Assembly: GCA_018823135.1 (NCBI GenBank) | Contig: JAHJJF010000097.1 | Coordinates: 1,767-65,766, forward strand | Direction of reading: 5' to 3' | Length of the DNA stretch: 64,000 nucleotides | Source: Pseudomonadota bacterium | Lineage (GTDB): Bacteria; Desulfobacterota; Desulfobulbia; Desulfobulbales; CALZHT01 | Part shown: positions 1 through 64,000 of the stretch, piece after piece | How positions within the stretch are numbered: position 1 is the first letter of the stretch | How the letters are laid out: every line of letters starts with the position of its first letter | Program-made: the position numbers and the translations under genes | The notes under the pieces: generated by a model | Database searches by the model: none | Told to the model about the DNA's origin: nothing | What the model saw: the letters and a program-made list of their open reading frames with translations, nothing else

Positions 1-1
1 G

Positions 2-3000
2 GAAATGGATTGCTTTGTTATTGATGCGGCTCATCCGGAATTAAGCTGTCATCCCAGTGAGCCGGATAAAGCATGGACGGAAGAAAACATGTGGCTGTCT
101 GCCATGCCCATGTATAAAAATACCGGCCCGGGAACGGATAGGGCAAATTCACATGTCCGACACATGAATACCGGTTTTTCCTGTGATGATTGCCATAATA
201 ATACCGTTGGCGGTGCCTGTCTTGATTGCCACAAGACAGGAGTTCCGTCAAGCGGTGAGATGGTGAATGACGAAGAATCCCATGTGAGCGGGTTTTATCA
301 TGTAAATAAAACCAAAAATGTAAATTTCAAGAACGGTGGCACGTATTATCGTACGAAAATCGGTGAGCATAAGGCGAAAAGTTGTGCAGGCACCGCTTGT
401 CATGTGGGCGGGCAGGATCCGGTCTGGGGCGGGTCGGTTATAAATGATGTAACCTGCCTCGAATGTCACAGCACTCCGTCAACTGATTTTGATGATTTCG
501 GAGAATTCAATGGCAGCCGTGCCAGGATAAGTTTGCTTGATTGGGTTGAATCCGGCCACGGCAGAAGGGAATTTGATGAAAACGGTGATCCAAATCTGTA
601 CGTCGGATCCGATAACCCGCCGGCAAAATTTCCAACCAACGGTTGCTGGTATTGCCACGACAATAATGTACTGCACGGCAAGGACGACAATCCTTTCCGT
701 CTTCGAAGACACGAACATTTCACCCTGCGCTTTGAAAGGGAATGCGCCTATTGTCATATGCTTGGAAATGACAATGAATGCCTTACCTGCCACAATGATC
801 AATACGACGAATCCATGGCGCCGCAATTAGCTGACATCCCTGCTGATGCTGATTTGGTGATTAATGATCCCCCCTATAAGATTTCACGGCCGAACCATGC
901 GCTTTATGTAAACGGGCAAACCTCATGCTCCGATTCGGTAAATGGTAATTGCCATGAGGCAAACAGTACCCGGCATAAGGTTGAAATGCCCGCCGAGATA
1001 AATAATGCCGAAGAAATTGCCGACATCTCCAATCAGTATGTGATGATGGGGGTCTGCCTGAAATGCCATGATGACGATAGTGGCGGACAATGTCAGACAT
1101 GTCATGAGGGTGATAATTATATTACCGGATTTAAACCTGATATGCCCGGCTTCGGGTTTATTCAACCCGAGATTGCCAAGGCGTCGTCCTTTCATTTTGG
1201 CTACAAGCATTATCAGGCCTATCTGGGAAGTATCAATATAATTGAAAACGCTGTCAACAGCGGCGTTACAGATGAACCTCCTTTTATTAACAATAAGTTC
1301 AGGGATCTTGATTCCGGTTGGGGAATAGATACTTGGAAAGATAATCATTTTGTGGTTATCACCAATGGCCCCAATGTTGATGAAAAAAGAAGAATTAAAT
1401 CAAATACGGCGGATTCCATAATAGTCTATACACCCTTCCCCGATCCCGTGGGACTCAATACAACTTATCAGATACAGGATGTTGCTCAGGTGATAATTGA
1501 TACCGGCACCGTGGATTCATCCCCAGAAATGAATGATTCGCTGAAAGAAGATGACAAAAACTGGGTTGCGAACGCCTGGATCAAACAGTATGACGATTAT
1601 TTTGTTTATTTTAAAAACGGCCTTAATAAAGATCTGAAGCGAAAAATCAAAAGCCATACAAATAATACAATCACCCTGGCGGAAGGCTTTCCGAATAACA
1701 TAATAGCCGGTGATCAATATAAAATTGTCAATCCGGTATGGAAAGGCGGCAAGTTCTGTTGGGATTGTCATGATCCGCACGGGGATTCCAACCCGTATTA
1801 TTCGGAAGGGGTTAATGATCCAAAAGACAAGTTCAATGCCTTTATGGTTCAGACCTGGGTTGCGACGGAATCGGATGGTATCCATGGGAAACCCATACCT
1901 TCTCTACGGAAGAGGGTTGAATTTCTTGATAATGAAGTTGGGTCTAATTATGCAAAGCATGATCCGCCAAACGGAATTTGCAATGTCTGCCACGATGATT
2001 CCTTAGGAAAAACCCAGTACTACAATAAAAGCGGTGGAAGTAATCATAATCCAGGGAAAAGATGTACCCAGTGTCATGAGCACAGGTTCACCGACAGTCA
2101 TGCAGGGAAGGATAAGAACGGCGAGAAGAATACCTGCCATACCTGTCATTCGTCTAAACCTGTTCCAAGACATACCGCTTTCGGTCTGCCCAGGGATTGC
2201 ACCAAATGTCATGACGGTACGATCAAGACCCGGATGAATATCATGGGACAATTCAGGTCCAATTCGCATCATGTCCAAAGAGAAGACGAAAGCATCAGAA
2301 ACACCGATTGTTATCAATGTCACTGGGAAGCAACCGAATTCGGATTAATCAATCTTGAACATCATACCGGCTATAACTACGTAACCCATGAAACCGTGGT
2401 AAATGATCCTGTTGACCTGGTCATCTGGCAGGAAGGTGATTCGCCGACAGTGGGTGAGAGACCAACCGAGTATATTACTACTCCCGGACTTGAAACCGTT
2501 ACAACGTTCAGGGCAACGAATCTCAAAATCAACGATCCTGACCCGGCAGTCGTACTTCAAGCTGAAAGAAAGGAGATTACAAAAATCACGCCTCATTGCA
2601 TCAGTTGCCACAGTGAGCAAAACAGCGAAAATGATGAAGTATTTATCGATGACTGCAAGACTCCCAGTCAATACGCCTGGGATGGATACAGTATTGATGA
2701 AAAATATTCAGAAAAGGGAACTGCAAAATGGGGTAAGTATGCATATCTGCCCAATGCTGCAAAAAAAGATCTGGTTAAAGCCTTTTCAGCACACGGCAAT
2801 GCGGTGAATAATGCCGGGGGCTTCAATGCCATTGACGGCGTGGATTTCAACATCGATAATTCACGGCCGGGAGCCTATGACGTTCAGTGTTTTGATTGTC
2901 ATAATTCCCATGGTTCAAATGTCATAGGGACGACTTCCAGTTATACTTCTCTCAAGGGTCTCAACAACGGCGCAAACTTAAAGGAAACCACGCAGAACAA

Positions 3001-4279
3001 GGGAGGGTATCAAACAACTTATGCCGCTTCCGCCTGGGACGATGAAGCTTCGGTTAGATTTTATAATGCCGGCGCCGGGCAATGCTTTGACTGCCATGAG
3101 TCGCAGCTTGCCAATATTGAAAATGAAAATGGAGACATCCCGCCATGGGGATACGGAACTACATTCGGGGCATTAGCGCCGATTGTCGGCTATAAGGACA
3201 ATAATCGATTTGAAGGATCCTATCCAGGCAAGCTCAATTCCGGCACGGCAATAAGCCGGAACCAGGCTTCAACCTATCTAGCGGATTCAAATGTGTCTTT
3301 TGCCTATAGAGATGCCAAACGTACCCTGGGCGGCCACATGAATGCATCGCACAATAATCCGCTCTCTTCAAATTTTAATCCTGCTGATCCAAGTGCCAAT
3401 GATATACCCACACTTGGCAGGATCAATGGGCTCTGCACACCTTGCCATGATCCCCATGGCGTCAGTCCGACCCTGGGCGATAACATGAAATATGCTGTGC
3501 CATTGCTCAAGGGAACCTGGCTTACTTCGCCGTATCGGGAAGATCATCCAGCACCTGATCCCTATGGACCGCGGTTTTATAAACCGAAAAATACAGGAGA
3601 TCCTACTTACAAGACCTGGGGCTATCCGGCACCGTATTACAGTCAACATTTCGATGTCTACAGGAGAGGATTTGTGCCGGACGACGATGGGATTCCTGAA
3701 AATCGCTACAACCTTGATCGCACCCTTTTTAACGATCCCACCAACGCCACTCAAATCAAGGAGGATGATTCTCAGTTTGCCGGGCTATGTCTCAGGTGCC
3801 ATCCAAAAGAGAATCTGACCAATCCGGCGGTTGAGGAAGACATCTATAACACCGATGAATTCCGGTCAGTTGAACGAATCCACGAGGCGGTGAAAGGCTG
3901 GGGGGGCAATATGAATGAGCATTACTTCTCATGTTCCAAGTGCCACCAGCCTCATGCCTCGGGCCTGCCGAGACTGATGCAGACCAACTGTCTTGATTTT
4001 CAGCATCGTGGCGGGATTCAAACAGGAGGGCTGCCGCAATTCACTAAAGGTTACACTGGCGGCAGGGATACGATGCGGTCTTATGGATTTCCCGTCGCCG
4101 CACTTTTTGGCAACAACCAATCACATTATTACGCCCTGAAGTGTCATGCCGAGGCTGATATATATCAGAATCCCGGTATTGAAGAACCGAAGTCAGATGA
4201 CTGGGATTACGATAGCCCTCCAAAAAATTTCAGGGAGAAACAGCTCTGGAACAACGTGACCATATGGTCTTCGCCCTGA
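2..4279 (+). CDS. Giant multiheme c-type cytochrome, 5' end cut by the window edge
   Basis: The reading frame is open back to position 2 and the visible N-terminus has no signal peptide, so the gene probably starts upstream. There are 20 canonical CXXCH motifs: CDDCH, CLDCH, CLECH, CWYCH, CAYCH, CLTCH, CLKCH, CQTCH, CWDCH, CNVCH, CTQCH, CHTCH, CTKCH, CYQCH, CISCH, CFDCH x2, CTPCH, CLRCH and CSKCH. Variants are a CX4CH (383-403) followed by CLECH, which is the Geobacter CxxxxCH...CXXCH pattern, and a CX7CH (926-955). CxxCH(D/N/Q)(P/S)H(G/A) motifs recur. A heme-free insert lies at about 1140-1745. Confidence 0.9.
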   Translation, partial: EMDCFVIDAAHPELSCHPSEPDKAWTEENMWLSAMPMYKNTGPGTDRANSHVRHMNTGFSCDDCHNNTVGGACLDCHKTGVPSSGEMVNDEESHVSGFYHVNKTKNVNFKNGGTYYRTKIGEHKAKSCAGTACHVGGQDPVWGGSVINDVTCLECHSTPSTDFDDFGEFNGSRARISLLDWVESGHGRREFDENGDPNLYVGSDNPPAKFPTNGCWYCHDNNVLHGKDDNPFRLRRHEHFTLRFERECAYCHMLGNDNECLTCHNDQYDESMAPQLADIPADADLVINDPPYKISRPNHALYVNGQTSCSDSVNGNCHEANSTRHKVEMPAEINNAEEIADISNQYVMMGVCLKCHDDDSGGQCQTCHEGDNYITGFKPDMPGFGFIQPEIAKASSFHFGYKHYQAYLGSINIIENAVNSGVTDEPPFINNKFRDLDSGWGIDTWKDNHFVVITNGPNVDEKRRIKSNTADSIIVYTPFPDPVGLNTTYQIQDVAQVIIDTGTVDSSPEMNDSLKEDDKNWVANAWIKQYDDYFVYFKNGLNKDLKRKIKSHTNNTITLAEGFPNNIIAGDQYKIVNPVWKGGKFCWDCHDPHGDSNPYYSEGVNDPKDKFNAFMVQTWVATESDGIHGKPIPSLRKRVEFLDNEVGSNYAKHDPPNGICNVCHDDSLGKTQYYNKSGGSNHNPGKRCTQCHEHRFTDSHAGKDKNGEKNTCHTCHSSKPVPRHTAFGLPRDCTKCHDGTIKTRMNIMGQFRSNSHHVQREDESIRNTDCYQCHWEATEFGLINLEHHTGYNYVTHETVVNDPVDLVIWQEGDSPTVGERPTEYITTPGLETVTTFRATNLKINDPDPAVVLQAERKEITKITPHCISCHSEQNSENDEVFIDDCKTPSQYAWDGYSIDEKYSEKGTAKWGKYAYLPNAAKKDLVKAFSAHGNAVNNAGGFNAIDGVDFNIDNSRPGAYDVQCFDCHNSHGSNVIGTTSSYTSLKGLNNGANLKETTQNKGGYQTTYAASAWDDEASVRFYNAGAGQCFDCHESQLANIENENGDIPPWGYGTTFGALAPIVGYKDNNRFEGSYPGKLNSGTAISRNQASTYLADSNVSFAYRDAKRTLGGHMNASHNNPLSSNFNPADPSANDIPTLGRINGLCTPCHDPHGVSPTLGDNMKYAVPLLKGTWLTSPYREDHPAPDPYGPRFYKPKNTGDPTYKTWGYPAPYYSQHFDVYRRGFVPDDDGIPENRYNLDRTLFNDPTNATQIKEDDSQFAGLCLRCHPKENLTNPAVEEDIYNTDEFRSVERIHEAVKGWGGNMNEHYFSCSKCHQPHASGLPRLMQTNCLDFQHRGGIQTGGLPQFTKGYTGGRDTMRSYGFPVAALFGNNQSHYYALKCHAEADIYQNPGIEEPKSDDWDYDSPPKNFREKQLWNNVTIWSSP
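1304..1735 (+). repeat. Two tandem ~60-aa non-heme modules (D..W...W...G..R.I.SNT..T.T....FP....Y.I) inside the cytochrome
   Basis: The two translated copies are DLDSGWGIDTWKDNHFVVITNGPNVDEKRRIKSNTADSIIVYTPFPDPVGLNTTYQI and EDDKNWVANAWIKQYDDYFVYFKNGLNKDLKRKIKSHTNNTITLAEGFPNNIIAGDQYKIV. They align with two modules of the neighbouring giant gene (5894-6300). The similarity is at protein level, not DNA level. Confidence 0.7.
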
Positions 4280-7200
4280 TGGCTGAAGCTAAAGAGACTT
4301 TTACTCTATTTGCCGCCGGTAAAACAATAATGAATGGGATGTATTCGATGAGTTCAAAAAAACGCTTCATCAGCAGGTTACCTGTGATCGGGAAATTGTT
4401 TTGTGTAGTTGGGCGATGTTTCACCCGTCGCATGAGCCGGTATTTTTCGGCAATTATCCTCGTTCTTCTCCTGGGATGTTTCCAGAATGCTTCAGGTGAA
4501 GGCGGTGAGGTTCTCAATCGATTCTCTTATCTTTTATCCGGCAAACAGGAAGCTGTTGCCGTGGCTGTTGACACCGACGGTTCCATGGTTATAACCGGCT
4601 ACACACAACCCACGCCTGCTGATAATCAAGATTTTTTCACAATTAAAGTCAATCCGGATACCACCGGTCTGGAAGGTCTTGCCTGGTCTGCGCCCGCCAC
4701 GTTTGATTTGACCGGCGGAGACGATTATGCCGTGGATGTAGTTATTGATCACCAGCATAATATTATTGTCGTCGGCGCTGCATATAACGGCACAAACTTT
4801 GATTTTCAGACGATTAAATACTGTGGAAACAGTATTGATCCGGTCACATTCTGCAAGGGAAAGCAACCTGGGCAGGTGATCTGGCAACATACCTATAATT
4901 ACTCAACAAATGGCAATGATTATCCTGTTCAAGTGGCAGTAGATGTCAATAACAATATATATGTCGGCGGCTATACTCACGGACTCACCGGCAATGATGA
5001 TTTTCTGGTAATTAAATACAGTAAAGACGGGCCAATTGGTAACAAACCATCATTTATACGACCATATAACAATAACACAGCCAACGACCATGATCGGATC
5101 AACTCAATTGCGGTCTCTGCCGGAGAACCAATCTATATTGCGGCAACCGGCATATCCGATAATGATCCGGATATCGTTACTACTGATTTCGACTATCTTA
5201 CTGTTAAATATGATTCTGAACTTAAAGTGCTCTGGGCTAAACTGCATGACGGCGGGTCTGGAGACGATCATGCCCTGGTTGTGAAAATTGATACGGAGAA
5301 TGATGTAATTGTCACCGGTCATATAAGCAATGGGACCGATGATGAGATGTTCACCATAAAATATCTCGGGGAAATCGACCCGCCGCCGATTGACTGGACA
5401 ACAGGCTATGACAGCATGTTTTCTGGCGGGGCTGACAAACCCAATGATATAATCATTGACTCGGCAAATAATGTCTATATTACCGGCACAACATGGACAC
5501 TGGAAGGAGCGACCGATTTTTTCACGGCTAAATATTACGGTGATTCCAGCAATTCTCTGAGAGGCCAACGTGCCTGGCCCGAAGAAATGATTTTTGACTC
5601 GGGCAACGGCAGCGCAGATACAGCGCCTGCCATGGTTATTGATGATAACTCGGTGTATGTCACCGGCTACATGATGAATGCTGCTTCTAACTATGATTTT
5701 CTTACAATAAAATATGATCTGGTTAACGGCAATGAAATCTGGACAAAAATGTTCGATGGCCCGGCAAATGCTGATGATAAATCCGTAGGACTGGGGTTGT
5801 CTGAATCAGGGAAATTTTATGTGGCGGGCTGGTCAAATAAAAGCCCGTCTTTTACAGATGGTCTGGCTTCAAATGCATCAGGATCAACCACGGTAATTGA
5901 AGATTCGACAAAAAACTGGTCAGTAAACCAGTGGGCAGGATTGTCTGTCAAAGTCACCAGCGGAACTAATATTGGAGTCAGTCGGCAAATTGCAAGCAAC
6001 ACCCAAACTTCTTTAACGGTTGCTACGGTGCTTCCGTCTCCGGTTGTGACTGGAGACACCTATTATATTTTTTTTAAGGCTGACAACGCCTCAGCCGGCA
6101 GCACGGACAGGATAATTATTGATACCGATTATAACTGGCCGAATAATTTATTTGCCGGTTATTACGTTTATATTACCAGTGGCACTCATAACGGACTAAG
6201 CCGCCAGATTCAAAGCAACACCAGTAACACCTTAACTCTGGTTACTCCTTTTCCCAATGGCGATCCGGTTGCCGCGGGAGTTTCCTATTATATCCTCGAT
6301 CCCAGTAATTTTGATTTTCAGGCTATTCAATATGATCCCGGAGTAATAAACACCCCAACCAGTTTAAGGCTGAGCCTCATTGGTCAATCCGATACCGACG
6401 TGAAAGTTCAATGGGATATCAACTCGACAAATGAGGACGGATTTCAGGTTTTCAGAAAATTATGCCTGGATCCGTTATATCCGGAAAATCCTCATGCAAC
6501 GGTCGGGCAGGGCGTATCATATTTTGATGACTCCCCGTCAATCTCTCCAGCCCTGGAAGCAGATAAAAAATATTGCTATCAGGTTCGCGCATTCGGTTAT
6601 GACCCCGACGATCTTGAGGAGCCTTATGATATTCTTAATTATTCTCATTTTTCAAATGAAGCGGGAATTCTGACCACAAATATTAAGAATGATGATCCAG
6701 TATGGATTTACAAATATATCGGTCCTGGTGAAGATAAAGCAAATGCCATCGCGGTTGGGCCTGATCTTAATCCGGTTATCACCGGCTACAGTTATTCCAC
6801 CTCAGGCACATTCGATTATTTTACCGCCCGGCTTAATTATACCAACGCCTCGGAGATCTGGACCCATCGCTATGATGATGCATTCAATGAATCTGATGAA
6901 GCACAAAGCATCATTATTGATTCCAATAATAATCCCGTGGTTTCCGGATATTCTTCACTGAGCGGTTCCGGTCCTTCAAACACCTTTGATTTTTATACGG
7001 TTAAATATTATTCCAATTTTAATAATTCGGTCCCGCCAAGGGCTGTTGATTCCGGCAACAAACCGAAATGGAAAGATGCGTATGACGGACCGGGCAACAA
7101 AGATGATCGAGTAACTGCAATTGCCAAGGCAAAAGACGCTTCGGACAATATCGTGATTATCGGTTATGGACGGAATGCAAGCGTAAATGATGATATTTTC

Positions 7201-10200
7201 CTGATTAAGTATCTTGCCAACGGCACTCGCGCCTGGGCAACTGTTGACCACCCTGAATACGCGCTTCAGGTCTGGGACGTTGCCGGACTTGACGACAAGC
7301 CCGTTGCGGTTGTTTTTGACTATAATGGTGATATTCTGATTGCCGGACGCGCAAAGCACGCCCATGCCGCAACCCACGGCAACACTGATTTTGATATCGT
7401 TGTTCGAAAATACAGCGGTGTTGACGGCACCCCCATGTGGTCGGTTGTCTATGATTCTGCGTTTGGCGACGATGAGGGCGCCGACATTGCGGTTGATACG
7501 CTTAATAACGTGTATGTCACCGGATATGTCAGTACCGAGAGTCAGGGCGAAGATATTTTTCTGACGAAATACTGCGGCAACAGCGATCCGGAAAATAATT
7601 GCGGCGCCGGTCTGGTTCAAGGGGACGAAATATGGGCCAGGCCTTACACCGGGTCGGGGGCAGGCGATGATTTTGGTGTCGGTGTTGCAGTTGACATCAG
7701 TGATGAAGTTGAGGAAGTGGTGGTGGGTGGCACGACATTCATAGGTGCCGGGAATAATGATTTTTTTGTCATGCGCTATGATCTGGACGGCAATAATGTC
7801 TGGAATATTCCCCGCATTCTTGACCGTCAGGCAACAAATGACAGCGTTGTTTCCATGAAAATGGATGTTTCCGGGAATGTCTATCTAGGAGGAAATACCA
7901 ACGACAGCGGCTCCAGTGATATTCTCGCGGTGATTTATGATTACGTCGGAGAATGGAAGGGCGGAACTATTTATGATGGCCTTTCCAGTAATGATGACGG
8001 CGCCAAGAGTGTTGCGGTGAGCCGGGTTGGCAATGCATATGTGGCCGGATACACCCATAACGGCAGCAATTATGATTATGTTGCGATAGAATTTATCGGC
8101 GAAATATTACAAGCGCCGGCGCCGTTCACCTTAACTGCCTATTATACCTACGTAGATTTGAACTGGGCCAATAACACTCTGGAAGACGGTATTGGTGACG
8201 GATACAATCTCGAACGGCAGAATGTTGACTGCAATACTGCAAAACTGGGCGGCGCCTGGACACTGGTTTCCGGCGACACAATTCCTTTGGCCCAAACCTC
8301 TTATCGGGATACCGGGCTGACTATTGAAGATACCTATTGTTATCGAATTCAGACAGTCTGTGATAACGGCGAGATGTCACGCTGGATTTACCGGACAATT
8401 GATACTGTGCATCCACCTGCTCCGGATGCCTTGTCGGCCTCCATCGATGATTCTACAACGGTCACGCTGACCTGGATCGATACTATCGCAGATGAAGACT
8501 CCTATGCGGTGCAACGTTGTGATCAATCGCTTTATAATTGTCTGGATCCGGCCCCGGACGATGATTCGCCGGTGGATGCGCGTTATGAGGTATTAATCGA
8601 TTCCCTGCCTCCTGGAACCCATACCTATACCGACCCAACGGCTTGCTCCGGAAAAACTTATACCTATAGAATTCAAGGCGCTCTCAACGGCTTCTGGACC
8701 TCCTATTTCGTCTATCTCGTCGATGTTCAGGCCACGCCTTTTGCCACACCGACGGTAGTGTCGGCCATCGCCCAGAGTGAAGGCCGGATCGATCTTACCT
8801 GGACAGACACTAATACCGATGAAACCAGTTTTAAAATCTATCGTTGCCTGGGCCTGGGTTGCGATCCTGATCAGGACGGCGCTTTGCTGCCTGTGGATCT
8901 CACCGGTTCAAATATTCCTGCCGGCAGTATTGTCCACATGAAGATGAATGAATCCTGGTCTCCCGGCGTGGCGGATATGGTGGTGGATAGTTCCGGCAAT
9001 AATCACCATGGCACGGCTTACGGCAATGCCAGCGGCGGTTTCTTTGACGGTGTTGATGATTATGTGTCATTGGGAGATATTGATGCACTTGATGCGCCGG
9101 CCGCACTTTCCGTGGAAATCTGGTTCAAGAAAACCGGGGAGATGGGCAGCGCCACCAATCATCTGGTTAACAATGTCCTGATCGCCCAGTCTTCTGATGC
9201 TGCCAACGATAATCTTGAAATCGGCATTCAGGGCAACAGTATTGAATTCTATCTTGATACGGAACAGGAACGCAATTTCAACGTCAGAGTGGAAAGCGGT
9301 ACAGCCGCTGACACCGGCATTACCCTTGAACCGGACACCTGGTATCATCTGGTTCTTACCTATGATAAGGATGCGGCTGACGGCAATGAGACAAAGCTCT
9401 ATTTTCAGGGCGCTCTTCTTGGTCAATGGAATACCGGCGGCGGCTATTTGACCTCCAGTGACACGTCGCCTCTGACCATCGGTATGGCAAGACCTGACGG
9501 CAGCAACTGGGGTGATTTCAAGGGCGCTATCAATCAATTGACTATCTACGATCACGCCATAACCCTGGCGGAAGTCCAGAACTCTTACGCCAACGGACTT
9601 CCTGCGATTCCGACCTTTTATTCAGATTTTCCCTTAAATCCCAATGCCCATTACAATTATGAAGTAATGGCGTATAAAATCGCCGCCGGTTCCCCTGAAT
9701 GTCCCACCGGCTGGGAAACTGATCCGGATCTCGGCGGTACAGCGGGCGATGAATCAGCTGATATTTTCACACCGGGAGTTCCTAATGCGCCCACCAATAT
9801 CTCGGTAACCACCAATGCTGTGGACAGGACTTCCCGGATTGACATTACCTGGAATGATAATACTGAATTCGAAGAAGGTTTTATTTTAGAACGCTGTGTG
9901 GGCGGACTGGCTGTTTGCACACCAGCAGCTTTTGTTCTTGATCCTGTTTTTGGTGTTTCAGGGGTGGGTGTCACCCTGGCCATGGAAGCTGAAACCTACT
10001 CTGACACAACGGTTTGCAATAATACTGAATATACCTACAGGGTAAAGGCAATTCGTCCGTCAGATCCAAGCTGGCTCTCAGGTTCTGCTTACACTGAGCC
10101 TTATGATTCCGATGCAACGAATACTATAAACAATCCAACAGGTCTTTCTGCATCCTATGTCAATGAAGAGGAAATCCGACTCACCTGGACGGATAATTCC

Positions 10201-13200
10201 ATTGATGAAACAGGGTTTAAATTCCAGCGCTGTACCGGCGTCGGGTGTACATTCTCTGCATCTGATCCGTTTATTCTTGTCCCGGCACATCCGGGCACCG
10301 GTGTTGTAACATTCAATGACATCCGGCGCACGCCCAATGAAAGCTATACCTATCAGGTTCAGGCCTACAAGAGCTCAACCTGCAACTGGTCAACCGGTTT
10401 TTCAAATCCATTTACCATTACAACCAATATTGCCGGTTCAATTACCCTTGATACGCAAACAGTCAATACCACTCGAAGCTATCTGCACTGGAATGATATC
10501 CGGACCAAAGAAACCACCATGTTTGTGGAACGGTGCACCGGTGCTTCCTGCGTTAATTTTGCTCAAATTTACGGGGTGGATGCAATCGATGACACCCTGC
10601 AGGCGAATTTCTATTATGACGACACAACCCTTTGCCCTGCCGAGACGTACAAATATCGTGTAAAGGGAGTGGACCAGGATTTTGAAAACGGCATGGGCGG
10701 CTGTTGGACCAAACGCAAACAGATGACCATTTCGCAGTTCCAGCCGGAGAGCCTTGTTGAGGTAAAGATCAATTATCTCACTGGCATGCAGGCGGATTTC
10801 GATGATCTGCGATTCTATAAGTTCAACGATTATAATTCTACCGGCAGGAACGGTGAGGTTATTCCGTACATGCTGATCAAGAAGGTCAACAATTCATACG
10901 CAAAAGTGCTTCTGAAAACCCCGGCCAACGGCAATGATATTTACATGTATTACGGTAATGCCAGCGCCATAGCTGTTGATAAACAGGTTTTTATTGCCAG
11001 GTATTTTACGTTTTATCATGATTTTCCCGGGAGTACCGAAGACACCACCAACATCTGGGATATCGCACGAAGCGGGTCAGATTATGGAGAGGTCTGGCAG
11101 GATAATGGACTCTATTTTCAAAAAGTGAATGTCAGCTGGGAAGCACTTGTTTCAAAACAGACTTTCGCCAGGAATGTACAAGACCTGACAATGTATGTCC
11201 GGATGTATTACCGAGGTGGTGGCGAATGGTATTTCGGCTTTCAGAAAAACCAGGGAGCGACAACCAATACAGATGCCTTTGCCCATGGAGTATATATGGG
11301 GTTTGGGGCTGCCACGGCAATACGTGAAGGGACTGGCTCATACAGCCTTACCCCTGCAATTTCGGTGGATTCAACTTTTGGTGTTGAGTACGACTTTAAA
11401 ATCACTGCAAATAAGAACGGTGGGGCAACGTATTACTTAAAGGGTGGTGAAGGAACGTCAAAATATTATGCAGACTGGACCCTGCTCAAGGATACAACCG
11501 GCAGTTTTGCACCAAAGATTTCAAATACCCCCTTGAAAATCAGCCTGTTGCAATACACCAGTTTTCTCATGATTTACGATGTCAGTCTTACCAATTATGG
11601 TCTCTATAAGTCTGATGTTGTTTTAGCAGATATGCCGGATGATCCGTGCTTTGTCATGCCCCATGAATGGGATACTGCATATAGCCCGATTATGACTGTT
11701 GTGGCTGGCAGCAAGGTTACTCCGAGTCTCCTTGACGGCAACGCCATTTCCGAATCGGAAATGGAGCTTACTGTTTCCGATGCCAATCTTGCGGAATCCG
11801 GCTTTGATATTCAATACTGCCAGGGTGATATTGCCACGCTTGAATGCCAGAACCAGGGTGATTTCACCTATCTGGCGACAATTGGCAGTTCGCCGCTGGT
11901 GCATTTGAAATTCGATAATGATTTTACCAACAGTGAAAACAATACCTATCATGGATCAGCGGAGAATTCGGTTCCTTTTAACGGTGGTGGAAAATTCGGC
12001 AGTGCTGCGGCCTTTGACAGTACCGGTTATGTATCTCTTGGCACTCCACAAGGGCTGAAACTGTATAAAGATAACGCCTTTACACTGGAAGGCTGGTTCA
12101 GACCTTCGGTTAATGTTCAAAATATGATCGACCTTTATCCGCTGTTTATATTTAAACGGAATTATCTACATGGCGGTTACGGAAGCCATTTCAGCAAATC
12201 CAACGGCAAGATTAATGTCCAGTATTGTTGGGAGGGCAGCTGTCTAGGTGTATCTTCAACTACAGTTTTCATGGCAAACACCTGGTATCACTATGCAGGA
12301 ACCTTTGACGGCACCACCCTGAAATTGTATATCAATGGGGTCTTGGAGGGTTCTCTTGCAGCGACAATACCTATGGGGTCCAGTGAAGGATATCGGCTGA
12401 CCATTGGTGAGAATTTTGAAGGGCTTATAGATGATGTTGCGATTTATAATCGGGCACTTTCCTCTGCTGAAATCCTTGATCATATGAATAAAGGCGTTGG
12501 CACGCGATATGTGCATACAGGTCTTGAGCTGTCAACACCTTATACTTACCAGATAAGGGCAAACAAGGTTGCCACTCATCTTGAAACATGTACGGATGAC
12601 TGGCCTACGGCATACAGTGCCAAGATGACGGCAAAAACCGATGAGCCACCCGCGCCGATTAATTTCAGATTCACCGTGCCGAACACGACGCAGATCAATC
12701 TGCAATGGGATGATAAGGCCGGTTCAAATTCCGGATATGTCCTTGAGAGGGAAGTATATAATTCATCTGTCTGGAATTTTGTCGCCAGCCTTGAAGGAGA
12801 CGTTGGAAGTTTTAACGATTCCCAGGTTTGCAAGAACACTCAGTACAATTATCGATTGAGGCTGATCTATGAATCTTTTGAAATGGCGGACAAGTTCGAT
12901 AATACCGGCGCCGGGGAGTGGAGACGGAAAAAACCTCTCACATTCCAGAATTTCGCGGCAAATCACGCGACAAAAGTAATAATAACCCGCGATGATTATA
13001 TACGGACGGATTTTGGTGATATACGGTTCTATGATGAGACAACAGGTACGAAAATTCCATACTGGATAGAAAGCATAAGCGGCAATACCGCAGTGGTCTG
13101 GTTCAAACCCGGGGTTAACAACACCATCAGCCTCTATTACGATAACCCCGGTGCTACAAGTGAAAGTAGCGGACCTGGAACATTTCTGTTTTTTGATAAT

Positions 13201-16200
13201 TTTGACGGCACGGCCCTTGATGTGTCAAAATGGCCGGGGCATGCAGGTGAAACAGTATCCGGCGGCGTTGTGACCCTTGATTACCAGACAAACAGCCAGG
13301 CATCCTCTGAAGATTATATATATGCGAGTAATTATAACGTGCCGATTAATACTATTACAGAATTCCGTAATAAATCTTCAGCTACCACCACCCATAATCG
13401 GTTCGGAATAACCGACACAAGAACAACATTCAATCTCAATTCCATCAATTATATTGGATTTCAACTTTACAGCGGCCCCACCATGTATACCGATATCAAT
13501 AACGGCGGCACAAGAACTGAAACCAATCGAGGCGCTTTTGATACCTCATGGCATACGTATAAGCTCGTCTGGACCCCGGCATCAGTTAAATATTATCAGG
13601 ATACAACCCTGATCGGTGAATATACTACCAATATCCCAACTTCCACCGACACTCTGCATCCTTTACTACGTGATCAGTCACAGACTGACTGGGTGAGAGT
13701 TCGAAATTATCTTGTAACCGAACCCACCGTGGGAGTTGGAGTAGAGGAAGTAGCACCTGATCTCTGGGAACCGTTGACATTGACCTCCACGGAGCTTGAT
13801 CTTCCGCCGGCGCAAACCCCTGATGTTATTGAGCCACTCCTGTATTCTCCGGAAGTAGCATTTGCCGGGGCCGGTGGCGAAGTCTGGGAGTGGCGCAAAT
13901 TGTTGACCATCTCCAATTTCAGGACTGATTTCCAGACAAAGATCGTTGTGCAGCATGCTACCGGCATGCGCGCTGATTTCAGTGATGTCCGGTTCTATCA
14001 GTTTGATAATAATACGGAGACCACCGGTCATGACATCGAATACTGGCTGGAAAAGAAAACCGATGGCAGCAGCGCCACCTTCTGGATCAAGACCGGGGCC
14101 TCAAAAGACCGGATATATATGTATTACGGCAATCCCAATGCGGTGAGCACCAGCACCACCAATCCTGGGAATATCTTTCTGTTTTTTGACGATTTTGACG
14201 ATGGGGTCATTGATAATGCCAAATGGCCGACGCAGGTTCTTGGCACCTCGATTTCTGAAAGTATTGATGATGGTGAACTGCGGATGAATCGGGTAACAGG
14301 AAGCACCAGCGCCAATTATATCCAGAGTGCGGCATATACTGCCGCGAACCTGCCGTTGGTTGTTTCGGCAAAGACCCGGACCTTGACTGCGCCGGCAAAT
14401 GGCTGGTCGCCGGTCATGTGGTGGCAATCCACCGGTAATGGCGCAAGCATTCTGGATCAAAACGGCACTGGTGGAGGCAGACAGTATGTAAGAAATTTCG
14501 GGCAGTCTCTGGATATGGGACAGAACAAACCGTTAAGCGAATACCATGTGAACAGTCTGGTGCTGAGTTCTGCAACCGACTGGACCGCAACGACGGAATA
14601 TGTCACGACAACATCGGCAAACTGGTCGGCATATTATAATAATTATACATTCTCAGGCACATATTATATCAAAATCGGTCCGCGTCATGATAATGCTAAT
14701 TACAATCAGGCCATGGATGGGCGTGTCGATTGGGTGCTTGTCCGTAAATATGCGGCCACCGAACCATCGATCAGCTTCGGAACTCCATTCTTTGTCGAAG
14801 CTGTAAGAAGGAAATCTGAATCAAGGGTCAATCTGCAATGGCAATGGAATGATCTGGTGTCTGATGAAACCGGTTTCCAGATCGAACGCTGTATCGGCGT
14901 TAATAGCAACTGTCAGATAATCCCGACCCAGGCAAACAGGTTTTACTATACGGATATATCTATTGAACCCAACACCAATTACTGTTATCGGGTCCGGGCG
15001 GTAAAGAGCGCTTATTGCGGCTGGCATACCGATCCTGCTGATGGATACAGCAATCAGATGTGTGTTGATACCATCTTGAATCCGCCGGTCTTGAACAGTG
15101 TTGCCCCCGTGCCTTTAAGCACCACGGATATGCGTCTTGACTGGACCGAAGGACAGGGCACGGAAGCGGAATCCGGATACCGGTTTTTCAGATGTCTTGA
15201 TAACGGCTCGAGCAATTGCGTCAATGATAATCCGGCCACGAATGCCGATTACCAGAATATCACCGCAACGGCAGGTTTTTCCGGATCGAATATCAATTCC
15301 TGGGTGGATACCACCGCCTGTTCTGATAAAACCTATCAATATGTTGTCGGTTCATTCAGCGCCGACACCACAGGAACGCTGTTCGGCGGCGGCTGGAAAC
15401 ATCGCAGGCAATTGCTGTTCAATAACTCTGCTCGGCCATTTGTGTCGAATCACCACACCCGTCTGGTGGTTTACTATGATGAAACAATGCGCACGGATTT
15501 TAATGATCTGCGCTTCTATGATGAAATCGCCCATGCGCAGATTCCTCACTGGACGGAAAGCACGGTGTCGGGAAATTATGCTGTTGTCTGGCTCAAAACG
15601 GGACAGAATAACGAAATCAGCATGTATTACGGTAATCCATCCGCAGCAAATGGATCAAGCAATCCCAGCACGTTTTTCAAATACTATAACGCCAATATCG
15701 AACAGACCGGGCTGATAAATCAGGACCTGCAAAACGCTGAGGGGTATGTGCTGGAGGCAAATGTTGCCCGAAGAAGCGCGTATTCCTACGGCTGTAATAT
15801 CGTATTCAACCAAACCGGTAACGGCTCAGAGAGATCGTTAATCCAGCATAATCTCAGAAGATACGATTATGATTCTGCCAATACCAGAATAACAGCGAAG
15901 GATTCAACCGCTACGGCAGCAATATCAGATGCGAGAGATGTATTTTATCGATGGATTATTAAAGTATACGATACGGATGGCGACGGAATAAACAGTGATT
16001 GGGAATTTCTTTTTGACAACTATTTGAATAAAGTCAATTTCGGGACCAGTTATTCACCTTTGTCATATACCCACGGCACGATAATTCTGGGCTCAAATGA
16101 TGCTTCCTACAGTCAACGTTGCAGTTATACCAATGTAAAAGTTCGTTCCTATGCCCCAACTGAACCCGACGTCACCTTCGGTGAAGACGAGGCTGCGCCG

Positions 16201-18960
16201 CATAGCGCCTGGGGCCCTGAATACAGTAATTCATTGTCCAACCATACACCGCGCTGGAAGATTCCAACGATTCTTGCCGAGCCTGATTCCAGACTCTTTT
16301 CCGAAGGCCAGATTCTGGTTTCCTGGCGAGATACAAATCCGGATGAAACCCATTTCAATATCTACCGGGGCGATGAGAACTGCCAGAATTTCACGGTTAA
16401 TCCCATCGGTACGGTGCCCGGCACCGGTGTTGATAATGACCTGCATGTTTATCTGGATAAGGGAACTGATATCGATGCGACCTACGGTCTCATTTACAAC
16501 ACGACCTATTGTTACCGGGTGACCGCTGCAAAATCGGTATTCTGTGACTGGGAATCAGAACCCACCGATCCAACGGTGAGCATTACCACCACGATACCGA
16601 AACCGGGGACACCGCAACTTACCCTGTTTGATACCACGACTATCGATCTTGCCTGGGATGATACCACAACAACCGAGGATATCTTCCAGATCTGGCGTTG
16701 TGAAGGGGATCAAGTGACATGTACAGGTATAGATGATCCGGGCCAGCCTTTTGGTGCAAGTCCTGTAATAACCTATTCAGGAAGTGTTCATAAGCCGTCA
16801 AAAGAAAGGCTCTTTAACCGCGACCCCGGAGTCTGCCCAGGTCACACCTATACCTATATCATCAGGGCGGTCAGAAGCGGTCATTGGAATACGGACAGCG
16901 ATCCTGCCGGCATTCAGACTAATGATGAAATCGTCCCGGCAAACCTTTCTCTTGTCGAGGTCTATGATCCAAATTTTAATCAGCGGCGCATAGATCTTCG
17001 CTGGTCGGACACCAACTCGGATGAATCCGGATTTTACATTGAACGATGCAAGGTAACGGTTGACGAGGATTGTGATGCTGCTACCGGCAATTATACCTCG
17101 GTAAATTCCTATTCAAATTACTTTGATACCTTTGACACTGTCGATGCTAATTTCTGGAATGGATATATTCTGCTGCCGGTGGAAAATGCCGTTCCTCCAA
17201 CTCCCTGGACCGCGATTACTCTGCCCAAGACGCAGCGTAACGACATCTCCGGATTGGTATCCATGGAACATAAAGACCAGCGGATTATCATGAAGGCCAC
17301 CTCCACTGATAACAATGATGGATACACCAACCTGACCGGCTATAATCAAACATTCATGGGAATGGATTATCCCTGGTATCTGGGAATCTATGATATTGAC
17401 GTGAGTTTTGACTGGGAAATGCTTGATGTTGCCTACTCCTACATAACAGACGGCCAGATAGTCCATTTTAATATGGACGATGCAGTCTGGGCGGCTGCAG
17501 GAGATGTGAAAGACAGTTCGCATACCGGCAATCAAGGAACTGCCAATGCTGGTGCAACCCAGGTTGCCGGCGGTTATGACGGAACCGGCAAAGCCGCATC
17601 ATTTAATGGATCAAACAATATATCGTGGAATTATGCAGGAGGCACTCCCCAGACTAATTTCACCATTGCCGCCTGGGTCAAGGCAACCGAGGGGCATCAG
17701 ATTGACGATCCGCAGAGTAATACCGGGACCCTGGGCACCGCCGGGCAGAAGTATCTCTTTGATGCCCAGTTTTATGCCACAGGTGCTGGCCTGGGGGTTT
17801 CCGTGGGTATCGATGGTATATCCGTATATGCCCATGGTTCCGGGTATCTGCCGCCACTGGCTGTGTACAGCGGCGCTCTCGGTACGGATTGGCACCATAT
17901 CGCAATTGTTGTGGCAAACCGCATACCGTCAATTTACCTTGATGGCAATCTGGTGAGAACCGGCCTGCAATCCACAAAATCCCCTTTGTATGCGCCTCAG
18001 AGAATAGCTGCCAATGCATACGGCAATTTCAAAGGCCAGGTTGATGATGTTAAGGTTTTCAATAGAAATCTCACCGCAGATGAGATCAAGCAGCTCCATC
18101 ATCCTGAAAATTCATCCACCACCCAATATCCTCTCCGTTTATACGTTCATTTTGTTTCCGGCGACTATATAATTATAGATCGTGCGGTTGATTTCAACAC
18201 CGGCGGGTTTTTCTGGTGGAGAATTAACACCAACGGGATTGATCATGACGGAGCGGAGGCTACACGGTTTACTTCGGGAAAATTCAGAATGACCCGCCAG
18301 GGCACGAACCTTTCTCTCTATGTCTGGAAGGATAATGCCTGGTACCTGCTGATGACCCGAACCGATGCCAATGAAGGCGATGTCGCCAATGCATTTGAAA
18401 TACATCAGTATGCAAAAAGAGATGGAATTATCTCCATGACCACGGCTATCGATAATTTCAAAATGAATAATAATGCGATGCCGAACCTCACCTATTCCGA
18501 TACAGATGCCCTTGATCCACTCAGCACCTATTATTACCGGGTCCGGCCGTTTAAAACCCATCCGGGCGGATGTTCGGAATGGAATGCCTGGGATAATGTT
18601 CAGTTGCCGTCTTCGAGTGAATTGACCAACCTCGCCGCTCCTGCAAACCTTTTTGCCAGCCCTGACGGTTCGAAAAAGATGCTTTTGAGCTGGGACAGCA
18701 ATGTGGAAGGTGAAACAGGTTATTTAATTGAACGAAAGCTGTTTAACGGTGTGTTCAAGGAGATCGGCACAGCTGGCCAGGATGTTACAAGCTATATTGA
18801 CCGGGTCGGCCTTAGTGCAGATACGCAATATACCTATAGAATCCGGGCCGTTAATGATGTTGATATTGTTTATTCGCCTTACAGCAATGAGTACAGCGCG
18901 ACAACAAACATTCATGGAGCGCAATGGGTTGATAATTCCACCTGCCTGCCCGATGAATAG
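4264..18960 (+). CDS. Giant (about 4,900 aa) secreted/lipoprotein-like surface protein with 2 SBBP beta-propellers, at least 15 FN3-like modules, 3 LamG_3-like lectin domains and 4 DUF2341 modules
   Basis: This is a single uninterrupted 14.7-kb ORF. Candidate starts are 4264, 4279 (TGATG overlap with the cytochrome stop), 4348 and 4432. The signal is MSRYFSAIILVLLLGC, with a lipobox-like LLGC at Cys72 (4477-4479). Two blocks of 8 SBBP-type repeats lie at about 4552-5845(+6300-6330) and 6691-8100; each repeat has the form ..D..GN.Y.TGY....DF.T.KY. FN3-like modules have the pattern W.D....E.GF..ERC...C....Y.D......Y.YRV.A. LamG_3-like domains lie at about 8932-9592, 11899-12490 and 17461-18100, with the patterns VH.K....W..VDSSGN.H.G and F.G.ID.V.IYNRAL...EI. 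DUF2341-like modules lie at about 10704-10970, 12918-13155, 13885-14142 and 15394-15646, with the pattern W..RK.L.......DF.D.RFY......IPYW.E......VW.K......I.MYYGNP. I recognised no catalytic motif. Confidence 0.9.
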   Translation: MVFALMAEAKETFTLFAAGKTIMNGMYSMSSKKRFISRLPVIGKLFCVVGRCFTRRMSRYFSAIILVLLLGCFQNASGEGGEVLNRFSYLLSGKQEAVAVAVDTDGSMVITGYTQPTPADNQDFFTIKVNPDTTGLEGLAWSAPATFDLTGGDDYAVDVVIDHQHNIIVVGAAYNGTNFDFQTIKYCGNSIDPVTFCKGKQPGQVIWQHTYNYSTNGNDYPVQVAVDVNNNIYVGGYTHGLTGNDDFLVIKYSKDGPIGNKPSFIRPYNNNTANDHDRINSIAVSAGEPIYIAATGISDNDPDIVTTDFDYLTVKYDSELKVLWAKLHDGGSGDDHALVVKIDTENDVIVTGHISNGTDDEMFTIKYLGEIDPPPIDWTTGYDSMFSGGADKPNDIIIDSANNVYITGTTWTLEGATDFFTAKYYGDSSNSLRGQRAWPEEMIFDSGNGSADTAPAMVIDDNSVYVTGYMMNAASNYDFLTIKYDLVNGNEIWTKMFDGPANADDKSVGLGLSESGKFYVAGWSNKSPSFTDGLASNASGSTTVIEDSTKNWSVNQWAGLSVKVTSGTNIGVSRQIASNTQTSLTVATVLPSPVVTGDTYYIFFKADNASAGSTDRIIIDTDYNWPNNLFAGYYVYITSGTHNGLSRQIQSNTSNTLTLVTPFPNGDPVAAGVSYYILDPSNFDFQAIQYDPGVINTPTSLRLSLIGQSDTDVKVQWDINSTNEDGFQVFRKLCLDPLYPENPHATVGQGVSYFDDSPSISPALEADKKYCYQVRAFGYDPDDLEEPYDILNYSHFSNEAGILTTNIKNDDPVWIYKYIGPGEDKANAIAVGPDLNPVITGYSYSTSGTFDYFTARLNYTNASEIWTHRYDDAFNESDEAQSIIIDSNNNPVVSGYSSLSGSGPSNTFDFYTVKYYSNFNNSVPPRAVDSGNKPKWKDAYDGPGNKDDRVTAIAKAKDASDNIVIIGYGRNASVNDDIFLIKYLANGTRAWATVDHPEYALQVWDVAGLDDKPVAVVFDYNGDILIAGRAKHAHAATHGNTDFDIVVRKYSGVDGTPMWSVVYDSAFGDDEGADIAVDTLNNVYVTGYVSTESQGEDIFLTKYCGNSDPENNCGAGLVQGDEIWARPYTGSGAGDDFGVGVAVDISDEVEEVVVGGTTFIGAGNNDFFVMRYDLDGNNVWNIPRILDRQATNDSVVSMKMDVSGNVYLGGNTNDSGSSDILAVIYDYVGEWKGGTIYDGLSSNDDGAKSVAVSRVGNAYVAGYTHNGSNYDYVAIEFIGEILQAPAPFTLTAYYTYVDLNWANNTLEDGIGDGYNLERQNVDCNTAKLGGAWTLVSGDTIPLAQTSYRDTGLTIEDTYCYRIQTVCDNGEMSRWIYRTIDTVHPPAPDALSASIDDSTTVTLTWIDTIADEDSYAVQRCDQSLYNCLDPAPDDDSPVDARYEVLIDSLPPGTHTYTDPTACSGKTYTYRIQGALNGFWTSYFVYLVDVQATPFATPTVVSAIAQSEGRIDLTWTDTNTDETSFKIYRCLGLGCDPDQDGALLPVDLTGSNIPAGSIVHMKMNESWSPGVADMVVDSSGNNHHGTAYGNASGGFFDGVDDYVSLGDIDALDAPAALSVEIWFKKTGEMGSATNHLVNNVLIAQSSDAANDNLEIGIQGNSIEFYLDTEQERNFNVRVESGTAADTGITLEPDTWYHLVLTYDKDAADGNETKLYFQGALLGQWNTGGGYLTSSDTSPLTIGMARPDGSNWGDFKGAINQLTIYDHAITLAEVQNSYANGLPAIPTFYSDFPLNPNAHYNYEVMAYKIAAGSPECPTGWETDPDLGGTAGDESADIFTPGVPNAPTNISVTTNAVDRTSRIDITWNDNTEFEEGFILERCVGGLAVCTPAAFVLDPVFGVSGVGVTLAMEAETYSDTTVCNNTEYTYRVKAIRPSDPSWLSGSAYTEPYDSDATNTINNPTGLSASYVNEEEIRLTWTDNSIDETGFKFQRCTGVGCTFSASDPFILVPAHPGTGVVTFNDIRRTPNESYTYQVQAYKSSTCNWSTGFSNPFTITTNIAGSITLDTQTVNTTRSYLHWNDIRTKETTMFVERCTGASCVNFAQIYGVDAIDDTLQANFYYDDTTLCPAETYKYRVKGVDQDFENGMGGCWTKRKQMTISQFQPESLVEVKINYLTGMQADFDDLRFYKFNDYNSTGRNGEVIPYMLIKKVNNSYAKVLLKTPANGNDIYMYYGNASAIAVDKQVFIARYFTFYHDFPGSTEDTTNIWDIARSGSDYGEVWQDNGLYFQKVNVSWEALVSKQTFARNVQDLTMYVRMYYRGGGEWYFGFQKNQGATTNTDAFAHGVYMGFGAATAIREGTGSYSLTPAISVDSTFGVEYDFKITANKNGGATYYLKGGEGTSKYYADWTLLKDTTGSFAPKISNTPLKISLLQYTSFLMIYDVSLTNYGLYKSDVVLADMPDDPCFVMPHEWDTAYSPIMTVVAGSKVTPSLLDGNAISESEMELTVSDANLAESGFDIQYCQGDIATLECQNQGDFTYLATIGSSPLVHLKFDNDFTNSENNTYHGSAENSVPFNGGGKFGSAAAFDSTGYVSLGTPQGLKLYKDNAFTLEGWFRPSVNVQNMIDLYPLFIFKRNYLHGGYGSHFSKSNGKINVQYCWEGSCLGVSSTTVFMANTWYHYAGTFDGTTLKLYINGVLEGSLAATIPMGSSEGYRLTIGENFEGLIDDVAIYNRALSSAEILDHMNKGVGTRYVHTGLELSTPYTYQIRANKVATHLETCTDDWPTAYSAKMTAKTDEPPAPINFRFTVPNTTQINLQWDDKAGSNSGYVLEREVYNSSVWNFVASLEGDVGSFNDSQVCKNTQYNYRLRLIYESFEMADKFDNTGAGEWRRKKPLTFQNFAANHATKVIITRDDYIRTDFGDIRFYDETTGTKIPYWIESISGNTAVVWFKPGVNNTISLYYDNPGATSESSGPGTFLFFDNFDGTALDVSKWPGHAGETVSGGVVTLDYQTNSQASSEDYIYASNYNVPINTITEFRNKSSATTTHNRFGITDTRTTFNLNSINYIGFQLYSGPTMYTDINNGGTRTETNRGAFDTSWHTYKLVWTPASVKYYQDTTLIGEYTTNIPTSTDTLHPLLRDQSQTDWVRVRNYLVTEPTVGVGVEEVAPDLWEPLTLTSTELDLPPAQTPDVIEPLLYSPEVAFAGAGGEVWEWRKLLTISNFRTDFQTKIVVQHATGMRADFSDVRFYQFDNNTETTGHDIEYWLEKKTDGSSATFWIKTGASKDRIYMYYGNPNAVSTSTTNPGNIFLFFDDFDDGVIDNAKWPTQVLGTSISESIDDGELRMNRVTGSTSANYIQSAAYTAANLPLVVSAKTRTLTAPANGWSPVMWWQSTGNGASILDQNGTGGGRQYVRNFGQSLDMGQNKPLSEYHVNSLVLSSATDWTATTEYVTTTSANWSAYYNNYTFSGTYYIKIGPRHDNANYNQAMDGRVDWVLVRKYAATEPSISFGTPFFVEAVRRKSESRVNLQWQWNDLVSDETGFQIERCIGVNSNCQIIPTQANRFYYTDISIEPNTNYCYRVRAVKSAYCGWHTDPADGYSNQMCVDTILNPPVLNSVAPVPLSTTDMRLDWTEGQGTEAESGYRFFRCLDNGSSNCVNDNPATNADYQNITATAGFSGSNINSWVDTTACSDKTYQYVVGSFSADTTGTLFGGGWKHRRQLLFNNSARPFVSNHHTRLVVYYDETMRTDFNDLRFYDEIAHAQIPHWTESTVSGNYAVVWLKTGQNNEISMYYGNPSAANGSSNPSTFFKYYNANIEQTGLINQDLQNAEGYVLEANVARRSAYSYGCNIVFNQTGNGSERSLIQHNLRRYDYDSANTRITAKDSTATAAISDARDVFYRWIIKVYDTDGDGINSDWEFLFDNYLNKVNFGTSYSPLSYTHGTIILGSNDASYSQRCSYTNVKVRSYAPTEPDVTFGEDEAAPHSAWGPEYSNSLSNHTPRWKIPTILAEPDSRLFSEGQILVSWRDTNPDETHFNIYRGDENCQNFTVNPIGTVPGTGVDNDLHVYLDKGTDIDATYGLIYNTTYCYRVTAAKSVFCDWESEPTDPTVSITTTIPKPGTPQLTLFDTTTIDLAWDDTTTTEDIFQIWRCEGDQVTCTGIDDPGQPFGASPVITYSGSVHKPSKERLFNRDPGVCPGHTYTYIIRAVRSGHWNTDSDPAGIQTNDEIVPANLSLVEVYDPNFNQRRIDLRWSDTNSDESGFYIERCKVTVDEDCDAATGNYTSVNSYSNYFDTFDTVDANFWNGYILLPVENAVPPTPWTAITLPKTQRNDISGLVSMEHKDQRIIMKATSTDNNDGYTNLTGYNQTFMGMDYPWYLGIYDIDVSFDWEMLDVAYSYITDGQIVHFNMDDAVWAAAGDVKDSSHTGNQGTANAGATQVAGGYDGTGKAASFNGSNNISWNYAGGTPQTNFTIAAWVKATEGHQIDDPQSNTGTLGTAGQKYLFDAQFYATGAGLGVSVGIDGISVYAHGSGYLPPLAVYSGALGTDWHHIAIVVANRIPSIYLDGNLVRTGLQSTKSPLYAPQRIAANAYGNFKGQVDDVKVFNRNLTADEIKQLHHPENSSTTQYPLRLYVHFVSGDYIIIDRAVDFNTGGFFWWRINTNGIDHDGAEATRFTSGKFRMTRQGTNLSLYVWKDNAWYLLMTRTDANEGDVANAFEIHQYAKRDGIISMTTAIDNFKMNNNAMPNLTYSDTDALDPLSTYYYRVRPFKTHPGGCSEWNAWDNVQLPSSSELTNLAAPANLFASPDGSKKMLLSWDSNVEGETGYLIERKLFNGVFKEIGTAGQDVTSYIDRVGLSADTQYTYRIRAVNDVDIVYSPYSNEYSATTNIHGAQWVDNSTCLPDE
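5894..6300 (+). repeat. Two tandem copies of the same ~60-aa module found in the cytochrome, inserted into the last repeat of propeller 1
   Basis: The two copies are IEDSTKNWSVNQWAGLSVKVTSGTNIGVSRQIASNTQTSLTVATVLPSPVVTGDTYYIF and IIDTDYNWPNNLFAGYYVYITSGTHNGLSRQIQSNTSNTLTLVTPFPNGDPVAAGVSYYIL. They sit between FYVAGWSNKS and the closing strand NFDFQAIQY of the eighth SBBP repeat. Confidence 0.7.
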
Positions 18961-18993
18961 GCTGGGGTGCAAATAAAATATCAAACCGTAAAA

Positions 18994-19030
18994 GGGCGGT
19001 GGGCTTTCTAAGCTCGCTGCCTTTTTTTTT
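18994..19030 (+). terminator. Rho-independent terminator after the giant gene
   Basis: GGCGGTGGGC-TTTCTAA-GCTCGCTGCC forms a 10-bp stem (including G-U pairs) and is followed by T9. It lies about 35 nt after the stop at 18958-18960. Confidence 0.7.
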
Positions 19031-19179
19031 CGATAAATTCATACATGTCATTCCAAAGGATTCCGGCTTTTTTCATTATAATTCGTGTTTTTATATGCAA
19101 AAAGACAGTTTGGATTGTTTGTATTTTCGTGATCACAAGTATATAGTGCGGATGGTTTTTAATTGGTGAGGAGGCATCC

Positions 19180-21324
19180 ATGAATAATGATTCATATCGT
19201 ATACCGGTAATCATATCTTTTTTGTTGGCCTTTTCGTTTGTAATTGCACAAGAGGGTAACGCGCAAAATCATTCCTCATTGCAGCTTGATTATCAGCAAG
19301 CCCTGGAGGTAAGACTGCCGTTTATAAAAAACATCCAGCCTGAAAACGACGGCATTGGATATATTGCAAAATTGTTTTCCGGCGCAGTTGCCGTTTATAA
19401 TAATGGATCCTTGACTTACTCTTTATCGCGCAAAGACAAACTTGGGTCGATTAACTATTTGTCTTTTCATGAAAACTTCAACAGGGCGGTATCTGTCGGC
19501 ATTGTTGCGCAAGATAGATCCGCCATACAGCTCAGCAGCTATATGGGGTCTGACCCGGAAAACTGGAATGAGGAAATACCTTCTTTTCAAAAACTGGTTA
19601 TCAAGGATATTTATCCGGGCATACAGCTTGAGCTTCTTGCCTACGGAGATTCAATTGAAAAGATTTTCCACCTGCAACCGGGAGCTCAATGGCATGCGAT
19701 CAATGTGACAATTGACGGGGCGGATTTAAGTATAAACAAAGAAGGCGAGCTTGAAATTAATTCCAATAATGCGCGCGCCCTTTTTTCAAAGCCCATTGCC
19801 TACCAGTTATTAAACAACAAAAAACACCCCGTTGATATTTCGTATGTAATTTCCGGAAACACTTATGGATTTCATGTGGGTGATTACGATCCGCAACATG
19901 AGTTGGTGATTGATCCGAGACTGACCGCCGTGCTGCTCGGACCTGCGGAAATGTATTTTTGGGAAATACCCTTTTCAGGAATAAGCGGCGATTCCGCCGG
20001 AAACATATTTATTGCCGGACTTACTTCTTCTGCTGATTTTCCATCAACCCCAAACAGCTACAACACCAAAGTACATATTGGCTCAAGTGATCTCTTTATT
20101 GCCAAATTCGATAAAGACCTCAAAAATCTTCTCGCTGTTACCTTTATCGGCGGCAAGGGTATCGACTGGTGTCGTTCCTTGTCCATTGACAAGGATGGCG
20201 ATGTCTATGTTGCCGGCATGACCGCATCAGCTGATTTTCCTGTCACAAAAACCGCCTACGACCAGAAATTCAATGGGATGTCTGAAGGATTTATCGTCCG
20301 TTTTGATAATGAACTCCGGAACCTTAAAGCATCAAGCCTTGTCAACATAGAGGAAGTGTTTTATGTGACAACACCGGGAAACGGCCAGGTCTATTTTGCC
20401 GGAAGCACATTAATATCCGGCGCTGATCAGTTGCTTTTCCCAAAGGGTTCTTTGTATGACACTACGCTCAACGGCAAGGGGGATGCCTTTATAGGAGTGA
20501 TGGATACAGACCTCAAGACTATGGTCTACGCGACCCTGATCGGTGGCAGTGATACTGATTTGGCGACTTTTCTTGCCGTGGATATCGATGGTTTTATTTA
20601 TGCCGGCGGAGAAACCAGGTCAAAGGATTTTCCGGTTTCGGATAAGGCCTTTGATCGTAAACATTCCGGAGAAGAAGATATCTTTATTGCTAAATTTACA
20701 AGCCAGCTTTCAAAGCTTGAATCCGCAACTCTCTTCGGAGGGTCCGGCCGGGAAATGCTTCGAGGCATGGTTCGCGATGATAAAAACAATTGCTATATAA
20801 CAGGTTTTACCAGTTCAGAATCCCTGTCGAAATTTAAAAGCGGTTTTGATACAACGTATAACGGCGGCGAAGGTGATGGGTTTGTTGCAATGTTTGACGA
20901 TTCCCTGCATGCCTTATCCGGTTTCACCTATCTCGGCGGCAAGCAGAGGGATTCCGGACATGGAATTTCGCTCATGATACTGGAGGATTGGGGGAAGAGC
21001 GTTGTGGTGACCGGCGACACCGAGTCGGTCAATTTTCCTGCTACAAAAAACGCCTACGATTCATCATATAACAATGGCCGCGGGGATATTTTTCTGACCA
21101 TTCTGGACCCTTATTTAACCGAAATAAGATACAGTACGTTTCTCGGAGGAAAAGGCATTGATCGGGTCCCGGTGATTTTTGACACTCCGGGAAAGATTTA
21201 CATCAGCGGCATAACCGATTCGGATGATTTTGCATCTTCCCCTGGGACTGTTCGATCAATGGGAAGAAGCGATACATATAATTTTTTTGTTCTTGGCCTG
21301 GAAAAAAGCCAACTGAAAAGGTAG
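19180..21324 (+). CDS. Secreted SBBP beta-propeller repeat protein
   Basis: A GGAGG Shine-Dalgarno sequence precedes the ATG. The signal peptide is IPVIISFLLAFSFVIAQEGNAQ. About 7 repeats have the form G.D....I..D..GN.Y.AG.T.S.DFP.T..AYD........D.F..K. Confidence 0.8.
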   Translation: MNNDSYRIPVIISFLLAFSFVIAQEGNAQNHSSLQLDYQQALEVRLPFIKNIQPENDGIGYIAKLFSGAVAVYNNGSLTYSLSRKDKLGSINYLSFHENFNRAVSVGIVAQDRSAIQLSSYMGSDPENWNEEIPSFQKLVIKDIYPGIQLELLAYGDSIEKIFHLQPGAQWHAINVTIDGADLSINKEGELEINSNNARALFSKPIAYQLLNNKKHPVDISYVISGNTYGFHVGDYDPQHELVIDPRLTAVLLGPAEMYFWEIPFSGISGDSAGNIFIAGLTSSADFPSTPNSYNTKVHIGSSDLFIAKFDKDLKNLLAVTFIGGKGIDWCRSLSIDKDGDVYVAGMTASADFPVTKTAYDQKFNGMSEGFIVRFDNELRNLKASSLVNIEEVFYVTTPGNGQVYFAGSTLISGADQLLFPKGSLYDTTLNGKGDAFIGVMDTDLKTMVYATLIGGSDTDLATFLAVDIDGFIYAGGETRSKDFPVSDKAFDRKHSGEEDIFIAKFTSQLSKLESATLFGGSGREMLRGMVRDDKNNCYITGFTSSESLSKFKSGFDTTYNGGEGDGFVAMFDDSLHALSGFTYLGGKQRDSGHGISLMILEDWGKSVVVTGDTESVNFPATKNAYDSSYNNGRGDIFLTILDPYLTEIRYSTFLGGKGIDRVPVIFDTPGKIYISGITDSDDFASSPGTVRSMGRSDTYNFFVLGLEKSQLKR

Positions 21325-21495
21325 CTTGAACCAAAAAACAATTTTCTTCATCCTGTGTTATTTGCTGCAGGAAATTTGTTTTTTGCACAATAGTTATTAT
21401 AATTTAAGAGAACTGTTGGAATCCGGCTTCAAAAAAATATGTTTTAACTGTTCAGATGGTTCAATAGAATTCCTCTCCTTAGGTAATGAAATAAC

Positions 21496-22389
21496 ATGCC
21501 CTTGAAACAATCCATTCTCTCATGCTTTTTGTCAGTGTTGGTCTGCGCGTCGGTATCCGCTCAGGAACAGTCGGTTCAACCGTCGACATTAGTAGAAGTT
21601 TCCGGCAGGCTGATGATTGACGGAGTGAGACCTTTGCCCGGCGGTATGGTCTCCTTCTTTGACATTAATAGTGGCCCGCCGCCCAATTACGGCAATGTCC
21701 GGAGAATTCCCGACCTGGTTGACATGGTGAATCCCGAAGGCGAGTTTAACCTTCAGATTATCAGTGGCAAGTATTATCTCGGTTCAATGGAAAGGGATTT
21801 GCGTATGGGGCCCGGGCCTCCTGGACCTGGCGACAAGTTTTACTTTGCAGTTTCCGAAGACAATAAAATGAAGGTCGTTGAAATCATCGGCGGACAGATG
21901 AATAATCTTGGGGAAATCCGTGTCTCGCCCCCTGAGAAATTTGAGGAATTCAAGAGTTCTTTTACCATAGAGGGCACGGTCAGTGACGAACAGGGCAAAC
22001 CTTTTGTCGGCGCACTGGTCATGATAAAGGCAAATCCTGATTCAAATCGACCCGACCTGATCTCCATACCCACTGATGAGCAGGGTAAATATAGCATTAA
22101 ACTGCCAGCAGGATTATCGTATTATCTTGTTGCCAAAGAAAGGATCACACCGGGACGTCCCCAGACCGGCCTTTCCGTCGGCACATATGGTGGTCCTCCG
22201 GATGACGCCGGTGCGTTCAGCGGACAACCTGCCGGCGGAGTTATTCCGGTTCCAGTCACTGGAAAAGATAAAGAAACACTGCAAAACATTGATATCACGA
22301 TGTTCAAGGTCCCCGAACCTGGAACCCGTAGAAACCAGTTTCTCGAAGATGTCGACCCTCCAGGGAAATATGAAAACTTGATCGATTGA
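21496..22389 (+). CDS. Secreted protein with carboxypeptidase-regulatory-like (transthyretin-like) beta-sandwich domains
   Basis: The signal peptide is LSCFLSVLVCASVSAQE. The segment IEGTVSDEQGKPFVGALVMI...TDEQGKYSIKLPAGLSYYLVA is typical of CarboxypepD_reg folds. Confidence 0.6.
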   Translation: MPLKQSILSCFLSVLVCASVSAQEQSVQPSTLVEVSGRLMIDGVRPLPGGMVSFFDINSGPPPNYGNVRRIPDLVDMVNPEGEFNLQIISGKYYLGSMERDLRMGPGPPGPGDKFYFAVSEDNKMKVVEIIGGQMNNLGEIRVSPPEKFEEFKSSFTIEGTVSDEQGKPFVGALVMIKANPDSNRPDLISIPTDEQGKYSIKLPAGLSYYLVAKERITPGRPQTGLSVGTYGGPPDDAGAFSGQPAGGVIPVPVTGKDKETLQNIDITMFKVPEPGTRRNQFLEDVDPPGKYENLID

Positions 22390-22390
22390 C

Positions 22391-22915
22391 ATGGATAAAC
22401 TTGACAAGGTCTCATCAATCATCATCATCTTTTTGATTCTCTGGGGTGGTTTTCTTACAGCCAGGGAAATATCATCGCCACGCAAAGCAGATGCAGCGCG
22501 TGACCAACAGAAAGCGCTGGCAAATTTCTACAACCCTGAGCTCAGCAATAAACTCAAGGTCGCCGGGAACCTCCTCATAAATAATAGTCTTGATAAGGCA
22601 GAAGAACTCATTAAAAGTCTTGTTGCTGATTTTCCATATGACGGTAGACCACATATGCTCTTTGCTGATCTTTACATGCGGAAATTTCAACCGATTTCAG
22701 CAATGTACGAATTTCAAAACGGCGTAGATCTCAATCCTGATTTCCTGGACAAGAAAACCGCTCTTTTCCAGGGAAAAAAGATTCGTGTGAGCCTTGAGGA
22801 AGCCAAAGCCGCAATCGATAAAATTCAGAATGAAGATGCCGCTAATCCTGATATGAAACAACACCGGAAGACTTATTACTACATGAAGAGAAAAATTGCC
22901 GGGAGCTGCGGTTAG
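22391..22915 (+). CDS. N-terminally anchored TPR-like protein, function unknown
   Basis: The gene starts 1 nt after the upstream stop. It has one N-terminal hydrophobic helix and a helical TPR-like segment (ADLYMRKFQPISAMYEFQNGVDLNPDF). The C-terminus ends in GSCG. Confidence 0.5.
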   Translation: MDKLDKVSSIIIIFLILWGGFLTAREISSPRKADAARDQQKALANFYNPELSNKLKVAGNLLINNSLDKAEELIKSLVADFPYDGRPHMLFADLYMRKFQPISAMYEFQNGVDLNPDFLDKKTALFQGKKIRVSLEEAKAAIDKIQNEDAANPDMKQHRKTYYYMKRKIAGSCG

Positions 22916-22920
22916 CAATA

Positions 22921-24036
22921 ATGGAAAAAATACCAGTCCATAAATTCATATTAATGGGGGCGGTCATCGGCATCGGCTCGCTGACCCTTTCCTATTATGG
23001 AAATCCTGCCAATACAGGTATTTGCGCCTCGTGTTTTCTTGAAAATGTCGCCGGCGCCATCGGCTTGCATAATGATGTCCGCATGCAATATCTCCGTCCT
23101 GAAATCCTGGGTTTTGTGCTTGGGGCCTTCGCCTTTTCTCTCTATCGTCGTGAGTTCCATGCCATTGGTGGCAGTTCACCTCTTTTGCGATTTTTAATAG
23201 GAATCCTGCTGATTATCGGGTGCTCGATTTTTATCGGCTGTCCGGTAAAGATGGTACTCAAGCTTGCCGCAGGCGATATTTCTGCTATCGTCGGATTCGT
23301 GGGTCTTGTTGCCGGAGTGTATATCGGTCTTGAATTCGTTGAAAACGGTTTTCAACTTGGAGTGGCTAGCCCCGTTCCCCGGGCAAACGGTTTTATCATT
23401 CCAGGGATCATGCTCTTTTTACTGATGCTTGCAATCATCGATCCATCGTTTATAGCCAAAAGTACCAAAGGCGCCGCTGCCCAATATGCTCCATTTCTTC
23501 TGTCGCTTGGTATTGGTCTGCTTGTCGGTGGCTTTGCGCAGCACACCCAATTTTGTATCACCGGCGGCATTGCACGGATCTTTCTGTGGGGCCCACGTGA
23601 AATAATGAATTGTCCCCGTTCAACCGGACTGCTGATCAGCATTGCATCTTTTTTCAGTTTTGCCCTTGTCTCCAGCCTTTTAACCGGTCAATTCAATTTC
23701 GGTCTTCACGGTCAGCCAAGTTCAAACGAAAGTTACGGCTGGGCATTCCTGGGGATGCTGATGGTTGGATTCGGCTCAGTACTGATCAGGGGATGCCCTC
23801 TTCGCCAACTGGTGGCCGCCGGACAAGGTGATAATGATGCCGGTGTTACAGTGATGGGGATGCTGGTCGGTGCAGCCATAGTCCAGAACTGGCAGCTTGG
23901 CGGCACTGTTGCCGGAACCCCGATATCAGGCCAGATCGCCATCATTTTTGGTATCTGCCTGCTGTTTGCCATCGGCCTCCTGAACCGGAAAAGAGGCTAT
24001 GGCATCGCCCCTGAATATCAGACCGGACTTGATTGA
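22921..24036 (+). CDS. YedE/YeeE-family membrane protein (putative selenium/sulfur-compound transporter)
   Basis: The protein is polytopic. Its motifs YGNPANTGICASCFLENVAGAIGLH...YLRPEILGFVLGAF...GGSSPLLRF...GCPVKM and a second-half IRGCPLRQL match my recollection of the YedE-family putative selenium transporter group. Confidence 0.65.
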   Translation: MEKIPVHKFILMGAVIGIGSLTLSYYGNPANTGICASCFLENVAGAIGLHNDVRMQYLRPEILGFVLGAFAFSLYRREFHAIGGSSPLLRFLIGILLIIGCSIFIGCPVKMVLKLAAGDISAIVGFVGLVAGVYIGLEFVENGFQLGVASPVPRANGFIIPGIMLFLLMLAIIDPSFIAKSTKGAAAQYAPFLLSLGIGLLVGGFAQHTQFCITGGIARIFLWGPREIMNCPRSTGLLISIASFFSFALVSSLLTGQFNFGLHGQPSSNESYGWAFLGMLMVGFGSVLIRGCPLRQLVAAGQGDNDAGVTVMGMLVGAAIVQNWQLGGTVAGTPISGQIAIIFGICLLFAIGLLNRKRGYGIAPEYQTGLD

Positions 24037-24096
24037 TTTATATACCAAATCGTAATCAATAGCCCGACACACTCAAATCATTGGATACCAAAAATA

Positions 24097-25080
24097 ATGT
24101 CTGACAGATCAAAAAAATCCTCCGTACTGCTTCTGGCACTATTTTTTTTCCTATCATCCGGTTGTGCTCAAGAAAAAGCCATTGAAATCGGCAAAACAAC
24201 CCTTGAAAAGGATACCACCTGGAGCGGGGTGGTCGTAGTCAGCGGCGATGTCTATGTGCCGCCGGGAATCACCCTGACCATCAAACCCGGAACCATGGTC
24301 AAATTCAAACGGATCGGTGAGCAAAGCGATCAGAATCTTTTTGTCCCGGACTCACCGTATTATCCCGAAGCCGAACTCATTGTCAGAGGTAAACTCATCG
24401 CTCGCGGCACCCTGAAGCAGAAAGTGGTGTTTACCTCAGCAGAACTCAATCCGCGTGCTAAAGACTGGGGGGCAATCAATTTTCTCGGCAGTGAGGGTAA
24501 TATAATCGAGCACGCTAAAATTCTCTGCGCCTATAACGGAGTTCATGCCCATGGCTCAAGCGTAACGATTTCTTACAGCGAATTTGCCAAAAACGGCGTT
24601 GCCGTCAGTTTCAAAAAAGAAGAAGAAACCCCTGATGCTCCATGGTTTGGGAAAATGTCTGATGTGACGATTACCGACAGTTTGCTTTCTGGAAACAAAG
24701 GGGGGATAGGTTATCGTAACTCAAAAGCGCAGATCCTTCGCAACATAATCAGAGATAATAAGTTTTTTGGAATCTGGCCCAAGGAAGACGTTGAATCAGT
24801 AATCCGCCACAACGACATCACTGAAAACGGCAGAGGAATCTACCTCTACCAGGCCCGCGGTGTGTTAATTGAAAACAATAATATCTTTGACAACCAGGAT
24901 TATAATATTGCCGTGGCCGAGGCCCAGGATTATCCGGTAAATGCCCGGAACAACTGGTTCGGCAACATCAAGGAGACTGAAATTGAGAACCTTCTCTATG
25001 ATAAACAGGAAGATCATGACGTGGCTGAGATTCAGTATAAACCCGTACTGGCAGACCGGGTTCACTGGGAGAAGCGTTAA
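24097..25080 (+). CDS. Secreted, possibly lipoprotein, right-handed parallel beta-helix protein (NosD/CASH-like)
   Basis: A signal peptide ends in FLSSGC. PbH1-type turns are stacked: ITDSLLSGNKGGIGY..., ILRNIIRDNKFFGIW, IRHNDITENGRGIYLY and LIENNNIFDNQDYNIAV. Confidence 0.7.
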   Translation: MSDRSKKSSVLLLALFFFLSSGCAQEKAIEIGKTTLEKDTTWSGVVVVSGDVYVPPGITLTIKPGTMVKFKRIGEQSDQNLFVPDSPYYPEAELIVRGKLIARGTLKQKVVFTSAELNPRAKDWGAINFLGSEGNIIEHAKILCAYNGVHAHGSSVTISYSEFAKNGVAVSFKKEEETPDAPWFGKMSDVTITDSLLSGNKGGIGYRNSKAQILRNIIRDNKFFGIWPKEDVESVIRHNDITENGRGIYLYQARGVLIENNNIFDNQDYNIAVAEAQDYPVNARNNWFGNIKETEIENLLYDKQEDHDVAEIQYKPVLADRVHWEKR

Positions 25081-26357
25081 TGTCTTCGGAACAGCGCGTT
25101 GCCTGGTTGACCGGTTTTTCTCATCTGATAACCCATGGCTATATGACGCTTTTGCCCGCGTTACTTGTGGCAATAGCCAGTGAGCATTCGATTAACTTCA
25201 CAACTCTCGGGATTATCGCCAACATTTCTTATTTCTTATACGGCCTTGGGGCAATCCCGGCAGGATATCTGGCGGACAAAATCGGTTCAAAGAGGATGCT
25301 TTCCATCGGCATTCTCGGCATGGCACTGTCATCACTGTTTGTCGGTTTTTCTGTCGGCATTGCTGGTTTTGCAGTTTCCTATGCGCTTTTAGGTGTTTTT
25401 GCCAGCATCCATCATCCGGCCGGATTATCTTTAATCGCCAGACGGATTAATGAAAGAAAGGGGAGGGCGCTTGGTTTTCATGGCCTTCTGGGGAATGTCG
25501 GTCTGTTCCTGGCGCCTCTGGCTGCAAGCGCCTGCGTGATGATTACCGGAACCTGGAGGGCGGGATATATCACCTTTGGTCTAGCCGGCTTAGTGTTTTT
25601 CATAATTATTTATTTAACTGAAATACCTCAGGAACCGAATTTAAGTCTTTCATCAATCTTTGGCGGAAAAACAAAAGAATCAGCTTCTCCTGCCCCTCAG
25701 CCGGTGGATCATCAAGAAGCACACCAGGTGCCGCAGCCATTCTCACTACCCATTGCCCTGATTGCCCTCCTGGCGGGAAGCATCCTGTCCGGCTTTATTT
25801 TCCGGGGATCGCTGACCTTTTTCCCAACACTTTTTCAGCAGGAAATAAGCGCAATTGCCAATAACGATCATGGCCCGATCCTTGCCGGTTATCTGACAAC
25901 CGCAGTGCTGTCGCTGGGATTTTTCAGCGCATGGTTTGGAGGATACATCACCGATAAACTCAAAAGACCTGAACTTTTCCCGGCACTCATTTTTTTGCTG
26001 GTTGCGCCGATTCTCTATTGTATAAGCCGATTTTCCGAATATCCGCTTATTGCCTCAAGCGCATTTTTCAGCCTGATATATTATGCCTGGCAACCTTCCC
26101 AGAATTATCTTATTGCTAAATATACCAGAAAGGCATCCCACGGTATTGGTTTCGGGGTGAATTTCTTCCTGCTTTTCGGGATGGGATCCGCAGCAACCGC
26201 AGTAGGTGGATACATTGCCGATGATTATACCATTGACCTCTTTTATTTCATCATGTCGGTGATCGCAGCAATTGCAATGCTTGTGGCGTTTTCAGTCTAC
26301 TTTTCACGGAAATGGATTGTCAAATTCCCTTTCCAACTGGTCAGGGAAAAAGAATAG
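25080..26357 (+). CDS. MFS transporter
   Basis: The start overlaps the upstream stop by 1 nt (TAATG). The protein has about 12 hydrophobic helices with a central hydrophilic loop and an MFS-type G...DK.G.KR motif (GYLADKIGSKRM). Confidence 0.75.
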   Translation: MSSEQRVAWLTGFSHLITHGYMTLLPALLVAIASEHSINFTTLGIIANISYFLYGLGAIPAGYLADKIGSKRMLSIGILGMALSSLFVGFSVGIAGFAVSYALLGVFASIHHPAGLSLIARRINERKGRALGFHGLLGNVGLFLAPLAASACVMITGTWRAGYITFGLAGLVFFIIIYLTEIPQEPNLSLSSIFGGKTKESASPAPQPVDHQEAHQVPQPFSLPIALIALLAGSILSGFIFRGSLTFFPTLFQQEISAIANNDHGPILAGYLTTAVLSLGFFSAWFGGYITDKLKRPELFPALIFLLVAPILYCISRFSEYPLIASSAFFSLIYYAWQPSQNYLIAKYTRKASHGIGFGVNFFLLFGMGSAATAVGGYIADDYTIDLFYFIMSVIAAIAMLVAFSVYFSRKWIVKFPFQLVREKE

Positions 26358-26398
26358 TACCATTTGATGCCATCTTTCTTTGATCTGCACCGGGTTTT

Positions 26399-28132
26399 CT
26401 ATGCCGTATCTTCTTTAACCTTGGCTTTTTCTTCCTCGATGATTTCTTTCATGTCCATGGCCCGGTCAAAATCGTTGACCTGATTTGAGGTGAGCAGCAA
26501 ATCTTTGAGGCTGAAAATCTGCAGTCTGCAGGTCTGGGTAAATAACCGGTTCACCAGCAACAAAGAGGAAATCTCCATTTCCTGGATTTTCTTTTCGTAT
26601 ACTGCCGCCATAGTTGCTTTGATGAAGCGCTTGTCATCTTCCTCAATGAGCACATATCGGGTCAGCAGTCTTCTGTATTGCTCTTCTTTATTTTCCATGA
26701 GCAGAATGCGGTTCATGTCATGATACAGTTCGAGTATTCGTTTGCGGAAGGATTTGTATTGCGCATTCAGATAAATATTTTCCGAGCTGTCGAACTCATC
26801 AAAATTATGACGAATCCCTTTGAAATTCTTGATTGAATTCATGATGTTTCTTGAAGCAAAAATAATCCGTTCAAGTTCCTTGACTTCATTTTCTTCCAAT
26901 TGTTGATTTTGTAACCTTGCATAAAAAGAAAAGATCTCCGCATGCAGGAGTTTGATATTTTCATACAGATCATCGGGGTTAAACTTTCTTTTTTTGTTGG
27001 CCTCAAAAGGGGTTTTAAGGTCAAAGACCAGTTTCTCATCGATGTTAAGGAGTCTGAGATTATAAAGTTGGCATTCCTGCAAGAGATGTTTGATTTCATT
27101 TCTGATTGCGGTGGTTGCCGCTTCTGGGACTTCCGTGGGAGTATTATTTATATAAACCGTCAGGATTGCTTTATGGTCAGGAAAAAGAATGATGAGCCGC
27201 CGCGCCAGGACACCGACAAAAGGATAAAAGAGGACAACCCCGATTATGTTGAATGTTGTATGAAAAAGAGCAAGCCCCATAACGCTGTTATTTTCAATGT
27301 CAAAAAAGAGTTTTACAAACCAGACAAAGGCTGGAAGAAATATAAAGGCGATAAGTCCTGTGATGATATTGAATGTCAAGTGGCTGAAACCAACGCGTTT
27401 TTTGGATTGAGTGCCGCCCATTGAGCCGAGCAATACGGTGATTGTCGTGCCGACATTTGCGCCGATGACCATTGCCAGGCCCATTTCAAAAGTGATCAGT
27501 TGACTGTTAAGAGCGGTGAGCACTATGACAATGCTCGCTGAGCTGGCTTGCATAAGCGCGGTGATAAGAATGCCCACCAACAGATAAACCCAGAGTCCGT
27601 AGTCATGAACAATGCTGAGATCAAAGCCTTTGGCAAAATTCTCGACACTGCCTTTCATGTAGTCCAGACCCAGGAACATGAATCCGAAACCTATCAATAA
27701 TCTGCAGAGATGAAAGGGTTTTGATGATTTATCAAAGAAAACAAGCCCTATGCCGCCGACGCCGACAAGAGGAAGGGCGAAGCTCTCAATTTTTAATTTA
27801 AAGCCGAGGGCCGCAATGATCCAGGCGGTAAAAGTCGAGCCGATATTCGACCCCATTATGACACCGATGGCATTTTCCATGGTCATAACACCGGCGCCGA
27901 CAAAGGCTAGAACCATAAGTGATACCGCAGAACTGCTTTGAAGAATTGCGGTCACAATGGTGCCGCTGCCGATGGCCCGCATTTTTCCATCGGTATAAAG
28001 TCTGATCAGGCGGCGGAATGCTTTGCCGGATAAGGCTTTCACCGAATCTTCAAGCTGGAATATCCCGTAAAGAAAGATTCCCAGGCCTGCCACTAATTTC
28101 CATACATCAAAAGTTCCTTCCATGTTCCTCAC
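26399..28132 (-). CDS. Na+/phosphate cotransporter family protein with a C-terminal PhoU-like helical region
   Basis: The Na_Pi_cotrans signatures are duplicated (IMGSNIGSTFTAW and VIGANVGTTITVLL). A long soluble helical C-terminal half follows. Confidence 0.8.
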   Translation of the reverse strand: MRNMEGTFDVWKLVAGLGIFLYGIFQLEDSVKALSGKAFRRLIRLYTDGKMRAIGSGTIVTAILQSSSAVSLMVLAFVGAGVMTMENAIGVIMGSNIGSTFTAWIIAALGFKLKIESFALPLVGVGGIGLVFFDKSSKPFHLCRLLIGFGFMFLGLDYMKGSVENFAKGFDLSIVHDYGLWVYLLVGILITALMQASSASIVIVLTALNSQLITFEMGLAMVIGANVGTTITVLLGSMGGTQSKKRVGFSHLTFNIITGLIAFIFLPAFVWFVKLFFDIENNSVMGLALFHTTFNIIGVVLFYPFVGVLARRLIILFPDHKAILTVYINNTPTEVPEAATTAIRNEIKHLLQECQLYNLRLLNIDEKLVFDLKTPFEANKKRKFNPDDLYENIKLLHAEIFSFYARLQNQQLEENEVKELERIIFASRNIMNSIKNFKGIRHNFDEFDSSENIYLNAQYKSFRKRILELYHDMNRILLMENKEEQYRRLLTRYVLIEEDDKRFIKATMAAVYEKKIQEMEISSLLLVNRLFTQTCRLQIFSLKDLLLTSNQVNDFDRAMDMKEIIEEEKAKVKEDTA

Positions 28133-28222
28133 TTCAATTCATAACTGAAAAAAAGATTTGTAATAGTAACTGAAAAATTATTCAGCCTTGTTTGTCATGA
28201 GATTACGTTGCTGTTAATGCAA

Positions 28223-28690
28223 CTAGCAAGAGCATTTTGCAATGACCTTAAACATATTATAATTAACAAGTATTTCCCCTTTACGAATTACTTCGCCGGA
28301 TTCCATATCTTTCGCCAGAATCGTTAGGATATGGCTGCCCGCATCAAGGTCTTTTTCCGAAGCTATATGGAAAATCATTTTCGCTTTGGCTCGTCGTCGG
28401 ACAACAGACACAGTCGTGTCTGAAAGGGTAATTCCTTTAAGATTGGCATGAATTCCTGCCAATTCAAAAGTGACACCTGAAATCCCATCATCAAGCTCGA
28501 ATTCAAAAGGAATTTCGATTTTCATCCCTGTGATTATTTGTACCGGGCTGCCCTGTTTTTCTGTGGAGGTATAACTGAATTGGGGATTATTCCTGTTCGT
28601 TGTGTTGACCTGTTTCGAAAAAACAAGAATACCGATAGCCAGGAAGGTGCCGCAACAGAGGGCTATTGTGGTTTTTATCTTTGATGACAT
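28223..28690 (-). CDS. Hypothetical N-terminally anchored protein
   Basis: The 155-aa ORF lies directly upstream of, and co-directional with, the Na/Pi cotransporter. It has an N-terminal TM helix (TIALCCGTFLAIGILVF) and a beta-rich remainder. I recognised no family. Confidence 0.5.
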   Translation of the reverse strand: MSSKIKTTIALCCGTFLAIGILVFSKQVNTTNRNNPQFSYTSTEKQGSPVQIITGMKIEIPFEFELDDGISGVTFELAGIHANLKGITLSDTTVSVVRRRAKAKMIFHIASEKDLDAGSHILTILAKDMESGEVIRKGEILVNYNMFKVIAKCSC

Positions 28691-28880
28691 TGATTTTGCA
28701 TCCTTGATATTTCAAATATTAAATATGGGGCGTGTGTCTTTCAGCGGTTTCTTCATAAAAGAACGAATAACATCAGATATCGGAATCAAGGATAGTAAAT
28801 AGTATTTATCAAACAATTAACATTTATTTCTGTACATTCTTTTTGTTTTGGTTCTAAGCTGAAGACAGGAGGACGCAGTC

Positions 28881-29009
28881 ATGTGGGAGTTTTTCTTGTT
28901 TATCGCTCTCGGTCCGATTGTTGCCTTGATCGCATATCGTATTTTGGAAGACCGGAGGCGAACAAAAGAACTAGATGATGTTTTGAGTAAGCGTAAGTTA
29001 ATTTACTGA
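28881..29009 (+). CDS. Small (42 aa) single-TM protein, candidate
   Basis: An ATG follows GGAGG at an 8-nt spacing. The peptide MWEFFLFIALGPIVALIAYRILEDRRRTKELDDVLSKRKLIY is a TM helix plus a charged tail. It is below the ORF-track length cutoff. Confidence 0.4.
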   Translation: MWEFFLFIALGPIVALIAYRILEDRRRTKELDDVLSKRKLIY

Positions 29010-29169
29010 ACTTACTTGGAGCAGCTTTAAATCCGCCATATTTCCATTGTGGGAGAAAGTTTGCGCGCAAATTCAATCAACAGCTAACAGCCTATTTTCC
29101 CTCAATAAAATTGAAATTTATGAAATCAGTTTTTCCAAGTTTCATTGCAGCCATTTCATCAAAATTCGC

Positions 29170-29358
29170 CTATTTTTGTTGATCACTGTCTTCAGATTCC
29201 TGGTTCTTGCCGATGGACCATTTCCTTTTGGTGAAAAGGTTCTGAAATATATAGACCAGCCAGGCGCACATCCATAACAGAGCGCCGATTCTCCAGTTTA
29301 TGAACGGAATAATAACAAGCATAACCAGCAACGTCGCTGCAAAAAATTTTCTTACCAT
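29170..29358 (-). CDS. Small two-TM membrane protein, candidate, downstream of the pentaheme cytochrome
   Basis: The 62-aa ORF starts 49 nt after the cytochrome stop on the same strand. It has two hydrophobic helices and an acidic tail. The Shine-Dalgarno sequence is weak. Confidence 0.4.
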   Translation of the reverse strand: MVRKFFAATLLVMLVIIPFINWRIGALLWMCAWLVYIFQNLFTKRKWSIGKNQESEDSDQQK

Positions 29359-29407
29359 TTCAGATTTCTTTTTATGTCATATTGCCGCGATTTAAAATAA
29401 CCCAGCA

Positions 29408-30886
29408 TTAGTTTTTTGCCTTAAATACCGTTTCTTCTGAAACCATATCGACAATTGGCAGTTTCGGTACTTCGGTCACGCCATAGATTTTTTCAAGGTT
29501 AATACTCTCCGGAAGATGACCGAGGATCTTTTCGGCGAGTTTCTGGTCAGCCTGGCGATATCGCAAGCTTGCCTTGACATTCAACTCCACCGTTTCATCA
29601 GTGATTCTTACCCCATAATTCACATCCCTGTATCCTCGTGGTTTTATGGTGTCGTTTCTTGAAAAAGATGTCACCATCCATGGATCAACGGCAAAATGAA
29701 AATTATCATCCATGCCTGATGAATTAAAAATCCTCGTGTTTTCCCTTAATTGCCCATCATCATCAAGCATGCCGCTTTCAAGAAGCGTTTTTCCATTCTG
29801 ATCAGTAATTATCAGTTCCAGCCACATTTGACGTATACTGGTAAGCGAAGTGGGCAGATTGTGACCAGCTCGCAAATTCTTTACACGGACTCTGATTTCA
29901 GTAATTGTCTTATCAAGATAAATCGGGGTTATTTCAAGACCGGCGGCAGCTTGTAATCTGGCGACTGCCATTTCATATTTTTTTGCAAGATTCGCAACAA
30001 GGTCCTGATCTCCACTCTTTTCTGCTGCTTTACCGGCCAGGAAATAGAGAAGATAGTTTGCGCCATTAAAATAATGTTTGTACTCGTTTCGCCATGGTTT
30101 TTGGAAATTGTCGGCTGAACGGAGAAATGTTTCAGTTTCCACCATATGACAATCCTGGCAGACTATATCTTTTTGAGCATAGGGACCGTGTTTCCATTCG
30201 AGATAGGTCGATTCGAAAGGAAAATGCGATTCGTAATGATAAACCTGGTGGCAGGAAGCGCACAATTCCGCCTGCAGAAAAAGCGGATTTTTTCTGCACT
30301 CATGATGGCCGATGCCGCAGAATTTTTCAGAATCAAAAGGGCTGTACTTTGTAAGGGTATACCCTTCCTTGGTATCACTGTCATATCCGGGGGACATAAT
30401 GAAGGATCCGTTTTCAGGCTCGTGGGAAGGGGTTTGCCAGTGGGTTATGCCGTTTATCGAATGACACATGTCACAGGAAACACCTGCCAGGGCAACCTCG
30501 CTCAAACCTGAGATACCCGGTCCTTTAATTTCCTCGGTAACAACACCGGCAGGGGAGTGGCAGCCTTCGCATTGCCTGCTGATGCCATGTCCAACCTCCT
30601 GAAAAGCCTTATTCAATTCACCCTGATAAACCGGATCATGAAAGGCCAGAGCATGCATTGATCCTCGCCATTCCTCGTATTGATCCGGATGACATTCGCC
30701 GCATACCCTGGGCGCTGTAAAGGGAGCTTTTGATTTTTCCCATTTGATCAGTGAAGGATAATAGGGATAAAACTCCCGGTCCACCTGAAAGGTAACGTTA
30801 TCTCCAAAAGCTGTAGTGCTGAATATTAAAACAGCAACTAAATCAAATAGATACATCATCTTTTTCATGACATTTGTCCTGGTCAT
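29408..30886 (-). CDS. Secreted multiheme (5 CXXCH) c-type cytochrome, cytochrome c554-like family
   Basis: The signal peptide is MKKMMYLFDLVAVLIFSTTAFG. The heme motifs are CGECH, CEGCH, CDMCH, CASCH and CQDCH, and there is also a CGIGHHEC segment. The C-terminal ~200 aa contain no heme motif. Confidence 0.85.
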   Translation of the reverse strand: MTRTNVMKKMMYLFDLVAVLIFSTTAFGDNVTFQVDREFYPYYPSLIKWEKSKAPFTAPRVCGECHPDQYEEWRGSMHALAFHDPVYQGELNKAFQEVGHGISRQCEGCHSPAGVVTEEIKGPGISGLSEVALAGVSCDMCHSINGITHWQTPSHEPENGSFIMSPGYDSDTKEGYTLTKYSPFDSEKFCGIGHHECRKNPLFLQAELCASCHQVYHYESHFPFESTYLEWKHGPYAQKDIVCQDCHMVETETFLRSADNFQKPWRNEYKHYFNGANYLLYFLAGKAAEKSGDQDLVANLAKKYEMAVARLQAAAGLEITPIYLDKTITEIRVRVKNLRAGHNLPTSLTSIRQMWLELIITDQNGKTLLESGMLDDDGQLRENTRIFNSSGMDDNFHFAVDPWMVTSFSRNDTIKPRGYRDVNYGVRITDETVELNVKASLRYRQADQKLAEKILGHLPESINLEKIYGVTEVPKLPIVDMVSEETVFKAKN

Positions 30887-31227
30887 TTAGCCATCTTTAT
30901 TGCGTATATCTCAAGCAAACGGGATTGATAACTAGTTTGGATTCTTTCATGACAATATCGAAATGTCACTTTATTTGTTCACTGAATAACTCTCTACCCT
31001 TAAATGTCGGGAGACGCGACTTGTGAAGTTTCAGGGTTGGCTGAGGTAAGGGAGGCTTCGAGATAAAAGATTTTGGCCAAAGCCGTAAAAACTTGCGTAC
31101 TCTGCGGCGATCTTGATTGTTCTTTTGAGTGACCTTGATTGGTTACCGTGCATGTTCGCTTGCGGCAAAAAAATAGATCCTGTCAGCTCTATTTCGTTTT
31201 ATCGTGAGTGGAATAGTCTTCGGGAAA

Positions 31228-31704
31228 TTATTCGGTTCCTATTATCATTTCTGCTTTATGTCCCAATAATTGGTTTGTTTTCGGGTTATAGCTTCTTTGC
31301 CAGGAAAGATGTTTGTCCGGTGGTTGTTTTTTATCTTGGTCTATCCACCAATAGTCATGAATTACCTCATAGTCAGTTATTTTCTTTCCCCTGCTTGAAA
31401 CAGAAATGATATCCAGATCTCTGTCTCCAAAGTCAATGCGACATATACCGTTATCGTCCGAGACGTGTGTTCTGGGTTTTTGTTTAGTCATCCAGGATTT
31501 TGTCCAAGGAACAGGAACAATATGTCGTGGCCCGGATTCTTGAATCGTAACAGTTATGTCTTGTGCCGGAGTCCTGTCATTGTTAAGAACGACTAACTCG
31601 ATAGTGCTCTTCTCCCTGAGTCTGACGCTTACTCCCTCAACAACGTTGCATCCGCAACATAATGATAATACAGCAAAAACAGGTAACCATTTGATCATTT
31701 TCAT
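31228..31704 (-). CDS. Hypothetical secreted protein or lipoprotein
   Basis: The signal ends in VLSLCCGC. The gene is upstream of the cytochrome on the same strand. I recognised no family. Confidence 0.5.
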   Translation of the reverse strand: MKMIKWLPVFAVLSLCCGCNVVEGVSVRLREKSTIELVVLNNDRTPAQDITVTIQESGPRHIVPVPWTKSWMTKQKPRTHVSDDNGICRIDFGDRDLDIISVSSRGKKITDYEVIHDYWWIDQDKKQPPDKHLSWQRSYNPKTNQLLGHKAEMIIGTE

Positions 31705-32142
31705 GTGTTAATCACCTGGCGCCCTGCATAATCGGTGGACCACAAAGTGAATACCGTAAAAGTTTTATATGCCCACCTTTGACAATGAATGGAAATTCTC
31801 CATGATATTAATTTTATAAGTGGATAAGATTTCAATTTAAGTGGATATCAATTACTTGTTTTTGGAAAAATCTGTTTGCTTATTATCAATTTCTAAATTC
31901 ATTGATTTATCAGGATATTAGCACAGATCTTTGGGAACGCAAGCGGAAGATTGCGTAAGTAATTTTACTCCAGGGATCTGTGCGATTTCGCAGAAATGAT
32001 TGAACTGAATTTTCCTTAAATATAAACGGGTTGGGAAGATAGGGAATCCCTGGCACGGTTTTGCGTCCCAGGAACATGGATATTTTCAGGAGCAATTACG
32101 GATCATGGAAAATTAAATAATCGATACGAATTATTCTTGATA

Positions 32143-32173
32143 TTGACAGGTTCATTGCACATGCGTTTATAAT
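32143..32173 (+). promoter_or_regulatory. Candidate sigma70-type promoter for the hexaheme cytochrome gene
   Basis: A perfect TTGACA (32143-32148) and a perfect TATAAT (32168-32173) are separated by a long 19-nt spacer. They lie about 65 nt upstream of the ATG at 32236. Confidence 0.35.
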
Positions 32174-32235
32174 ACAGTTCAAACCAGGATAAATCGTTTT
32201 ATACATGGATTAAATTGAGCCACAGGAAAGAAATC

Positions 32236-33540
32236 ATGAGCAGGAATTACTTCATGCATACAATTAAGAATGCATCTCTTTTAACTATTGTTGCGTCATT
32301 ATTGTTTCTTTCATACTCTTGTCAGGAAGGTGTGAAGGACGTTGGGCAAACGTCGGAACAATCAGTTATGGGCGCTGATCTTTTCAATGATAAATGCCAG
32401 AAGTGTCATGGTGTACGACGAGTGCTTAACACTTTCAAGGATGAAGAAACCTGGATAAAAACCATTAAGCGGATGGGGGGAAAAGAAAATTCACAGATTT
32501 CAAGCGACCAACTGGAACAACTGGTTAAATTCCATATTTTACGCCAGAAAAAAGAATCCCAGGTGTTTAAACAGAAATGTCAGCAATGCCATCCGGGAAA
32601 ACGATTTGTCGAAAAAGCCATGACCCTTGAACAGGCAAGGGCGGTTGTGAAGAAAATGCAGGAAAAAGCCGGCAATACTATCCTGGATGAGGATGTTGAA
32701 CTGATTATCAACTACCATGTTCGCGAGCATAATCTTGCCGTGCAACAGGGATTAAACAAGTCTGTAGGAACAGCATTGGGGCTAGGCTCTTCAATTGATC
32801 CGCAGATAATAACCCTTTTTGTGCAGAAATGTTCATCATGCCATGAACCGGAACGGTCCATGTATGTTTTTAAGGATGAAAAAACCTGGAATAAAACCTT
32901 AAAGAAAATGCAGGCTTACAGCCGGGGGCTGATCCTGGATGAAGAAGTCGAACAACTGGTACGGTTTCATACCCAGACTCAGAAAAATTCCATGCAGATA
33001 TTTCAGGAAACCTGCACAACATGCCATAATACCCAAAGGATTTTTCAGCGCAGTATGACCGACGAGGAATGGTTGCACACCATTAAGGAAATGCAGAAAA
33101 AAGCCCCTGATCTGATTGATAACGAAAAAATTGAGGTCTTGGCCGGTTACGCCCAGCGCTTTGAAAGGGTAATGGCAGGAATTTTCGAAGGACGGTGTGG
33201 AAATTGTCATATGGAGAATCGTGCAAATGTAACCCTCAAGTTCGGGGCCAAAGATTCACTTGTTGTGCTGGTAAACGAAAGATTTACCACCACGACTTCG
33301 CAACCGGATGTAAGGGAACTCATGGCATCGCATACGGAACGTGAAAAACGCGAGATGGCGGTATTTGATAAGGACTGCAATGGCTGTCATTCTCCGGATC
33401 AACCGAAAAACAAGATAAACAGGAACATTGAAGAATTGACATTACTTATTGCCAGCATCCAGAACAAGGTGCATGATCAGAGTGTGTCAAGGACAATCAA
33501 TACCCAGATCGGCTTCCATAAGGCCAAACAAAGACATTGA
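32236..33540 (+). CDS. Secreted hexaheme c-type cytochrome built from six tandem ~70-aa monoheme repeats
   Basis: The ATG at 32236 has an AGGAAAG Shine-Dalgarno sequence; the ORF track starts at a TTG at 32215. The signal ends in LLFLSYSC. The six heme motifs are CQKCH, CQQCH, CSSCH, CTTCH, CGNCH and CNGCH, each in a repeat of the form F...C..CH...R.........W...I..M.........E.L...H. Confidence 0.85.
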   Translation: MSRNYFMHTIKNASLLTIVASLLFLSYSCQEGVKDVGQTSEQSVMGADLFNDKCQKCHGVRRVLNTFKDEETWIKTIKRMGGKENSQISSDQLEQLVKFHILRQKKESQVFKQKCQQCHPGKRFVEKAMTLEQARAVVKKMQEKAGNTILDEDVELIINYHVREHNLAVQQGLNKSVGTALGLGSSIDPQIITLFVQKCSSCHEPERSMYVFKDEKTWNKTLKKMQAYSRGLILDEEVEQLVRFHTQTQKNSMQIFQETCTTCHNTQRIFQRSMTDEEWLHTIKEMQKKAPDLIDNEKIEVLAGYAQRFERVMAGIFEGRCGNCHMENRANVTLKFGAKDSLVVLVNERFTTTTSQPDVRELMASHTEREKREMAVFDKDCNGCHSPDQPKNKINRNIEELTLLIASIQNKVHDQSVSRTINTQIGFHKAKQRH

Positions 33541-33549
33541 TGGCGGAAC

Positions 33550-35334
33550 TTATCTTTTTCTGAGGCGGATTGTTTGTGGGGTTACTTCCACAAGTTCATC
33601 ATCGTTGATAAAGGCCAGGCAGTCTTCAAGACTTAAATTTATATGCGGGGTCAGAAGGACGGCGTCATCGGAACCTGAAGCCCTCATATTGGTAAGTTTT
33701 TTCCCTTTGGCAGGGTTAACCACCATGTCTCCGGTGCGGCAATGTTCGCCGATTATCTGGCCCGTATAAACTTTTTCTCCGGGTCCGAGAAACAGTCTTC
33801 CACGTTCCTGAAGGTTGAAAAGGGCATAAGCAACCGTGGTGCAGTTTTCTTTAACCAGCAGCGCCCCGTTCTGGCGGTTGATAATATCTCCGGCATAAGC
33901 TCCATACTCTGCAAAGACATAATTCATGATACCCATTCCTTTGGTATCGGTGAGAAACTCGGTCCTGAACCCCAGCAGACTCCTGGTCGGTATCTTATAC
34001 ACGAGCCGTACCATGTCGTTGTTTTGGGTCATATCCAGCATCTGCCCTTTGAGATTACCAAGTTTTTCAATAACCGTACCTTTGTAACGGTCTTCAACAT
34101 CAATGGTTAATTCTTCGTAGGGTTCTAACTTTTTGCCGTTTTCAACCTTATAGATTACCTGGGGCCGTGTGACCTGAAACTCATAGCCTTCTCGACGCAT
34201 TTTTTCGATGAGAATAGAAAGATGCAATTCGCCGCGACCTGATACTGCAAAACCTGTGACTTCAGTCAGTGGGACGACTTGTAATGCAACATCTGCAAGG
34301 GTTTCACGACGCAGACGTGCCTCGATATGCCTTGACGTAACAAATTTTCCTTCAGTGCCGGCAAAAGGCGAATCATTGGGGATGAAATTCATTGAGATGG
34401 TAGGTGGATCGATATCGATGAGCGGCAACGGTCTTGGATCGTTGGGGTCGGTAAATGTCACCCCGACAGTTATTTCTTCCATGCCGGCAACCGCGACAAT
34501 CTCACCTGTGGAGGCCTGGTCAACAGCAACCTTGCGGTCGCATTCAAATTTGAATATCTTGGTGATTTTAGCAGGAACCAGCGACCCGTCACGAAGGGAA
34601 ACCGTGACCTTGTCGTTCAAACGTAATCTTCCATTGACAACCTTGCCGATCCCGAGTTTTCCAAGATACTGGGAATAATCGATGGTGTTGACCTGGAATT
34701 GCAGCGGCGCATCGGGATCACCGACGGGTGCAGGGATATGGCTGATGATTCTCCTTGACAGAGGTTCCATATTGACCCCAGGCTCATCCGGAGTGTCGGT
34801 TGCATAGCCGATTTTTGCAGAGGCATAAACCACTTGAAAATCAAGAAGATGATCTGGTGCATTAAGTTTGACAAAAAGATCGAAGACCTGATCCACAACC
34901 CATGCAGGGCGGGCTGCGGGTTTATCGATCTTATTGATTACGACGATTATCGGTAAAGACTGGGCAAGAGCTTTTTTGAGGACAAAATAGGTTTGCGGCA
35001 TCGGTCCTTCCTGCGCATCAACAAGAAGCAGGCAGCCGTCAGCCATTCGCAATACCCGCTCAACCTGGCCGCCGAAATCCGCATGCCCGGGGGTATCTAT
35101 AATATTTATCCAGTGATCCTGAAATCGAAACGAGCCGTTTTTTGAAGATATGGTAATGCCTCGTTCACGTTCCAGATCCATGGAATCCATCAGGCGTTCC
35201 GTGACTTCCTGATTATCCCTGAACATGCCGCCCTGTCGGAATAACTGGTCGACAAGTGTTGTTTTACCATGATCAACATGGGCAATTATGGCGATATTCC
35301 TAATTTTATTTTGTTCCATAAATTTATCTTGCAT
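33550..35334 (-). CDS. typA: Translational GTPase TypA/BipA
   Basis: The G-domain motifs are [33 protein letters not shown]-like and NKID. The length of about 594 aa and the EF-G-like domain order fit. The true start may be the second Met (MEQNK). Confidence 0.9.
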
Positions 35335-35707
35335 TAAAAGTTAGCGGGAAGAGTTAAATGTTAGCGAGACCAAAAAAGGGAAGCGCTTAACTCGGATATT
35401 AATAAAGTGAGATAGCTTAAAAAGTTCTCGAAAGAAATTAATTTACTATTGGAAATTATTCATGAAATACTGAAGCTACCATCGGCAGGAAAGCAAAAAC
35501 TCCGAACCGGGGGATCACCGTAGGAAAGGAATGCTATCTTTAGATTCGCTCGTTTATACCTGTCAGGAGGGCATATATGCCCATGAGGTGCTTTTCCTGT
35601 TCAGGGCAATTTGTTCATGGTATGAAAAGGAAGGCAAATTAAAGCATTTAACAGATAAAAGCAAGGGAAAAAAGAAAGACCGGAGTATTGTGATAAGAAA
35701 GGAAAGG

Positions 35708-36082
35708 TCAAATGTTGTTGGTTATAAAATTGTCCAGATTTAAAACCTGATTGGCCTCAACTTCATGGAAATGGACACCGCTCTGACGGACTTCAACCAC
35801 TTTGAATGCTGAATAATGTCCTTCGATAGCTTTATCCCAGACAATATCACAGGTAATGGCGATCAAACGATTTTTTTTGTCGCACAGATAAACCTTCTGC
35901 CCCTGGGATATAGTAAGCTCCTTGCCAAGGTTTATATATTGCAGGGCGAGACCGCCAAGGGAAATATCAATGATCGTCCCGACCACCCCTTCATTATAAC
36001 GAACGGTTGCCATAACCCCTTCTTTCAATTTGAAGCGGATATGCTTTCGTCGTTCATTATGTTCTTTTTGACTTAGGTTCAT
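35708..36082 (-). CDS. PilZ domain protein
   Basis: The RRKHIRF (RxxxR) and DISLGGLAL (D.S.GG) c-di-GMP-binding motifs are present in a 124-aa protein. Confidence 0.75.
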   Translation of the reverse strand: MNLSQKEHNERRKHIRFKLKEGVMATVRYNEGVVGTIIDISLGGLALQYINLGKELTISQGQKVYLCDKKNRLIAITCDIVWDKAIEGHYSAFKVVEVRQSGVHFHEVEANQVLNLDNFITNNI

Positions 36083-36246
36083 AGGCTTTTATTCTAATAA
36101 AAAAATTAACTTATAATTCTAATATACATGATGATAGTTTCTGTCAATATGAAAAACACAAAACAGTTGTAAGGCATTTTCTCCTTTTTATAAGGATATA
36201 GTTTTTAGTCTCGGATGAAAACAAGTGTGACCAGGGCTCCGAACCA

Positions 36247-38919
36247 TCATATTTCTTTCAGCCGGGAAATATTCTCGATAATTTTATTGAGTTTGGCGGC
36301 AAGGGTTTGCTGCTTTTCTTTTTCGCCGGCAACAACTGTCTCAGGCGCACCGGATAGAAATTTGGGGTTTGCGAGTTTTCCTTCAACCTGCTGAAGGGTT
36401 TTTTCGACTTTTTGCTTATCCTTGAGGAGCTTGTCGATTTCCTTTTCCGCATCAACCAAACCAGCCAAAGGAATGAAAATCTCGATATCGTTGAAAAGAT
36501 AGGATGCGGCGCCTTTAGGACGCTGACCTTTACGCACAACGGTAAATTTATCGGTGCGGGTAATAACCCGAACAGTTGAAGTGTATTCATCCAACAGCGA
36601 GATATTCTCTTCGTCGTGACATATGATGAAAACCTCAACCTGAGCGGAAGGATGAATCATCATTTCACTTCGAATATTACGAATACCGGTAATAATCCCA
36701 ATGAGTAAATCAGTGGCCTTTTCGGCCTCCTCACTTTCCCATTGCGGTGTGGCTTCGGGAAATTCAGCAGTCATGATTGTTTGTCTTTCCCCCGGAAGGG
36801 CATGCCAGATTTCCTCGGTAACAAAAGGAGTTATTGGGTGAAGCAGCTTGAGAATGACCTCAAGAACATGTAATAACACGGCTTGCGAATTGTATTTAAG
36901 CTCTTCATTGTCACCATAAAGATCAGGTTTGATCCATTCCAGGTACCAGTCACAGAATTCACGCCAGATAAACTGATAAATTGCTGTAGCGGAATCATTG
37001 AACCGGAAATCCTCAAGTCCTTTGGTGAAATCGGTAATTGTCCTGCTCATGCGGGACAGAATCCAGCGATGGGGGAGGCTGAGAGATTCGTGATTTATTG
37101 AATGAACAATTGCAGGATCGCAGGAACTGATATGCATCAGCGAGAATCGTGCTGCATTCCATATCTTATTGATAAAGTGCCGATATCCTTCAATTCGTTC
37201 TTCAGAGAGTCTGACATCGCGGCCCTGTGCGGCAAAGGCTGCCATGGTGAAGCGCATGGCATCGGTGCCGTATTTATCCATGAGCAGAATCGGGTCCAGG
37301 ACATTTCCCTTGGATTTACTCATTTTCTGTCCGTGTTGGTCCCGGACCAGGGCATGCAGATAGACATCCTTGAAGGGGATCTCTTTCATGAAATAAAGCC
37401 CCATCATCATCATCCGGGCAACCCAGAAGAACAGAATGTCAAAGCTTGTGATCAGTACGGATGTGGGATAAAAGAAATCCAGTTCTTTGGTTTTATCCGG
37501 CCAGCCAAGGGTGGAAAAAGGCCAGAGCGCCGAAGAAAACCAGGTATCCAGTACGTCGGTTTCCTGTATCAGCTTGCTGCTCTTGCATTTTGAGCATTGG
37601 CTCGGAGCTGCAGTGGCCACGATGATTTCATTGCAGGATTCGCAGGTCCAGGCCGGTATCTGATGACCCCACCAGATCTGCCGGGAAATACACCAGTCCC
37701 GGATATTGTACATCCAGTCAAAATAAGTGTTTTCCCATGATTTCGGATGGATGCGGATATCGCCGTTTTTAACTGCCTGAATGGCTTTTTCGGCAAGGGG
37801 CTTTACAGATACGAACCATTGTTTTGATAAGGTCGGTTCCACAACCGTGCTGCATCGATAGCAATGTCCGACGCCGTGTTGATAGTCATCAATGCCTTCA
37901 AGGAAACCCTGTGAGTCCAAATCCTCAACAATTTTTTTCCTGCACTCGAAACGGTCGAGCCCGGCATATGGTCCGGCCTCCCCGTTCATCACGCCGTTAT
38001 CGTCCATCACCGAAAGGCTGGGCAAATCATGGCGACGGCCGATCTCAAAGTCATTGAGATCATGGGCCGGGGTGACCTTTAATGCGCCGGTGCCAAACTC
38101 GCGTTCCACATGGGTATCAAAAACAATGGGTATTGTGCGGTTCACCAGCGGCAGAATTACCGATTTTTCAGGAAGGCTGTTATAGCGCTCGTCAGCTGGA
38201 TGCACTGCCACCGCCGTATCTCCCAGCATGGTCTCTGGTCTGGTTGTCGCAACGATTAGATACCCGTCGCCGGATGTGTACGGATAACGGATATGATAGA
38301 GTTTGCCGTCGGTTGGCTCGTGCTCCACCTCAAGATCAGCAAGCGCCGTGTGACAACGTGGGCACCAGTTGATGATATAATCGCCCTTATAAATGAGGCC
38401 GTCATCGTATAAACGGACAAACACCTCGCGCACCGCCCGGGACAATCCCTCATCCATGGTAAACCGTTCACGGTCCCAGTCACAGGAAGATCCCAGCCGT
38501 TTCAGCTGGTTGATTATCTGGCCGCCGGACTCCTCCTTCCACTTCCACACCCGTTCAACAAATTTTCTGCGACCGATTTCGTGCCTGCTTGAACCTTCTG
38601 CGGCGAGCTGCCGTTCCACGACATTCTGGGTGGCAATCCCGGCATGATCTGTTCCTGGAAGCCACAGGGTGTTTTGGCCCTGCATCCTCCGATAGCGGAT
38701 AAGGATATCCTGCAGGGTATTATTCAACGCATGGCCGATATGTAATACACCCGTAACATTCGGGGGCGGGATTACTATGGAGTAGGAAGGTTTGCCTTCA
38801 ACCATGGATGCGGAAAAACGCTTTTCGCTCTCCCATGTCCGATACCATTTTTGTTCCACATCTTTAAATTCGTATGCTTTGGGAAGTTCGTGTGCTTTAT
38901 TCGTATTGGTTTCTGACAT
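36247..38919 (-). CDS. valS: Valine--tRNA ligase
   Basis: The class I motifs are PPPNVTGVLHIGH (HIGH) and KMSKSKGN (KMSKS), and a C-terminal coiled coil is present. The likely start is MSETNT at 38919, 4 nt after the dgt-like stop. The ORF-track start at 38979 would overlap that upstream gene. Confidence 0.92.
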   Translation of the reverse strand: MSETNTNKAHELPKAYEFKDVEQKWYRTWESEKRFSASMVEGKPSYSIVIPPPNVTGVLHIGHALNNTLQDILIRYRRMQGQNTLWLPGTDHAGIATQNVVERQLAAEGSSRHEIGRRKFVERVWKWKEESGGQIINQLKRLGSSCDWDRERFTMDEGLSRAVREVFVRLYDDGLIYKGDYIINWCPRCHTALADLEVEHEPTDGKLYHIRYPYTSGDGYLIVATTRPETMLGDTAVAVHPADERYNSLPEKSVILPLVNRTIPIVFDTHVEREFGTGALKVTPAHDLNDFEIGRRHDLPSLSVMDDNGVMNGEAGPYAGLDRFECRKKIVEDLDSQGFLEGIDDYQHGVGHCYRCSTVVEPTLSKQWFVSVKPLAEKAIQAVKNGDIRIHPKSWENTYFDWMYNIRDWCISRQIWWGHQIPAWTCESCNEIIVATAAPSQCSKCKSSKLIQETDVLDTWFSSALWPFSTLGWPDKTKELDFFYPTSVLITSFDILFFWVARMMMMGLYFMKEIPFKDVYLHALVRDQHGQKMSKSKGNVLDPILLMDKYGTDAMRFTMAAFAAQGRDVRLSEERIEGYRHFINKIWNAARFSLMHISSCDPAIVHSINHESLSLPHRWILSRMSRTITDFTKGLEDFRFNDSATAIYQFIWREFCDWYLEWIKPDLYGDNEELKYNSQAVLLHVLEVILKLLHPITPFVTEEIWHALPGERQTIMTAEFPEATPQWESEEAEKATDLLIGIITGIRNIRSEMMIHPSAQVEVFIICHDEENISLLDEYTSTVRVITRTDKFTVVRKGQRPKGAASYLFNDIEIFIPLAGLVDAEKEIDKLLKDKQKVEKTLQQVEGKLANPKFLSGAPETVVAGEKEKQQTLAAKLNKIIENISRLKEI

Positions 38920-38923
38920 GGGT

Positions 38924-39967
38924 TTAAATAACGCTCCATGGTTTGGGGAAGAAAATATCGGTATAGAGATCAAGGGCATAACGGTCCGTCATCCCGGCAA
39001 TAAAATCGCACACCTTTTTGTGTTTCGAGGTGTCCTTATCGTAAATGATATCGTTATCCCATTTTGTCCCGTGTTCTAAAAAATAATAATACAGCTCCCG
39101 AAGGATCTTGGTGGATTTGACAAAGTCATTGTGGACCTTGCTTACATCATAAACATGCGCATAGAGAAAGGTTCGGATATCTGCTATGGCCTGCATAATA
39201 TCCTCGCTCATCACCAGACGATTTTCGCCGGTTTCAATGGTCCGATGGATCAGATCATTCACCATGGTGCCGATCCTCATGGAATGGCTGGCGCCGACCT
39301 TCTGGATGATAGCTTTCGGCAAATCATTTTTTTTGATTACGCCGGCCCTGATGGCATCGTCTAGATCATGATTCACATAAGCAATTATATCGGCAAGCCG
39401 GACAACGCGGCCTTCAAGGGTCGTTGGCAGTTCGGAGATATCATCCGGAAGTATTTCCTTTTTCCCTTTAGAATGCTTGGCGATCCCGTCTCGGACTTCA
39501 GCTGTGAGATTCAGCCCTTTTCCCTTTTTTTCAAGAATATCCACAACCCGCAGGCTTTGCTCATAATGCCTGAAACCGCCGGGATACAGTTCGTTTAAAG
39601 TTGCCTCTCCCGCATGGCCGAAAGGGGTGTGTCCCAGGTCGTGTCCCAGGGCGATTGCCTCAGTCAGGTGCTCGTTTAAACGCAGGGCACCGGCAATGGT
39701 TCGGGCAATCTGTGAAACCTCAAGCACATGGGTCAGGCGGGTACGGTAATGATCTCCGGTAGGGGCAAGAAATACCTGGGTTTTGTGTTTGAGCCGGCGG
39801 AAAGTCTTCGAATGGATGATTCGGTCACGGTCCCGTTGAAATGCCGTCCTGATCGGGCATTCTTCTTCGGGGTTCAGACGGCCTTTGCTGTGTTTGCTCA
39901 GACAGGCAAAGGGTGAGAGAATCTGCTCTTCTCTATCTTCCAGTTGTTGTCGTAGCAGTTTAGGCAT
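38924..39967 (-). CDS. dgt: HD-domain dGTP triphosphohydrolase-like protein
   Basis: The motifs [32 protein letters not shown] and [12 protein letters not shown] (HD motif) are present. The ~347-aa length is typical of the short dgt-like family. Confidence 0.8.
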
Positions 39968-40070
39968 TTAAATTACTCGGGTTGTTTAGGCTGTTGACTC
40001 AAGGCCAGGTGTTTCTTGTTGACAACCTCAACACCTTCAGCCAATAGCCTAAATTACTATTTAAAAAATT

Positions 40071-40115
40071 GTGAGAGGAAAGGACTTCTCTTTTCGTGAA
40101 GTACTTTCCTCTCAC
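40071..40115 (-). terminator. Rho-independent terminator of the carbonic anhydrase gene
   Basis: The 18-bp inverted repeat GTGAGAGGAAAGGACTTC / GAAGTACTTTCCTCTCAC has one mismatch and a 9-nt loop. On the minus-strand transcript it is followed by AATTTTTT. It lies 14 nt after the stop at 40129-40131. Confidence 0.75.
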
Positions 40116-40128
40116 CTTGGCGTAGAAA

Positions 40129-40941
40129 TTATTTCATTGCGGGAGCTAAACTTCCAACATGAGTTACGATGTCACCTTTGGGAATTTCCTGTAACAGTGG
40201 ATCGCGCATGATTTTGTTGGGATCAGCCTCACCATTTATATTCGTAATAACCAGGGTGCCGCGGCCCTTTCCGTAATTATTGTTAAAATCATAGACGCCG
40301 CCGACAATGGCCATTTCACCGGAACTTATTTTTTCAGCATAGAGTTCCATTGCATATTTGACCTGATAATCAACATTCCGTTCAACATTCATGTCCCAGC
40401 GGGTCTTGAATTCGCCTTGCTGGTCATCGGCAGCCATCACCGGTTTCAGAGGATCAAGTTCCGCTTTGATGCCTTTTGTCTCGCCTGAATAATCACCCAT
40501 GGCCGCTTTAACTGCGCCGCAGCTGGAATGACCCATGATCAGAAGAATTTTGGTGGGAAGGTGCCGGACGCCGTAATCAACTGAACCTTCGGAGTTTGCA
40601 ACCTGGTTGCCGACATTTCTGATGATGAAGATATTATTGTTGGGATCCATGCCGAACAGGCCGGTGTGCACCCGTGAGTCGGCGCAGGTGACAACCGTGA
40701 GATTCGGGGTTTGGCCTGTCTGATAGGCTTCAAAAAAAGCGTTATCATGATGGCCGGTGAACTGGCTGTTGCCTTGGATCGCTGCCTTGATGGTTTCCAT
40801 GGGAGTCATGGATTTCCCGGCCGCCCCATGGCCACCGCCATGACCGCCGTCGCTTGACGCAAAGACTGATGGAGCAAAAGCAAGTAACGCTGTAACCGCA
40901 GCTCCGGTAATGAGTTTTTTACACAAAGAATTCTGTTTCAT
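40129..40941 (-). CDS. Secreted beta-class carbonic anhydrase
   Basis: The likely start at 40941 (MKQNSL...) has a GGAGGGG Shine-Dalgarno sequence. The signal peptide is ITGAAVTALLAFAPSVFA. The beta-CA zinc motifs are VVTCADSRV (CxDxR) and GHSSCGAV (HxxC). Confidence 0.8.
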   Translation of the reverse strand: MKQNSLCKKLITGAAVTALLAFAPSVFASSDGGHGGGHGAAGKSMTPMETIKAAIQGNSQFTGHHDNAFFEAYQTGQTPNLTVVTCADSRVHTGLFGMDPNNNIFIIRNVGNQVANSEGSVDYGVRHLPTKILLIMGHSSCGAVKAAMGDYSGETKGIKAELDPLKPVMAADDQQGEFKTRWDMNVERNVDYQVKYAMELYAEKISSGEMAIVGGVYDFNNNYGKGRGTLVITNINGEADPNKIMRDPLLQEIPKGDIVTHVGSLAPAMK

Positions 40942-41298
40942 TTGTACCCCTCCGTGTTGATAATTAATAGTTCGGACATACAAATCGGCTCCAGCTATCT
41001 CATTTACTTATGACGATCATGAAACCCACAAGTATTTCAGATGTTGGGGGGAAATATTGTCTGCCCGTTAATTTTTTCAGGTAAGAGTAAGAAAACTTCC
41101 CGGAATTTCCGGATTTAAACAAGTGATGTATACTGATAAATCGACAACTGGTCAAGCTTGTAGCTCTTTTTTCTCAACAAAAAAGAAAATTTCATGGATG
41201 CTTTTTTTTCGGCGTGAAAAACGAGAAAGGAAATCAACGGAAAAATGAACTCTCCATCCTTCACATCTTCCAATTGCTGTCCCTGATCCCTGAAACCT

Positions 41299-43278
41299 CT
41301 ATAAGGCGTCTTGCCCAAAGGATTTTTCCGCTTCCTCGATTCTTGCCTGGGTCTCTTCCCAGGTTGCATATAATCTTTCGAGGCGTCGTCCAACTTCTTT
41401 ATATTCTCGGCTTTTATCAGCAAAGGCATCCTGGTCTTTATACAGTTCCGGATCGGCAAGATAGCTCTCAACAAGAGATTTCCGCGCTTCATACTTTTCG
41501 ATTTCTTTTTCAGCTTCATCGGCTTGAATTTTCAGGGGTCTCAGGATTTTGTTTTTGTCAATTCTGATTTGTGCCTGCGCTTGGCGGGCATTCCTGCCGC
41601 GGGCCGGGGCGGCATCAGTTGATTGAACGGCCTCGGACTGCGGTTTGCCTGGAAGCAAAGAAACTTTTCTGCTCTCTCTGGTTTTTTCGAGGTAGTAGGA
41701 GACATTGCCGTCAAAAAGGGTAGCTTTGCCGTCTTTGATTTCCAGGACTTTATTGACAAACTGATCAACAAAATAACGGTTATGGGAAACAACGATTATG
41801 GTGCCGTCGTATTGTTTCATTGCTTCCTGGAGGATTTCCTGGGACATCATGTCCAGATGATTAGTGGGCTCGTCCATGATCAACAGATTCGCCGGGGTAA
41901 TAATCATCTTGGCAAGGGCCAGTCGACTTTTTTCCCCTCCGGAAAGGATAGAAACTTTTTTGTCCACATCATCGCCGCGGAACAGAAAGGCGCCCAGAAT
42001 TGAACGATCCTGGGTAACACTCCGATCGCCTTCGACTTCTGAAAGGGTCTGCAATACGGTTAAATTCTGAGGAAGATCCTGAGCCTGGTGTTGACCGAAA
42101 TAGGATGTCTTGACATTGTGGCCGAGGCGAATTGTATCTTTATCAGGGGTTATTTCTGCGGCAAGAAGCCGTACCATGGTGGATTTGCCGGCGCCGTTTA
42201 CGCCCACCACGGCTATTTTTTCTCCTCGCTGCAATTCAAAGGAGATATCGGTAAAGACGTTTTTGTTGTTGTAGGATTTTGTAAGACCTTTAACCTCCAG
42301 AGCAAGGCGGCCACTGGGAAGAGCCGGAGGGAAACGGAATGAAATGGTGCTTTCCGAATCCTCCAGTTCAATCCGATCCAGTTTTGCCAGTTGTTTAACA
42401 CGGCTCTGGACCTGTTTGGCCTTGGTTGATTTTGCCCGGAATCTTTCGACAAAACGCATGGTCTGCTGGATCTGCGCCTGCTGATTTTCGTAGGCGGCAC
42501 GCTGGACCTGCATACGCAGTTCTTTTTCTACGAGATATTTTGTGTAGTTTCCCTTGTAAGCGGTCAGGGTTCCGCGGCTCAGTTCCCAGGTTGCGGAAGT
42601 CATGTTGTCAAGAAAAGCGCGGTCATGTGAGATAATTATCATTGCGCCCTGATAGGTGGTCAGAAAACTTTCAAGCCAGGTGAGACTTTCAATGTCAAGA
42701 TGATTTGTCGGTTCATCCAGCAGCAGAAAAGAAGGTTTTGCAAGCAGATGTTTGGCAAGCATCAGACGCATGGTCCAGCCGCCGCTGAAAGTTGTGCAGT
42801 CTTTGGAAAGATCGGCTTCGGAAAAACCAAGGCCGGAAAGAACCGTTTCCACCTGAGATTTCATCCGGAAAATGTCTGCCCGTTCCAGTTCATGCTGTAA
42901 TTCTCCCTGTTCGACAAGGAGAAGCGAATAACCGGCGGAACCTGAATCTTCCGAGCTCAGTCTGAGGTTGATCTCTTCGAGCCTGTTCTGCATTTCAATG
43001 ATATTGCCGAAGGCGGATTCAGCCTCTTCATACAGTGACCTGCCGGATGGAAATGCGGTTATTTCCTGGGGAAGATAGCCGATGGTCGCATGTCTGGACC
43101 TGGTAACCACGCCGAAATCAGTTTCCTGAATTCCTGCAATTATTTTAAGCAGCGTGGATTTACCTGTGCCGTTTACCCCCACCAGGCCGATTCTGTCCTG
43201 CTCTCCGATACGTGCGGATAGCTCCTTGAATATATATTTGTTGCCGTATTGTAGATTGAGATCGTTGATTATGATCAT
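41299..43278 (-). CDS. ABC-F family ATPase (Uup-like, two ABC domains plus a C-terminal coiled coil)
   Basis: There are two Walker A motifs (GVNGTGKST and GVNGAGKST), two signature motifs (FSGGW.MR and LSGGEKSR) and no TM domain. The C-terminal extension is charged and helical. Confidence 0.88.
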   Translation of the reverse strand: MIIINDLNLQYGNKYIFKELSARIGEQDRIGLVGVNGTGKSTLLKIIAGIQETDFGVVTRSRHATIGYLPQEITAFPSGRSLYEEAESAFGNIIEMQNRLEEINLRLSSEDSGSAGYSLLLVEQGELQHELERADIFRMKSQVETVLSGLGFSEADLSKDCTTFSGGWTMRLMLAKHLLAKPSFLLLDEPTNHLDIESLTWLESFLTTYQGAMIIISHDRAFLDNMTSATWELSRGTLTAYKGNYTKYLVEKELRMQVQRAAYENQQAQIQQTMRFVERFRAKSTKAKQVQSRVKQLAKLDRIELEDSESTISFRFPPALPSGRLALEVKGLTKSYNNKNVFTDISFELQRGEKIAVVGVNGAGKSTMVRLLAAEITPDKDTIRLGHNVKTSYFGQHQAQDLPQNLTVLQTLSEVEGDRSVTQDRSILGAFLFRGDDVDKKVSILSGGEKSRLALAKMIITPANLLIMDEPTNHLDMMSQEILQEAMKQYDGTIIVVSHNRYFVDQFVNKVLEIKDGKATLFDGNVSYYLEKTRESRKVSLLPGKPQSEAVQSTDAAPARGRNARQAQAQIRIDKNKILRPLKIQADEAEKEIEKYEARKSLVESYLADPELYKDQDAFADKSREYKEVGRRLERLYATWEETQARIEEAEKSFGQDAL

Positions 43279-43762
43279 TTATTTATGTTATCCGAAGAGA
43301 TTAATTAGAGCCGCAGAAGATAGCATAAAAATGACCAAACTGCCAGATAGAATGCAGGCAAATCAAGCGAGTATCTTTGTCGTTTCATATTGAAGGAATT
43401 GAATTTGCCGATAATGGTGAATTCTGAGGCGCTTAATAATTTCTTTGTGTCCCGCTATTTTTTTCAGGTTTAAAATGCTTGTGGCCGTATTTTGATGCTT
43501 CGGCATTTCCGAACTGCTTTGCTGCTTGACGAAATCCCGTTTCCAACAGGTTCGCCGATGGGGGATTTCCTGTCACGCACTCATGGGTTTATACGATTCG
43601 CATTGGGGGCAGGGAGCAACGCCTTCGAATAATCCCGAAACTCCATGGATTCTCAAGGTTCAACATGAAAATAGTTTAGAGGTGGTGAAATAGATCAGGG
43701 TGGAGATGATTAACTGAAAAAATATCTTTAAACTGGATCTGCTGAAGGGAAGGAAAACGAAA

Positions 43763-44065
43763 TTATTCAGATCCAAGGGTATAATCATTATTCCATCTGA
43801 ACTGCAGGTCCGGCTTTTCGCGAAATTCGAGAATACCAATCTCAGACATTTGTTCCAGTACATCGGCCAGGAAATTACCCAGGGGGTTGGTGCTCCAGAA
43901 AATTCCCTTTGTGTCAGGGGTCATTTCCGAATCAGGTGACAGAATGTTCAGCGACTTGGCAATTGCCAGTTCTGCTTGGTCCCAATCAGTCCAGTCTGTA
44001 AGATTCTCTTTGAGTGATTTCATGGAATGCAAAATTACAGATTGCTCAATCGCTGTCAATGACAA
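43763..44065 (-). CDS. Hypothetical protein
   Basis: The 100-aa ORF is acidic. I recognised no family. Confidence 0.35.
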   Translation of the reverse strand: MSLTAIEQSVILHSMKSLKENLTDWTDWDQAELAIAKSLNILSPDSEMTPDTKGIFWSTNPLGNFLADVLEQMSEIGILEFREKPDLQFRWNNDYTLGSE

Positions 44066-44339
44066 TCAGCTCCTTTTTCAGTAAAAGCGCAAAAAAAATA
44101 TAAAAAGTAAAGCTTGTTGTAATCATTAAGAAAAACTCAAATTTACAAGTCCACAGATGTGTTGCAGATTGAGGTCGAATGTTCGTGAAGACCTTTTGGA
44201 CAATTTTCACAGAAAGGAAGATTTTGCTTTTTACTCTATCCGTATGCTTTTTCTTGACTTTTCATGAATTCGGAAGTTAGGATTTTTTTGTGGACCCCAT
44301 TTACAACAAATTTAAATTATCATGGAAACGGTTTAGATC

Positions 44340-45467
44340 ATGGAAACCTATTTTGCCAAGCCTGAAAGGCTTGATGGTGCGGAATTATTGATGCAAATCA
44401 AGAGTGTTGTCAACAACCCGATCACCGAGGCAGTATTAAAATCCGTGACCGGCTGCATGATAATTTTGAATGAATACAGACAGATCCTTGCTTCAAATAT
44501 CTCCTTTCTCGAATTAATCGGCATTACCAGCATAGAAGAAATCATAGGTCTCAGGCCCGGTGAAGCGATTAATTGTGTGCACGCTTATGATGCGCTTGGG
44601 GGATGCGGCACCACACGATACTGTTCAACCTGCGGCGCGGCCGTTGCGATTGTCACAAGTCTCGGCACCGACCATTATGCTGAAAGAAAATGTGCCGCCA
44701 CGGTGAAAAAAAACGGCAAAGATGAGGATCTATTTCTCCATGTCCGTTCAACCCCGGTTAACATAACCGATAAACGTTTCCTGGTTGTGCTGCTTCAGGA
44801 TATCACAACCCACGAAAGAAGGGCCGCTCTGGAAAGAATGTTTTTTCATGACTTGAATAATATCATGAACGGGCTTATCGGAGCTTCGGAAATTCTAACA
44901 TTTATTGAATATGATAATGTCCAGGAAATTGCCGGACAAATCAAGCATCTCTGCCTCAGACTTTCAAAAGAAGTTGCGATCCAAAGAGCTTTGAGCGCAA
45001 CCGAAGTGGGTAAATATCAAATATATATTGAGCCGATTCAGCCTGAAATTATTGTTCGGGATATACAAAATATTTTCGCCGTCCATCCGGCTTCCAAGAA
45101 CAAAATAATCACAATTCCGGAAATCTTGCCCAATAAGCCGGTCATAACAGATTATTCTTTATTGATGAGAATTCTGACCAACATGATTACCAACGCCCTT
45201 GAAGCTACAGATGAAGGCGGAAAAGTGAAATTCTGGATTGAGTCTTGTCTGGATACGGTGAATTTTCTTGTTTGGAGCAAGAAAAACATCCCGGATAATA
45301 TCGCATTGCGGATATTTCAACGTCATTTCAGCACAAAAAATGGAGACGGAAGAGGATTCGGGACTTATTCCATGAAAATATTCGGTGAGCATTTTCTTAA
45401 CGGACAGGTGGATTTCATCTCGACTCCAAAATCCGGTACGACTTTCAGTTTATCACTGCCTGCATAG
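44340..45467 (+). CDS. Cytoplasmic sensor histidine kinase with a Cys-rich PAS-like N-terminal domain
   Basis: There is no TM segment. The H-box is FFHDLNNIMNGL, and the HATPase motifs are NMITNALEAT and GDGRGFGTYS. Four cysteines (C79-x9-C-x5-C-x2-C) are encoded at about 44574-44636. Confidence 0.8.
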   Translation: METYFAKPERLDGAELLMQIKSVVNNPITEAVLKSVTGCMIILNEYRQILASNISFLELIGITSIEEIIGLRPGEAINCVHAYDALGGCGTTRYCSTCGAAVAIVTSLGTDHYAERKCAATVKKNGKDEDLFLHVRSTPVNITDKRFLVVLLQDITTHERRAALERMFFHDLNNIMNGLIGASEILTFIEYDNVQEIAGQIKHLCLRLSKEVAIQRALSATEVGKYQIYIEPIQPEIIVRDIQNIFAVHPASKNKIITIPEILPNKPVITDYSLLMRILTNMITNALEATDEGGKVKFWIESCLDTVNFLVWSKKNIPDNIALRIFQRHFSTKNGDGRGFGTYSMKIFGEHFLNGQVDFISTPKSGTTFSLSLPA

Positions 45468-45667
45468 GACGATGACTCGTAAATATACTGAAAAATCCTG
45501 ACAAGGACAGTGCATCTTTAGCTTATTTATTTTCAACATAGAAATATTAACCAATTAAATCAGATAACTGATATCCTTAATTGTTGACTGATAATTGGTT
45601 TATATTTATAAATGTGGTTGTTAACTGTTTAATTAATCATTGAACAACCAGGTACAGGAGTATCTTT

Positions 45668-45892
45668 ATGGCTGATTGTGAACTGCTTGAAAATTGTCTT
45701 TTTTTCAATGATAAGATGGAAAATATGCCGGATGCATCTGAAGTAATAAAAGAATATTATTGTCGGAAAATGTATAAACGATGCGCCAGATTCGTCTATA
45801 AAAAGGTAACCAACGAAGTGCCAGGCGAATTTTACCCCAACGACATGAGCAAGGTTGCAAAAAATCTCGGTTGGGACATAAGCTGGGATTGA
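45668..45892 (+). CDS. Small Cys-rich protein, function unknown
   Basis: The 74-aa ORF has an AGGAG Shine-Dalgarno sequence upstream. Four cysteines are arranged as C4-x5-C10...C32-x6-C39 (MADCELLENCLFF...YYCRKMYKRCARF). Confidence 0.5.
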   Translation: MADCELLENCLFFNDKMENMPDASEVIKEYYCRKMYKRCARFVYKKVTNEVPGEFYPNDMSKVAKNLGWDISWD

Positions 45893-45967
45893 ACCGGTAA
45901 TAAAATTGAAATTCGTCTGTATTTTTTTGATTTGACCACACAGGGCAATTGATATTTCTCGTCTCTC

Positions 45968-46501
45968 TTAATCTGTTTCTCCCTCCATGCTATAACACTC
46001 GACGATCATTGAATCGGCAAGTGTATGCTGTTCGTCTCCTTCATCAGTAGCAGCCAGAACTCTTTCAAAACATATGCGTGCCTCCTGGTATTTGGAAAAC
46101 CCCTCCAGGAGTATTTGTCCTTTCATGTTCAGCGCGACTGGGAATTTCGGTTCTTCTTTCAAGAGGGCGTTTACTTTCTTTAATGCCTCGTTGAAATTCG
46201 AAGATCCTATGAGGATGCCGATGCTCTGGATGGCCTTGGCATGTTTTACTGTCAAACTGAGTTGAGCCTTGTTGCCAAGTCCGAAGAGACCGAGGACATC
46301 GTTGATGTCATTATTTATGACAATAATGATCATACTGATCCCTATACTGTAGATCAAAGGGTAACCAATGCCATAGAGCAGCAATGCTCGTTGAAAATAC
46401 CCCCAGACGCCACCGATAATCACAAAAGGAACGAGGAGGATTATAAAAAATTTGAGAAAGTCACCAACGATATTGAGATCTTGCACGGGCTTTGCGGGCA
46501 T
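45968..46501 (-). CDS. Membrane protein with a C-terminal TPR-like region
   Basis: The N-terminal half has 2-3 hydrophobic helices. The C-terminal half is helical repeat (FNEALKKVNALLKEEPKFPVALNMKGQILLEGFSKYQEARICFERVL). Confidence 0.5.
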   Translation of the reverse strand: MPAKPVQDLNIVGDFLKFFIILLVPFVIIGGVWGYFQRALLLYGIGYPLIYSIGISMIIIVINNDINDVLGLFGLGNKAQLSLTVKHAKAIQSIGILIGSSNFNEALKKVNALLKEEPKFPVALNMKGQILLEGFSKYQEARICFERVLAATDEGDEQHTLADSMIVECYSMEGETD

Positions 46502-46647
46502 GCTGCCTCCGGACCATAAATCTTAGTTAGTTTTCATTAAATCTTTGCTTTAAAGGATAATTATATAGATTATACTCATTTTTAGATGGATTACTCAACA
46601 CCGACACCAGGAAACGTGCATATTTATCGTACTGTTTGAGGAAATAA

Positions 46648-47052
46648 ATGAGCAAAGGATTAACCGCAATACCCCGGAGATTTTTCCAGGCATGCTCCAT
46701 TCTGCTTTTTCTGCTGATGTTCCTTCTTCTTTTCTTTTATATTTCGGAACGACGCAATAAAGCTTTTAACGACCCCAAAGGAAAAATCGAGACAGTTGCC
46801 GATTATCTCCGGCAGATGGGAAATCCTCAGAGGATCTTCAGCGCAGTGAAGGATGGCGAGGCTTATGTGCTGGTTTATGGAGAGAGAAAGGGCAGGGCAT
46901 CGGGGCCTCCTGCGTATCTTTTCACAACTGACGGATTTCTTTTTGACTGGTGTCCCGATATCGGCGACACCCCGTTTATTCATGGAAGATTTTATCTTGA
47001 CCACGTGCAGATTATCGAAGAAATACCTCTTACATCAATTACCCGGAAATAA
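46648..47052 (+). CDS. Hypothetical N-terminally anchored protein
   Basis: The 134-aa ORF has one TM helix (ACSILLFLLMFLLLFFYI). I recognised no family. Confidence 0.45.
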   Translation: MSKGLTAIPRRFFQACSILLFLLMFLLLFFYISERRNKAFNDPKGKIETVADYLRQMGNPQRIFSAVKDGEAYVLVYGERKGRASGPPAYLFTTDGFLFDWCPDIGDTPFIHGRFYLDHVQIIEEIPLTSITRK

Positions 47053-47110
47053 ATAATTCCATGAAAATGGCTATTGATTTAAGATGATACCGGCAGATAA
47101 GCACAAGGAT

Positions 47111-49384
47111 TTAAACAGGGGATGAGACTTTGGGTTTGCCCCTTCTTTTATCCAGACATTCCCGAACACTCATTGCCAGATCCCGCATGATGATCGGTTT
47201 CATGATGAATTTCTTTATGCCCATGTCATTGGCAATTTTTTCATTGACGGTTTCACTGAATCCCGTGCAGAGGATAACAGGTATATCCCATCTTACCCCA
47301 AGAATCGCCTGAGCAAGCTGTATGCCGTTTTTCCGCGGCATTGCCATGTCGGTTATAACCAGATCGTAATCATCCGGATTGTTCAAAAAAAGATCATACG
47401 CCTCTTGTGAATCGGAAACTGCGGTCACCCGGTATCCGAGAGCAGTGAGCATCTCTCTTTCCATGCTGACGATTGGCACTTCATCGTCAACAACCAGAAT
47501 GTGTTCATTTCCTCCCGGGGTGGACCCAACCTTTACTTCCTCATGGACTTCACCATCTTCAATTGCCGGGAAGTAAACGTGAAAGGTTGTTCCGGCGCCG
47601 GGCTCGCTGTAAACCGTAATGTCGCCTCCATAACTTTTTACAATACCGTGCACCACGGACAAGCCCATTCCGGTTCCTTCGCCAAGGGGTTTGGTGGTGA
47701 AGTATGGCTCGAAAATTCTTGACAGAGTTTCTTTGCTCATGCCGTGACCGGTATCGCTGACCTCAAGCATTACATGGGAGCCGGGAGAAAGACTGATATT
47801 TTTTCCGGCATCCTCTGGAGATATGCTGACCCGTTTGAGTTTTAAGCCAAGTACGGCATTGTCCTGATCGCGCAGGGAATGGTAGGCGTTTGTGCAAAGA
47901 TTCATCATGACCTGATGAATCTGAATGGGATTGCCCAAAACAGAGCCGGAATTGCTATCGATATCCTGGCGGATTTCAATAGAGGTGGGAATGGTCGCAC
48001 GCAACAGTTTCAATGCCTCTTTGACGATCAAATGCACCAGAACAGGATTTTGATCCTGGGGCGCCTGACGGCTGAAGGTGAGAATCTGTCTGACAAGTTC
48101 TTTGGCGCGGGTTCCAGCCTTAAGTGCTTCAACGAGTCGATCACTGACATCGTTACCCGCCGGAAGCAGCAATTGTGCAAGTTCAATATTTCCCAGCAAT
48201 GAAGTGAGGATATTATTAAAATCATGGGCGATGCCGCCGGCAAGAGTGCCGATGGATTCCATTTTCTGTGACTGGGCGAGTTGCAGTTCAAGCTTGATCT
48301 TGTCATCCTCGGCTTTCAATCGATCAGTTATGTCTCGGGCAAGGGCCATAATGAATTGCTGGCCGCCTATTTCAAGGAGTCCCAGCTTGACCTCTACCTG
48401 GAAGGTCGTGCCGTCTTTGCGGCGATGCTCGCTGGTCAGGGTGACCGTGTGGTCTGAGGTAAGTTTATCCCAATATTTTTCTTTAAAATTTTCGGGTTGG
48501 GATATATTGGCAATGTCGTTCACACACATGGAAAGTAATTCATCCCGCGTATATCCCAGGCTCTCACATGCCCGTTGATTCACATCCACAAAACAGCCGT
48601 TTGCATCATGCAGGAAAAATGCGTCGACAGCCTGGTCAACCAGGGTGCGAAACCGCTTTTCACTTTCCCTCAATGCGATTTCCCTGGATTCTAATTGACC
48701 CAGCATATCATTAAAATCATCAACCAGACGGCCGACTTCGTCATTGCCGTATTTAACTGCTCTTGAGGTGAAATCCTGTTCCTCTGAAATACGTCTTGTA
48801 ACAGCTGCGAGGGATACCACAGGGTCTGAGATTATTCGCTGAAGATTTGAAGCAAGAATTTTTGCAAAGAAAAGGGTCAGGAATACTACTACGGTGAGAA
48901 TGAAAATCGCGGCCTTACGGACATCCTTGAGTTCACTGAGGTCATCAACTAGATAGAGGGTCCCCAGGATGCTGCCTCCAACGATAATATCACGTTGCAC
49001 CCATAGACCTTTGCTTGCCTGGACCTGATTAAACACCGTATCAAATTTATTAATTGAGGGGTTTTCATCTTCTTTCCAATTTGTATGAGCGGCAAACAGC
49101 TTATCGTCAGAGGTAGTTATCTTGGCCAGAACTATACTGGGCTTTGCATCAAGAGAAGCCAGAATATTTTGAGCATCATCCGGAACATTGAATGCAAGTG
49201 CGGCTTCACAGTTTTTACCGACGATTTCTGAAAGACTTATGAGGTTTTCATGATAAAACACCTTGTATTGATTGATGATGAACAGATAAAAAGCAAGACA
49301 GGCCAGGATGACTGCGGTTGAACTTGTAAACAGTACTATGAAAGCGAGTTTTTTCCGGATGGAGAGATCTTTAAAGAAATGCAT
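47111..49384 (-). CDS. Hybrid sensor histidine kinase (membrane sensor domain, HAMP, PAS, HisKA, HATPase, receiver)
   Basis: Two TM segments flank an N-terminal sensor of about 130 aa. The H-box is GGIAHDFNNILT, the HATPase motif is GTGMGLSVV, and the C-terminal receiver region includes ILVVDDE...DLVITDMAMP. The start overlaps the stop of the YfiR-like gene (TGATG). Confidence 0.88.
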   Translation of the reverse strand: MHFFKDLSIRKKLAFIVLFTSSTAVILACLAFYLFIINQYKVFYHENLISLSEIVGKNCEAALAFNVPDDAQNILASLDAKPSIVLAKITTSDDKLFAAHTNWKEDENPSINKFDTVFNQVQASKGLWVQRDIIVGGSILGTLYLVDDLSELKDVRKAAIFILTVVVFLTLFFAKILASNLQRIISDPVVSLAAVTRRISEEQDFTSRAVKYGNDEVGRLVDDFNDMLGQLESREIALRESEKRFRTLVDQAVDAFFLHDANGCFVDVNQRACESLGYTRDELLSMCVNDIANISQPENFKEKYWDKLTSDHTVTLTSEHRRKDGTTFQVEVKLGLLEIGGQQFIMALARDITDRLKAEDDKIKLELQLAQSQKMESIGTLAGGIAHDFNNILTSLLGNIELAQLLLPAGNDVSDRLVEALKAGTRAKELVRQILTFSRQAPQDQNPVLVHLIVKEALKLLRATIPTSIEIRQDIDSNSGSVLGNPIQIHQVMMNLCTNAYHSLRDQDNAVLGLKLKRVSISPEDAGKNISLSPGSHVMLEVSDTGHGMSKETLSRIFEPYFTTKPLGEGTGMGLSVVHGIVKSYGGDITVYSEPGAGTTFHVYFPAIEDGEVHEEVKVGSTPGGNEHILVVDDEVPIVSMEREMLTALGYRVTAVSDSQEAYDLFLNNPDDYDLVITDMAMPRKNGIQLAQAILGVRWDIPVILCTGFSETVNEKIANDMGIKKFIMKPIIMRDLAMSVRECLDKRRGKPKVSSPV

Positions 49385-49998
49385 CAGAATCCCTCCCTTC
49401 TGTTTTGGCTGGTAATGACTCTTACAGCAATTTCCTGAAGTTTGGCGCTGATACCGAGATTTGCATTGTTGAGTTGTACCCGGTTTATTTCCCAGCGGAT
49501 CTTGTTGTCATCCGTGGAGATGAAATTAATCATGCCGCCGGCTTCAAGAAAACCCTCTTCATCGGAAACGGTGAGAACCGGAGCATTTTTGAGACTGCGA
49601 ATTATTGCCCTGAAATTTGCTTTTTCAGAACTGCTGATAAAAAGAAGTTTGCAGCAGACCAGATCGATATCTTGATCAAAAGTATCAAAATATCGAATTT
49701 CAACCTCCTTGTTGGTTGATTTTCTTATGTGCTCCCTGACCTTATCAAGTGATTGGTTGATAGGGGATTTGCCGATAACATTGATTGCAATCAGTTCTTG
49801 GTTTTCACTTGTCGGCCATTGAATGAAATGAAAAAAATTATAGAGATACGCCGCTTTGAGTTCATACTCACCTGCGCGTGACGCGGAGTTTTCAGCGTAT
49901 ACCGTCATCGGGAAGACATCCAGAAGAGAAACAATAAGAAGGGCAAGGAGCAGATGTTTCAGCGCTGTCTTATATGTTGAATGGAAAGTAATAAACAA
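49384..49998 (-). CDS. YfiR-like (DUF4154) periplasmic protein
   Basis: A signal peptide is followed by the DUF4154 hallmark YELKAAYLYNFFHFIQWP. The position between a TonB-dependent receptor and a sensor kinase is typical for this family. Confidence 0.7.
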   Translation of the reverse strand: MFITFHSTYKTALKHLLLALLIVSLLDVFPMTVYAENSASRAGEYELKAAYLYNFFHFIQWPTSENQELIAINVIGKSPINQSLDKVREHIRKSTNKEVEIRYFDTFDQDIDLVCCKLLFISSSEKANFRAIIRSLKNAPVLTVSDEEGFLEAGGMINFISTDDNKIRWEINRVQLNNANLGISAKLQEIAVRVITSQNRREGF

Positions 49999-50167
49999 AA
50001 ATATACCATCTTTGAATAGAACTTTTAACGGTTCGTATTAGTATTGATTGTGGTGAACAACTTTATTTAACAGCCAGATTCTTTTTTTATCAATTTATCT
50101 TTTAATCGTGCCTCAACTCCCATTAACAGGGTTGCCTGCTAAACAACCTGCCTTGTGTTTTCGTTAC

Positions 50168-52291
50168 TTAAAAATGCGCGGCAATCTCTGCCCAGAAACT
50201 TCTGCCTTCCATGGGATAATCATTGGGTACATACGCTCCTTCTGGCACTGCAGGGGCATAGGGGCTGGGGATACGACCGATCTCATCAAAAAGGTTGCGT
50301 ACCGCTAGGGCCATGTCCCAATGCCTGGAGATATTCTTACGCCTTAAAGTCAGGTTGACAAGTTCATAATCTTCGATATCAGACCGTGGATCACCTGCAG
50401 CACGGTGGCGGTCAGCGATCCAGTAAAATTGGCTATCCAGGGACCAGTCTTTCATAAAAGCCCAGTGAGGGTTCAGATAGAATTGCTGGCCCGGCGCATC
50501 CGGCACCAGACTGTCGGTATCTATATATCTCGAACGCTGTCGGGCATAGTTGGCACGCAGCAAGAGGCTGTCCATAATCTCCCAGTCCATCTCAAATTCT
50601 AAGCCCTGCCCATTCTGTTCGCCGTAGTTGGTATACGGCTGCGGCAATGCCCCTGTGAGCTGGATAATATTCTTGGCCTCGTAGGCATAGACACTGGTTA
50701 CAAGGCGCAGGTTTCTGAGGGGCTGGTAGTCCACGGCCAGCTCCAGGGTCTCGATCTCCTCCGGGTCCAGGTCCGGATTACCTGTGACCTGGAGATTATT
50801 TTTGACCCATTGCTCTCCAAAGGCAGGAGCGCGGAAGGCCTGGCCATACATAAGTTTGGTGATCAGATCGTAACGGGTCTCCCAGACCAGGGCAGCCCTG
50901 GGATTGGTAGTTGAACCGAAATCACTGTACTCGTCATAACGGACACCGGCCGTAAGTTCCCAGCCCTTGGCAAAACACCATTCATCCTGGATTACGCCAA
51001 AAAAAAGCCTGCGGTTGGCGTCATTCATGTAAATATGGTCCGGATCCGTGACATGAACCAGGTCTCCGAACTGGTCAGCCCCGGCGGCCGGGCCAAAGTT
51101 TTTATACTGGTCCGGTTCATAATCATAATTCTTCCATCCCGCCACCAGTCGCAATTGGTGGTCGCGGAAGCCTGTGTAGAGGCTGCTCAGTTCGACGCCA
51201 CCATCCTGGCTTTCACTGATCGGATTGCCCTGCATATTAAGAAAGGCCGGCGGCAATTGCTGTAAAAAAGTATCAGCGTGAAAATAGGAATAATAGAGCC
51301 GGCCATAAAGCTGCCAGTCTTGGAGTACCTTATTTTCATAGTTGAGGTCAGCCAGCAGGCTGGTTCTATCAATCTCATTGCCATCAGTGAGGGCCTGCAG
51401 ACTTCCAAGGCCCGCGGCCGTTTCCTGCAGGTTGGAGTAGAGGTTGAGGTTCCAGTTGTCCTTGCGTAGATTGAGATGAGTATCCAGTAATTCGTAAGAG
51501 GTGTCAATGGGGCCAGGTGCATCGGATTTAGTCGGATCGGCCGGAGGCAGGCCAGGGGCTGAGGTATGAACAAAATCTTTGTCAATGATCCGGTCCTTAT
51601 CGCCTGAAGTTTTTTGCCACTCAAGGCCTAAGGCCAGTTTCCAGCCGCCATAGTTTGCGCCATGCTGGAGCCATACATCGCTGGTATCAAAGGAGCCGTA
51701 ACGGGCGCCTGATTTGGTGCCCGCCAACTCCTGACCGTTCTTGATAATGACATTGATCACCCCGGAAAAAGCGTCGGCGCCATGCAGTGCCGAGCCAGGC
51801 CCCCGGATCACTTCCACCCGGGAGATCATGGCCACCGGCATTTTAAAGGCGGAACCCCGGCCGCCCGTATAGTTGCTGGTAAAAGGCACGGAATTAATCA
51901 GCAGCAGGACATGAGGGTTGGAGACTGCATGAATGCCGCGAATAGACCAGATCGACCCCAAAAAAGCGGTGCCTGAAGGCTCCACATGGAGGCCCGGCAC
52001 CGCCTCCAAGACTTGATCGAGTGTGGTAGCCCCCATTTTTTCAATCTGCTCGGAGGTAATGACCGTGGTCACCGATGGTGCAAGTTTGAGAGGTTTTGAG
52101 TTGCCGGTGGCAAGGGTGACTTCAAGTTCAATAAGCTGCTCGATATCCATGGAAAGAAGCTGTTCCATGTTCAGTTGTTGCTCATCTGCAATGGCGGGAC
52201 TGTGAAGGGAAATAATGAGAGTTAATAAGGCAAACGACAGGCGAATAACGTTATACAAATGCATATATTTTTTTACAGAGAAATATCGCAT
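50168..52291 (-). CDS. TonB-dependent outer-membrane receptor
   Basis: It has a signal peptide, a plug region (APSVTTVITSEQIEKMGATTLDQVLEAVPGL and RGPGSALHGADAFSGVINVI), a long beta-barrel and a C-terminal aromatic residue (…AAHF). Confidence 0.88.
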   Translation of the reverse strand: MRYFSVKKYMHLYNVIRLSFALLTLIISLHSPAIADEQQLNMEQLLSMDIEQLIELEVTLATGNSKPLKLAPSVTTVITSEQIEKMGATTLDQVLEAVPGLHVEPSGTAFLGSIWSIRGIHAVSNPHVLLLINSVPFTSNYTGGRGSAFKMPVAMISRVEVIRGPGSALHGADAFSGVINVIIKNGQELAGTKSGARYGSFDTSDVWLQHGANYGGWKLALGLEWQKTSGDKDRIIDKDFVHTSAPGLPPADPTKSDAPGPIDTSYELLDTHLNLRKDNWNLNLYSNLQETAAGLGSLQALTDGNEIDRTSLLADLNYENKVLQDWQLYGRLYYSYFHADTFLQQLPPAFLNMQGNPISESQDGGVELSSLYTGFRDHQLRLVAGWKNYDYEPDQYKNFGPAAGADQFGDLVHVTDPDHIYMNDANRRLFFGVIQDEWCFAKGWELTAGVRYDEYSDFGSTTNPRAALVWETRYDLITKLMYGQAFRAPAFGEQWVKNNLQVTGNPDLDPEEIETLELAVDYQPLRNLRLVTSVYAYEAKNIIQLTGALPQPYTNYGEQNGQGLEFEMDWEIMDSLLLRANYARQRSRYIDTDSLVPDAPGQQFYLNPHWAFMKDWSLDSQFYWIADRHRAAGDPRSDIEDYELVNLTLRRKNISRHWDMALAVRNLFDEIGRIPSPYAPAVPEGAYVPNDYPMEGRSFWAEIAAHF

Positions 52292-52324
52292 AGAACACCA
52301 TCACGAGAATGAAGTAACTTTTTG

Positions 52325-52341
52325 AATTATTACAAATAATT
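52325..52341. promoter_or_regulatory. AT-rich 7-3-7 palindrome in the divergent intergenic region (candidate operator)
   Basis: AATTATT-ACA-AATAATT is a perfect inverted repeat. It lies 34 nt upstream of the minus-strand receptor start and 224 nt upstream of the ferredoxin gene. It resembles Fur-type AT-rich boxes only loosely. Confidence 0.25.
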
Positions 52342-52564
52342 AAACAATAATTTTATACATGTCAATATATCAATTCCTTTGCCTGTAATTATGTGATCAA
52401 ATCAATACGATTCTGCAAATATCAATGGCCAGAGCCGGCTTTTGGGAGGCGCAGCAAAATAATATTTTTTGTTAATCGGAATTGAAACTCAAGAAAAGTG
52501 TTGTATAGTTGACTAGTTTTATTAACAGAATTTTTAATAGCCAACCATCGCGGTTTATTCTTAA

Positions 52565-53323
52565 ATGCAATACGCAATGCTCATAGATTTGAACAGATGT
52601 ATCGGCTGTCATTCCTGTGCCGTGGCCTGCCGGGCAATCTGGCAGGTGCCGGTGCCGCACCAGAGAAGCTGGGTCCATCGACTCGGGCCTGCTGAAACTC
52701 CGTTCGGCCTTGCTTCAACCTATTATCCGGGGCATTGCAACCAATGTGACAAACCTGCCTGTATCCCGGTCTGTCCGGTCACGCCTGTCCCCAAAGAATT
52801 TCGCCATCAGGGGACCGGACTGGCAAAGACAATCCAGGTTTCCGCTACTTGGAAAAACCCATTCAACGGGATTGTCGAGATTGATAAATCAAGATGCATC
52901 GGTTGCGGAGCCTGTGTTAAGGGATGCCCGTATAATGCACGTTTTGTGAATGATGCGAAAAAACCACTCAAAGCTGATAAATGCGATTTCTGCCAGGGGC
53001 GACTGGATCAGGGACTTGAACCATTTTGTGTTGAAACCTGTATCGGCAGCGCCAGGATTTTCGGCGATATCACAGACCCGCAATCAGCAATATCTCAGTA
53101 CATAAAGGATGGCGCCATAAAGCTCGAATCCCCGGATGTCCGAATTGGCCCCAATGTGTTGTATTCCGGAAATAAACGAGACATCTATCTGCTCACCGAA
53201 ACCAGCACTCCAAGCCTGTTGCCCCAAGTCTCCCAACGCCGGATCATTTTAGGGGAACTGGTGAAACCATCATCACAACGATTGAACAAAGCTGTTTCGT
53301 CTGAAAACCGCAAATTATCCTGA
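52565..53323 (+). CDS. Four-cluster [4Fe-4S] ferredoxin of the DmsB/PsrB/NrfC/NapG type
   Basis: The N-terminus is MQYAMLIDLNRCIGCHSCAVAC. Further Cys groups are CNQCDKPACIPVCP, CIGCGACVKGCP and CDFC...FCVETC. There is no Tat signal and no adjacent molybdopterin or membrane subunit. Confidence 0.85.
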   Translation: MQYAMLIDLNRCIGCHSCAVACRAIWQVPVPHQRSWVHRLGPAETPFGLASTYYPGHCNQCDKPACIPVCPVTPVPKEFRHQGTGLAKTIQVSATWKNPFNGIVEIDKSRCIGCGACVKGCPYNARFVNDAKKPLKADKCDFCQGRLDQGLEPFCVETCIGSARIFGDITDPQSAISQYIKDGAIKLESPDVRIGPNVLYSGNKRDIYLLTETSTPSLLPQVSQRRIILGELVKPSSQRLNKAVSSENRKLS

Positions 53324-53588
53324 TTTGTTTTCCTTCTTGATAATCAAATCTGACAGTTCATCCCCCTGCCTAAAGAATAGAATCTTTTTAAGATCAAAGA
53401 AACATTCTTCGTTTTTTTGATTAGCCCTCCTTTATTTTTTCTCCAGCCGCACCACAAAGTTGATGCGACAATTTGCCACATTTTCAGCCTTATTAAGAAA
53501 TGTTATCTTCCCGTCCAACTACCACATCGTGGCAGTCTGCTGTTTGCTTCAATAAATAACGTAATTTCAGGAAGAAGGGGAGGGGGTT

Positions 53589-55721
53589 TTGAAAAAGAGC
53601 ATATTACTCGCAACTGCAGTTGTTCTTGCCATGCAATCAAATGCCGGTGCTGAAGAAGTGAAAAAAGAACTTGACGAGGTAAGTGTCACCGCAACCAGAA
53701 TCGAAAGAAAGACTGCCGAAGTCCCGGCGTCAATTGCAGTGATTTCCGAAGAGCAGATTAACGATACCAAGATGTTCAATGTTAAGGAAGCCCTCACCGG
53801 CACTCCTGGAGTGTTAATCGAGACGACCAATCAGGGATATGACTCGCGACTGATTATTCGCGGCGCTGGTCTTAAAGCTGCTTATGGAGTTCGCGAGATC
53901 ATGGTGCTCCGCGATGGAGTTCCGGTGACCGACCCGGATGGCATGACCCGCCTTGATATGGTCGACACGCAGAACATCGAGCGCATCGAAGTGGTTAAGG
54001 GGCCGAACTCAACATTGTGGGGCGCCAATGCATCCGGAGGAGTCATAAACATCATCACAAAAAATCCGCTGGAAAGAAAAGGCGGCACCATAAAACTCGG
54101 AGCAGGAGATTTCGATACTTATAATCTGCATGCTTCCTATACCGATGACATATCGGAAAAACTCTATTACAGCGCCAGTCTTTCCAGGCGAGAGACCAGT
54201 AACTCATGGCGACGCTGGAATGAATTCGAAACCACCCAGTTGAGCGTCCAACCGTATGTGGTTCTGGATGACGGGTCAACCTGGGAGAATAATATCAGCT
54301 ACTCCAAGGCTGATCTGCAGTTGTCCGGATCCCTTGACGAAGCCATGTTCCAAGAATACCTGCAAACCGGAGAAGCTAATCAAACAACAGGACAGTGGCA
54401 GTATTCGGGGCGCTATTCCGATTCGTATTTTGTAAGTTCGAAAGTCACCAAGGAATTGGGAGATTTGGAATTTATCCCTCTCGTCTATGTCAATTACTGG
54501 GAACACCATCACCCGGTAACCGGCAGGATCAACGATGCCGAAACCTGGACCATGGGAACTGATTTCCAGTTCAATTACAAGCATAAGGTTGCTAGCGAAG
54601 CAGCCACAATGACTGTTGGTATTACGGTCAGATTTGATGACCAGAAAACCGAGTACTATAAATATGCTGACATTGCATTAGGGGTAGATCCTCCGGGTCC
54701 AAGTCCGGCCCCGATAGATCATGTATTGTCTGATGCTGTGGGAGATCATATGGAAACACAGACCCGGGAAGCGCTTCTTTACGGGCTTTATGTACAGGAA
54801 TCCTTTTCCCCCGTTAAAAAAACCGTGGTTGATGTCGGCGCACGAGTTGATGTGATTGATTTCAAAATTATCAGTAATGCGGATTGGGAATACAATTGGG
54901 GAACGAAAAATTATGGTATTCCAAGTGTACCGTATACTGAAACGAATAAGAGCTATACCGCATTCAGCCCGAGAATCGGTGCCAACTACGAGCTGACCGA
55001 GCAATTTCATACTTTCATAAGTGCATCAACCGGGGTCAATACACCCAGTGAGAGCGAAATAAACGACAACCCGAACCTGGAAATGGTGGAAACCCAAAGT
55101 TACGAACTGGGGCTTAAAGGGCGAGGGGGAAATTGGACCTTTGATTCCTCGGTATACTATTCACCAGTAAAAAATGAGGTTGTCAAGGTTGCCCAATCTG
55201 ACCATACCGACTATGTCAATGCCGGAAAAACCCTGAAAAAGGGTTTTGAGTTTGCCGGTTCCTACACTCTTCTTGATAGTCTAAACATAGGTACCAGCTA
55301 TACCTATTCCGACTACACTTTTGAAGAATTTAATGAACCGACTGGTTCTTACGTTTTTCCAATAGGGATGGTCTATCAGGATAATTTCAGAAACGGTAAT
55401 CGATTGCCGTATATACCGGTACATCAATATTCCCTTTTTGCTTCCTACAAGCATCAGACCGGTTTCAAGGCGAAAATTCAATCGCATACCTGGGGTTCCT
55501 ATTACATGGACAATGCCAATACAGAGAAGTACGAAGGGTATGATTTTGTGACCAACCTAATGCTGGGTTACGAAACCTCCAGATACGATTTCAGCGTCAA
55601 TATTGATAACCTTTTTGATGATCAGTATGCCGTTGAGGTAACCAAGGATCTTGCCCTTGTAAAAAGCTACAAGCCTGGTGCACCGAGAACCATCATGGCC
55701 CGTGTGAATCTGAAATTTTAA
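53589..55721 (+). CDS. TonB-dependent outer-membrane receptor
   Basis: A TTG start follows a strong AGGGGAGGGGG Shine-Dalgarno sequence. The signal peptide is LLATAVVLAMQSNAGA. The plug region includes DEVSVTATRIERKTAEVPASIAVISEEQI and VKGPNSTLWGANASGGVINIIT. The C-terminus is NLKF. Confidence 0.9.
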   Translation: MKKSILLATAVVLAMQSNAGAEEVKKELDEVSVTATRIERKTAEVPASIAVISEEQINDTKMFNVKEALTGTPGVLIETTNQGYDSRLIIRGAGLKAAYGVREIMVLRDGVPVTDPDGMTRLDMVDTQNIERIEVVKGPNSTLWGANASGGVINIITKNPLERKGGTIKLGAGDFDTYNLHASYTDDISEKLYYSASLSRRETSNSWRRWNEFETTQLSVQPYVVLDDGSTWENNISYSKADLQLSGSLDEAMFQEYLQTGEANQTTGQWQYSGRYSDSYFVSSKVTKELGDLEFIPLVYVNYWEHHHPVTGRINDAETWTMGTDFQFNYKHKVASEAATMTVGITVRFDDQKTEYYKYADIALGVDPPGPSPAPIDHVLSDAVGDHMETQTREALLYGLYVQESFSPVKKTVVDVGARVDVIDFKIISNADWEYNWGTKNYGIPSVPYTETNKSYTAFSPRIGANYELTEQFHTFISASTGVNTPSESEINDNPNLEMVETQSYELGLKGRGGNWTFDSSVYYSPVKNEVVKVAQSDHTDYVNAGKTLKKGFEFAGSYTLLDSLNIGTSYTYSDYTFEEFNEPTGSYVFPIGMVYQDNFRNGNRLPYIPVHQYSLFASYKHQTGFKAKIQSHTWGSYYMDNANTEKYEGYDFVTNLMLGYETSRYDFSVNIDNLFDDQYAVEVTKDLALVKSYKPGAPRTIMARVNLKF

Positions 55722-55727
55722 AGGAAT

Positions 55728-56762
55728 ATGTATATGAAGGCCTTCATTAAAACACTTACGATTGCCTCATTCTTGCTGATTCTACCTCTGGTCTCAATGG
55801 CATCAATCAGCAAGGATGAACTCTGGTTCTCCGCCATGCCCAAAATGACGCATGAATCAGGGCATGACACGAATCGGCCTGCCGGGAAAAAATCCGGCGG
55901 TCGACCCGGGGGAGCTGATACCGGGCATTCCGCTCATGAGTCGGAGCATCGTCCCAAGCCGGAAAGGACTTACTGGCTCAACTCCTGCGGCATAACAGAA
56001 GATGCAAAGGCGTTTCTGCTCAGGCCGGAAGGAGAGGTTCTCCCGGTGCCGATTAAACGAGAGGAACATGAGGTAAGTGTTAAGGTGAAAACCCCTTTTG
56101 GCGAAGGGCCTGCCCACGGCGCAAATAATGTCTATCTGGCAGATCAGTTTGTTGACGGAAAAACCCTCTATGCAAATTCTGCCAAATGGCTGACCATTCA
56201 TCATAATTGCGGCTGGGGCCATGAGCATAAATTCAACAAGAAGCGTTTGCTCCCGCAGTCTTATTCTATAATCCCTCTGGAGATTGTTGTAGATAATCTC
56301 TGGGACTCAAACTTCCATTCCACCGTCATGTCCGGGGACACCATCTCGCTACAGGTACTATCCTTTGGAAAACCTGCTGCGAAAGCAACTGTGACAATTG
56401 AATCCGATCGGGGCTGGAAAAAACAGATCACCACCGATGAGCAGGGCAGGGCAAGTTTTCAGATGGTCAGGGATTATTATCCTGATGCCTGGAATTTGTT
56501 TAATAGAAGTAAACCGGGAAAATTTAAATTGTCCGCCCTTTATTCCGGAAACATACGGGGTGAATATAATGGCCAATCCTATGAAAATGCAAAAATGACC
56601 TCGACATTTACCTGGCGCTATTACCCGGCAAGGAATGAATACGTCTCCTACACTTATGGACTCATCGCAGCCTTTCTTGCTCTGACGTTCAGCGGATTAG
56701 GTGTCTACATCTATCGCGAGAGACGTAAAAAACCGTATAAAGAGATAACGCTCAAAGAATGA
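55728..56762 (+). CDS. His-rich periplasmic protein with a DUF4198/transthyretin-like beta-sandwich and a C-terminal membrane anchor
   Basis: The gene starts 6 nt after the receptor stop. It has a signal peptide and a His-rich stretch, THESGHDTNRPAGKKSGGRPGGADTGHSAHESEHRPKPE (55848-55964). The beta-sandwich-like segment is GDTISLQVLSFGKPAAKATVTIESDRGWKKQITTDEQGRASFQM. The C-terminal TM helix is YGLIAAFLALTFSGLGVYIY. The family assignment is tentative. Confidence 0.55.
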   Translation: MYMKAFIKTLTIASFLLILPLVSMASISKDELWFSAMPKMTHESGHDTNRPAGKKSGGRPGGADTGHSAHESEHRPKPERTYWLNSCGITEDAKAFLLRPEGEVLPVPIKREEHEVSVKVKTPFGEGPAHGANNVYLADQFVDGKTLYANSAKWLTIHHNCGWGHEHKFNKKRLLPQSYSIIPLEIVVDNLWDSNFHSTVMSGDTISLQVLSFGKPAAKATVTIESDRGWKKQITTDEQGRASFQMVRDYYPDAWNLFNRSKPGKFKLSALYSGNIRGEYNGQSYENAKMTSTFTWRYYPARNEYVSYTYGLIAAFLALTFSGLGVYIYRERRKKPYKEITLKE

Positions 56763-56922
56763 CGGATTACTGAAAAATCCGTCTTACCGATTAAGGAGGG
56801 CTAAGTAAAAATTCGATATACAAGGAGTATTGGTGGCACAAAAGCGGAGGCATATGTTTAAGATGTCGAGCATTTTGGGTACCGGTACGACACAGTAGAT
56901 CGGACTCTTTACAACGCCATCA

Positions 56923-57903
56923 ATGAATAAGTTTCGTAAATGGATCAACAATACAGATATCAACCGGTTCCGTTTCTGGTTCCAGTTGGCAAGTTTTATT
57001 CTGCTCATTTATGGAGGATTGCTGGCAATCAATATCGGCGACCGATTGCCGACCTTTGCCTGTGTGTTTGATAATCTTCGGGGCGGCTCCTGCTATCTCA
57101 TGGGATTTCAGCATCAGACCAATATCCCTTTCAAGCAGATTTTCTCAGGCAGAGGCATAGGCCTGTTTATCGGGCTTGCCACCTTTATCGGTTTTTTTCT
57201 GTTATTCAACAAGGCCTGGTGCGGTTTTGCCTGTCCTTTGGGCGCGTTGCAGGACTGGATCACCATGATCCGCAAAAAAATGAACATCCGCTACAGCGTC
57301 TATTCGAAACCGGAATTTGCCAGGCTGAAAACGATCAAATACTTCCTGCTCGCCCTGCTGATTCTGATTCCGCTGGGCATGAGCAATTCGGTCTTCGGTC
57401 TGCCAAAGCTCAGCCATGATTTTGCCATACCGTTCTGCATGATCTGCCCCGGCCGCACGCTTCTGCCGGTTTTTACCGGTGATTTTTCACAACTGGCCAT
57501 TGATTTCAGCTCAAAAACCAAGCTGGTTTTTACGGCGCTGGGCATGGCGATAACCGGATTATTCTTAAGTGGTTCATTTTTCAAGAAACGCTTTTTCTGT
57601 CTTTTCTGCCCGATGAGCGCCTTTCATTACATTTTCCATAAGGCCGCAGTGCTGCGACTGAGCAAGGATGGCGAAAAATGTACGCAATGCGGCAACTGCT
57701 ACCGGGTCTGCGATGTGGGAATCCGCGATATTGCAGAAGACATTGTAAGCAGAAATATTGTCAAGGATGATTGCATGATGTGCTTTAAATGTGTTGCTGC
57801 CTGTCCCGAGGAAAACTGTCTCAGTGTGAACCTTTATGGGATCCCGGTTTACGATTCCACCGCAGAAGGATTTTTTGAACGGATGTCCAGGAGGAATAAA
57901 TGA
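56923..57903 (+). CDS. NapH/NosR-C-terminal-like polytopic membrane protein with two cytoplasmic [4Fe-4S] motifs
   Basis: It has at least 4 TM helices with CX3CP and CX2CP motifs (WCGFACPLG and FFCLFCPMS). Two ferredoxin motifs lie at the C-terminus (CTQCGNCYRVC and CMMCFKCVAACP). Confidence 0.7.
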   Translation: MNKFRKWINNTDINRFRFWFQLASFILLIYGGLLAINIGDRLPTFACVFDNLRGGSCYLMGFQHQTNIPFKQIFSGRGIGLFIGLATFIGFFLLFNKAWCGFACPLGALQDWITMIRKKMNIRYSVYSKPEFARLKTIKYFLLALLILIPLGMSNSVFGLPKLSHDFAIPFCMICPGRTLLPVFTGDFSQLAIDFSSKTKLVFTALGMAITGLFLSGSFFKKRFFCLFCPMSAFHYIFHKAAVLRLSKDGEKCTQCGNCYRVCDVGIRDIAEDIVSRNIVKDDCMMCFKCVAACPEENCLSVNLYGIPVYDSTAEGFFERMSRRNK

Positions 57904-59171
57904 ACACTGACCGTGCAGAACGAGTGAGAAGATCAACCGCGCTTCATATTTCAATGGAAATCGACAGCGTTCTTCAGAAAATCGAAGGCGAGTTTTATGA
58001 TAATCCCGCGGCCATGATCTATTTTTATGATTTTTTCAGAACGTATCTCTCGGAAAAATTCTTTACTCCGTCAATACCGGTTATCGGCACAATGTGCGTC
58101 CAGGTTCCTGATGAAATCATTTATGCACTTGGCGCCAGACCGCAAAGGATTTGTTGCGGCATTTCCACCTGCGAGCAGGTGGGTGCTGAATTCATGCCGT
58201 CGAAAGCCTGCCCGGTTGTCAAAGCCACCACCGGAAACCTTTCGGCAAATAAGGAGATTCTCTCCAGATACTTCAGCGCAATCGTCATTCCCTCTACCTG
58301 CGATCAGAAGCGGAAAAGCGCCGAAACTCTTTCTGCAATGGGTTACAAGGTGATCATGCTTGAAATGCCCCTCACCAGAAACAGTGATATGGCCGTGCAG
58401 TACTGGCATGAATCAATAAAGAAACTGGTCATTGATCTTCAAAAAGTCACTGGCAAGACATTAACCTCTAAAAATCTTCAAGGGGCCATCGGCAAAGTCG
58501 GTCAGGCACAAAAAGTTTTCCGTGAACTTTATGATTTGAGAAAATCCGACCCGCCGGTAATAACCGGCAAGGATGTTTTGATGGTCAACAACGCCTATTT
58601 TCTTGATGATATAGAGAGCTGGACCGATGCGGTATCCACACTGAATTACGAACTGACAAGATGCAAAAAAAAATCCATGCATGTTGGACTTAAAAATGCT
58701 CCAAGGATTCTGCTCACCGGATCACCGCCGATTTTTCCCAACCTCAAAGTTCCTTTGATGCTGGAACAATCAGGCGCAGTAATCGTTGCCGATGAAGTCT
58801 GTTCTTCAACCAGGCTTCTTTACGACACTGTTGCCTATGATGAACCAAAGCTCTATGACATGGTCCCGGCTATTGCCGATCGCTATCTCAAAGCCAGCAC
58901 CTGTCCATGCTTTACACCCAATGATAATCGCCTTCGGAGACTTCTGGAAATGACCAGGGATTTCAGGGTTGACGGCGTTGTCTATCAGGCTTTCTCCGGA
59001 TGCATGCCCTATGAAATGGAACAGAAGAAGATAAACGACATGCTGGCCGCCCACGGCATTCCCATGCTCTATGTTGAAACGGATTACAGCCCCGAGGACC
59101 AGGGGCAGCTTTCAACCAGGATCGAAGCGTTTATCGAATCAATAAAAGCCAGAAACCGCAAAGCATCCTGA
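57900..59171 (+). CDS. Single-subunit 2-hydroxyacyl-CoA dehydratase family protein (double-cubane-cluster-protein-like)
   Basis: The start overlaps the upstream stop (ATGA). The 423-aa protein has an HGD-D-family N-terminal pattern (IPVIGTMCVQVPDEIIYALGARPQRICCG) and multiple conserved-looking Cys residues (STCEQ, KACPV, STCDQ, EVCSS, STCPC and SGCMPYE). No second (beta) dehydratase subunit gene is nearby. Confidence 0.7.
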   Translation: MNTDRAERVRRSTALHISMEIDSVLQKIEGEFYDNPAAMIYFYDFFRTYLSEKFFTPSIPVIGTMCVQVPDEIIYALGARPQRICCGISTCEQVGAEFMPSKACPVVKATTGNLSANKEILSRYFSAIVIPSTCDQKRKSAETLSAMGYKVIMLEMPLTRNSDMAVQYWHESIKKLVIDLQKVTGKTLTSKNLQGAIGKVGQAQKVFRELYDLRKSDPPVITGKDVLMVNNAYFLDDIESWTDAVSTLNYELTRCKKKSMHVGLKNAPRILLTGSPPIFPNLKVPLMLEQSGAVIVADEVCSSTRLLYDTVAYDEPKLYDMVPAIADRYLKASTCPCFTPNDNRLRRLLEMTRDFRVDGVVYQAFSGCMPYEMEQKKINDMLAAHGIPMLYVETDYSPEDQGQLSTRIEAFIESIKARNRKAS

Positions 59172-59228
59172 TAATGACCTGCTCTGCGACAAGGAATGCA
59201 AGGTCTCCGAGCTGCCTGGGATTAGAAG

Positions 59229-59326
59229 TCCGAATCCAGGAGCCAGAAGTCCGAAGAAAGAAGAGGTAAGTACATATTGGATTTCAGGTCGTTCTGGATA
59301 CAGACTCCTGGCTCCTGGATTCCGGG
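59229..59326 (+). promoter_or_regulatory. Long-stem intercistronic hairpin between the dehydratase-like and activase genes
   Basis: GAATCCAGGAGCCAG (59232-59246) is perfectly complementary to CTGGCTCCTGGATTC (59308-59322). The stem extends through AAGTC/GACTC with one mismatch, and the loop is about 50 nt. A direct repeat of AGAAGTCCGAA lies at 59224 and 59246. The hairpin sits in a 216-nt gap within an otherwise overlapping operon. Confidence 0.5.
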
Positions 59327-59387
59327 CCAAGACGCATCAAGCTGTTGAGTATTGGCCCCCAACAAAGGATAATAAGGTGAATTAACC

Positions 59388-60203
59388 ATGAAATATTTTG
59401 CTGGAATTGATATAGGATCAACCTCGATAAAAATTGTCATAATCGACAAATCCGGAACCGTAATCGCCCATAAAACCGCTGCTACCGGCAGCCTCTTTAA
59501 CAAGAATACCCTGAAGGCCTTTAATGATCTCCTTGTTGATAAGAAGATCGCCAGATATGAGATTGGCTATGTTGTATCAACCGGTTACGGCAGAAAATTA
59601 TTCAAGGACTCCGATGAATCAATCAGTGAGATTACCGCAAATGCAATGGGCGCGAGAAAAATTGCCGAGGCAACCGGTGTTCGGACAATAATCAATATCG
59701 GCGGCCAGGATCTCAAGGTCATTCACCTTGACGAGGCAGGCCATATCATCAATTTTGCGATGAATGACAAATGTGCTGCCGGCACCGGACGTTTCCTTGA
59801 AATGACCGCCCGGAATCTTGAGATAGAGGTCGATGAATTGGGCGATTATCACCTGAACAATTCCGGCATTCCCATTACGATCAACAGCACCTGTACGGTT
59901 TTTGCCGAATCAGAGATCATCGGTCTTATGGCCAATGGCCGTTCCAAAGAAGAAATTGTTGCAGGTATTCATTACTCAATCGCCCGAAGAGTAGCACGCC
60001 TGGCAAGAAGATTCGGAGTGCAGGAAACGGTGTTTTTTGATGGCGGACCTGCCCTGAATCAAGGACTGATTCAAGCGTTGGAAGATGAACTGATGTGCAG
60101 TGTCATTGTTCCTGAAATGCCACAGATCACCACGGCGTTGGGGGCAGCACTCATTGCCAGAAATGCATTTATTGATGAAAAGGAAAACGTCAATGCTGCA
60201 TGA
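59388..60203 (+). CDS. BcrAD/BadFG/HgdC-type ATP-dependent activase (archerase) with a bridging [4Fe-4S] site
   Basis: The ASKHA N-terminus is YFAGIDIGSTSIKIVII, and GGQDLKVI is present. The two cluster-ligand Cys contexts are NDKCAAGTGRFLE and NSTCTVFAESE. The length is 271 aa. Confidence 0.85.
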   Translation: MKYFAGIDIGSTSIKIVIIDKSGTVIAHKTAATGSLFNKNTLKAFNDLLVDKKIARYEIGYVVSTGYGRKLFKDSDESISEITANAMGARKIAEATGVRTIINIGGQDLKVIHLDEAGHIINFAMNDKCAAGTGRFLEMTARNLEIEVDELGDYHLNNSGIPITINSTCTVFAESEIIGLMANGRSKEEIVAGIHYSIARRVARLARRFGVQETVFFDGGPALNQGLIQALEDELMCSVIVPEMPQITTALGAALIARNAFIDEKENVNAA

Positions 60204-60807
60204 AACTCTGTCTATTTTTGTTCTGGGTACGATCAGCGGAATAACTGTTTGCAGTTTTTCCTGTCTACCTTTTCTAGGTCCTTTTTTATTGAGCACTGGG
60301 CAAGGGTTTAAAGACGGAGTATCATCGACGGCACTTTTTATTATCGGCAAGATTGCGGCGTACACTGTTTTAGGGTGTCTGGCAGGTTTACTGGGGCAGG
60401 TCCTGGCTTTTGAATCATCTGGTGCAATGCGTTTTATTCTTGGTGTGCCGCTTATCATAACCGGTTTGTCACTGCCGTTTATACATAAAGCAGGATGTGG
60501 AAAGTGTCACGGCAGATCAATATCATTCTTCGGACTGGGCCTGATTACAAGTCTGGTACCTTGCCCCGCGCTTACCGCGGTATTTGCTCTGGCGGCGAAA
60601 GACGGCAGCATTCTTAATGGCGCCCTGTATGGATTGTCATTCGGTTCAGGGTTGATCATCTCGCCACTACTTATAATCGGCGGCGGGTTGTCAGTGATTT
60701 CTTCAAAAATTAAACTGGAAGCAGCCAGAATCATGCCGGCAATACAAGTCATCAGCTGTATAATAATGGTTCTTCTGGGTACAAGAATACTATTTACGGA
60801 GGCATAG
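60193..60807 (+). CDS. DsbD_2/CcdA-like polytopic membrane protein (thiol-disulfide electron conduit or LysE-superfamily metal transporter)
   Basis: The likely start is MLHETLS at 60193, overlapping the activase stop by 11 nt. The ORF-track start at 60100 lies inside the activase gene. The protein has about 6 TM helices with Cys-Pro motifs in TM1 (VCSFSCLPF) and a later helix (LVPCPAL). Confidence 0.6.
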
Positions 60808-60808
60808 G

Positions 60809-61234
60809 ATGGAGTGGCTTAAATACACCATAGATTACGGCATCATTGGTCTTCTGGTGATCATGAGTTTTGTGGCCGTGGCAATAGCTGTGGAAAGATT
60901 TCTTGCCTATAAAAAGATACAGATAAGTGATTTTGCCGACAAACGAGAACTGGAGCTGTTTCTCACCGGGCGCTTGCATCTTATTGCAACCATCGGCAGC
61001 AATGCCCCCTATATCGGGCTGCTTGGTACGGTGCTGGGCATCATGCTGACCTTTTACACCATGGGCAAAACCGGTTTCATGGATACCGGAAAAATCATGG
61101 TGGGCCTTGCCCTTGCCTTGAAGGTCACCGCCGCAGGGCTCATTGTCGCGATTCCGGCCATTGTTCTCTACAATCTTCTGCAAAGAAAGGTTCGCGTTTT
61201 ACTCCTGCAATGGGACATCGCAAATGGAAGATAA
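60809..61234 (+). CDS. exbB: MotA/TolQ/ExbB-family proton channel (short ExbB)
   Basis: The gene starts 1 nt after the upstream stop. Its motifs are [17 protein letters not shown] and [24 protein letters not shown]. Confidence 0.8.
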
Positions 61235-61601
61235 AGGCTTTGATACGATAAATGTCATCCCGCTGGTTGACGTGATGCTGGTACTCTTGACCATAGTGCT
61301 CACCACATCGACTTTTATTGCGGTGGGAGCAATCCCTGTCCAGTTGCCGCAGGCATCTGCCGCAGCGGAACAGCAATTAAAGAGCACGACGATCTCCATT
61401 GATAAGAGCGGCAGTATTTTTCTGGATAATCAACTGGAATCAAAGGCCAGCCTTCGCAAAAACATGATTTGCAAGTCCAGAGAAATTCCTGTGGTGATAA
61501 GGGCTGACAAGGATATCGCCCTGCAATTATTCGTCGATGTAATGGATATTGTCAAGGATCTGGGCTTTCAGAAAGTAAGCCTGCAAACGGAAAAGACATG
61601 A
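61224..61601 (+). CDS. exbD: ExbD/TolR-family protein
   Basis: The likely start is [22 protein letters not shown] at 61224, overlapping exbB by 11 nt. It has a single TM helix plus a periplasmic domain ([26 protein letters not shown]). Confidence 0.8.
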
Positions 61602-62401
61602 CACGAAATCACTTATCCGCATACGGCTTTTCATTTATCTTTCATGCCGTATTTATTGCCTTGATATTCACTCTTGGCAATCTCTTGCCATTGGAGCAAA
61701 CCCCGCTGGTCATTGATTTCAGCATCCTCAGCGGCAATGAATCCGTGCCGGTCATTAATCCAGCTGCCAAGCCTGAACAACCGAAAGTTGTGAAACAGAT
61801 CCAGCCTGCGACACCAAAACAAAAGAAGATTGTCAAAAAGCCGCCGAAGATTGAAGAAAAGAAGATTGTGGCGGTGAACAAACCTGAGCCCCTTCCCATA
61901 GCTCCGGTCATTGAAGAAAAACCAATGGAAAAAGAAATCGTTGCTGAAGTTGAACCAATTAAACCTGAAATTGCCGAACAAACAGAAATGGAAGAAATAA
62001 TTCCATTGCCGGATGCGGAATTTGCTGAAAACCAGACACCTTCTGACGTGCCTCCAATGGAAGCGGTCAACAATTTCAACGATGCGGCGTTAAATGAAAA
62101 AGCTTCCTACGGATACTCAAAACAACAGTATCTGAAAGCCCATTTTGACTACATCAAGAATGACATCCAGAAAAAGGTTGTCTACCCGCGCATGGCAAGA
62201 AAAATGGGCTGGCAGGGCAGGGTGCTTCTATCTTTTGTTGTTTGTGAAGACGGGTCGATCAAAGATGTAAAAATCATCGAAAGTTCTGGTTATTCCCTGC
62301 TTGATGCAAATGCCGTGAAAACCGTTCAATCCGCTGCACCATTCCCGGTTCCGCCGATCCGTGCTGAAATCATCATCCCCATCTCTTATGCCCTTGTCTG
62401 A
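61598..62401 (+). CDS. tonB: TonB energy transducer
   Basis: The start overlaps exbD (ATGA). It has an N-terminal TM helix and a Pro/Lys/Glu-rich spacer (PEQPKVVKQIQPATPKQKKIVKKPPKIEEKK...). The TonB_C domain is YPRMARKMGWQGRVLLSFVV.EDGSIKDVKIIESSGYSLLDANAVKTV. Confidence 0.85.
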   Translation: MTRNHLSAYGFSFIFHAVFIALIFTLGNLLPLEQTPLVIDFSILSGNESVPVINPAAKPEQPKVVKQIQPATPKQKKIVKKPPKIEEKKIVAVNKPEPLPIAPVIEEKPMEKEIVAEVEPIKPEIAEQTEMEEIIPLPDAEFAENQTPSDVPPMEAVNNFNDAALNEKASYGYSKQQYLKAHFDYIKNDIQKKVVYPRMARKMGWQGRVLLSFVVCEDGSIKDVKIIESSGYSLLDANAVKTVQSAAPFPVPPIRAEIIIPISYALV

Positions 62402-62654
62402 ATTTTCCAAATCTGGTTGAAAACCTATCGTTCATATGCAATCTGCCATTTCTTGAGCAGCACGCGAACCCTTGTTTTGGGGGGATCCATCTAATATTTC
62501 AAGCTTCCAGAATAAATGAAATGTTGCGTCAAGAAGAGTCAAGCAAAGACCAGACCTCCTGAGTTATGCCGCCATTCTGTCCTTTTTGTTTCTTTGCACA
62601 CCTGGGTTAATATGGTATACGTATAATAATCAAACAAACCATATTAAAGGATGA

Positions 62655-63602
62655 GTGATGAACTATATTTCCTCTGAAATCCTGAACCGACTGGATGAAA
62701 AACTGTCCAGGTTGAATTCCTTCCGGCCCTTGCCGCAAACTGCTGTCCGTAAGCTGCAGGAACAATTCGAACTGGAAATGACCTACAATTCAAATGCCAT
62801 TGAGGGCAACAGTCTGACTCTCAAGGAAACCTTTCTGGTCATTAACCAAGGCCTGACGATCAAAGGAAAACCTCTCAAGGATCACTTGGAGGCCAAGGGG
62901 CACACAGAAGCACTTGAATACCTCTATGATTTGACAGCCCAAGACCCCCCGGCCCCATTAACCGAAAGAATAATCAGGGAACTTAACGGGATTGTCATGC
63001 GCAACATTGATCAGGAATGGGCCGGCAGATACCGTAACAGTAATGTTATCATCGGCGGCGCCACATACACACCGCCGGAAGCCTTTGAAGTTCCCCGATT
63101 GATGGAGGAATTGCTCAGTTGGGCAAACAGCGCCGGGCAAAACCTGCACCCGGTTGAATTGGCCGCTGTTTTTCATCATCGTCTCGTGTACATTCATCCT
63201 TTTTACGACGGCAATGGCCGCACCACCCGGTTGACAATGAATGTCATCCTGCTCAAGGCGGGATTTCCATTGGTGGTGATCCTGAAAAACGATCGACGAA
63301 GATATTACCGTTTACTGGGTGAGGCCGACCGTGGCAACTTGAGACCCTTCGCCGGTTTTATCGCCCAGACGGCCCAAAGGACACTGGATATCTATCTGAA
63401 GGTGCTGACTCCGGACCGGAAATCCAAAGAGAAATTCATTGCCCTGGTCGATCTGGCGAAGCACTCCAGGTTCTCGGCTAAATACCTCAATCTCCTGGCC
63501 CGTGCCGGCAAGCTTGAAGCTCACAAGGAAGGCCGCAACTGGCTTTCATCAAAAGAGGCGCTCAGGAGGTACCTGGATGGGAGGGAAAGAAAAAGGAAAT
63601 AA
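62655..63602 (+). CDS. Fic family protein (AMPylase-type) with an N-terminal inhibitory-helix motif and a C-terminal HTH-like tail
   Basis: The Fic motif HPFYDGNGRTTR lies at 63195-63230. The [S/T]xxxE[G/N] motif is SNAIEGN. The C-terminal DNA-binding-like segment is LVDLAKHSRFSAKYLNLLARAGKLEAHKEGRNW. The ATG at 62658 may be the true start. Confidence 0.85.
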   Translation: MMNYISSEILNRLDEKLSRLNSFRPLPQTAVRKLQEQFELEMTYNSNAIEGNSLTLKETFLVINQGLTIKGKPLKDHLEAKGHTEALEYLYDLTAQDPPAPLTERIIRELNGIVMRNIDQEWAGRYRNSNVIIGGATYTPPEAFEVPRLMEELLSWANSAGQNLHPVELAAVFHHRLVYIHPFYDGNGRTTRLTMNVILLKAGFPLVVILKNDRRRYYRLLGEADRGNLRPFAGFIAQTAQRTLDIYLKVLTPDRKSKEKFIALVDLAKHSRFSAKYLNLLARAGKLEAHKEGRNWLSSKEALRRYLDGRERKRK

Positions 63603-63635
63603 TCCAACAATGCATTCTGCCTCTATGCCTTCCTG

Positions 63636-63817
63636 AAAAAAGTTGTCTGCCCGCTCATGGCAAGAAGAATGGGCTGGCAGGGCAGGTGCTGGTTTCTTTT
63701 GTTGTTTGTGAAGACGGTTCGATCATTGATATAAAAATACTTGAAAGCTCCGGATATTCCCTGCTTGATACAAATGCCATAAAAATTGTTCAAAAGGTTT
63801 CCAAAATAAATCTTTAG
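63636..63817 (+). pseudogene. Frameshifted fragment duplicating the tonB C-terminal domain
   Basis: The nucleotide sequence is clearly homologous to 62168-62330 of the intact tonB, for example AATGGGCTGGCAGGGCAGG...CTTTTGTTGTTTGTGAAGACGG.TCGATCA and TATTCCCTGCTTGAT.CAAATGCC. It lacks the N-terminal two thirds of the gene. A 1-nt deletion near 63686 breaks the frame. Confidence 0.75.
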
Positions 63818-64000
63818 TTGTGTTGAAATAAGATTCGTTACGTATAGTTGGCATAAATTTAAACCTGAAAAGTAGTATTTTTTAACTAAATTACAGGGGT
63901 TAGCGAAACAGAATAACTAGAACAGGTCAATAATGCCTGAGAACCCCTTTAATATCCGATAGCAGGGTAAAAGTGCCTGCCAATCATATGGTTGCTCCAC

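What the first reader, a model, noticed from the sequence alone, without database searches (positions are those of the whole stretch)
2..18960. Tandem giant genes: a 20-heme cytochrome of more than 1,400 aa abutting a 4,898-aa propeller/lectin/FN3 lipoprotein, a candidate cell-surface electron-transfer and attachment apparatus
Seen in sequence:
- The cytochrome ORF is still open at the window edge.
- Its TGA (4277-4279) shares a base with an in-frame ATG (4279-4281) of the next ORF, a TGATG junction. Other possible starts are 4264, 4348 and 4432.
- The next ORF runs 14.7 kb without a stop.
- It carries a lipoprotein-type signal (AIILVLLLGC).
- It contains only binding or scaffold modules (2 x 8 SBBP repeats, at least 15 FN3-like, 3 LamG_3-like, 4 DUF2341-like) and no catalytic motif I can recognise.
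- A strong terminator follows at 18994-19030, so the two genes look like one transcription unit.

Established knowledge: very large multiheme cytochromes on the cell surface mediate extracellular electron transfer in Geobacter-type bacteria and ANME archaea. The CX4CH...CXXCH pairing seen at 383-470 is the Geobacter-type motif.

Inference: the pair encodes an outer-surface electron conduit together with a giant mineral-, partner-cell- or polymer-binding scaffold. I know of no described system with this composition.
Basis: partly seen in the sequence, partly recalled or inferred. Interest (0 to 1): 0.85.

Follow-up and report, generated by a model that had tools for sequence, protein, structure and literature searches.

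The report
Conserved giant cytochrome plus surface-scaffold gene pair
The two giant genes are real, and they are one instance of a widespread but functionally unstudied two-gene cassette of metal-respiring bacteria, in which a roughly 33-heme cytochrome gene is always followed by a huge propeller/FN3 surface-type protein gene, so the pair is not unique to this genome.

Summary
A multiheme cytochrome ORF runs off the window edge and stops at 4277-4279. The window holds 20 CxxCH and 1 CxxxxCH motif; the full protein, MBU1710419.1, is 1,959 aa with 33 motifs. A stop-free ORF follows to 18960. It carries a lipobox, two SBBP propellers, 15-17 FN3-like domains, 3 Laminin_G_3 and 4 DUF2341, then a strong terminator.

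The pair is not unique. All 44 related loci with upstream DNA have a CxxCH-bearing ORF directly upstream on the same strand; 40 are intact pairs with 31-55 heme motifs. All 5 cytochrome homologues I looked up have the partner directly downstream. These include Geobacter metallireducens (very probably Gmet_2470/Gmet_2469), Geotalea daltonii and Geobacter sp. DSM 9736. Partners range from about 2,000 to 5,069 aa, several with the same architecture. The two families co-diverge (Mantel r = 0.86).

Functional coupling is therefore well supported. Surface location, an electron-transfer role and attachment remain inference. I found no paper describing the cassette.

A roughly 65-aa BR0599-like beta module occurs in both proteins but is a common repeat. 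Two downstream genes, one CarboxypepD_reg and one NosD-like, recur near the pair in about half of informative loci.

Verdict: a member of a widespread, uncharacterised cassette, of moderate interest.

The parts
2..4279 (+). C-terminal 1,425 aa of a 1,959-aa multiheme c-type cytochrome (MBU1710419.1). It belongs to the PF09698 CxxxxCH...CxxCH family. The window part holds 20 CxxCH and 1 CxxxxCH motif.
383..469 (+). CxxxxCH (CAGTACH, nt 383-403) paired with CxxCH (CLECH, nt 455-469). This is the signature of the Geobacter-type family.
   Evidence: PF09698 is precomputed for P0001
1286..1738 (+). Tandem pair of a ~65-aa BR0599-like beta module inserted in the cytochrome (aa 429-494 and 511-579).
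4264..4434 (+). Junction region. It contains the TGA at 4277-4279 and in-frame candidate starts at 4264, 4279 (TGATG), 4348 (the NCBI choice) and 4432 (which gives a textbook 15-aa lipoprotein signal).
   Evidence: overlapping starts are common in homologous loci
4348..18960 (+). Giant partner gene of 4,870 aa (MBU1710420.1, annotated 'DUF2341 domain-containing protein').
4348..4479 (+). Long N-terminal signal region ending in the lipobox LLLGC (Cys44).
   Evidence: read from the sequence; no signal-peptide predictor was available
4510..5862 (+). SBBP beta-propeller 1, with 7-8 blades.
5884..6303 (+). Tandem pair of the BR0599-like module. It is 33% identical over 148 aa to the pair in the cytochrome.
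6688..8133 (+). SBBP beta-propeller 2. It is preceded by one FN3-like domain at nt 6349-6597.
8116..12870 (+). Middle region. In order it holds: FN3 x3; Laminin_G_3 no. 1 (nt 9046-9579); FN3 x3; DUF2341 no. 1 (nt 10795-11061) with a ConA-like extension; FN3; Laminin_G_3 no. 2 (nt 12016-12474); FN3.
13009..15684 (+). DUF2341 no. 2 (nt 13009-13233), DUF2341 no. 3 (about nt 13960-14202), FN3 x2, and DUF2341 no. 4 (nt 15496-15684). Each DUF2341 is followed by a ConA/GH16-like region with no catalytic motif.
16264..18960 (+). C-terminal region: FN3 x3, Laminin_G_3 no. 3 (nt 17608-18090), FN3 x2, and a tail ending ...NSTCLPDE. Homologues end in ...TCP.
18990..19035 (+). Intrinsic terminator: a 17-bp stem followed by a run of nine T.
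19180..21324 (+). Downstream DUF7948 + SBBP protein of 714 aa (MBU1710421.1). It may belong to the same neighbourhood; I did not find it conserved elsewhere.
21496..22389 (+). CarboxypepD_reg-domain secreted protein of 297 aa. A homologue lies downstream of the pair in 11 of 29 informative loci.
24097..25080 (+). NosD-like beta-helix protein of 327 aa. A homologue lies downstream of the pair in 10 of 29 informative loci.

Best explanation
The two genes form a conserved, co-transcribed cassette. Gene 1 encodes a Sec-exported cytochrome of about 33 hemes, which would act as a long single-chain heme wire. Gene 2 encodes a very large modular, non-redox protein. Its invariant core is two N-terminal SBBP beta-propellers, followed by an FN3 stalk and lineage-variable binding modules (Laminin_G_3, DUF2341 with a ConA-like extension, BR0599-like barrels).

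The most likely mechanism is as follows. The partner is exported and, in this organism, lipid-anchored through Cys44. Its conserved twin propellers hold or position the cytochrome. The FN3 stalk and variable lectin-like modules project from the cell and bind an extracellular target such as a mineral surface, matrix polymer or partner cell. Electrons from the periplasm or outer membrane could then be passed over tens of nanometres.

What is shown: gene adjacency, conservation, co-divergence, domain content, and the absence of a terminator between the genes.

What is inferred: the physical complex, the surface location, the direction and acceptor of electron flow, and the binding targets.
For: Synteny starting from the partner:
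- All 44 of 44 related GTDB loci that have upstream DNA carry a CxxCH-bearing ORF directly upstream on the same strand.
- 40 of these are intact pairs, with cytochromes of 1,500-2,600 aa and 31-55 heme motifs.
- Gaps between the genes range from -113 to +99 nt.

Synteny starting from the cytochrome:
- All 5 of 5 homologues I looked up have the partner immediately downstream, often overlapping by 7 nt.
- Two further pairs were recovered by looking up partner homologues.

Co-divergence:
- Several genomes hold 2-3 paralogous pairs.
- The distance matrices of the two families correlate across 40 pairs (Mantel r = 0.858; 0 of 2,000 permutations reached it).

Transcription unit:
- There is no terminator between the genes, and the strongest terminator in 20 kb lies right after gene 2.

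Export and domain content:
- Homologous cytochromes have cleavable Sec signals.
- The partner has a signal and a lipobox.
- The partner contains only propeller, FN3, lectin-like and beta-barrel modules.

Expression in a model organism:
- Gmet_2470 is 5.7-fold higher in DIET co-culture with G. sulfurreducens than with M. barkeri (PMC10989804).

Precedent:
- Beta-propeller (NHL) genes sit next to outer-surface cytochrome genes, for example GSU2505 next to omcS and DFE_0451/0463 in Desulfovibrio ferrophilus (PMC9070056, PMC9769857).
Against: - No localisation, interaction or phenotype data exist for any member.
- The signals prove only export across the inner membrane. No porin, type II secretion or other outer-membrane translocation gene lies next to the pair in the window.
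- Most partner homologues lack the lipobox, so lipid anchoring is not a family trait.
- The module shared by the two proteins is a widespread generic repeat (8,990 representative proteins). It is not evidence of a specific contact.
- Mantel correlation is expected for any two genes inherited together, so it shows joint inheritance and not interaction.
- The only solved SBBP-type propeller, CylK, is an enzyme, so a catalytic role for the propellers is not excluded.
- Synteny was sampled through one peptide pattern and a handful of look-ups, not through an exhaustive census.
Confidence: 0.55

Rival explanations
1. The proteins are co-expressed but physically independent. The partner would be a general adhesin or biofilm-matrix protein, made at the same time as the cytochrome because both are needed when the cell grows on surfaces. 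There would be no specific complex.
For: - The partner's C-terminal decoration varies greatly between lineages: DUF2341 0-6 copies, Laminin_G_3 0-3, BR0599-like module 0-7, and size 2,000-5,069 aa. This is typical of adhesins under diversifying selection.
- FN3, LamG and propeller arrays are common in adhesins.
- The downstream CarboxypepD_reg and beta-helix genes also look like matrix or surface proteins.
Against: - Adjacency is essentially invariant in both directions, with frequent start/stop overlap. It persists through repeated paralogous duplications.
- The N-terminal twin propellers are conserved in every partner while the rest varies.
- Both points suggest a constant, cytochrome-related function for the core.
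Confidence: 0.2
2. The partner is an export, assembly or tethering factor for the cytochrome rather than an adhesin. The twin propellers would chaperone or dock the very long heme protein at the outer membrane. This is the role proposed for the NHL protein GSU2505 next to omcS.
For: - There is precedent for beta-propeller genes next to outer-surface cytochromes, with a proposed assembly or expression role (PMC9070056).
- The propeller core is conserved.
- Both families have conserved extreme C-termini: '...TCP' for the partner and '...WNNVTPW' for the cytochrome. These could be recognition signals.
Against: - A chaperone or tether does not need 2,000-5,000 aa of FN3 and lectin-like modules.
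- No similarity to known secretion or assembly factors was found.
Confidence: 0.12
3. The cytochrome is periplasmic, acting as an electron store or a link between respiratory complexes, and the cassette has nothing to do with extracellular electron transfer.
For: - Only Sec signals are seen in homologues.
- The localisation column of the G. metallireducens table lists Gmet_2470 as 'Unknown'.
- The G. soli homologue of OmcN, a large Geobacter cytochrome whose relation to this family I did not test, is predicted to be periplasmic (PMC6013743).
- No porin gene is adjacent.
Against: - A chain of more than 30 hemes is longer than the periplasm is wide. PMC11492766 makes this argument for a 27-heme cluster, citing 350 versus 170 Angstrom.
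- The obligatory partner is built from domain types typical of cell-surface or extracellular proteins.
- Gmet_2470 is more highly expressed in DIET co-culture with G. sulfurreducens than with Methanosarcina partners.
Confidence: 0.08
4. The SBBP propellers are catalytic. The partner would be a giant extracellular enzyme whose substrate or cofactor turnover is coupled to the cytochrome.
For: The best structural match of propeller 1 is the Friedel-Crafts alkylating enzyme CylK (E = 6e-21, TM 0.61). Other propeller hits include lyases and tetrathionate hydrolase.
Against: - Identity to CylK is only 19%, and CylK is simply the only solved SBBP-type propeller.
- No enzyme family was hit by sequence.
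- I did not check the catalytic residues.
Confidence: 0.05

Closest known systems
[quoted passage not shown]
   Same: - The cytochrome is in the same PF09698 family (47% identity over 54% of the query; 27 CxxCH + 6 CxxxxCH).
- It is overlapped by 7 nt by a 3,507-aa protein with two SBBP propellers, fn3, four DUF2341 hits and Laminin_G_3.
- Gene order and strand are the same.
   Different: - The partner is shorter (3,507 versus 4,870 aa), and my HMM found no BR0599-like module in the 2,756 aa I could read.
- The cytochrome lacks the tandem module insert.
- The locus-tag assignment rests on coordinates, heme count and the neighbouring annotation. I did not see the tags in the record.
- Neither protein has been characterised beyond transcript levels.
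Geotalea daltonii FRC-32 pairs ('cytochrome c, 37 heme-binding sites' and 'fibronectin type III repeat protein') and the roughly 2,000-aa class of partners
   Same: - Two separate cytochrome + SBBP/FN3 pairs occur in one genome.
- Each has the same order, a tight junction and the twin-propeller core.
   Different: The partners are about 2,030-2,070 aa. They consist of propellers and FN3 only, without DUF2341 or Laminin_G_3.
NHL beta-propeller genes next to outer-surface cytochrome genes (GSU2505 downstream of omcS; DFE_0451 and DFE_0463 in Desulfovibrio ferrophilus)
   Same: The theme is the same: a secreted beta-propeller protein is encoded beside an extracellular multiheme cytochrome and is proposed to help its assembly or function.
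   Different: - The propeller family differs (NHL versus SBBP).
- The proteins are small, without an FN3 or lectin stalk.
- The cytochromes are small (4-14 hemes) and unrelated in sequence.
Porin-cytochrome conduits (MtrCAB; Geobacter OmaB/OmbB/OmcB and Pcc clusters)
   Same: Both are multiheme cytochromes proposed to carry electrons beyond the outer membrane in the same group of organisms.
   Different: - There is no porin gene and no periplasmic 8-10-heme partner gene next to the pair in the window.
- There is one very large cytochrome in place of two small ones.
- The partner has no redox motifs.
Cytochrome nanowires (OmcS, OmcE, OmcZ) and giant ANME/Methanoperedens multiheme cytochromes fused to S-layer-type domains
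   Same: The shared idea is long-range electron transfer along closely packed hemes outside the cell. In the archaeal case a huge cytochrome is joined to surface-scaffold domains.
   Different: - Nanowires are polymers of 4-8-heme subunits. Here a single chain carries about 33 hemes.
- There is no sequence match to any solved structure.
- In the archaeal proteins the scaffold domains are fused to the cytochrome. Here they sit in a separate, adjacent gene. This comparison rests on my own knowledge and was not tested.

Membership tests
PF09698 / TIGR01904-type 'CxxxxCH...CxxCH' large multiheme cytochromes of Geobacter and relatives | Many CxxCH heme-binding motifs, including paired CxxxxCH ... 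CxxCH units | tested here: met
   The window part has 20 CxxCH and 1 CxxxxCH. P0001 has 31 + 2. PF09698 is precomputed for P0001, and NCBI names it 'CxxxxCH/CxxCH domain-containing protein'. My own Pfam scan of the window part alone listed only Cytochrome_C7 and c3_2.
PF09698 / TIGR01904-type 'CxxxxCH...CxxCH' large multiheme cytochromes of Geobacter and relatives | Full-length sequence homology to named members | tested here: met
   227 hits were found. Identity is 43-58% over 54-99% of the query to proteins from G. metallireducens, G. daltonii, Geobacter sp. DSM 9736, Desulfobulbaceae and Nitrospirae, all with E = 0 or below 1e-280. About 250 columns are invariant across 34 sequences.
PF09698 / TIGR01904-type 'CxxxxCH...CxxCH' large multiheme cytochromes of Geobacter and relatives | N-terminal Sec signal peptide (exported protein) | not testable with these tools
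   The N-terminus lies outside the window. P0001 starts at MSIDAPHN, which is the position just after the signal peptide in homologues. The contig's 5' end could not be fetched.
PF09698 / TIGR01904-type 'CxxxxCH...CxxCH' large multiheme cytochromes of Geobacter and relatives | Covalent heme attachment and redox activity | not testable with these tools
   This needs heme staining, mass spectrometry or spectroscopy.
Cytochrome-associated SBBP/FN3 partner proteins (Gmet_2469-type; named here, with no published family name) | Two N-terminal SBBP beta-propellers after a long signal region | tested here: met
   My own propeller HMM hits twice in the window protein and at least twice in every partner examined. 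See also Pfam SBBP and the AlphaFold model.
Cytochrome-associated SBBP/FN3 partner proteins (Gmet_2469-type; named here, with no published family name) | Encoded immediately downstream of a large PF09698 cytochrome on the same strand | tested here: met
   This holds in the window, in 44 of 44 informative GTDB loci and in all 7 look-ups.
Cytochrome-associated SBBP/FN3 partner proteins (Gmet_2469-type; named here, with no published family name) | Array of FN3 domains after the propellers | tested here: met
   15-17 FN3-like copies.
Cytochrome-associated SBBP/FN3 partner proteins (Gmet_2469-type; named here, with no published family name) | Conserved extreme C-terminus '...TCP' | tested here: inconclusive
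   Most homologues end in TCP. The window protein ends ...NSTCLPDE, so the Cys is kept but the end is extended.
Bacterial lipoproteins | Signal peptide with a lipobox [LVI][ASTVI][GAS]C | tested here: inconclusive
   LLLGC fits the PROSITE-type lipobox rule as I recall it. The start at 4432 gives a canonical 15-aa signal. No LipoP or SignalP was available. Most homologues instead have an AFA|AGGD signal-peptidase-I site and no Cys.
Porin-cytochrome conduits (Pcc/Mtr) | Adjacent genes for an outer-membrane porin-like beta-barrel and a periplasmic 8-10-heme cytochrome | tested here: not met
   No such genes flank the pair. The only beta-barrels in the window are TonB-dependent receptors 31 kb or more away.
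Cytochrome nanowire subunits (OmcS/OmcE/OmcZ) | Sequence or fold relationship to the 4-8-heme filament subunits | tested here: not met
   phmmer of P0001 against all PDB chains gave no hit at E <= 0.01.
Phage_BR0599 (PF09356) domain | Match above the Pfam gathering score | tested here: met
   The cytochrome scores 25.1 bits and the giant-protein segment 31.5 bits, against a cut-off of 22.9. The fold is a small beta barrel with only weak matches to phage tail and tailspike N-domains. The match concerns a domain, not a phage function.

The most novel reading that the evidence does not exclude
The cassette could be an unrecognised, widespread extracellular machine of metal-respiring Desulfobacterota and Nitrospirota. 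In this reading the invariant twin propellers of the partner dock a single-chain 30-55-heme wire. The FN3 stalk carries it tens of nanometres from the cell. The fast-evolving lectin-like modules (Laminin_G_3, DUF2341/ConA-like, BR0599-like barrels) select the target, whether mineral, humic or polysaccharide matrix, or a partner cell. It would then be a third architecture for long-range electron transfer, alongside porin-cytochrome conduits and polymerised nanowires. It would also explain what the largest cytochrome in each Geobacter genome is for.
Probability: 0.3. Interest if true: 0.75.

Novelty: new variant of a known kind. Interest (0 to 1): 0.5.

Why it matters
The largest cytochromes of Geobacter-type bacteria (31-55 hemes) have no assigned role. 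This analysis shows that they come, almost without exception, with a dedicated giant propeller/FN3 partner that is inherited and duplicated together with them.

That turns a single odd-looking locus into a general hypothesis that can be tested genetically. The same pair exists in tractable model organisms such as G. metallireducens (very probably Gmet_2470/2469) and G. daltonii. If the partner anchors or targets the cytochrome, it would add a new structural solution for moving electrons beyond the cell.

The window instance itself adds little beyond being one of the largest versions, from an uncultured Desulfobacterota lineage.

Tried and rejected
- **Contig look-ups for the closest cytochromes.** Looking up P0001 and P0002 gave 'not on record'. 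The cytochrome's 5' end and the neighbours of its closest relative therefore could not be read.
- **Homologue search with the whole 4,870-aa protein.** It timed out. I repeated it with the first 1,261 aa.
- **The window's own genome.** It was not among the GTDB loci returned.
- **The shared BR0599-like module as a specific link.** I first took it as a possible specific link between the two proteins. I rejected this because it occurs in 66 of 120 cytochrome homologues and in some partners, but also in about 9,000 representative proteins of many kinds, mostly unannotated.
- **Fold search of the module.** It gave only weak phage-tail, KOW-like and ubiquitin-E1 (Uba1) domain matches, none at E <= 0.001. 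No function follows from it.
- **PDB sequence search.** There was nothing for the cytochrome and only an engineered FN3 for the partner.
- **Rfam.** There were no riboswitches or other RNA families in the window or in six Geobacter loci, so no GEMM-type regulation was detected.
- **Equating the cytochrome with OmcN.** I considered this and did not adopt it. Gmet_0581 is labelled omcN, but G. sulfurreducens OmcN homologues are reported with about 24 heme sites, and I did not test orthology.
- **Literature searches.** I searched for FN3, SBBP, DUF2341, NHL, CxxxxCH, OmcN and Gmet_2470 together with Geobacter or cytochrome. No paper in the held library describes the pair.
- **Assembly artefact.** Rejected.
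Full report
**1. The observation**

The window begins inside an ORF in frame 2 that stays open to the TGA at 4277-4279.

- Its 1,425 window-encoded residues carry 20 CxxCH motifs and one CxxxxCH. The CxxxxCH is CAGTACH at nt 383-403 and is followed by CLECH at nt 455-469.
- Two longer motifs, CX11CH at aa 4-17 and CX7CH at aa 309-318, are conserved across the family alignment (the first invariant). They may bind further hemes.
- The full protein is in NCBI as MBU1710419.1. It is 1,959 aa, carries 31 CxxCH and 2 CxxxxCH, and is named 'CxxxxCH/CxxCH domain-containing protein'.

The next ORF has in-frame ATGs at 4264, 4279 (sharing its A with the TGA), 4348 and 4432. It has no stop until 18960.

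- NCBI annotates the 4348 start, giving 4,870 aa (MBU1710420.1, 'DUF2341 domain-containing protein').
- The identical protein is present in a second MAG record.
- There are no near-identical DNA repeats, so the ORF is not an assembly artefact.

Pfam on the whole protein and on ten segments confirms SBBP repeats in two blocks, three Laminin_G_3, four DUF2341 and fn3.

- An iterated in-house HMM finds 15 solid and 2 partial FN3-like copies.
- No ExDxxE (GH16) motif is present.
- An AlphaFold model of the first SBBP block is a closed propeller of 7-8 blades (pLDDT 84, pTM 0.87). Its best PDB match is the SBBP-type propeller of CylK.
- The lipobox LLLGC is there, with Cys44 counted from 4348.

The terminator at 18990-19026 has a 17-bp stem followed by nine T (-24.7 kcal/mol, z = -5.1). 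It is the strongest in the first 20 kb, and nothing terminator-like separates the two genes.

**2. What it is**

The cytochrome belongs to a large family with 227 hits at 43-58% identity. It includes 'cytochrome c, 37 heme-binding sites' of Geotalea daltonii and proteins from G. metallireducens, Geobacter sp. DSM 9736, Desulfobulbaceae and Nitrospirae.

The first 1,261 aa of the giant protein find a family of proteins of about 2,000 aa and upward with SBBP and FN3 domains, from the same organisms.

Synteny holds in both directions.

- Look-ups starting from the partner show a PF09698 cytochrome directly upstream in G. daltonii and in a JGI contig.
- A scan of GTDB genomes with the partner alignment returned 48 clear relatives. 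These come from Geobacteraceae, Desulfuromonadales, Desulfobulbia, other Thermodesulfobacteriota, Nitrospirae, and MAGs labelled Polyangia or Gammaproteobacteria.
- In all 44 loci with upstream DNA, a CxxCH-bearing ORF ends at the start of the partner ORF on the same strand. Of these, 40 are intact pairs with 1,500-2,600-aa cytochromes carrying 31-55 motifs. Junctions range from -113 to +99 nt.
- Nine distant SBBP proteins of about 440-1,040 aa from other phyla have no such neighbour.
- In the reverse direction, five cytochromes looked up by identity all have the partner immediately downstream: G. metallireducens (3,507 aa, 7-nt overlap), G. daltonii (2,066 aa), Geobacter sp. DSM 9736 (4,034 aa), a Thermodesulfobacteriota MAG (3,999 aa) and an ENA contig (5,069 aa).
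- The ENA contig also shares the window's ValRS, HD and ABC-F neighbours, so it comes from a related organism.
- Several genomes hold two or three pairs.
- Distances among cytochromes and among partners correlate across 40 pairs (Mantel r = 0.858; 0 of 2,000 permutations reached it). The pair is inherited and duplicated as a unit.

Every partner keeps two N-terminal propellers, while the remainder varies. DUF2341 ranges from 0 to 6 copies, Laminin_G_3 from 0 to 3, and a roughly 65-aa module from 0 to 7. The window's architecture recurs in G. metallireducens, Geobacter sp. DSM 9736, a Desulfuromonadaceae MAG and others.

**3. Further features**

*Shared module.* The two window proteins share a tandem pair of a roughly 65-aa module, 33% identical over 148 aa (E = 1e-14).

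- It passes the Pfam threshold for Phage_BR0599 in both proteins.
- It folds as small beta barrels (pLDDT 87) with only weak phage-tail-like matches.
- It is present in 66 of 120 cytochrome homologues and in some partners.
- It also occurs in about 9,000 representative proteins of all kinds. I therefore treat it as a generic extracellular repeat and not as a specific link.

*Signals and termini.*

- Cytochrome homologues with complete N-termini have ordinary Sec signal peptides. P0001 starts exactly where the mature protein would, so its signal is probably cut off by the contig end.
- Partner homologues have long signal regions that mostly end in AFA|AGGD. The window protein instead has the lipobox.
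- Partners end in a conserved '...TCP' and cytochromes in '...WNNVTPW'.

*Extended neighbourhood.* The window's CarboxypepD_reg protein (21496-22389) and NosD-like beta-helix protein (24097-25080) have homologues downstream of the pair in 14 of 29 informative loci. The functional neighbourhood may therefore extend beyond the terminator.

*Host organism.* The host is an uncultured member of the Desulfobacterota. Its ValRS is 72-76% identical to Desulfobacterales and Desulfobulbales MAGs.

**4. Mechanism**

*Shown:* a conserved, co-oriented, tightly abutting and co-diverging gene pair; an exported multiheme protein family; and a partner made only of propeller, FN3, lectin-like and beta-barrel modules.

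*Inferred:* the partner's constant twin propellers hold or position the cytochrome. The stalk and variable modules reach and bind an external target, so the pair works in extracellular electron transfer and attachment.

*Indirect support:*
- Gmet_2470 and Gmet_2469 are both expressed, and Gmet_2470 is higher in DIET co-culture with G. sulfurreducens than with Methanosarcina partners (PMC10989804).
- NHL propeller genes lie beside outer-surface cytochrome genes in other species.
- A chain of about 30 hemes exceeds the width of the periplasm (PMC11492766).

*Against:* no localisation or interaction data exist, no adjacent outer-membrane translocation genes were found, and the lipobox is not a family trait.

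*Rivals:* independent co-expressed adhesin; assembly or tethering factor; periplasmic cytochrome; catalytic propeller.

**5. Comparison and novelty**

The closest relative is the G. metallireducens pair. I assign it to Gmet_2470/2469 from its coordinates, its 33 motifs against the annotated 34 hemes, and the neighbouring 'Fibronectin, type III' annotation.

The cassette is not a porin-cytochrome conduit, because no porin or small periplasmic cytochrome gene is adjacent. It is not a nanowire subunit, because nothing in the PDB matches by sequence.

I found no paper in the held library that describes the pairing. That library lacks most subscription-journal papers, so this is not proof of absence.

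The window instance is one more member, and one of the largest, of a widespread cassette that is catalogued in genomes but functionally uncharacterised. Relative to characterised systems it is a new variant of the theme 'extracellular cytochrome plus accessory surface protein'.

**6. Verdict**

Functional coupling is supported, the surface, electron-transfer and attachment roles are unproven, and the claim of uniqueness is wrong.
- Interest is moderate at 0.5. The value lies in a general hypothesis, testable in model organisms, about the largest Geobacter-type cytochromes, rather than in this locus.

Noticed in passing
window 21496-22389 and 24097-25080; also L023 15375-18435, L043 10869-13926, L037 13435-16313: A CarboxypepD_reg-domain protein and a NosD-like beta-helix protein recur downstream of the cytochrome-partner pair. 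In other genomes the beta-helix is often fused to CarboxypepD_reg domains in a ~670-aa protein. One or both are present in 14 of 29 informative loci. The conserved neighbourhood may be larger than two genes.
   Followed up: partly
window 18901-18957 (C-terminus of the giant protein); partner homologues P0122-P0148: Nearly all partner homologues end in an extreme C-terminal '...TCP'. The window protein ends ...NSTCLPDE. The cytochromes end in a conserved '...QLWNNVTPW'. These could be sorting or recognition signals; their meaning is unexplained.
   Followed up: no
window 11-52 (CX11CH) and 926-955 (CX7CH); also lone invariant Cys at P0001 positions 1419 and 1864, and C1915-H1916: Non-canonical Cys...Cys-His motifs and lone cysteines are conserved (most invariant) across 34 cytochrome homologues. 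They may be extra heme sites, or disulfide or single-Cys attachment sites.
   Followed up: no
window 1286-1738 and 5884-6303: A ~65-aa BR0599-like beta-barrel module is poorly covered by Pfam (only 10 of 52 strong carriers hit PF09356). It is present in about 9,000 representative proteins, in arrays of up to 12 copies. It would merit its own family definition.
   Followed up: partly
window 29408-30886 (-) and 32215-33540 (+): Two further multiheme cytochrome genes lie in the window. One is 492 aa with 5 CxxCH and a Cytochrome_C554-like domain. The other is 441 aa with 6 CxxCH and weak MtrC/F-domain and cbb3-type hits. The organism is therefore cytochrome-rich in this region.
   Followed up: no
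window 19180-21324: A third SBBP protein (DUF7948 + SBBP, 714 aa, with a signal peptide) is encoded right after the terminator. No homologue was found in the related loci.
   Followed up: partly
L064 6468-8893 and L065 6579-8960: In two relatives the cytochrome is preceded on the same strand by an NHL-repeat protein. In one of them a 371-aa multiheme cytochrome is also present. The upstream side of the window's own cytochrome is unknown.
   Followed up: no
window 47111-63602: This stretch holds a CHASE8/PAS hybrid histidine kinase with a YfiR-like gene, two TonB-dependent receptors, ExbB/TonB genes, Fe-S proteins, a 2-hydroxyglutaryl-CoA-dehydratase-type pair with its activator, and a Fic protein. 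They are ordinary accessory genes with no evident link to the pair.
   Followed up: no
L065 (ENA contig k141_266274) 14473-23385: A relative that shares the window's ValRS, HD and ABC-F neighbours encodes an even larger partner of 5,069 aa. Partner length appears to change quickly between related genomes.
   Followed up: no

What the first reader, a model, noticed from the sequence alone, without database searches (positions are those of the whole stretch)
53589..62401. Nine-gene TonB-energised operon that embeds an ATP-driven low-potential reductase pair and redox membrane proteins instead of an ABC permease
Seen in sequence, nine same-strand genes encode:
- a TonB-dependent receptor;
- a His-rich anchored periplasmic protein;
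- a NapH-like membrane Fe-S protein;
- a 2-hydroxyacyl-CoA-dehydratase-family protein;
- a BcrAD/BadFG-type activase;
- a DsbD_2-like membrane protein;
- ExbB, ExbD and TonB.

The junctions indicate translational coupling: a 6-nt gap (55721/55728), an ATGA overlap (57900-57903), an 11-nt overlap (60193-60203), a 1-nt gap (60807/60809), an 11-nt overlap (61224-61234) and an ATGA overlap (61598-61601). No periplasmic binding protein or ABC permease/ATPase is present.

Established knowledge: TonB-dependent uptake loci normally pair the receptor with an ABC importer. Activase-dependent dehydratase or double-cubane proteins are among the strongest biological reductants. DsbD-type proteins pass reducing power across the membrane and belong to the LysE superfamily, which also contains Ni/Co and other metal transporters.

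Inference: this is an uptake system in which the imported substrate (metal chelate, tetrapyrrole or other) is reductively processed or released. It would be energised twice, by proton-motive force through TonB and by ATP through the activase. I am not aware of a described system of this kind.
Basis: partly seen in the sequence, partly recalled or inferred. Interest (0 to 1): 0.85.

Follow-up and report, generated by a model that had tools for sequence, protein, structure and literature searches.

The report
TonB uptake operon with double-cubane reductase
A conserved operon of sulfide-zone bacteria joins an outer-membrane importer and a periplasmic metal-binding protein to a membrane iron-sulfur protein and an ATP-powered "double-cubane" reductase whose natural job is unknown, which gives a testable clue that this enzyme helps cells free a scarce metal.

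Summary
Nine same-strand genes at 53589-62401 encode a TonB-dependent receptor, a membrane-anchored DUF4198-fold metal-binding protein, a NapH-like Fe-S membrane protein, a double-cubane-cluster protein (DCCP, all seven Cys), its activase, a DsbD_2/CcdA-like protein, and ExbB, ExbD and TonB.

The block recurs in the same order in at least 13 independent loci at 25-75% protein identity. These include cultured Desulfurivibrio alkaliphilus, and a diverged, rearranged variant occurs on a 44%-GC contig of unknown taxonomy.

New findings:
- The invariant core is DUF4198-like + NapH-like + DCCP + activase. DsbD_2 is missing in D. dismutans, and the receptor is only 22-28% identical between loci.
- Natural fusions join a NapH-like module, NosL and the DUF4198-like domain in one polypeptide.
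- A 17-bp RegA/SpdR-type operator abuts the -35 of the operon promoter. Cognate RegB/RegA-like genes flank the cluster in three genomes. The same operator precedes other receptors and NosL, YcnI, MbnP and SCO1 genes.

Best reading (about 0.4): a redox-regulated trace-metal acquisition system, with copper favoured. The DCCP/activase pair feeds low-potential electrons through the NapH-like protein to the periplasmic metal site.

Cargo and electron direction are inferred. No prior description was found. I rate it a new variant of a known kind.

The parts
53464..53480 (+). Operator TGCGACAATTTGCCACA. It is a RegA/PrrA/SpdR-type site (CTGCGAC-N5-GYCRCA) that abuts the -35.
   Evidence: Present upstream of the receptor gene in W, L001, L003, L005, L006, L131, L132, L133 and L135. 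It occurs once in the 64-kb window. Its left half-site is identical to the EMSA-supported SpdR site CTGCGAC-N5-GTCGCAG (PMC4830024).
53481..53509 (+). Predicted sigma-70 promoter: -35 TTTTCA (53481-53486) and extended -10 TGT-TATCTT (53501-53509).
   Evidence: In 110 dereplicated motif loci, a TAnnnT sits at fixed positions +40 to +45 from the motif start (T 81, A 85, T 80 of 110), and TTsyCA sits at +17 to +22. The window sequence was read.
53589..55721 (+). TonB-dependent receptor (710 aa, TTG start).
   Evidence: Plug 91 bits and barrel 133 bits. The nearest NCBIfam model is the generic siderophore-receptor subfamily TIGR01783, at 206 bits against a cut-off of 223.5. It is only 24-28% identical to the receptors of orthologous clusters.
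55728..56762 (+). DUF4198-fold periplasmic metal-binding protein. It has a signal peptide, a His-rich arm, a C-terminal TM anchor and a conserved cytoplasmic tail.
   Evidence: The AF2 model (pLDDT 79) best matches Zcp with Zn (9MHL, E 7e-9, TM 0.62) and 9GCB with Ni. Invariant motifs are ESEHRP, HGAN, HHNCGWGH, LWDxNFH and YRERRKKPY.
56762..56784 (+). 8-bp stem hairpin just after the stop codon, inside a 160-nt gap that orthologous loci lack.
   Evidence: No T-tract follows on the + strand.
56923..57903 (+). NapH-like four-TM Fe-S membrane protein.
   Evidence: Fer4_5 + Fer4_10. NapH/MauN TIGR02163 scores only 69 bits against a cut-off of 213. All 17 Cys are invariant in 7 orthologues, including pairs in both predicted periplasmic loops (C47/C57, C172/C175). 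It is the most conserved gene of the block at 67-72% identity.
57900..59171 (+). Double-cubane-cluster protein (DCCP).
   Evidence: NF040772 at 348 bits. The best PDB sequence matches are 7YYL/6ENO at E about 1e-64. Cys66/85/104/134/301/335/368 have the published spacing (motif from 10.1101/2022.07.06.499078).
59232..59322 (.). Imperfect inverted repeat (31-nt arms, 81% complementary) inside a 216-nt gap that orthologous loci lack.
59388..60203 (+). BcrAD/HgdC-type ATP-dependent activase.
   Evidence: TIGR00241 at 242.6 bits against a cut-off of 125.4. Cys129 (DKCAAGTG) and Cys169 (STCTVF) are present.
60193..60807 (+). DsbD_2/CcdA-like six-helix membrane protein. It is an accessory part, not in every cluster.
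   Evidence: PF13386 at 67 bits. The AF2 model (pLDDT 71) best matches CcdA 5VKV (E 0.022, TM 0.5). Invariant residues are C20, C24, C102 and P123-C124. It is absent in L133 and L137.
60809..61234 (+). ExbB (short exbB2 type).
   Evidence: TIGR02805 at 158.9 bits against a cut-off of 135.
61224..61601 (+). ExbD.
   Evidence: PF02472 at 88 bits.
61598..62401 (+). TonB.
   Evidence: TonB_C at 73 bits.

Best explanation
This is a redox-regulated trace-metal acquisition and release system.

Proposed steps:
1. A RegB/RegA-like two-component system switches on one promoter (inferred from the operator).
2. The TonB-ExbBD-energised receptor brings a scarce metal, probably as a chelate, into the periplasm.
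3. The metal is captured by the membrane-anchored DUF4198-fold protein (His-rich arm plus an invariant His/Cys site).
4. That protein works as one unit with the NapH-like Fe-S membrane protein. The arrangement resembles a split version of the CcoG/NosR design: a membrane polyferredoxin plus a periplasmic domain.
5. On the cytoplasmic side, the activase uses ATP to load low-potential electrons onto the double-cubane protein. These electrons pass to the NapH-like clusters and on to its conserved outward-facing Cys sites.
6. There they reduce the bound metal or its ligand, so that the metal is released for periplasmic chaperones (NosL type) or for entry through the Cys-lined DsbD_2 protein where it is present.

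Copper, or another thiophilic metal, is the favoured cargo.

Shown: gene content, conservation, the fusions, the operator and its gene neighbourhoods.
Inferred: the metal, the direction of electron flow, and that the DCCP donates to the NapH-like protein.
For: - The core DUF4198-like, NapH-like, DCCP and activase genes are contiguous, mostly overlapping, in every locus seen.
- Natural fusions join NapH-like + DUF4198-like (P0296) and NapH-like + NosL + DUF4198-like (P0342). Both sit directly upstream of NapH-like, DCCP and activase genes.
- The DUF4198-like protein has the fold of Zn- and Ni-binding DUF4198 proteins (PMC12663993) and invariant His/Cys motifs.
- Its C-terminal TM anchor and YRxRRxKP tail are kept even in the distant fusions.
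- The NapH-like protein keeps Cys pairs on both membrane faces, plus two ferredoxin motifs.
- The operator matches the SpdR/RegA-type site. RegB/RegA-like genes flank the cluster in L001, L006 and L132.
- In L132 the same operator precedes two NosL operons next to the cluster.
- Among 147 dereplicated proteins downstream of the operator, Pfam finds 20 receptor plugs, 3 NosL, 3 DUF1775/YcnI and 2 SCO1. MbnP was also found.
- DsbD_2 is dispensable. This fits metal use or release in the periplasm.
Against: - There is no experimental datum.
- Electron flow from the DCCP outward through the NapH-like protein has no precedent. Characterised DCCP reduces small molecules at its own cluster (PMC7317905).
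- Cu(II)/Cu(I) chemistry does not need a very low potential, and in sulfidic habitats copper is already Cu(I).
- The receptors resemble generic siderophore receptors, not OprC/NosA copper receptors.
- The RegA-type regulon also holds multihaem cytochromes, rhodaneses and other redox proteins, so it is not metal-specific.
- The window itself carries no RegB/RegA gene.
- Some clusters lack the operator (L130) or use an OmpR-type system instead (L136, L137).
Confidence: 0.4

Rival explanations
1. The cargo, or a small ligand of it, crosses the inner membrane through DsbD_2 or the NapH-like protein. The DCCP then reduces it in the cytoplasm at its own double-cubane cluster. The NapH-like protein serves as the membrane electron donor (quinol or ferredoxin side) to the activase.
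For: - Known DCCP chemistry is substrate reduction at the cluster.
- A preprint already proposes that DCCPs reduce compounds imported by a neighbouring ABC transporter, the SAO system (10.1101/2022.07.06.499078).
- DsbD_2 is present in 12 of the 14 independent loci that extend past the activase gene. It has conserved TM Cys and a CcdA-like fold.
Against: - DsbD_2 is missing in D. dismutans and L137 although the rest is intact.
- The NapH-like, NosL and DUF4198-like fusions place the partner domain in the periplasm.
- A six-helix CcdA-like protein is an unlikely carrier for a chelate.
Confidence: 0.25
2. Iron or haem acquisition. The receptor imports a ferric siderophore (or haem). The low-potential DCCP/NapH-like chain performs the reductive release that ferric catecholates require. 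This would be analogous to periplasmic ferripyoverdine reduction or to FoxB.
For: - The receptors score closest to the siderophore-receptor subfamily TIGR01783, at 200-206 bits, just under the cut-off.
- A very low potential is chemically needed only for such chelates (own knowledge).
- nifU-nifS follow the cluster in both Desulfurivibrio genomes.
Against: - There is no Fur-box-like site upstream (best match 11-12 of 19).
- The regulon and the fusions point to NosL, YcnI and MbnP type copper proteins.
- DUF4198 structures bind Zn or Ni.
Confidence: 0.12
3. Two unrelated modules share a promoter. One is a metal-capture module (receptor, DUF4198-like, ExbBD-TonB). The other is a separate redox module (NapH-like, DCCP, activase, DsbD_2), for example for envelope thiol or redox maintenance under oxidising conditions sensed by RegB.
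For: - The RegA-type regulon is broad and redox-flavoured.
- The receptor is poorly conserved, and no receptor gene is seen on the short L137 contig.
- The window has 160-nt and 216-nt gaps inside the block.
Against: - The DUF4198-like and NapH-like genes overlap in most loci and are fused in two lineages.
- The whole block travels together between different genomic neighbourhoods.
Confidence: 0.13

Closest known systems
Double-cubane cluster protein and its ATP-dependent reductase from Carboxydothermus hydrogenoformans (PDB 6ENO, 7YYL)
   Same: - One HGD-D-type subunit with the seven-Cys motif.
- A BcrAD/HgdC-type activase encoded alongside.
- It is the best sequence match in the PDB, at E about 1e-64.
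   Different: The characterised protein is soluble, has no known physiological substrate and no described membrane or transport partners (PMC7317905). Here it always sits behind a NapH-like membrane protein and a periplasmic metal-binding protein.
CcoG/FixG cupric reductase and NosR (membrane polyferredoxins of the NapH superfamily with a periplasmic domain; own knowledge of Marckmann et al. 2019 and of the nos literature)
   Same: - A Fer4_5 CxxxCP membrane module plus two [4Fe-4S] motifs, working with a periplasmic beta-rich domain.
- An association with NosL and with RegA-type regulation.
- The fusions P0296 and P0342 reproduce the one-polypeptide layout.
   Different: - No CcoG, NosR or NapH model reaches its cut-off.
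- The periplasmic domain is DUF4198-fold, not FixG_C or FMN_bind.
- None of those systems has a DCCP/activase partner or a dedicated TonB receptor.
TonB-dependent metallophore uptake with reductive release by an inner-membrane reductase (ferripyoverdine FpvG system, FoxB; own knowledge)
   Same: An outer-membrane receptor, periplasmic handling and a membrane reductase, with no need to import the chelate.
   Different: Those reductases are haem or PepSY-type proteins fed from the respiratory chain. Here the candidate reductase is an Fe-S protein coupled to an ATP-driven low-potential donor.
DUF4198 periplasmic metal-capture proteins (Zcp of Neisseria gonorrhoeae, PMC12663993; Ideonella Ni-bound 9GCB)
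   Same: The fold, the periplasmic location, His-based metal binding, and frequent linkage to TonB-dependent receptors.
   Different: - Zcp is soluble, Zur-regulated and monocistronic.
- This family is membrane-anchored with a conserved cytoplasmic tail.
- It has its own invariant motifs (ESEHRP, HHNCGWGH).
- It is too diverged for a sequence-profile match to any PDB chain.
SAO locus with adjacent double-cubane proteins (preprint 10.1101/2022.07.06.499078)
   Same: An uptake transporter for a presumed metal-containing compound, genomically linked to DCCPs in anaerobes. This includes a Desulfobulbales species.
   Different: That locus is an ABC importer with selenoproteins and a MerB-like enzyme. 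It has no TonB receptor, DUF4198 or NapH-like protein, and the link there is looser (adjacent in 40% of genomes).
RegB/RegA (PrrBA, ActSR, RoxSR, SpdSR) redox-responsive two-component regulons
   Same: - The operator has the form CTGCGAC-N5-GYCRCA.
- The kinase carries a GGxxNPF motif and aligns full-length to NF033792. The regulator is a receiver plus Fis-type HTH and aligns to NF033791.
- SCO1/SenC is in the regulon.
   Different: - Both proteins score below the equivalog cut-offs (168 against 250; 182-256 against 350).
- The hosts are anaerobic Thermodesulfobacteriota.
- The regulon is rich in TonB receptors and copper-chaperone-type genes.

Membership tests
Double-cubane cluster protein (NCBIfam NF040772) | Score at or above the curated equivalog cut-off (350 bits). 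| tested here: inconclusive
   348.0 bits, 2 bits short. The next family (BzdN) scores 111 bits.
Double-cubane cluster protein (NCBIfam NF040772) | Seven-Cys motif CX19CX18-19CX29CX166-170CX32-34CX32C. | tested here: met
   C66, C85/86, C104, C134, C301, C335 and C368, with spacings 18/19, 18, 29, 166, 33 and 32. All seven align with the Cys of 7YYL.
Double-cubane cluster protein (NCBIfam NF040772) | A single HGD-D-type subunit (homodimer), not an alpha/beta pair. | tested here: met
   There is only one HGD-D gene in the window block and in every related locus.
Double-cubane cluster protein (NCBIfam NF040772) | An [8Fe-9S] cluster and ATP-dependent reduction. | not testable with these tools
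   This needs protein purification, EPR or crystallography, and activity assays.
BcrAD/HgdC-type activase (TIGR00241) | Score above the cut-off, and the two cluster-bridging Cys. | tested here: met
   242.6 bits against 125.4. Cys129 and Cys169 lie in the DKCAAGTG and STCTVF contexts. That these two Cys are the ligands is from my own knowledge.
TonB-dependent receptor | Plug domain, 22-strand barrel domain and N-terminal TonB box. | tested here: met
   PF07715 at 91 bits and PF00593 at 133 bits. The sequence DEVSVTATR follows the signal peptide.
TonB-dependent copper receptor OprC/NosA (TIGR01778) | A match to the equivalog model. | tested here: not met
   It is not among the hits for the window receptor or for the receptors of L003, L005, L132, L135 and L136.
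DUF4198 (PF10670) | Pfam gathering score. | tested here: not met
   30.3 bits against 34, over a C-terminal stretch only. A profile of 22 homologues finds no PDB chain.
DUF4198 (PF10670) | The fold of solved DUF4198 proteins. | tested here: met
   The top six Foldseek PDB hits are Zcp entries and 9GCB, at E 7e-9 to 1e-5, probability 1.0 and TM(target) 0.52-0.62.
DUF4198 (PF10670) | The three-His metal site of Zcp. | not tested
   No residue-level structural alignment was available. The family has its own invariant His74, His130, His159, Cys161, His165 and His197.
NapH/MauN quinol dehydrogenase subunit (TIGR02163, NF007013) | Score above the cut-off, and a NapG/NapC partner. | tested here: not met
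   69 bits against 213, and 68 bits against 234. There are no nap genes nearby. It shares only the Fer4_5 + di-cluster architecture.
DsbD/CcdA-type membrane proteins | Pfam DsbD_2 match, and conserved Cys in TM1 and TM4. | tested here: met
   PF13386 at 67 bits against 24.9. Invariant C20/C24 (TM1) and P123-C124 (TM4).
DsbD/CcdA-type membrane proteins | CcdA fold and a thioredoxin-like periplasmic client. | tested here: inconclusive
   The best PDB fold hit is CcdA 5VKV, but only at E 0.022 and TM 0.5, from a pLDDT-71 model. No thioredoxin-like gene is in the block.
RegA/PrrA/ActR/SpdR-type regulated promoter | Operator of the form CTGCGAC-N5-GTCGCAG. | tested here: met
   The window has (A)TGCGAC-AATTT-GCCACA. 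The left half matches 6/7 with the preceding base counted, and the right half 4/6. Second copies read GCCGCA.
RegA/PrrA/ActR/SpdR-type regulated promoter | The cognate regulator binds and controls the promoter. | not testable with these tools
   There is only genomic linkage. RegB/RegA-like genes lie next to the operator in at least 23 of 120 metagenome loci and in L001, L006 and L132. None lies in this window.

The most novel reading that the evidence does not exclude
This would be the first physiological role for double-cubane proteins. The DCCP would act as an ATP-charged electron source, wired through a NapH-like polyferredoxin to a periplasmic metallochaperone. That would make ATP-driven low-potential reducing power available outside the cytoplasm, to strip a TonB-imported metal from an otherwise irreducible complex (for example a sulfide, polysulfide or chalkophore complex of copper, or a ferric catecholate).
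Probability: 0.2. Interest if true: 0.9.

Novelty: new variant of a known kind. Interest (0 to 1): 0.72.

Why it matters
- Double-cubane proteins are widespread in anaerobes and hold one of the most reducing biological cofactors, yet no natural substrate is known. A conserved, co-regulated and partly fused gene context gives a concrete hypothesis.
- That context also names cultured hosts in which to test it: Desulfurivibrio alkaliphilus AHT2, and D. dismutans as a natural DsbD_2-less variant.
- It would show how bacteria in sulfidic, metal-starved sediments obtain thiophilic metals.
- It would add a new way of powering periplasmic metal release.
- The RegA-type operator found on the way defines a large regulon that can be searched for in metagenomes. 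I found no description of it. It links redox sensing to TonB receptors and copper-chaperone-type genes.

Tried and rejected
- **Riboswitch or leader RNA:** there was no Rfam hit at the gathering threshold over the whole window, nor at E<=1 over 52200-62600. Control by B12, Moco or NiCo riboswitches is rejected.
- **Fur, Zur and NikR boxes upstream:** the best matches were 11-14 positions, no better than background, and there was no NikR pattern.
- **Conserved Cys/His/Met metal motif in the receptor:** none was found. Only one invariant His occurs among five receptors.
- **Sequence-profile link of the DUF4198-like family to solved structures:** none was found. Only the fold search worked.
- **Exact-string literature search for the operator:** it returned only cloning primers.
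- **Literature searches:** 'double-cubane' + TonB gave 0 papers. MbnP + response regulator + TonB gave 0. CoA dehydratase/TonB/ExbB/Desulfobulb gave 1 irrelevant paper. The cable-bacteria nickel paper does not mention the cluster.
- **The upstream TtrB-like 4Fe-4S gene (52565-53323) as a tenth member:** rejected, because it is absent from all orthologous loci.
- **The operator read as a sigma-54 promoter on the opposite strand:** rejected, because the GG-GC spacing is one base short and the orientation is wrong (reading).
- **Structure prediction of DsbD_2 from locus-derived homologues:** It was redone with database homologues.

Full report
**1. Observation**

The region 53589-62401 holds nine + strand ORFs exactly as described. 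Pfam and NCBIfam give these assignments:
- a TonB-dependent receptor (Plug + barrel);
- a 344-aa protein with a sub-threshold DUF4198 match;
- a NapH-like membrane protein (Fer4_5 plus two [4Fe-4S] motifs);
- an HGD-D protein whose best model by far is NCBIfam 'double-cubane-cluster-containing anaerobic reductase' (348 bits, cut-off 350; the next family scores 111 bits);
- an acyl-CoA-dehydratase-type activase (242.6 bits, cut-off 125.4);
- a DsbD_2 protein;
- ExbB (exbB2 type, above cut-off), ExbD and TonB.

- The gap at 56763-56922 holds a short hairpin.
- The gap at 59172-59387 holds a 31-nt-arm inverted repeat.
- Neither gap has a T-tract terminator.
- Orthologous loci have overlaps or abutting genes at these two junctions. 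The gaps therefore look like local insertions rather than operon boundaries.

No ABC transporter component lies in or beside the block.

**2. Conservation**

A scan of one genome per species with the DCCP found five loci, all in Desulfobulbales-type MAGs. The same gene order was present wherever the contig was long enough.

Protein searches gave these family sizes:
- 145 homologues of the DUF4198-like protein;
- 739 hits for the NapH-like protein, of which the best 120 are at least 64% identical;
- a profile search over 1.84 billion representative proteins found only 197 relatives of the DUF4198-like family. It is a rare, specialised family.

Gene neighbourhoods were fetched for ten further proteins. 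Every one shows DUF4198-like, NapH-like, DCCP and activase genes side by side. The flanking genes differ from locus to locus, so the block moves as a unit.

Identity to the window proteins is graded:

| Protein | Identity to window |
|---|---|
| NapH-like | 67-72% |
| Activase | 66-71% |
| ExbB | 68-76% |
| DCCP | 51-58% |
| DUF4198-like | 40-47% |
| DsbD_2 | 40-48% |
| TonB | about 30-35% |
| Receptor | 24-28% |

Two cultured hosts carry the cluster.
- Desulfurivibrio alkaliphilus has all nine genes.
- D. dismutans has the same locus in the same neighbourhood but without DsbD_2.

**3. The parts**

*DCCP.* Its best solved relatives are the C. hydrogenoformans double-cubane protein entries 7YYL/6ENO (E about 1e-64). 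By comparison, BzdN scores 6e-28 and the dehydratase beta subunit 1e-18. All seven cluster Cys are present with the published spacing (motif quoted). Only one HGD-D gene is ever present. It is therefore not an ordinary two-subunit dehydratase. The physiological function of DCCPs is stated to be unknown (PMC7317905).

*DUF4198-like protein.*
- It has a signal peptide, a variable His/Cys-rich arm, a beta-rich body, a C-terminal TM helix and a conserved basic cytoplasmic tail.
- Invariant motifs are ESEHRP, HGAN, HHNCGWGH and LWDxNFH.
- Its AlphaFold model (pLDDT 79) matches the Zn-, Cu- and Co-bound Zcp structures and a Ni-bound DUF4198 protein best.
- Zcp is a periplasmic metal-capture protein (PMC12663993).

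*NapH-like protein.* All 17 Cys are invariant. They comprise two CxxxCP/CxxCP motifs on the predicted cytoplasmic face, two ferredoxin motifs, and two further Cys pairs in the loops that the positive-inside rule places in the periplasm (the topology is my inference). It does not reach the NapH/MauN cut-offs.

*DsbD_2.* Cys residues are conserved in TM1 and TM4. A modest model finds CcdA as its best, though weak, structural match.

**4. Fusions**

Two longer proteins stand out among the representatives of the DUF4198-like family.
- P0296 (784 aa) is a NapH-like module followed by extra TM helices and the DUF4198-like domain.
- P0342 (909 aa) has the same layout with a NosL domain inserted.
- Both keep the C-terminal anchor and the YRxRRxKP tail.

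Their contexts show the rest of the system.
- L136 is a 44%-GC contig. Its proteins are 44-55% identical to the window's. The order is exbB-exbD-tonB (divergent), receptor, fusion, NapH-like, DCCP, activase, DsbD_2.
- L137 has fusion, NapH-like, DCCP, activase.

These fusions are the strongest evidence that the membrane Fe-S module and the periplasmic metal-binding domain work as one unit. They also show that NosL-type chaperones belong to the same process. Together with the D. dismutans case, they define the invariant core as DUF4198-like + NapH-like + DCCP + activase.

**5. Regulation**

Aligning the regions upstream of the receptor genes exposed a conserved sequence, TGCGACAATTTGCC(A/T)CATT. 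In the window it lies at 53464-53480 and occurs only once.

In 110 dereplicated loci:
- a TAnnnT element sits at a fixed +40 to +45;
- a TTsyCA element sits at +17 to +22;
- the 17-bp imperfect palindrome therefore abuts the -35 of a sigma-70-type promoter.

In the window the -35 is TTTTCA (53481-53486) and the -10 is TGT-TATCTT, ending at 53509.

The motif has the form CTGCGAC-N5-GYCRCA. Its left half is identical to the EMSA-supported site of Caulobacter SpdR, CTGCGAC-N5-GTCGCAG (PMC4830024). It also resembles the RegR boxes of Bradyrhizobium (PMC4064962). That SpdR belongs to the RegA/PrrA/ActR family is from my own knowledge.

The linked two-component system consists of:
- a kinase with the GGxxNPF motif, aligning end to end with the ActS/PrrB/RegB model;
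- a 176-aa receiver + Fis-HTH regulator, aligning with the ActR/PrrA/RegA model.

Both score below the equivalog cut-offs. These genes lie next to the motif in at least 23 of the 120 metagenome loci. They lie next to the DCCP cluster in L001 (divergent, with a second inverted operator), L006 and L132. The window itself has no such genes.

Downstream of the operator, Pfam on 147 dereplicated proteins finds:
- 20 receptor plugs;
- 3 NosL;
- 3 DUF1775/YcnI;
- 2 SCO1/SenC;
- TonB and ExbB;
- multihaem cytochromes, rhodaneses and C_GCAxxG_C_C proteins.

An MbnP was also seen. In L132, three operator-bearing promoters drive a NosL-ABC operon, a second NosL gene and the nine-gene cluster, directly followed by the RegB/RegA-like pair.

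Not all clusters use this control. L130 has no operator. L136 and L137 sit beside OmpR-type systems, and L136 has AGTGTTAAT repeats upstream.

**6. Interpretation**

The evidence fits a metal-acquisition device better than a catabolic one. It has a TonB receptor of the chelate-receptor class, a periplasmic metal binder, links to NosL/YcnI/MbnP/SCO1-type genes, and no catabolic enzymes.

The layout 'membrane polyferredoxin + periplasmic beta domain' is that of CcoG (a cupric reductase) and of NosR (own knowledge). This makes a metal-directed redox role for the NapH-like/DUF4198-like pair plausible.

The new element is the DCCP/activase pair, which is always next in line. I propose that it is the ATP-driven electron source for the NapH-like protein. 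This step has no precedent and is inference.

Copper is favoured by the NosL fusion and the regulon. Three facts keep iron and other metals open:
- the receptors are not OprC-like;
- copper chemistry does not obviously need such a low potential;
- the regulon is broadly redox-related.

The alternative is that the DCCP reduces an imported small molecule in the cytoplasm. That fits known DCCP chemistry and a published hypothesis for the SAO locus. It is weakened by the dispensability of DsbD_2 and by the periplasmic position of the fused partner domains.

**7. Novelty**

I found no description of this cluster. Its parts are known kinds, and TonB-dependent uptake followed by reductive release is a known principle. 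What is new:
- coupling to a double-cubane reductase through a NapH-like protein;
- the membrane-anchored DUF4198 family;
- the RegA-type operator regulon.

I rate it a new variant of a known kind. It has high interest because it makes the open question of DCCP function testable in cultured organisms.

Noticed in passing
window 53464-53509; loci L010-L129: The 19-mer TGCGACAATTTGCCWCATT marks a promoter class that is very common in metagenomes. The scan stopped at 120 loci. RegB/RegA-like genes are often adjacent. The downstream gene set is rich in TonB receptors and NosL, YcnI, MbnP, SCO1, multihaem cytochrome-rhodanese and C_GCAxxG_C_C/AMMECR1/radical-SAM genes. I found no description of this regulon.
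   Followed up: partly
window 53523-53536; L001, L003, L005, L131, L132 upstream regions: A second short palindrome, CCACAnnGTGG(T/C)A, recurs near or just after the -10 in several cluster promoters and in the C_GCAxxG_C_C promoters. It could be a second operator or a leader hairpin. It is unexplained.
   Followed up: no
window 5-4279 and 4264-18960: A 1424-aa multihaem cytochrome (c7/c3-type repeats; the ORF starts at the window edge) overlaps the start of a 4898-aa giant protein. The giant protein has DUF2341, Laminin_G_3, fn3, SBBP and sialidase-N domains.
   Followed up: no
window 22921-26357: A YeeE/YedE-like sulphur-transport protein, a NosD-like beta-helix 'periplasmic copper-binding' protein and an MFS transporter lie in a row. 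This is another possible metal/sulphur handling locus in the same genome.
   Followed up: no
window 47111-52291 (- strand): A separate receptor module: a TonB-dependent receptor (707 aa), a DUF4154/YfiR-like protein and a CHASE8-PAS hybrid histidine kinase. It is unrelated to the finding.
   Followed up: partly
window 52565-53323: An orphan TtrB/DsrO/NrfC-like four-cluster ferredoxin lies just upstream on the same strand. It has no catalytic partner and no obvious Tat signal. It is not conserved next to the cluster elsewhere.
   Followed up: yes
window 61182-61233 and 62426-62477: A 52-nt inverted repeat (73% complementary) brackets exbD-tonB. It may be chance.
   Followed up: no
L136 6985-7152: Three direct AGTGTTAAT repeats plus an inverted copy lie between the divergent exbB and receptor genes, beside an OmpR-type two-component system. 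This is a likely alternative operator for the same cluster in another lineage.
   Followed up: no
L007 7689-10001 and L001 2541-4644: The receptor gene is truncated in L007 and split by a frameshift in L001, while the rest of the cluster is intact. This is either MAG assembly error or receptor decay.
   Followed up: no
L133 and L135, downstream of tonB: In both Desulfurivibrio genomes the cluster is followed by nifU-nifS (Fe-S assembly) and preceded by uvrC.
   Followed up: no
window 62655-63602: A Fic-domain protein gene lies immediately downstream of tonB. It is not conserved in the other loci.
   Followed up: partly

Follow-up and report, generated by a model that had tools for sequence, protein, structure and literature searches.

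Analysis of a 64-kb stretch of DNA (the window) revealed a gene pair for a double-cubane-cluster protein (DCCP) and its activase within a nine-gene cassette, in the order TonB-dependent receptor, DUF4198-type protein, NapH-like protein, DCCP, activase, CcdA/DsbD_2-like protein, ExbB, ExbD and TonB. We consider it probable that the pair serves, on the cytoplasmic side, as the redox module of a system that acquires a transition metal or metal chelate by a TonB-dependent route. The nine genes share one strand, neighboring genes overlapping or nearly abutting, and their order is kept in essentially all of 54 related loci, where the flanking genes are unrelated. The DCCP family assignment is already known, and alone would add a fresh member to a known family; the novelty lies in the cassette context of the pair, of which no earlier description was found in the searchable literature. 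The features of the locus are:

53463..53481, + strand: 19-bp imperfect palindrome ATGCGACAATTTGCCACAT, candidate operator (conserved position)
53589..55721, + strand: TonB-dependent outer-membrane receptor, 710 aa (Pfam Plug 6e-26, TonB_dep_Rec_b-barrel 3e-38)
55728..56762, + strand: putative divergent DUF4198-type periplasmic metal-binding protein, 344 aa (Pfam, AF2 fold)
56923..57903, + strand: NapH-like integral membrane Fe-S protein, 326 aa (Fer4_5 7e-14, Fer4_10 1e-10)
57900..59171, + strand: DCCP-type reductase subunit, 423 aa (HGD-D, seven-Cys motif, TM to DCCP)
59228..59325, + strand: long hairpin in the DCCP/activase spacer (inverted repeat, RNA fold)
59388..60203, + strand: HgdC/HadI/DCCP-R-type ATP-dependent electron-transfer ATPase (activase), 271 aa (BcrAD_BadFG, TIGR00241)
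60193..60807, + strand: DsbD_2/CcdA-like six-TM membrane protein, about 205 aa (Pfam DsbD_2 2.5e-18)
60809..61234, + strand: ExbB, the cassette's own TonB-system energiser, 141 aa (MotA_ExbB 1.4e-27)
61224..61601, + strand: ExbD, about 125 aa from ATG 61224 (ExbD Pfam 7e-25)
61598..62401, + strand: TonB, 267 aa, last cassette gene (TonB_C 2.6e-20)

The HGD-D gene and the activase gene have exactly the coordinates and lengths (423 and 271 aa) given in the initial annotation, which had counted at least seven candidate ligand cysteines in the dehydratase-like protein and read it as DCCP-like. This protein (Pfam HGD-D, 1.6e-93) contains 11 cysteines, seven of which (C66-x18-C85-x18-C104-x29-C134-x166-C301-x33-C335-x32-C368) fit the double-cubane motif published by Jeoung and Dobbek (PMC7317905); the pattern lies far beyond chance, and all seven are invariant in an alignment of 53 orthologues. 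C66, C104, C134, C301, C335 and C368 are the predicted ligands of an [8Fe-9S] cluster, C85 being the seventh motif cysteine, and the six positions align with the [8Fe-9S] ligands Cys36/73/100/263/293/327 of BzdN. Because the spacing matches the DCCP motif and the six ligands align with those of BzdN, the three-Cys HgdA/HgdB pattern is ruled out, and the comparison that the initial annotation had proposed speaks for a DCCP.

Scores and structure prediction, the latter also proposed there, agree. The NCBIfam double_cubane model (NF040772) gives the protein 348 bits against a cut-off of 350 and its orthologues 350-365 bits, so that the window copy falls 2 bits short of the PGAP name "double-cubane-cluster-containing anaerobic reductase" carried by the Desulfurivibrio and Desulforhopalus orthologues. 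By comparison, the BzdN, BcrC and HadC models yield only 92-111 bits against cut-offs of 421-700 (BzdN, TIGR03190, 111 bits versus 454; HadC, 102 bits). The top PDB sequence matches are the DCCP entries 7YYL and 6ENO (E 7e-65), with weaker matches to BzdN (6e-28) and HadC (1e-18), and the AF2 model (pLDDT 90.3) fits DCCP 6ENO/7YZM over its full length with a TM of 0.90-0.91, as against 0.77 for BzdN and 0.75 for HadC. The protein is thus predicted to be a homodimer-type HGD-D enzyme, a double-cubane-cluster protein carrying [8Fe-9S] on six cysteines.

The DCCP/DCCP-R pair of C. hydrogenoformans (DCCP_Ch; CHY_0487/CHY_0488; 6ENO, 7YYL, 7YZM) has the same fold, the same seven-Cys motif, the long form of about 420 aa including N-terminal helices, and one adjoining HgdC-type ATPase with both cluster cysteines, but DCCP_Ch is only 37% identical to the window protein over residues 61-416. 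In a neighbor-joining tree without support values, the DCCPs of the cassettes group in a single clade, separate from DCCP_Ch and YjiM. No TonB or membrane redox context has been reported for the C. hydrogenoformans pair, whose physiological substrate is not established (PMC7317905), whereas the window pair sits inside a TonB uptake cassette. E. coli YjiM/YjiL ("class II" DCCP) likewise consists of an HGD-D protein with seven cysteines (531 bits on NF040772) followed by an activase; YjiM, however, is 31% identical, has 383 aa without the N-terminal extension, and neighbors yjiN, mdtM and yjiK rather than TonB-system genes.

The activase matches Pfam BcrAD_BadFG (7.2e-55) and the acyl-CoA dehydratase activase model TIGR00241 (242.6 bits versus a cut-off of 125.4), with PDB matches to HadI (4EHT, 2.6e-65), HgdC (1HUX, 1.2e-52) and DCCP-R (7YYL_E, 1.1e-47). 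Its Cys129 (NDKCAAGTG) and Cys169 (NSTCTVF), already pointed out as bridging-cluster cysteines, correspond in the alignment to those that hold the cluster in HadI and HgdC and are the predicted [4Fe-4S]-bridging pair. The protein is predicted to act as the dedicated ATP-hydrolysing [4Fe-4S] reductase of the DCCP, and the two would form a nitrogenase-like two-component system in which electrons are pushed to very low potential.

The initial annotation had also placed the pair in an uptake operon and supposed that this context might reveal its role, a hunch strongly borne out by the receptor upstream, ExbB/ExbD/TonB downstream on the same strand, and the conservation of the whole cassette. The same order, between unrelated flanking genes, is found on 44 metagenome contigs and in Desulfurivibrio alkaliphilus (CP001940.1, about 1.008-1.018 Mb), Ca. 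Desulfobia pelagia, a Desulforhopalus MAG and a MAG labelled Nitrospirota; the operon is conserved in sulfur-cycling anaerobes. In loci anchored on the DUF4198-like gene, the NapH-like gene is present in 33 of 34, the DCCP in 22 of 22, the activase in 15 of 15, the DsbD_2-like gene in 12 of the 14 extended loci, ExbB in 11 of 11 and the receptor in 22 of 23; when anchored on the DCCP, the counts are 10/10 for the NapH-like gene, 10/10 for the activase and 9/9 for the DUF4198-like gene. DCCP identity across cassettes falls to about 50% while gene order persists, although part of the synteny reflects common descent since most loci belong to one order. In some loci the neighbors include a YHS-domain protein, thioredoxin-like proteins and Cys/His-rich small secreted proteins.

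The NapH-like protein is the most conserved cassette protein (64-79% identity across loci) and carries invariant Cys motifs (CX3CP/CX2CP) and a C-terminal 2x[4Fe-4S] ferredoxin domain, matching the NapH/MauN model TIGR02163 (4e-19) below its cut-off (69 bits versus 213 for NapH). Hydrophobicity and the positive-inside rule predict four TM helices with two Cys pairs in outward loops. Its stop codon and the start codon of the DCCP gene share bases (ATGA), and because this conserved, translationally coupled gene lies directly upstream, the DCCP likely has a partner protein of a non-homologous kind. The Fer4_5 CX3CP motifs, the four TM helices and the cytoplasmic 2x[4Fe-4S] domain are those of the NapH/NosR/PceC/CcoG family, but the window protein has neither an FMN-binding domain nor a NapG, NosZ or reductive dehalogenase partner, its conserved neighbor being the DCCP. 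NapH-like proteins usually pass quinol electrons outward to respiratory enzymes, and CcoG is a cupric reductase; to our knowledge, a NapH-like protein partnering a DCCP has not been seen before. More broadly, NapH-like proteins have been described as modular transmembrane electron carriers (PMC8238504).

The DsbD_2-like protein likely starts at ATG 60193 or 60175, either of which lies within the end of the activase gene, and 11 aligned cassette copies share an invariant CSxxC in TM1, a Cys in a cytoplasmic loop and a PCP motif in TM4; no relative was found for it in the PDB or NCBIfam. Unless this protein is one, the cassette encodes no canonical inner-membrane metal permease.

The 344-aa protein has a signal peptide and a His/Gly-rich linker of low complexity; its body is a beta-sandwich, and a TM anchor with a conserved basic tail forms the C-terminal part. 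Its alignment shows the invariant motifs ESEHRP and HHxCGWGH. It scores 30.3 bits on Pfam DUF4198, under the gathering score of 34, and an identical protein is named DUF4198 domain-containing protein at NCBI; only 145 clusters of it occur among 5.8 billion proteins. Its AF2 model (pLDDT 84.7) finds its top PDB folds in the zinc-capture protein Zcp, bound to Zn, Cu or Co (probability 1.0, TMt 0.64), and in a Ni-bound DUF4198 protein of Ideonella. DUF4198 proteins bind metals in the periplasm (PMC12663993), and their genes stand beside those for membrane iron reductases and for TonB receptors in about 1500 clusters of the PepSY type (PMC8238504). These reductive iron-assimilation clusters follow the same logic of receptor, periplasmic DUF4198 protein and transmembrane electron transfer (PMC8238504, PMC12663993), but the membrane reductase of the window is NapH-like (Fe-S) rather than PepSY-like, an ApbE or DUF2271 flavinylation module is absent from its cassette, and its ATP-driven DCCP has no counterpart in them. 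The window protein also differs from Zcp in being membrane-anchored, with other His/Cys motifs and 14% identity.

The receptor is the most variable component, its identity across cassettes ranging from 23% to 70% in classes of about 25%, 45% and 70%. It scores 206.5 bits on the siderophore-receptor subfamily model TIGR01783, under the cut-off of 223.5, and its best PDB relatives are YncD/PqqU, FoxA and CntO; the receptors are generic siderophore/PqqU-like and point to no particular cargo. Of the energisers, ExbB (66-77% identity across loci) exceeds the exbB2 cut-off (TIGR02805, 158.9 bits versus 135.35) and TonB that of TIGR01352 (68.1 versus 27.1 bits). The mechanical ORF of ExbD begins at 61143, and called orthologues have 126 aa.

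Downstream of the candidate operator lie a conserved extended -10-like TGnTAnnnT, at about 25 nt, and the receptor start codon, at about 108-126 bp. The palindrome occurs once in the 64 kb and recurs at the same place in 10 other loci, where its core TGCGACAATTTGCC varies little or not at all. Nothing recognisable as a Fur, Zur or NikR box was found for the cassette, and a riboswitch search found none. In some loci, a second copy of the palindrome precedes the gene for a NosL-family protein whose tail is rich in Met and His. The hairpin between DCCP and activase, built on an exact 15-nt inverted repeat GAATCCAGGAGCCAG at 59232 and 59308 (fold of 59172-59387, -73 kcal/mol, z -3.3), occupies a 216-bp spacer specific to the window, the two genes being about 5 bp apart or overlapping in other loci; it is probably an inserted element or intra-operon RNA structure outside the conserved cassette.

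In the mechanism that we propose, the receptor, powered by the ExbB-ExbD-TonB of the cassette, would import cargo into the periplasm, where the membrane-anchored DUF4198-type protein would hold the metal through its invariant His/Cys/Glu motifs. The NapH-like protein, and possibly also the CcdA-like thiol protein, would link the periplasmic side to the cytoplasm, and ATP spent by the DCCP and activase would yield low-potential electrons that release or convert the cargo. That the cargo is a metal, and which metal it would be, we infer; the DUF4198-like fold and motifs, the neighbors at some loci and the candidate operator at 11 loci suggest a metal. Electrons may flow from the DCCP outward via the NapH-like protein, or the cargo may be reduced at the cytoplasmic double cubane. 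The double cubane of BzdN, an electron store and relay, is a precedent for a relay role, but a pure role of this kind is known only for BzdN, and DCCP_Ch reduces small molecules directly on its cluster. Neither Zn, Ni nor Co(II) requires reduction, and Cu(II) does not need a low-potential donor; an ATP-driven reductase would therefore be obviously useful only for very low-potential chelates or ligand chemistry.

Action on a CoA thioester, as by an atypical 2-hydroxyacyl-CoA dehydratase or a class I benzoyl-CoA-reductase-like enzyme, is barely credible. BzdN of class I benzoyl-CoA reductase (BzdNOPQ, PDB 8S02) does hold an [8Fe-9S] cluster through six cysteines at homologous positions and receives its charge from an ATPase module of the HgdC type, but it works on a CoA ester, paired with BzdO in a heterodimer and served by two different ATPase subunits, partners that are absent here. 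Tblastn of the whole 64-kb window found no second copy of DCCP or activase (next best E 0.5), Pfam scans of its ORFs of at least 150 aa found no gene for a CoA-transferase or an acyl-CoA ligase and none for a second HGD-D protein, and neither the window nor any of the 54 related loci encodes a second HGD-D subunit, upholding the absence of such partners noted initially. The sub-threshold dehydratase and reductase models and the six, not three, cluster cysteines also argue against it. A free-standing pair with a general cytoplasmic role in detoxification or small-molecule reduction, next to TonB genes by chance, is only slightly less improbable: the C. hydrogenoformans and E. coli (yjiML) pairs do without TonB context, and the window's cassette has atypical spacers of 160 and 216 bp and possibly an internal promoter ahead of the activase, yet all informative loci (22/22 and 10/10) keep the order despite differing flanks and the divergence of the DCCPs, the NapH-like and DCCP genes overlap, and the cassette DCCPs are a separate clade.

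A stronger contender, though still unlikely, is that the same cassette takes up an unusual chelator or a small compound, reducible or organometallic, instead of a nutritional metal ion, with the DsbD_2-like protein as the permease that brings it into the cytoplasm, direct reduction of the cargo at the double cubane, and the NapH-like protein merely feeding the activase, for which the cassette holds no other obvious electron donor. Quinol, however, is too weak a reductant for the activase cluster, the two membrane proteins resemble redox conduits rather than permeases, and the periplasmic component has a metal-binding fold with His/Cys motifs. In favor of a small molecule, DCCP_Ch reduces acetylene, hydrazine and azide at its cluster in vitro, and the 423-aa protein is of the same long, closed-channel class (full-length TM 0.9). 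Other DCCPs, recognized by the same NF040772 model, adjoin the selenocysteine-assisted organometallic (SAO) locus, for which Haft and Gwadz presumed an organometallic substrate of an uptake transporter, the only earlier proposal tying DCCPs to an uptake system and metal-related chemistry. That locus, mostly of Clostridia and spirochaetes, has an ABC importer, selenoproteins and a MerB-like lyase; SAO genes are absent from the window, whose cassette has a TonB-dependent receptor and other accessory proteins, and TonB is unmentioned by Haft and Gwadz. If the DCCP pair is indeed the redox module of TonB-dependent metal acquisition, as we favor, a protein family without a known job would gain a testable role in metal uptake.

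The two genes that the initial annotation had read as a double-cubane-cluster protein (DCCP)-type reductase pair are present on the same strand, at exactly the coordinates it had reported:

57900-59171: 423-aa HGD-D protein (DCCP)
59388-60203, same strand: 271-aa ATPase (activase)

DCCPs, discovered in 2018, have a cofactor akin to the P-cluster of nitrogenase. The 423-aa protein is a full-length HGD-D family member (Pfam, 1.6e-93), and the 271-aa protein is a BcrAD_BadFG ATPase that matches the acyl-CoA dehydratase activase model TIGR00241 with 242.6 bits against a cut-off of 125.4; its two bridging-cluster cysteines, recognized initially from the sequence, are Cys129 and Cys169, matching in alignment the residues that ligate the cluster in HadI (4EHT). 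By far the best match of the 423-aa protein is NF040772, the NCBIfam equivalog for double-cubane reductases (348.0 bits, E 6e-104), with the BzdN, BcrC and HadC models scoring only 92-111 bits. The score lies 2 bits under the curated cut-off (350 bits), and this marginal miss explains the name of the window copy in GenBank. Orthologues from related loci score 350.3-365.1 bits, those from Desulfurivibrio and Desulforhopalus (350-365 bits) already bearing the name 'double-cubane-cluster-containing anaerobic reductase', and the E. coli DCCP YjiM scores 531.

The published cysteine motif of the FldB/C-family 'cluster IV', CX19CX18-19CX29CX166-170CX32-34CX32C, comprises six [8Fe-9S] ligands and a seventh Cys near the cluster (PMC7317905). 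The corresponding residues of the window DCCP are C66, C85, C104, C134, C301, C335 and C368, with spacings of 18, 18, 29, 166, 33 and 32; the first spacing is one residue below the printed motif, as it is in the Carboxydothermus hydrogenoformans DCCP (DCCP_Ch) according to a PDB chain alignment. An alignment of 53 orthologues shows no variation at any of the seven. Cys94, a non-ligand residue, is the DCCP_Ch counterpart of C85, and the six ligand positions coincide, in a HMMER alignment to the BzdN structure, with Cys36/73/100/263/293/327, which hold the [8Fe-9S] cluster in this subunit of class I benzoyl-CoA reductase. The best PDB sequence matches are the DCCP_Ch entries 7YYL and 6ENO (E 7e-65), and BLASTP aligns residues 61-416 to DCCP_Ch with 37% identity. 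The HGD-D fold of two Rossmann-like domains was tested by using the orthologue alignment to build an AF2 model (pLDDT 90.3, pTM 0.90), which superposes full-length on 6ENO and 7YZM at TM 0.90-0.91, compared with 0.77 for BzdN and 0.75 for HadC. The cysteine alignment and structure prediction suggested at the outset both favour a DCCP, the former yielding the six ligand positions and not the three-Cys dehydratase pattern, and the latter a model closest to DCCP.

Six cysteines are common to BzdN and the window DCCP, and the absence of a BzdO-like partner matters because BzdN shows that six cysteines alone are not proof of a homodimeric DCCP. The initial annotation had seen no acyl-CoA transferase, ligase or second subunit nearby, and searches of the window bear this out: tblastn of the DCCP and activase against the whole 64 kb finds only themselves, and Pfam scans of every window ORF of at least 150 aa, which detect multihaem cytochromes, giant surface proteins, housekeeping proteins, sensor kinases and TonB-system genes, find no second HGD-D gene, CoA-transferase or acyl-CoA ligase. 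The related loci examined likewise contained no second HGD-D subunit, and the genes flanking five annotated ones include neither a CoA-transferase nor an acyl-CoA ligase. A Bzd-type class I benzoyl-CoA reductase (BzdNOPQ) is therefore very unlikely, there being in the window no BzdO-like gene, a single ATPase gene where two are expected, and scores of 111.2 bits against 453.8 for TIGR03190 and 158 against 380.2 for TIGR03192. A 2-hydroxyacyl-CoA dehydratase (HgdAB/HadBC/FldBC) fares no better, given one HGD-D gene only, six ligand cysteines instead of three-Cys clusters, the lack of CoA-transferase and ligase partner genes in the window and the five annotated loci, and, for HadC, an NF052456 score of 101.6 bits against a cut-off of 700. 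With the seven-Cys motif, the NF040772 match, the DCCP structures as closest relatives and no second HGD-D subunit, the proposal of a DCCP-type pair is very probably correct, and the predicted [8Fe-9S] DCCP appears, from its sequence and model, to belong to a known family as a new member whose annotation fell slightly short.

The expectation that the uptake-operon context would inform the role of the DCCP was well placed, as the pair is embedded in a conserved nine-gene TonB uptake cassette whose genes lie on one strand with ends overlapping or abutting. Besides the DCCP and activase genes it comprises:

53589-55721, same strand as the DCCP gene: TonB-dependent receptor
55728-56762, same strand: 344-aa secreted DUF4198-like protein
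56923-57903, same strand: NapH-like membrane Fe-S protein, its stop overlapping the DCCP start
~60193-60807, same strand: DsbD_2-family membrane protein
60809-62401, same strand: ExbB, ExbD and TonB

The nine genes occur in identical order in 10 of 10 DCCP-orthologue contexts, with unrelated flanks. These contexts are Desulfurivibrio alkaliphilus AHT2, a Desulforhopalus MAG, a 434-kb metagenome contig, a 63%-identical relative, a Nitrospirota-labelled MAG and five GTDB genomes; a GTDB genome-contig search with a single protein yielded just 5 loci. As an independent anchor, alignment of the 344-aa protein against metagenome contigs gave 44 further loci. The loci compared come mostly from one bacterial order.

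Neighbours of two anchor proteins, counted in loci whose contig extends far enough
Anchor 344-aa DUF4198-like protein: NapH-like, 33/34; DCCP, 22/22; activase, 15/15; DsbD_2-like, 12/14; ExbB, 11/11; receptor upstream, 22/23
Anchor DCCP: NapH-like, 10/10; activase, 10/10; DUF4198-like, 9/9

Identity of cassette proteins to the window copy
NapH-like: 50-79%
Activase: 59-77%
ExbB: mostly 63-77%
DCCP: mostly 48-63%
344-aa protein: 35-61%
Receptor: 23-70%, in about three classes

These identities show the core machinery of the cassette to be fixed and the receptor exchanged. By conserved synteny and translational coupling the DCCP and its ATPase are tied to a TonB-dependent import system, and the same linkage includes a periplasmic metal-binding-fold protein and two Cys-/Fe-S-rich membrane proteins; we consider it likely that the cassette is one functional uptake unit. 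In a distance tree of 50%-identity representatives with DCCP_Ch and YjiM, built by neighbour joining without support values, the cassette DCCPs all fall in one clade, which includes four representatives and is apart from DCCP_Ch and YjiM, with two more branching just outside. DCCP_Ch and YjiM/YjiL are enzymes of the same kind, from which the cassette DCCP differs in its separate clade, placed by its scores at the edge of the NF040772 family model. An earlier link between DCCPs and uptake is the SAO association (Haft); the cassette is a second, different link, via a TonB-dependent receptor in Desulfobulbales-type bacteria. The literature searched, incomplete in coverage, gave no description of the cassette, which amounts to absence of evidence.

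The 344-aa protein is rare, with 145 relatives (90% clusters) among 5.8 billion proteins. Its signal peptide is followed by a disordered stretch rich in His and Gly, a beta-rich body, a C-terminal TM helix and a conserved basic tail. Because its Pfam match to DUF4198 is sub-threshold (30.3 against 34; the NCBI name is DUF4198 domain-containing protein), the fold assignment rests on the predicted AF2 model (pLDDT 84.7), whose top eight PDB matches are all Zcp or DUF4198 (probability 1.0, TMt 0.53-0.64), among them the gonococcal zinc-capture protein Zcp (Zn, Cu, Co) and a Ni-bound DUF4198 protein. On this model it would have the secreted three-layer beta-sandwich fold of DUF4198 proteins, now described as periplasmic metal-buffering binding proteins (PMC12663993). 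Invariant residues include E71, E73, H74 and R75 (ESEHRP), H130, and H159, C161, W163, G164 and H165 (HHxCGWGH); H197 is also invariant alongside H74, H130, H159, C161 and H165, and these residues are candidates for a site like that formed by the three metal-coordinating histidines of Zcp.

The membrane protein encoded at ~60193-60807 has as invariants CSxxC in TM1, PCP in TM4 and a loop Cys (topology hand-inferred), a pattern that is the hallmark of CcdA/DsbD-type thiol conduits. No relatives of this DsbD_2-like protein were found in the PDB; it may serve as a permease for a thiophilic metal. The NapH-like protein carries CX3CP/CX2CP motifs and two CX2CX2CX3C ferredoxin motifs at its C-terminus, cytoplasmic in the predicted topology; the positive-inside rule, applied by hand, would place the two Cys pairs in outward loops. 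Its 120 listed matches are all cassette members, with no outgroup among them. An assignment as NapH quinol dehydrogenase was rejected (TIGR02163, 69.2 bits against 213; NF007013, 67.9 against 234), no nap genes (NapG/NapAB association) are found in the window, and only the Fer4_5 plus ferredoxin architecture is shared with NapH. The literature views NapH-like proteins as modular carriers of electrons across the membrane (PMC8238504).

The receptors resemble the siderophore/PqqU type, below any specific equivalog, and since their closest relatives are generic (YncD/PqqU, FoxA, CntO, BtuB) the cargo is not assignable from the receptor. Split gene calls in two related loci had raised the suspicion of a selenocysteine-containing receptor, which was dismissed on finding a poly-T run in one (L003) and an N run in the other (L004).

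A 19-bp imperfect palindrome, ATGCGACAATTTGCCACAT, lies at 53463-53481, 108-126 bp upstream of the receptor start, and is single in the window. Ten other loci carry it at the equivalent position, with a conserved TGnTAnnnT following after ~25 nt:

L001 (D. alkaliphilus), 5825
L004, 2432 and 2289(-), the second copy facing a divergent NosL-family gene
L006, 5745
L008, 3002
L009, 5849
L012, 7710
L013, 678
L014, 7761
L021, ~6035
L030, 4372

The palindrome is missing in more distant cassettes (L010, L028, L036, L042-L044, L047 and L051). It looks like the operator of a dedicated regulator, which speaks for joint switching of the whole cassette. Its half-site ATGCGAC recalls the Zur_D box predicted for Desulfovibrio, ATGCAACnnnGTTGCAT (PMC545781); the spacing differs, the palindrome sits ~25 nt upstream of a -10-like element, and this sequence likeness is only suggestive. 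Consensus scans for E. coli Fur, Desulfovibrio-type Fur, Zur and NikR boxes upstream of the receptor gave no meaningful match, those for promoters and terminators gave counts near chance, and Rfam searches found no riboswitch in window positions 49900-64000 (E<=1) or in L001-L003 (gathering score).

The window copy of the cassette is slightly atypical in having two spacers that the other loci lack:

56763-56922: 160 bp separate the DUF4198-like and NapH-like genes, against an overlap in other loci
59172-59387: 216 bp separate the DCCP and activase genes, against a ~5 bp gap or an overlap in other loci

The former spacer gives a more stable fold than any of 200 shuffled versions (-45.1 kcal/mol, z -3.8). 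The latter contains an exact 15-nt inverted repeat and a long hairpin at ~59228-59325 (-73 kcal/mol, z -3.3), followed closely by a weak sigma-70-like match (59345-59373); this spacer could be a small insertion or could act within the operon as a signal for processing or stability.

Other genes of the window were recorded as follows:

5-18960 (+): 1424-aa protein with cytochrome c7/c3-type haem motifs, then a 4898-aa protein with DUF2341, Laminin_G_3, fn3 and SBBP beta-propeller repeats
19180-21324: 714-aa DUF7948/SBBP protein after the 4898-aa gene
29408-30886 (-) and 32215-33540 (+): further multihaem cytochromes
47111-52291 (-): apparent operon divergent from the cassette, encoding a second TonB-dependent receptor (707 aa), a DUF4154/YfiR-like periplasmic protein and a CHASE8-HAMP-PAS hybrid histidine kinase
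52565-53323 (+): orphan 252-aa four-cluster TtrB/DsrO/NrfC-type ferredoxin without signal peptide, with no catalytic or membrane partner nearby
62655-63602 (+): Fic/DOC-family protein with a C-terminal HTH_17-like region, directly 3' of TonB and not conserved elsewhere

The ferredoxin gene, located between the divergent receptor gene and the cassette operator, was rejected as a cassette member, being absent from all other cassette loci and upstream of the conserved operator.

In related loci the cassette has variable neighbours:

L004 1523-2158 (-): NosL-family protein with a Met/His-rich C-terminal tail
L008 2175-2669 (-) and L030 3550-4041 (-): YHS-domain proteins
L012 6978-7499 (-) and L028 17466-18014 (+): TlpA/AhpC-TSA-type thioredoxin-like proteins
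L051 9094-13146: 4.3-kb insertion between the DsbD_2-like gene and ExbB, encoding a 130-aa Cys/His-rich secreted protein (also upstream, 190-582), a second TonB-dependent receptor and a 409-aa beta-propeller-like protein without family match
L028/L029 13886-15619: variant cassette with a 577-aa secreted DxDGDG-type repeat protein (Lsa25.6-like) in place of the DsbD_2-like gene, and much more divergent ExbB/ExbD/TonB
L001 14634-16696: NifU-like and cysteine desulfurase (NifS-like) genes directly after the cassette TonB
L036 7397-7699; L044 7430-7738; L047 2082-2390; L042 4572-4976 and 5745-6122; possible copy, L028 7123-7545: recurrent secreted protein of ~100-130 aa, without Pfam family, just upstream of the receptor in more distant cassettes

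The adjacency in D. alkaliphilus is a single case and may reflect coincidence or an Fe-S supply link. The ~100-130-aa protein is marked by the motifs 'LDVCHSS' and, C-terminally, 'AFQK(D/E)YPP'; the window has no such gene, and the protein may be a tenth component in distant cassettes.

By analogy with the PepSY/DUF4198/TonB-receptor iron-assimilation gene clusters, which offer a parallel for reductive metal uptake (PMC8238504), the cassette could acquire a transition metal or metal chelate whose release requires reduction. The DCCP and activase would supply ATP-boosted low-potential electrons. These might pass from the double cubane to the ferredoxin domain of the NapH-like protein and across the membrane to a periplasmic cargo, a route with a precedent in BzdN, where the [8Fe-9S] cluster acts as a relay. 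Alternatively, the cargo or its ligand would enter the cytoplasm and be reduced at the double cubane, as small molecules (acetylene, hydrazine, azide) are by DCCP in vitro (PMC7317905). We hold the case for reductive metal acquisition in general to be evenly balanced, and the naming of any specific metal to be doubtful at best. Very low-potential iron chelates would best justify the ATP cost and would fit the siderophore-like receptors; the Cys/His/Met-rich accessory proteins would fit a thiophilic metal (Cu, Ni, Zn or Co), and the NosL-family, YHS and thioredoxin-like neighbours, typical of thiophilic-metal trafficking or periplasmic thiol redox, point the same way. As a tentative and rather unlikely extension, the cassette could be a previously unrecognised energy-dependent reductive metal-acquisition machine of anaerobes, in which the ATP-driven DCCP would inject very-low-potential electrons via the NapH-like protein and the CcdA-like thiol conduit, and these would strip the metal from receptor-delivered cargo on the membrane-anchored DUF4198 protein.

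If only the conservative part of the analysis holds, the result is a correct re-annotation of a DCCP whose score lay 2 bits short of the curated name. The physiological function of DCCP is still described as unknown in reviews and later papers (PMC7317905), and the tie between one well-delimited DCCP clade and a nine-gene TonB uptake cassette makes this function experimentally approachable, the cassette being carried by Desulfurivibrio alkaliphilus AHT2, which is in culture and completely sequenced. Should the machine proposed here prove real, it would provide the first physiological function for a DCCP and the first nitrogenase-like ATP-coupled reductase that serves nutrient uptake rather than catabolism or fixation. 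If the reading as reductive metal acquisition is right, it would also bear on how anaerobes of sulfidic sediments obtain scarce metals, and would bring ATP-coupled low-potential electron transfer into the field of nutrient uptake.
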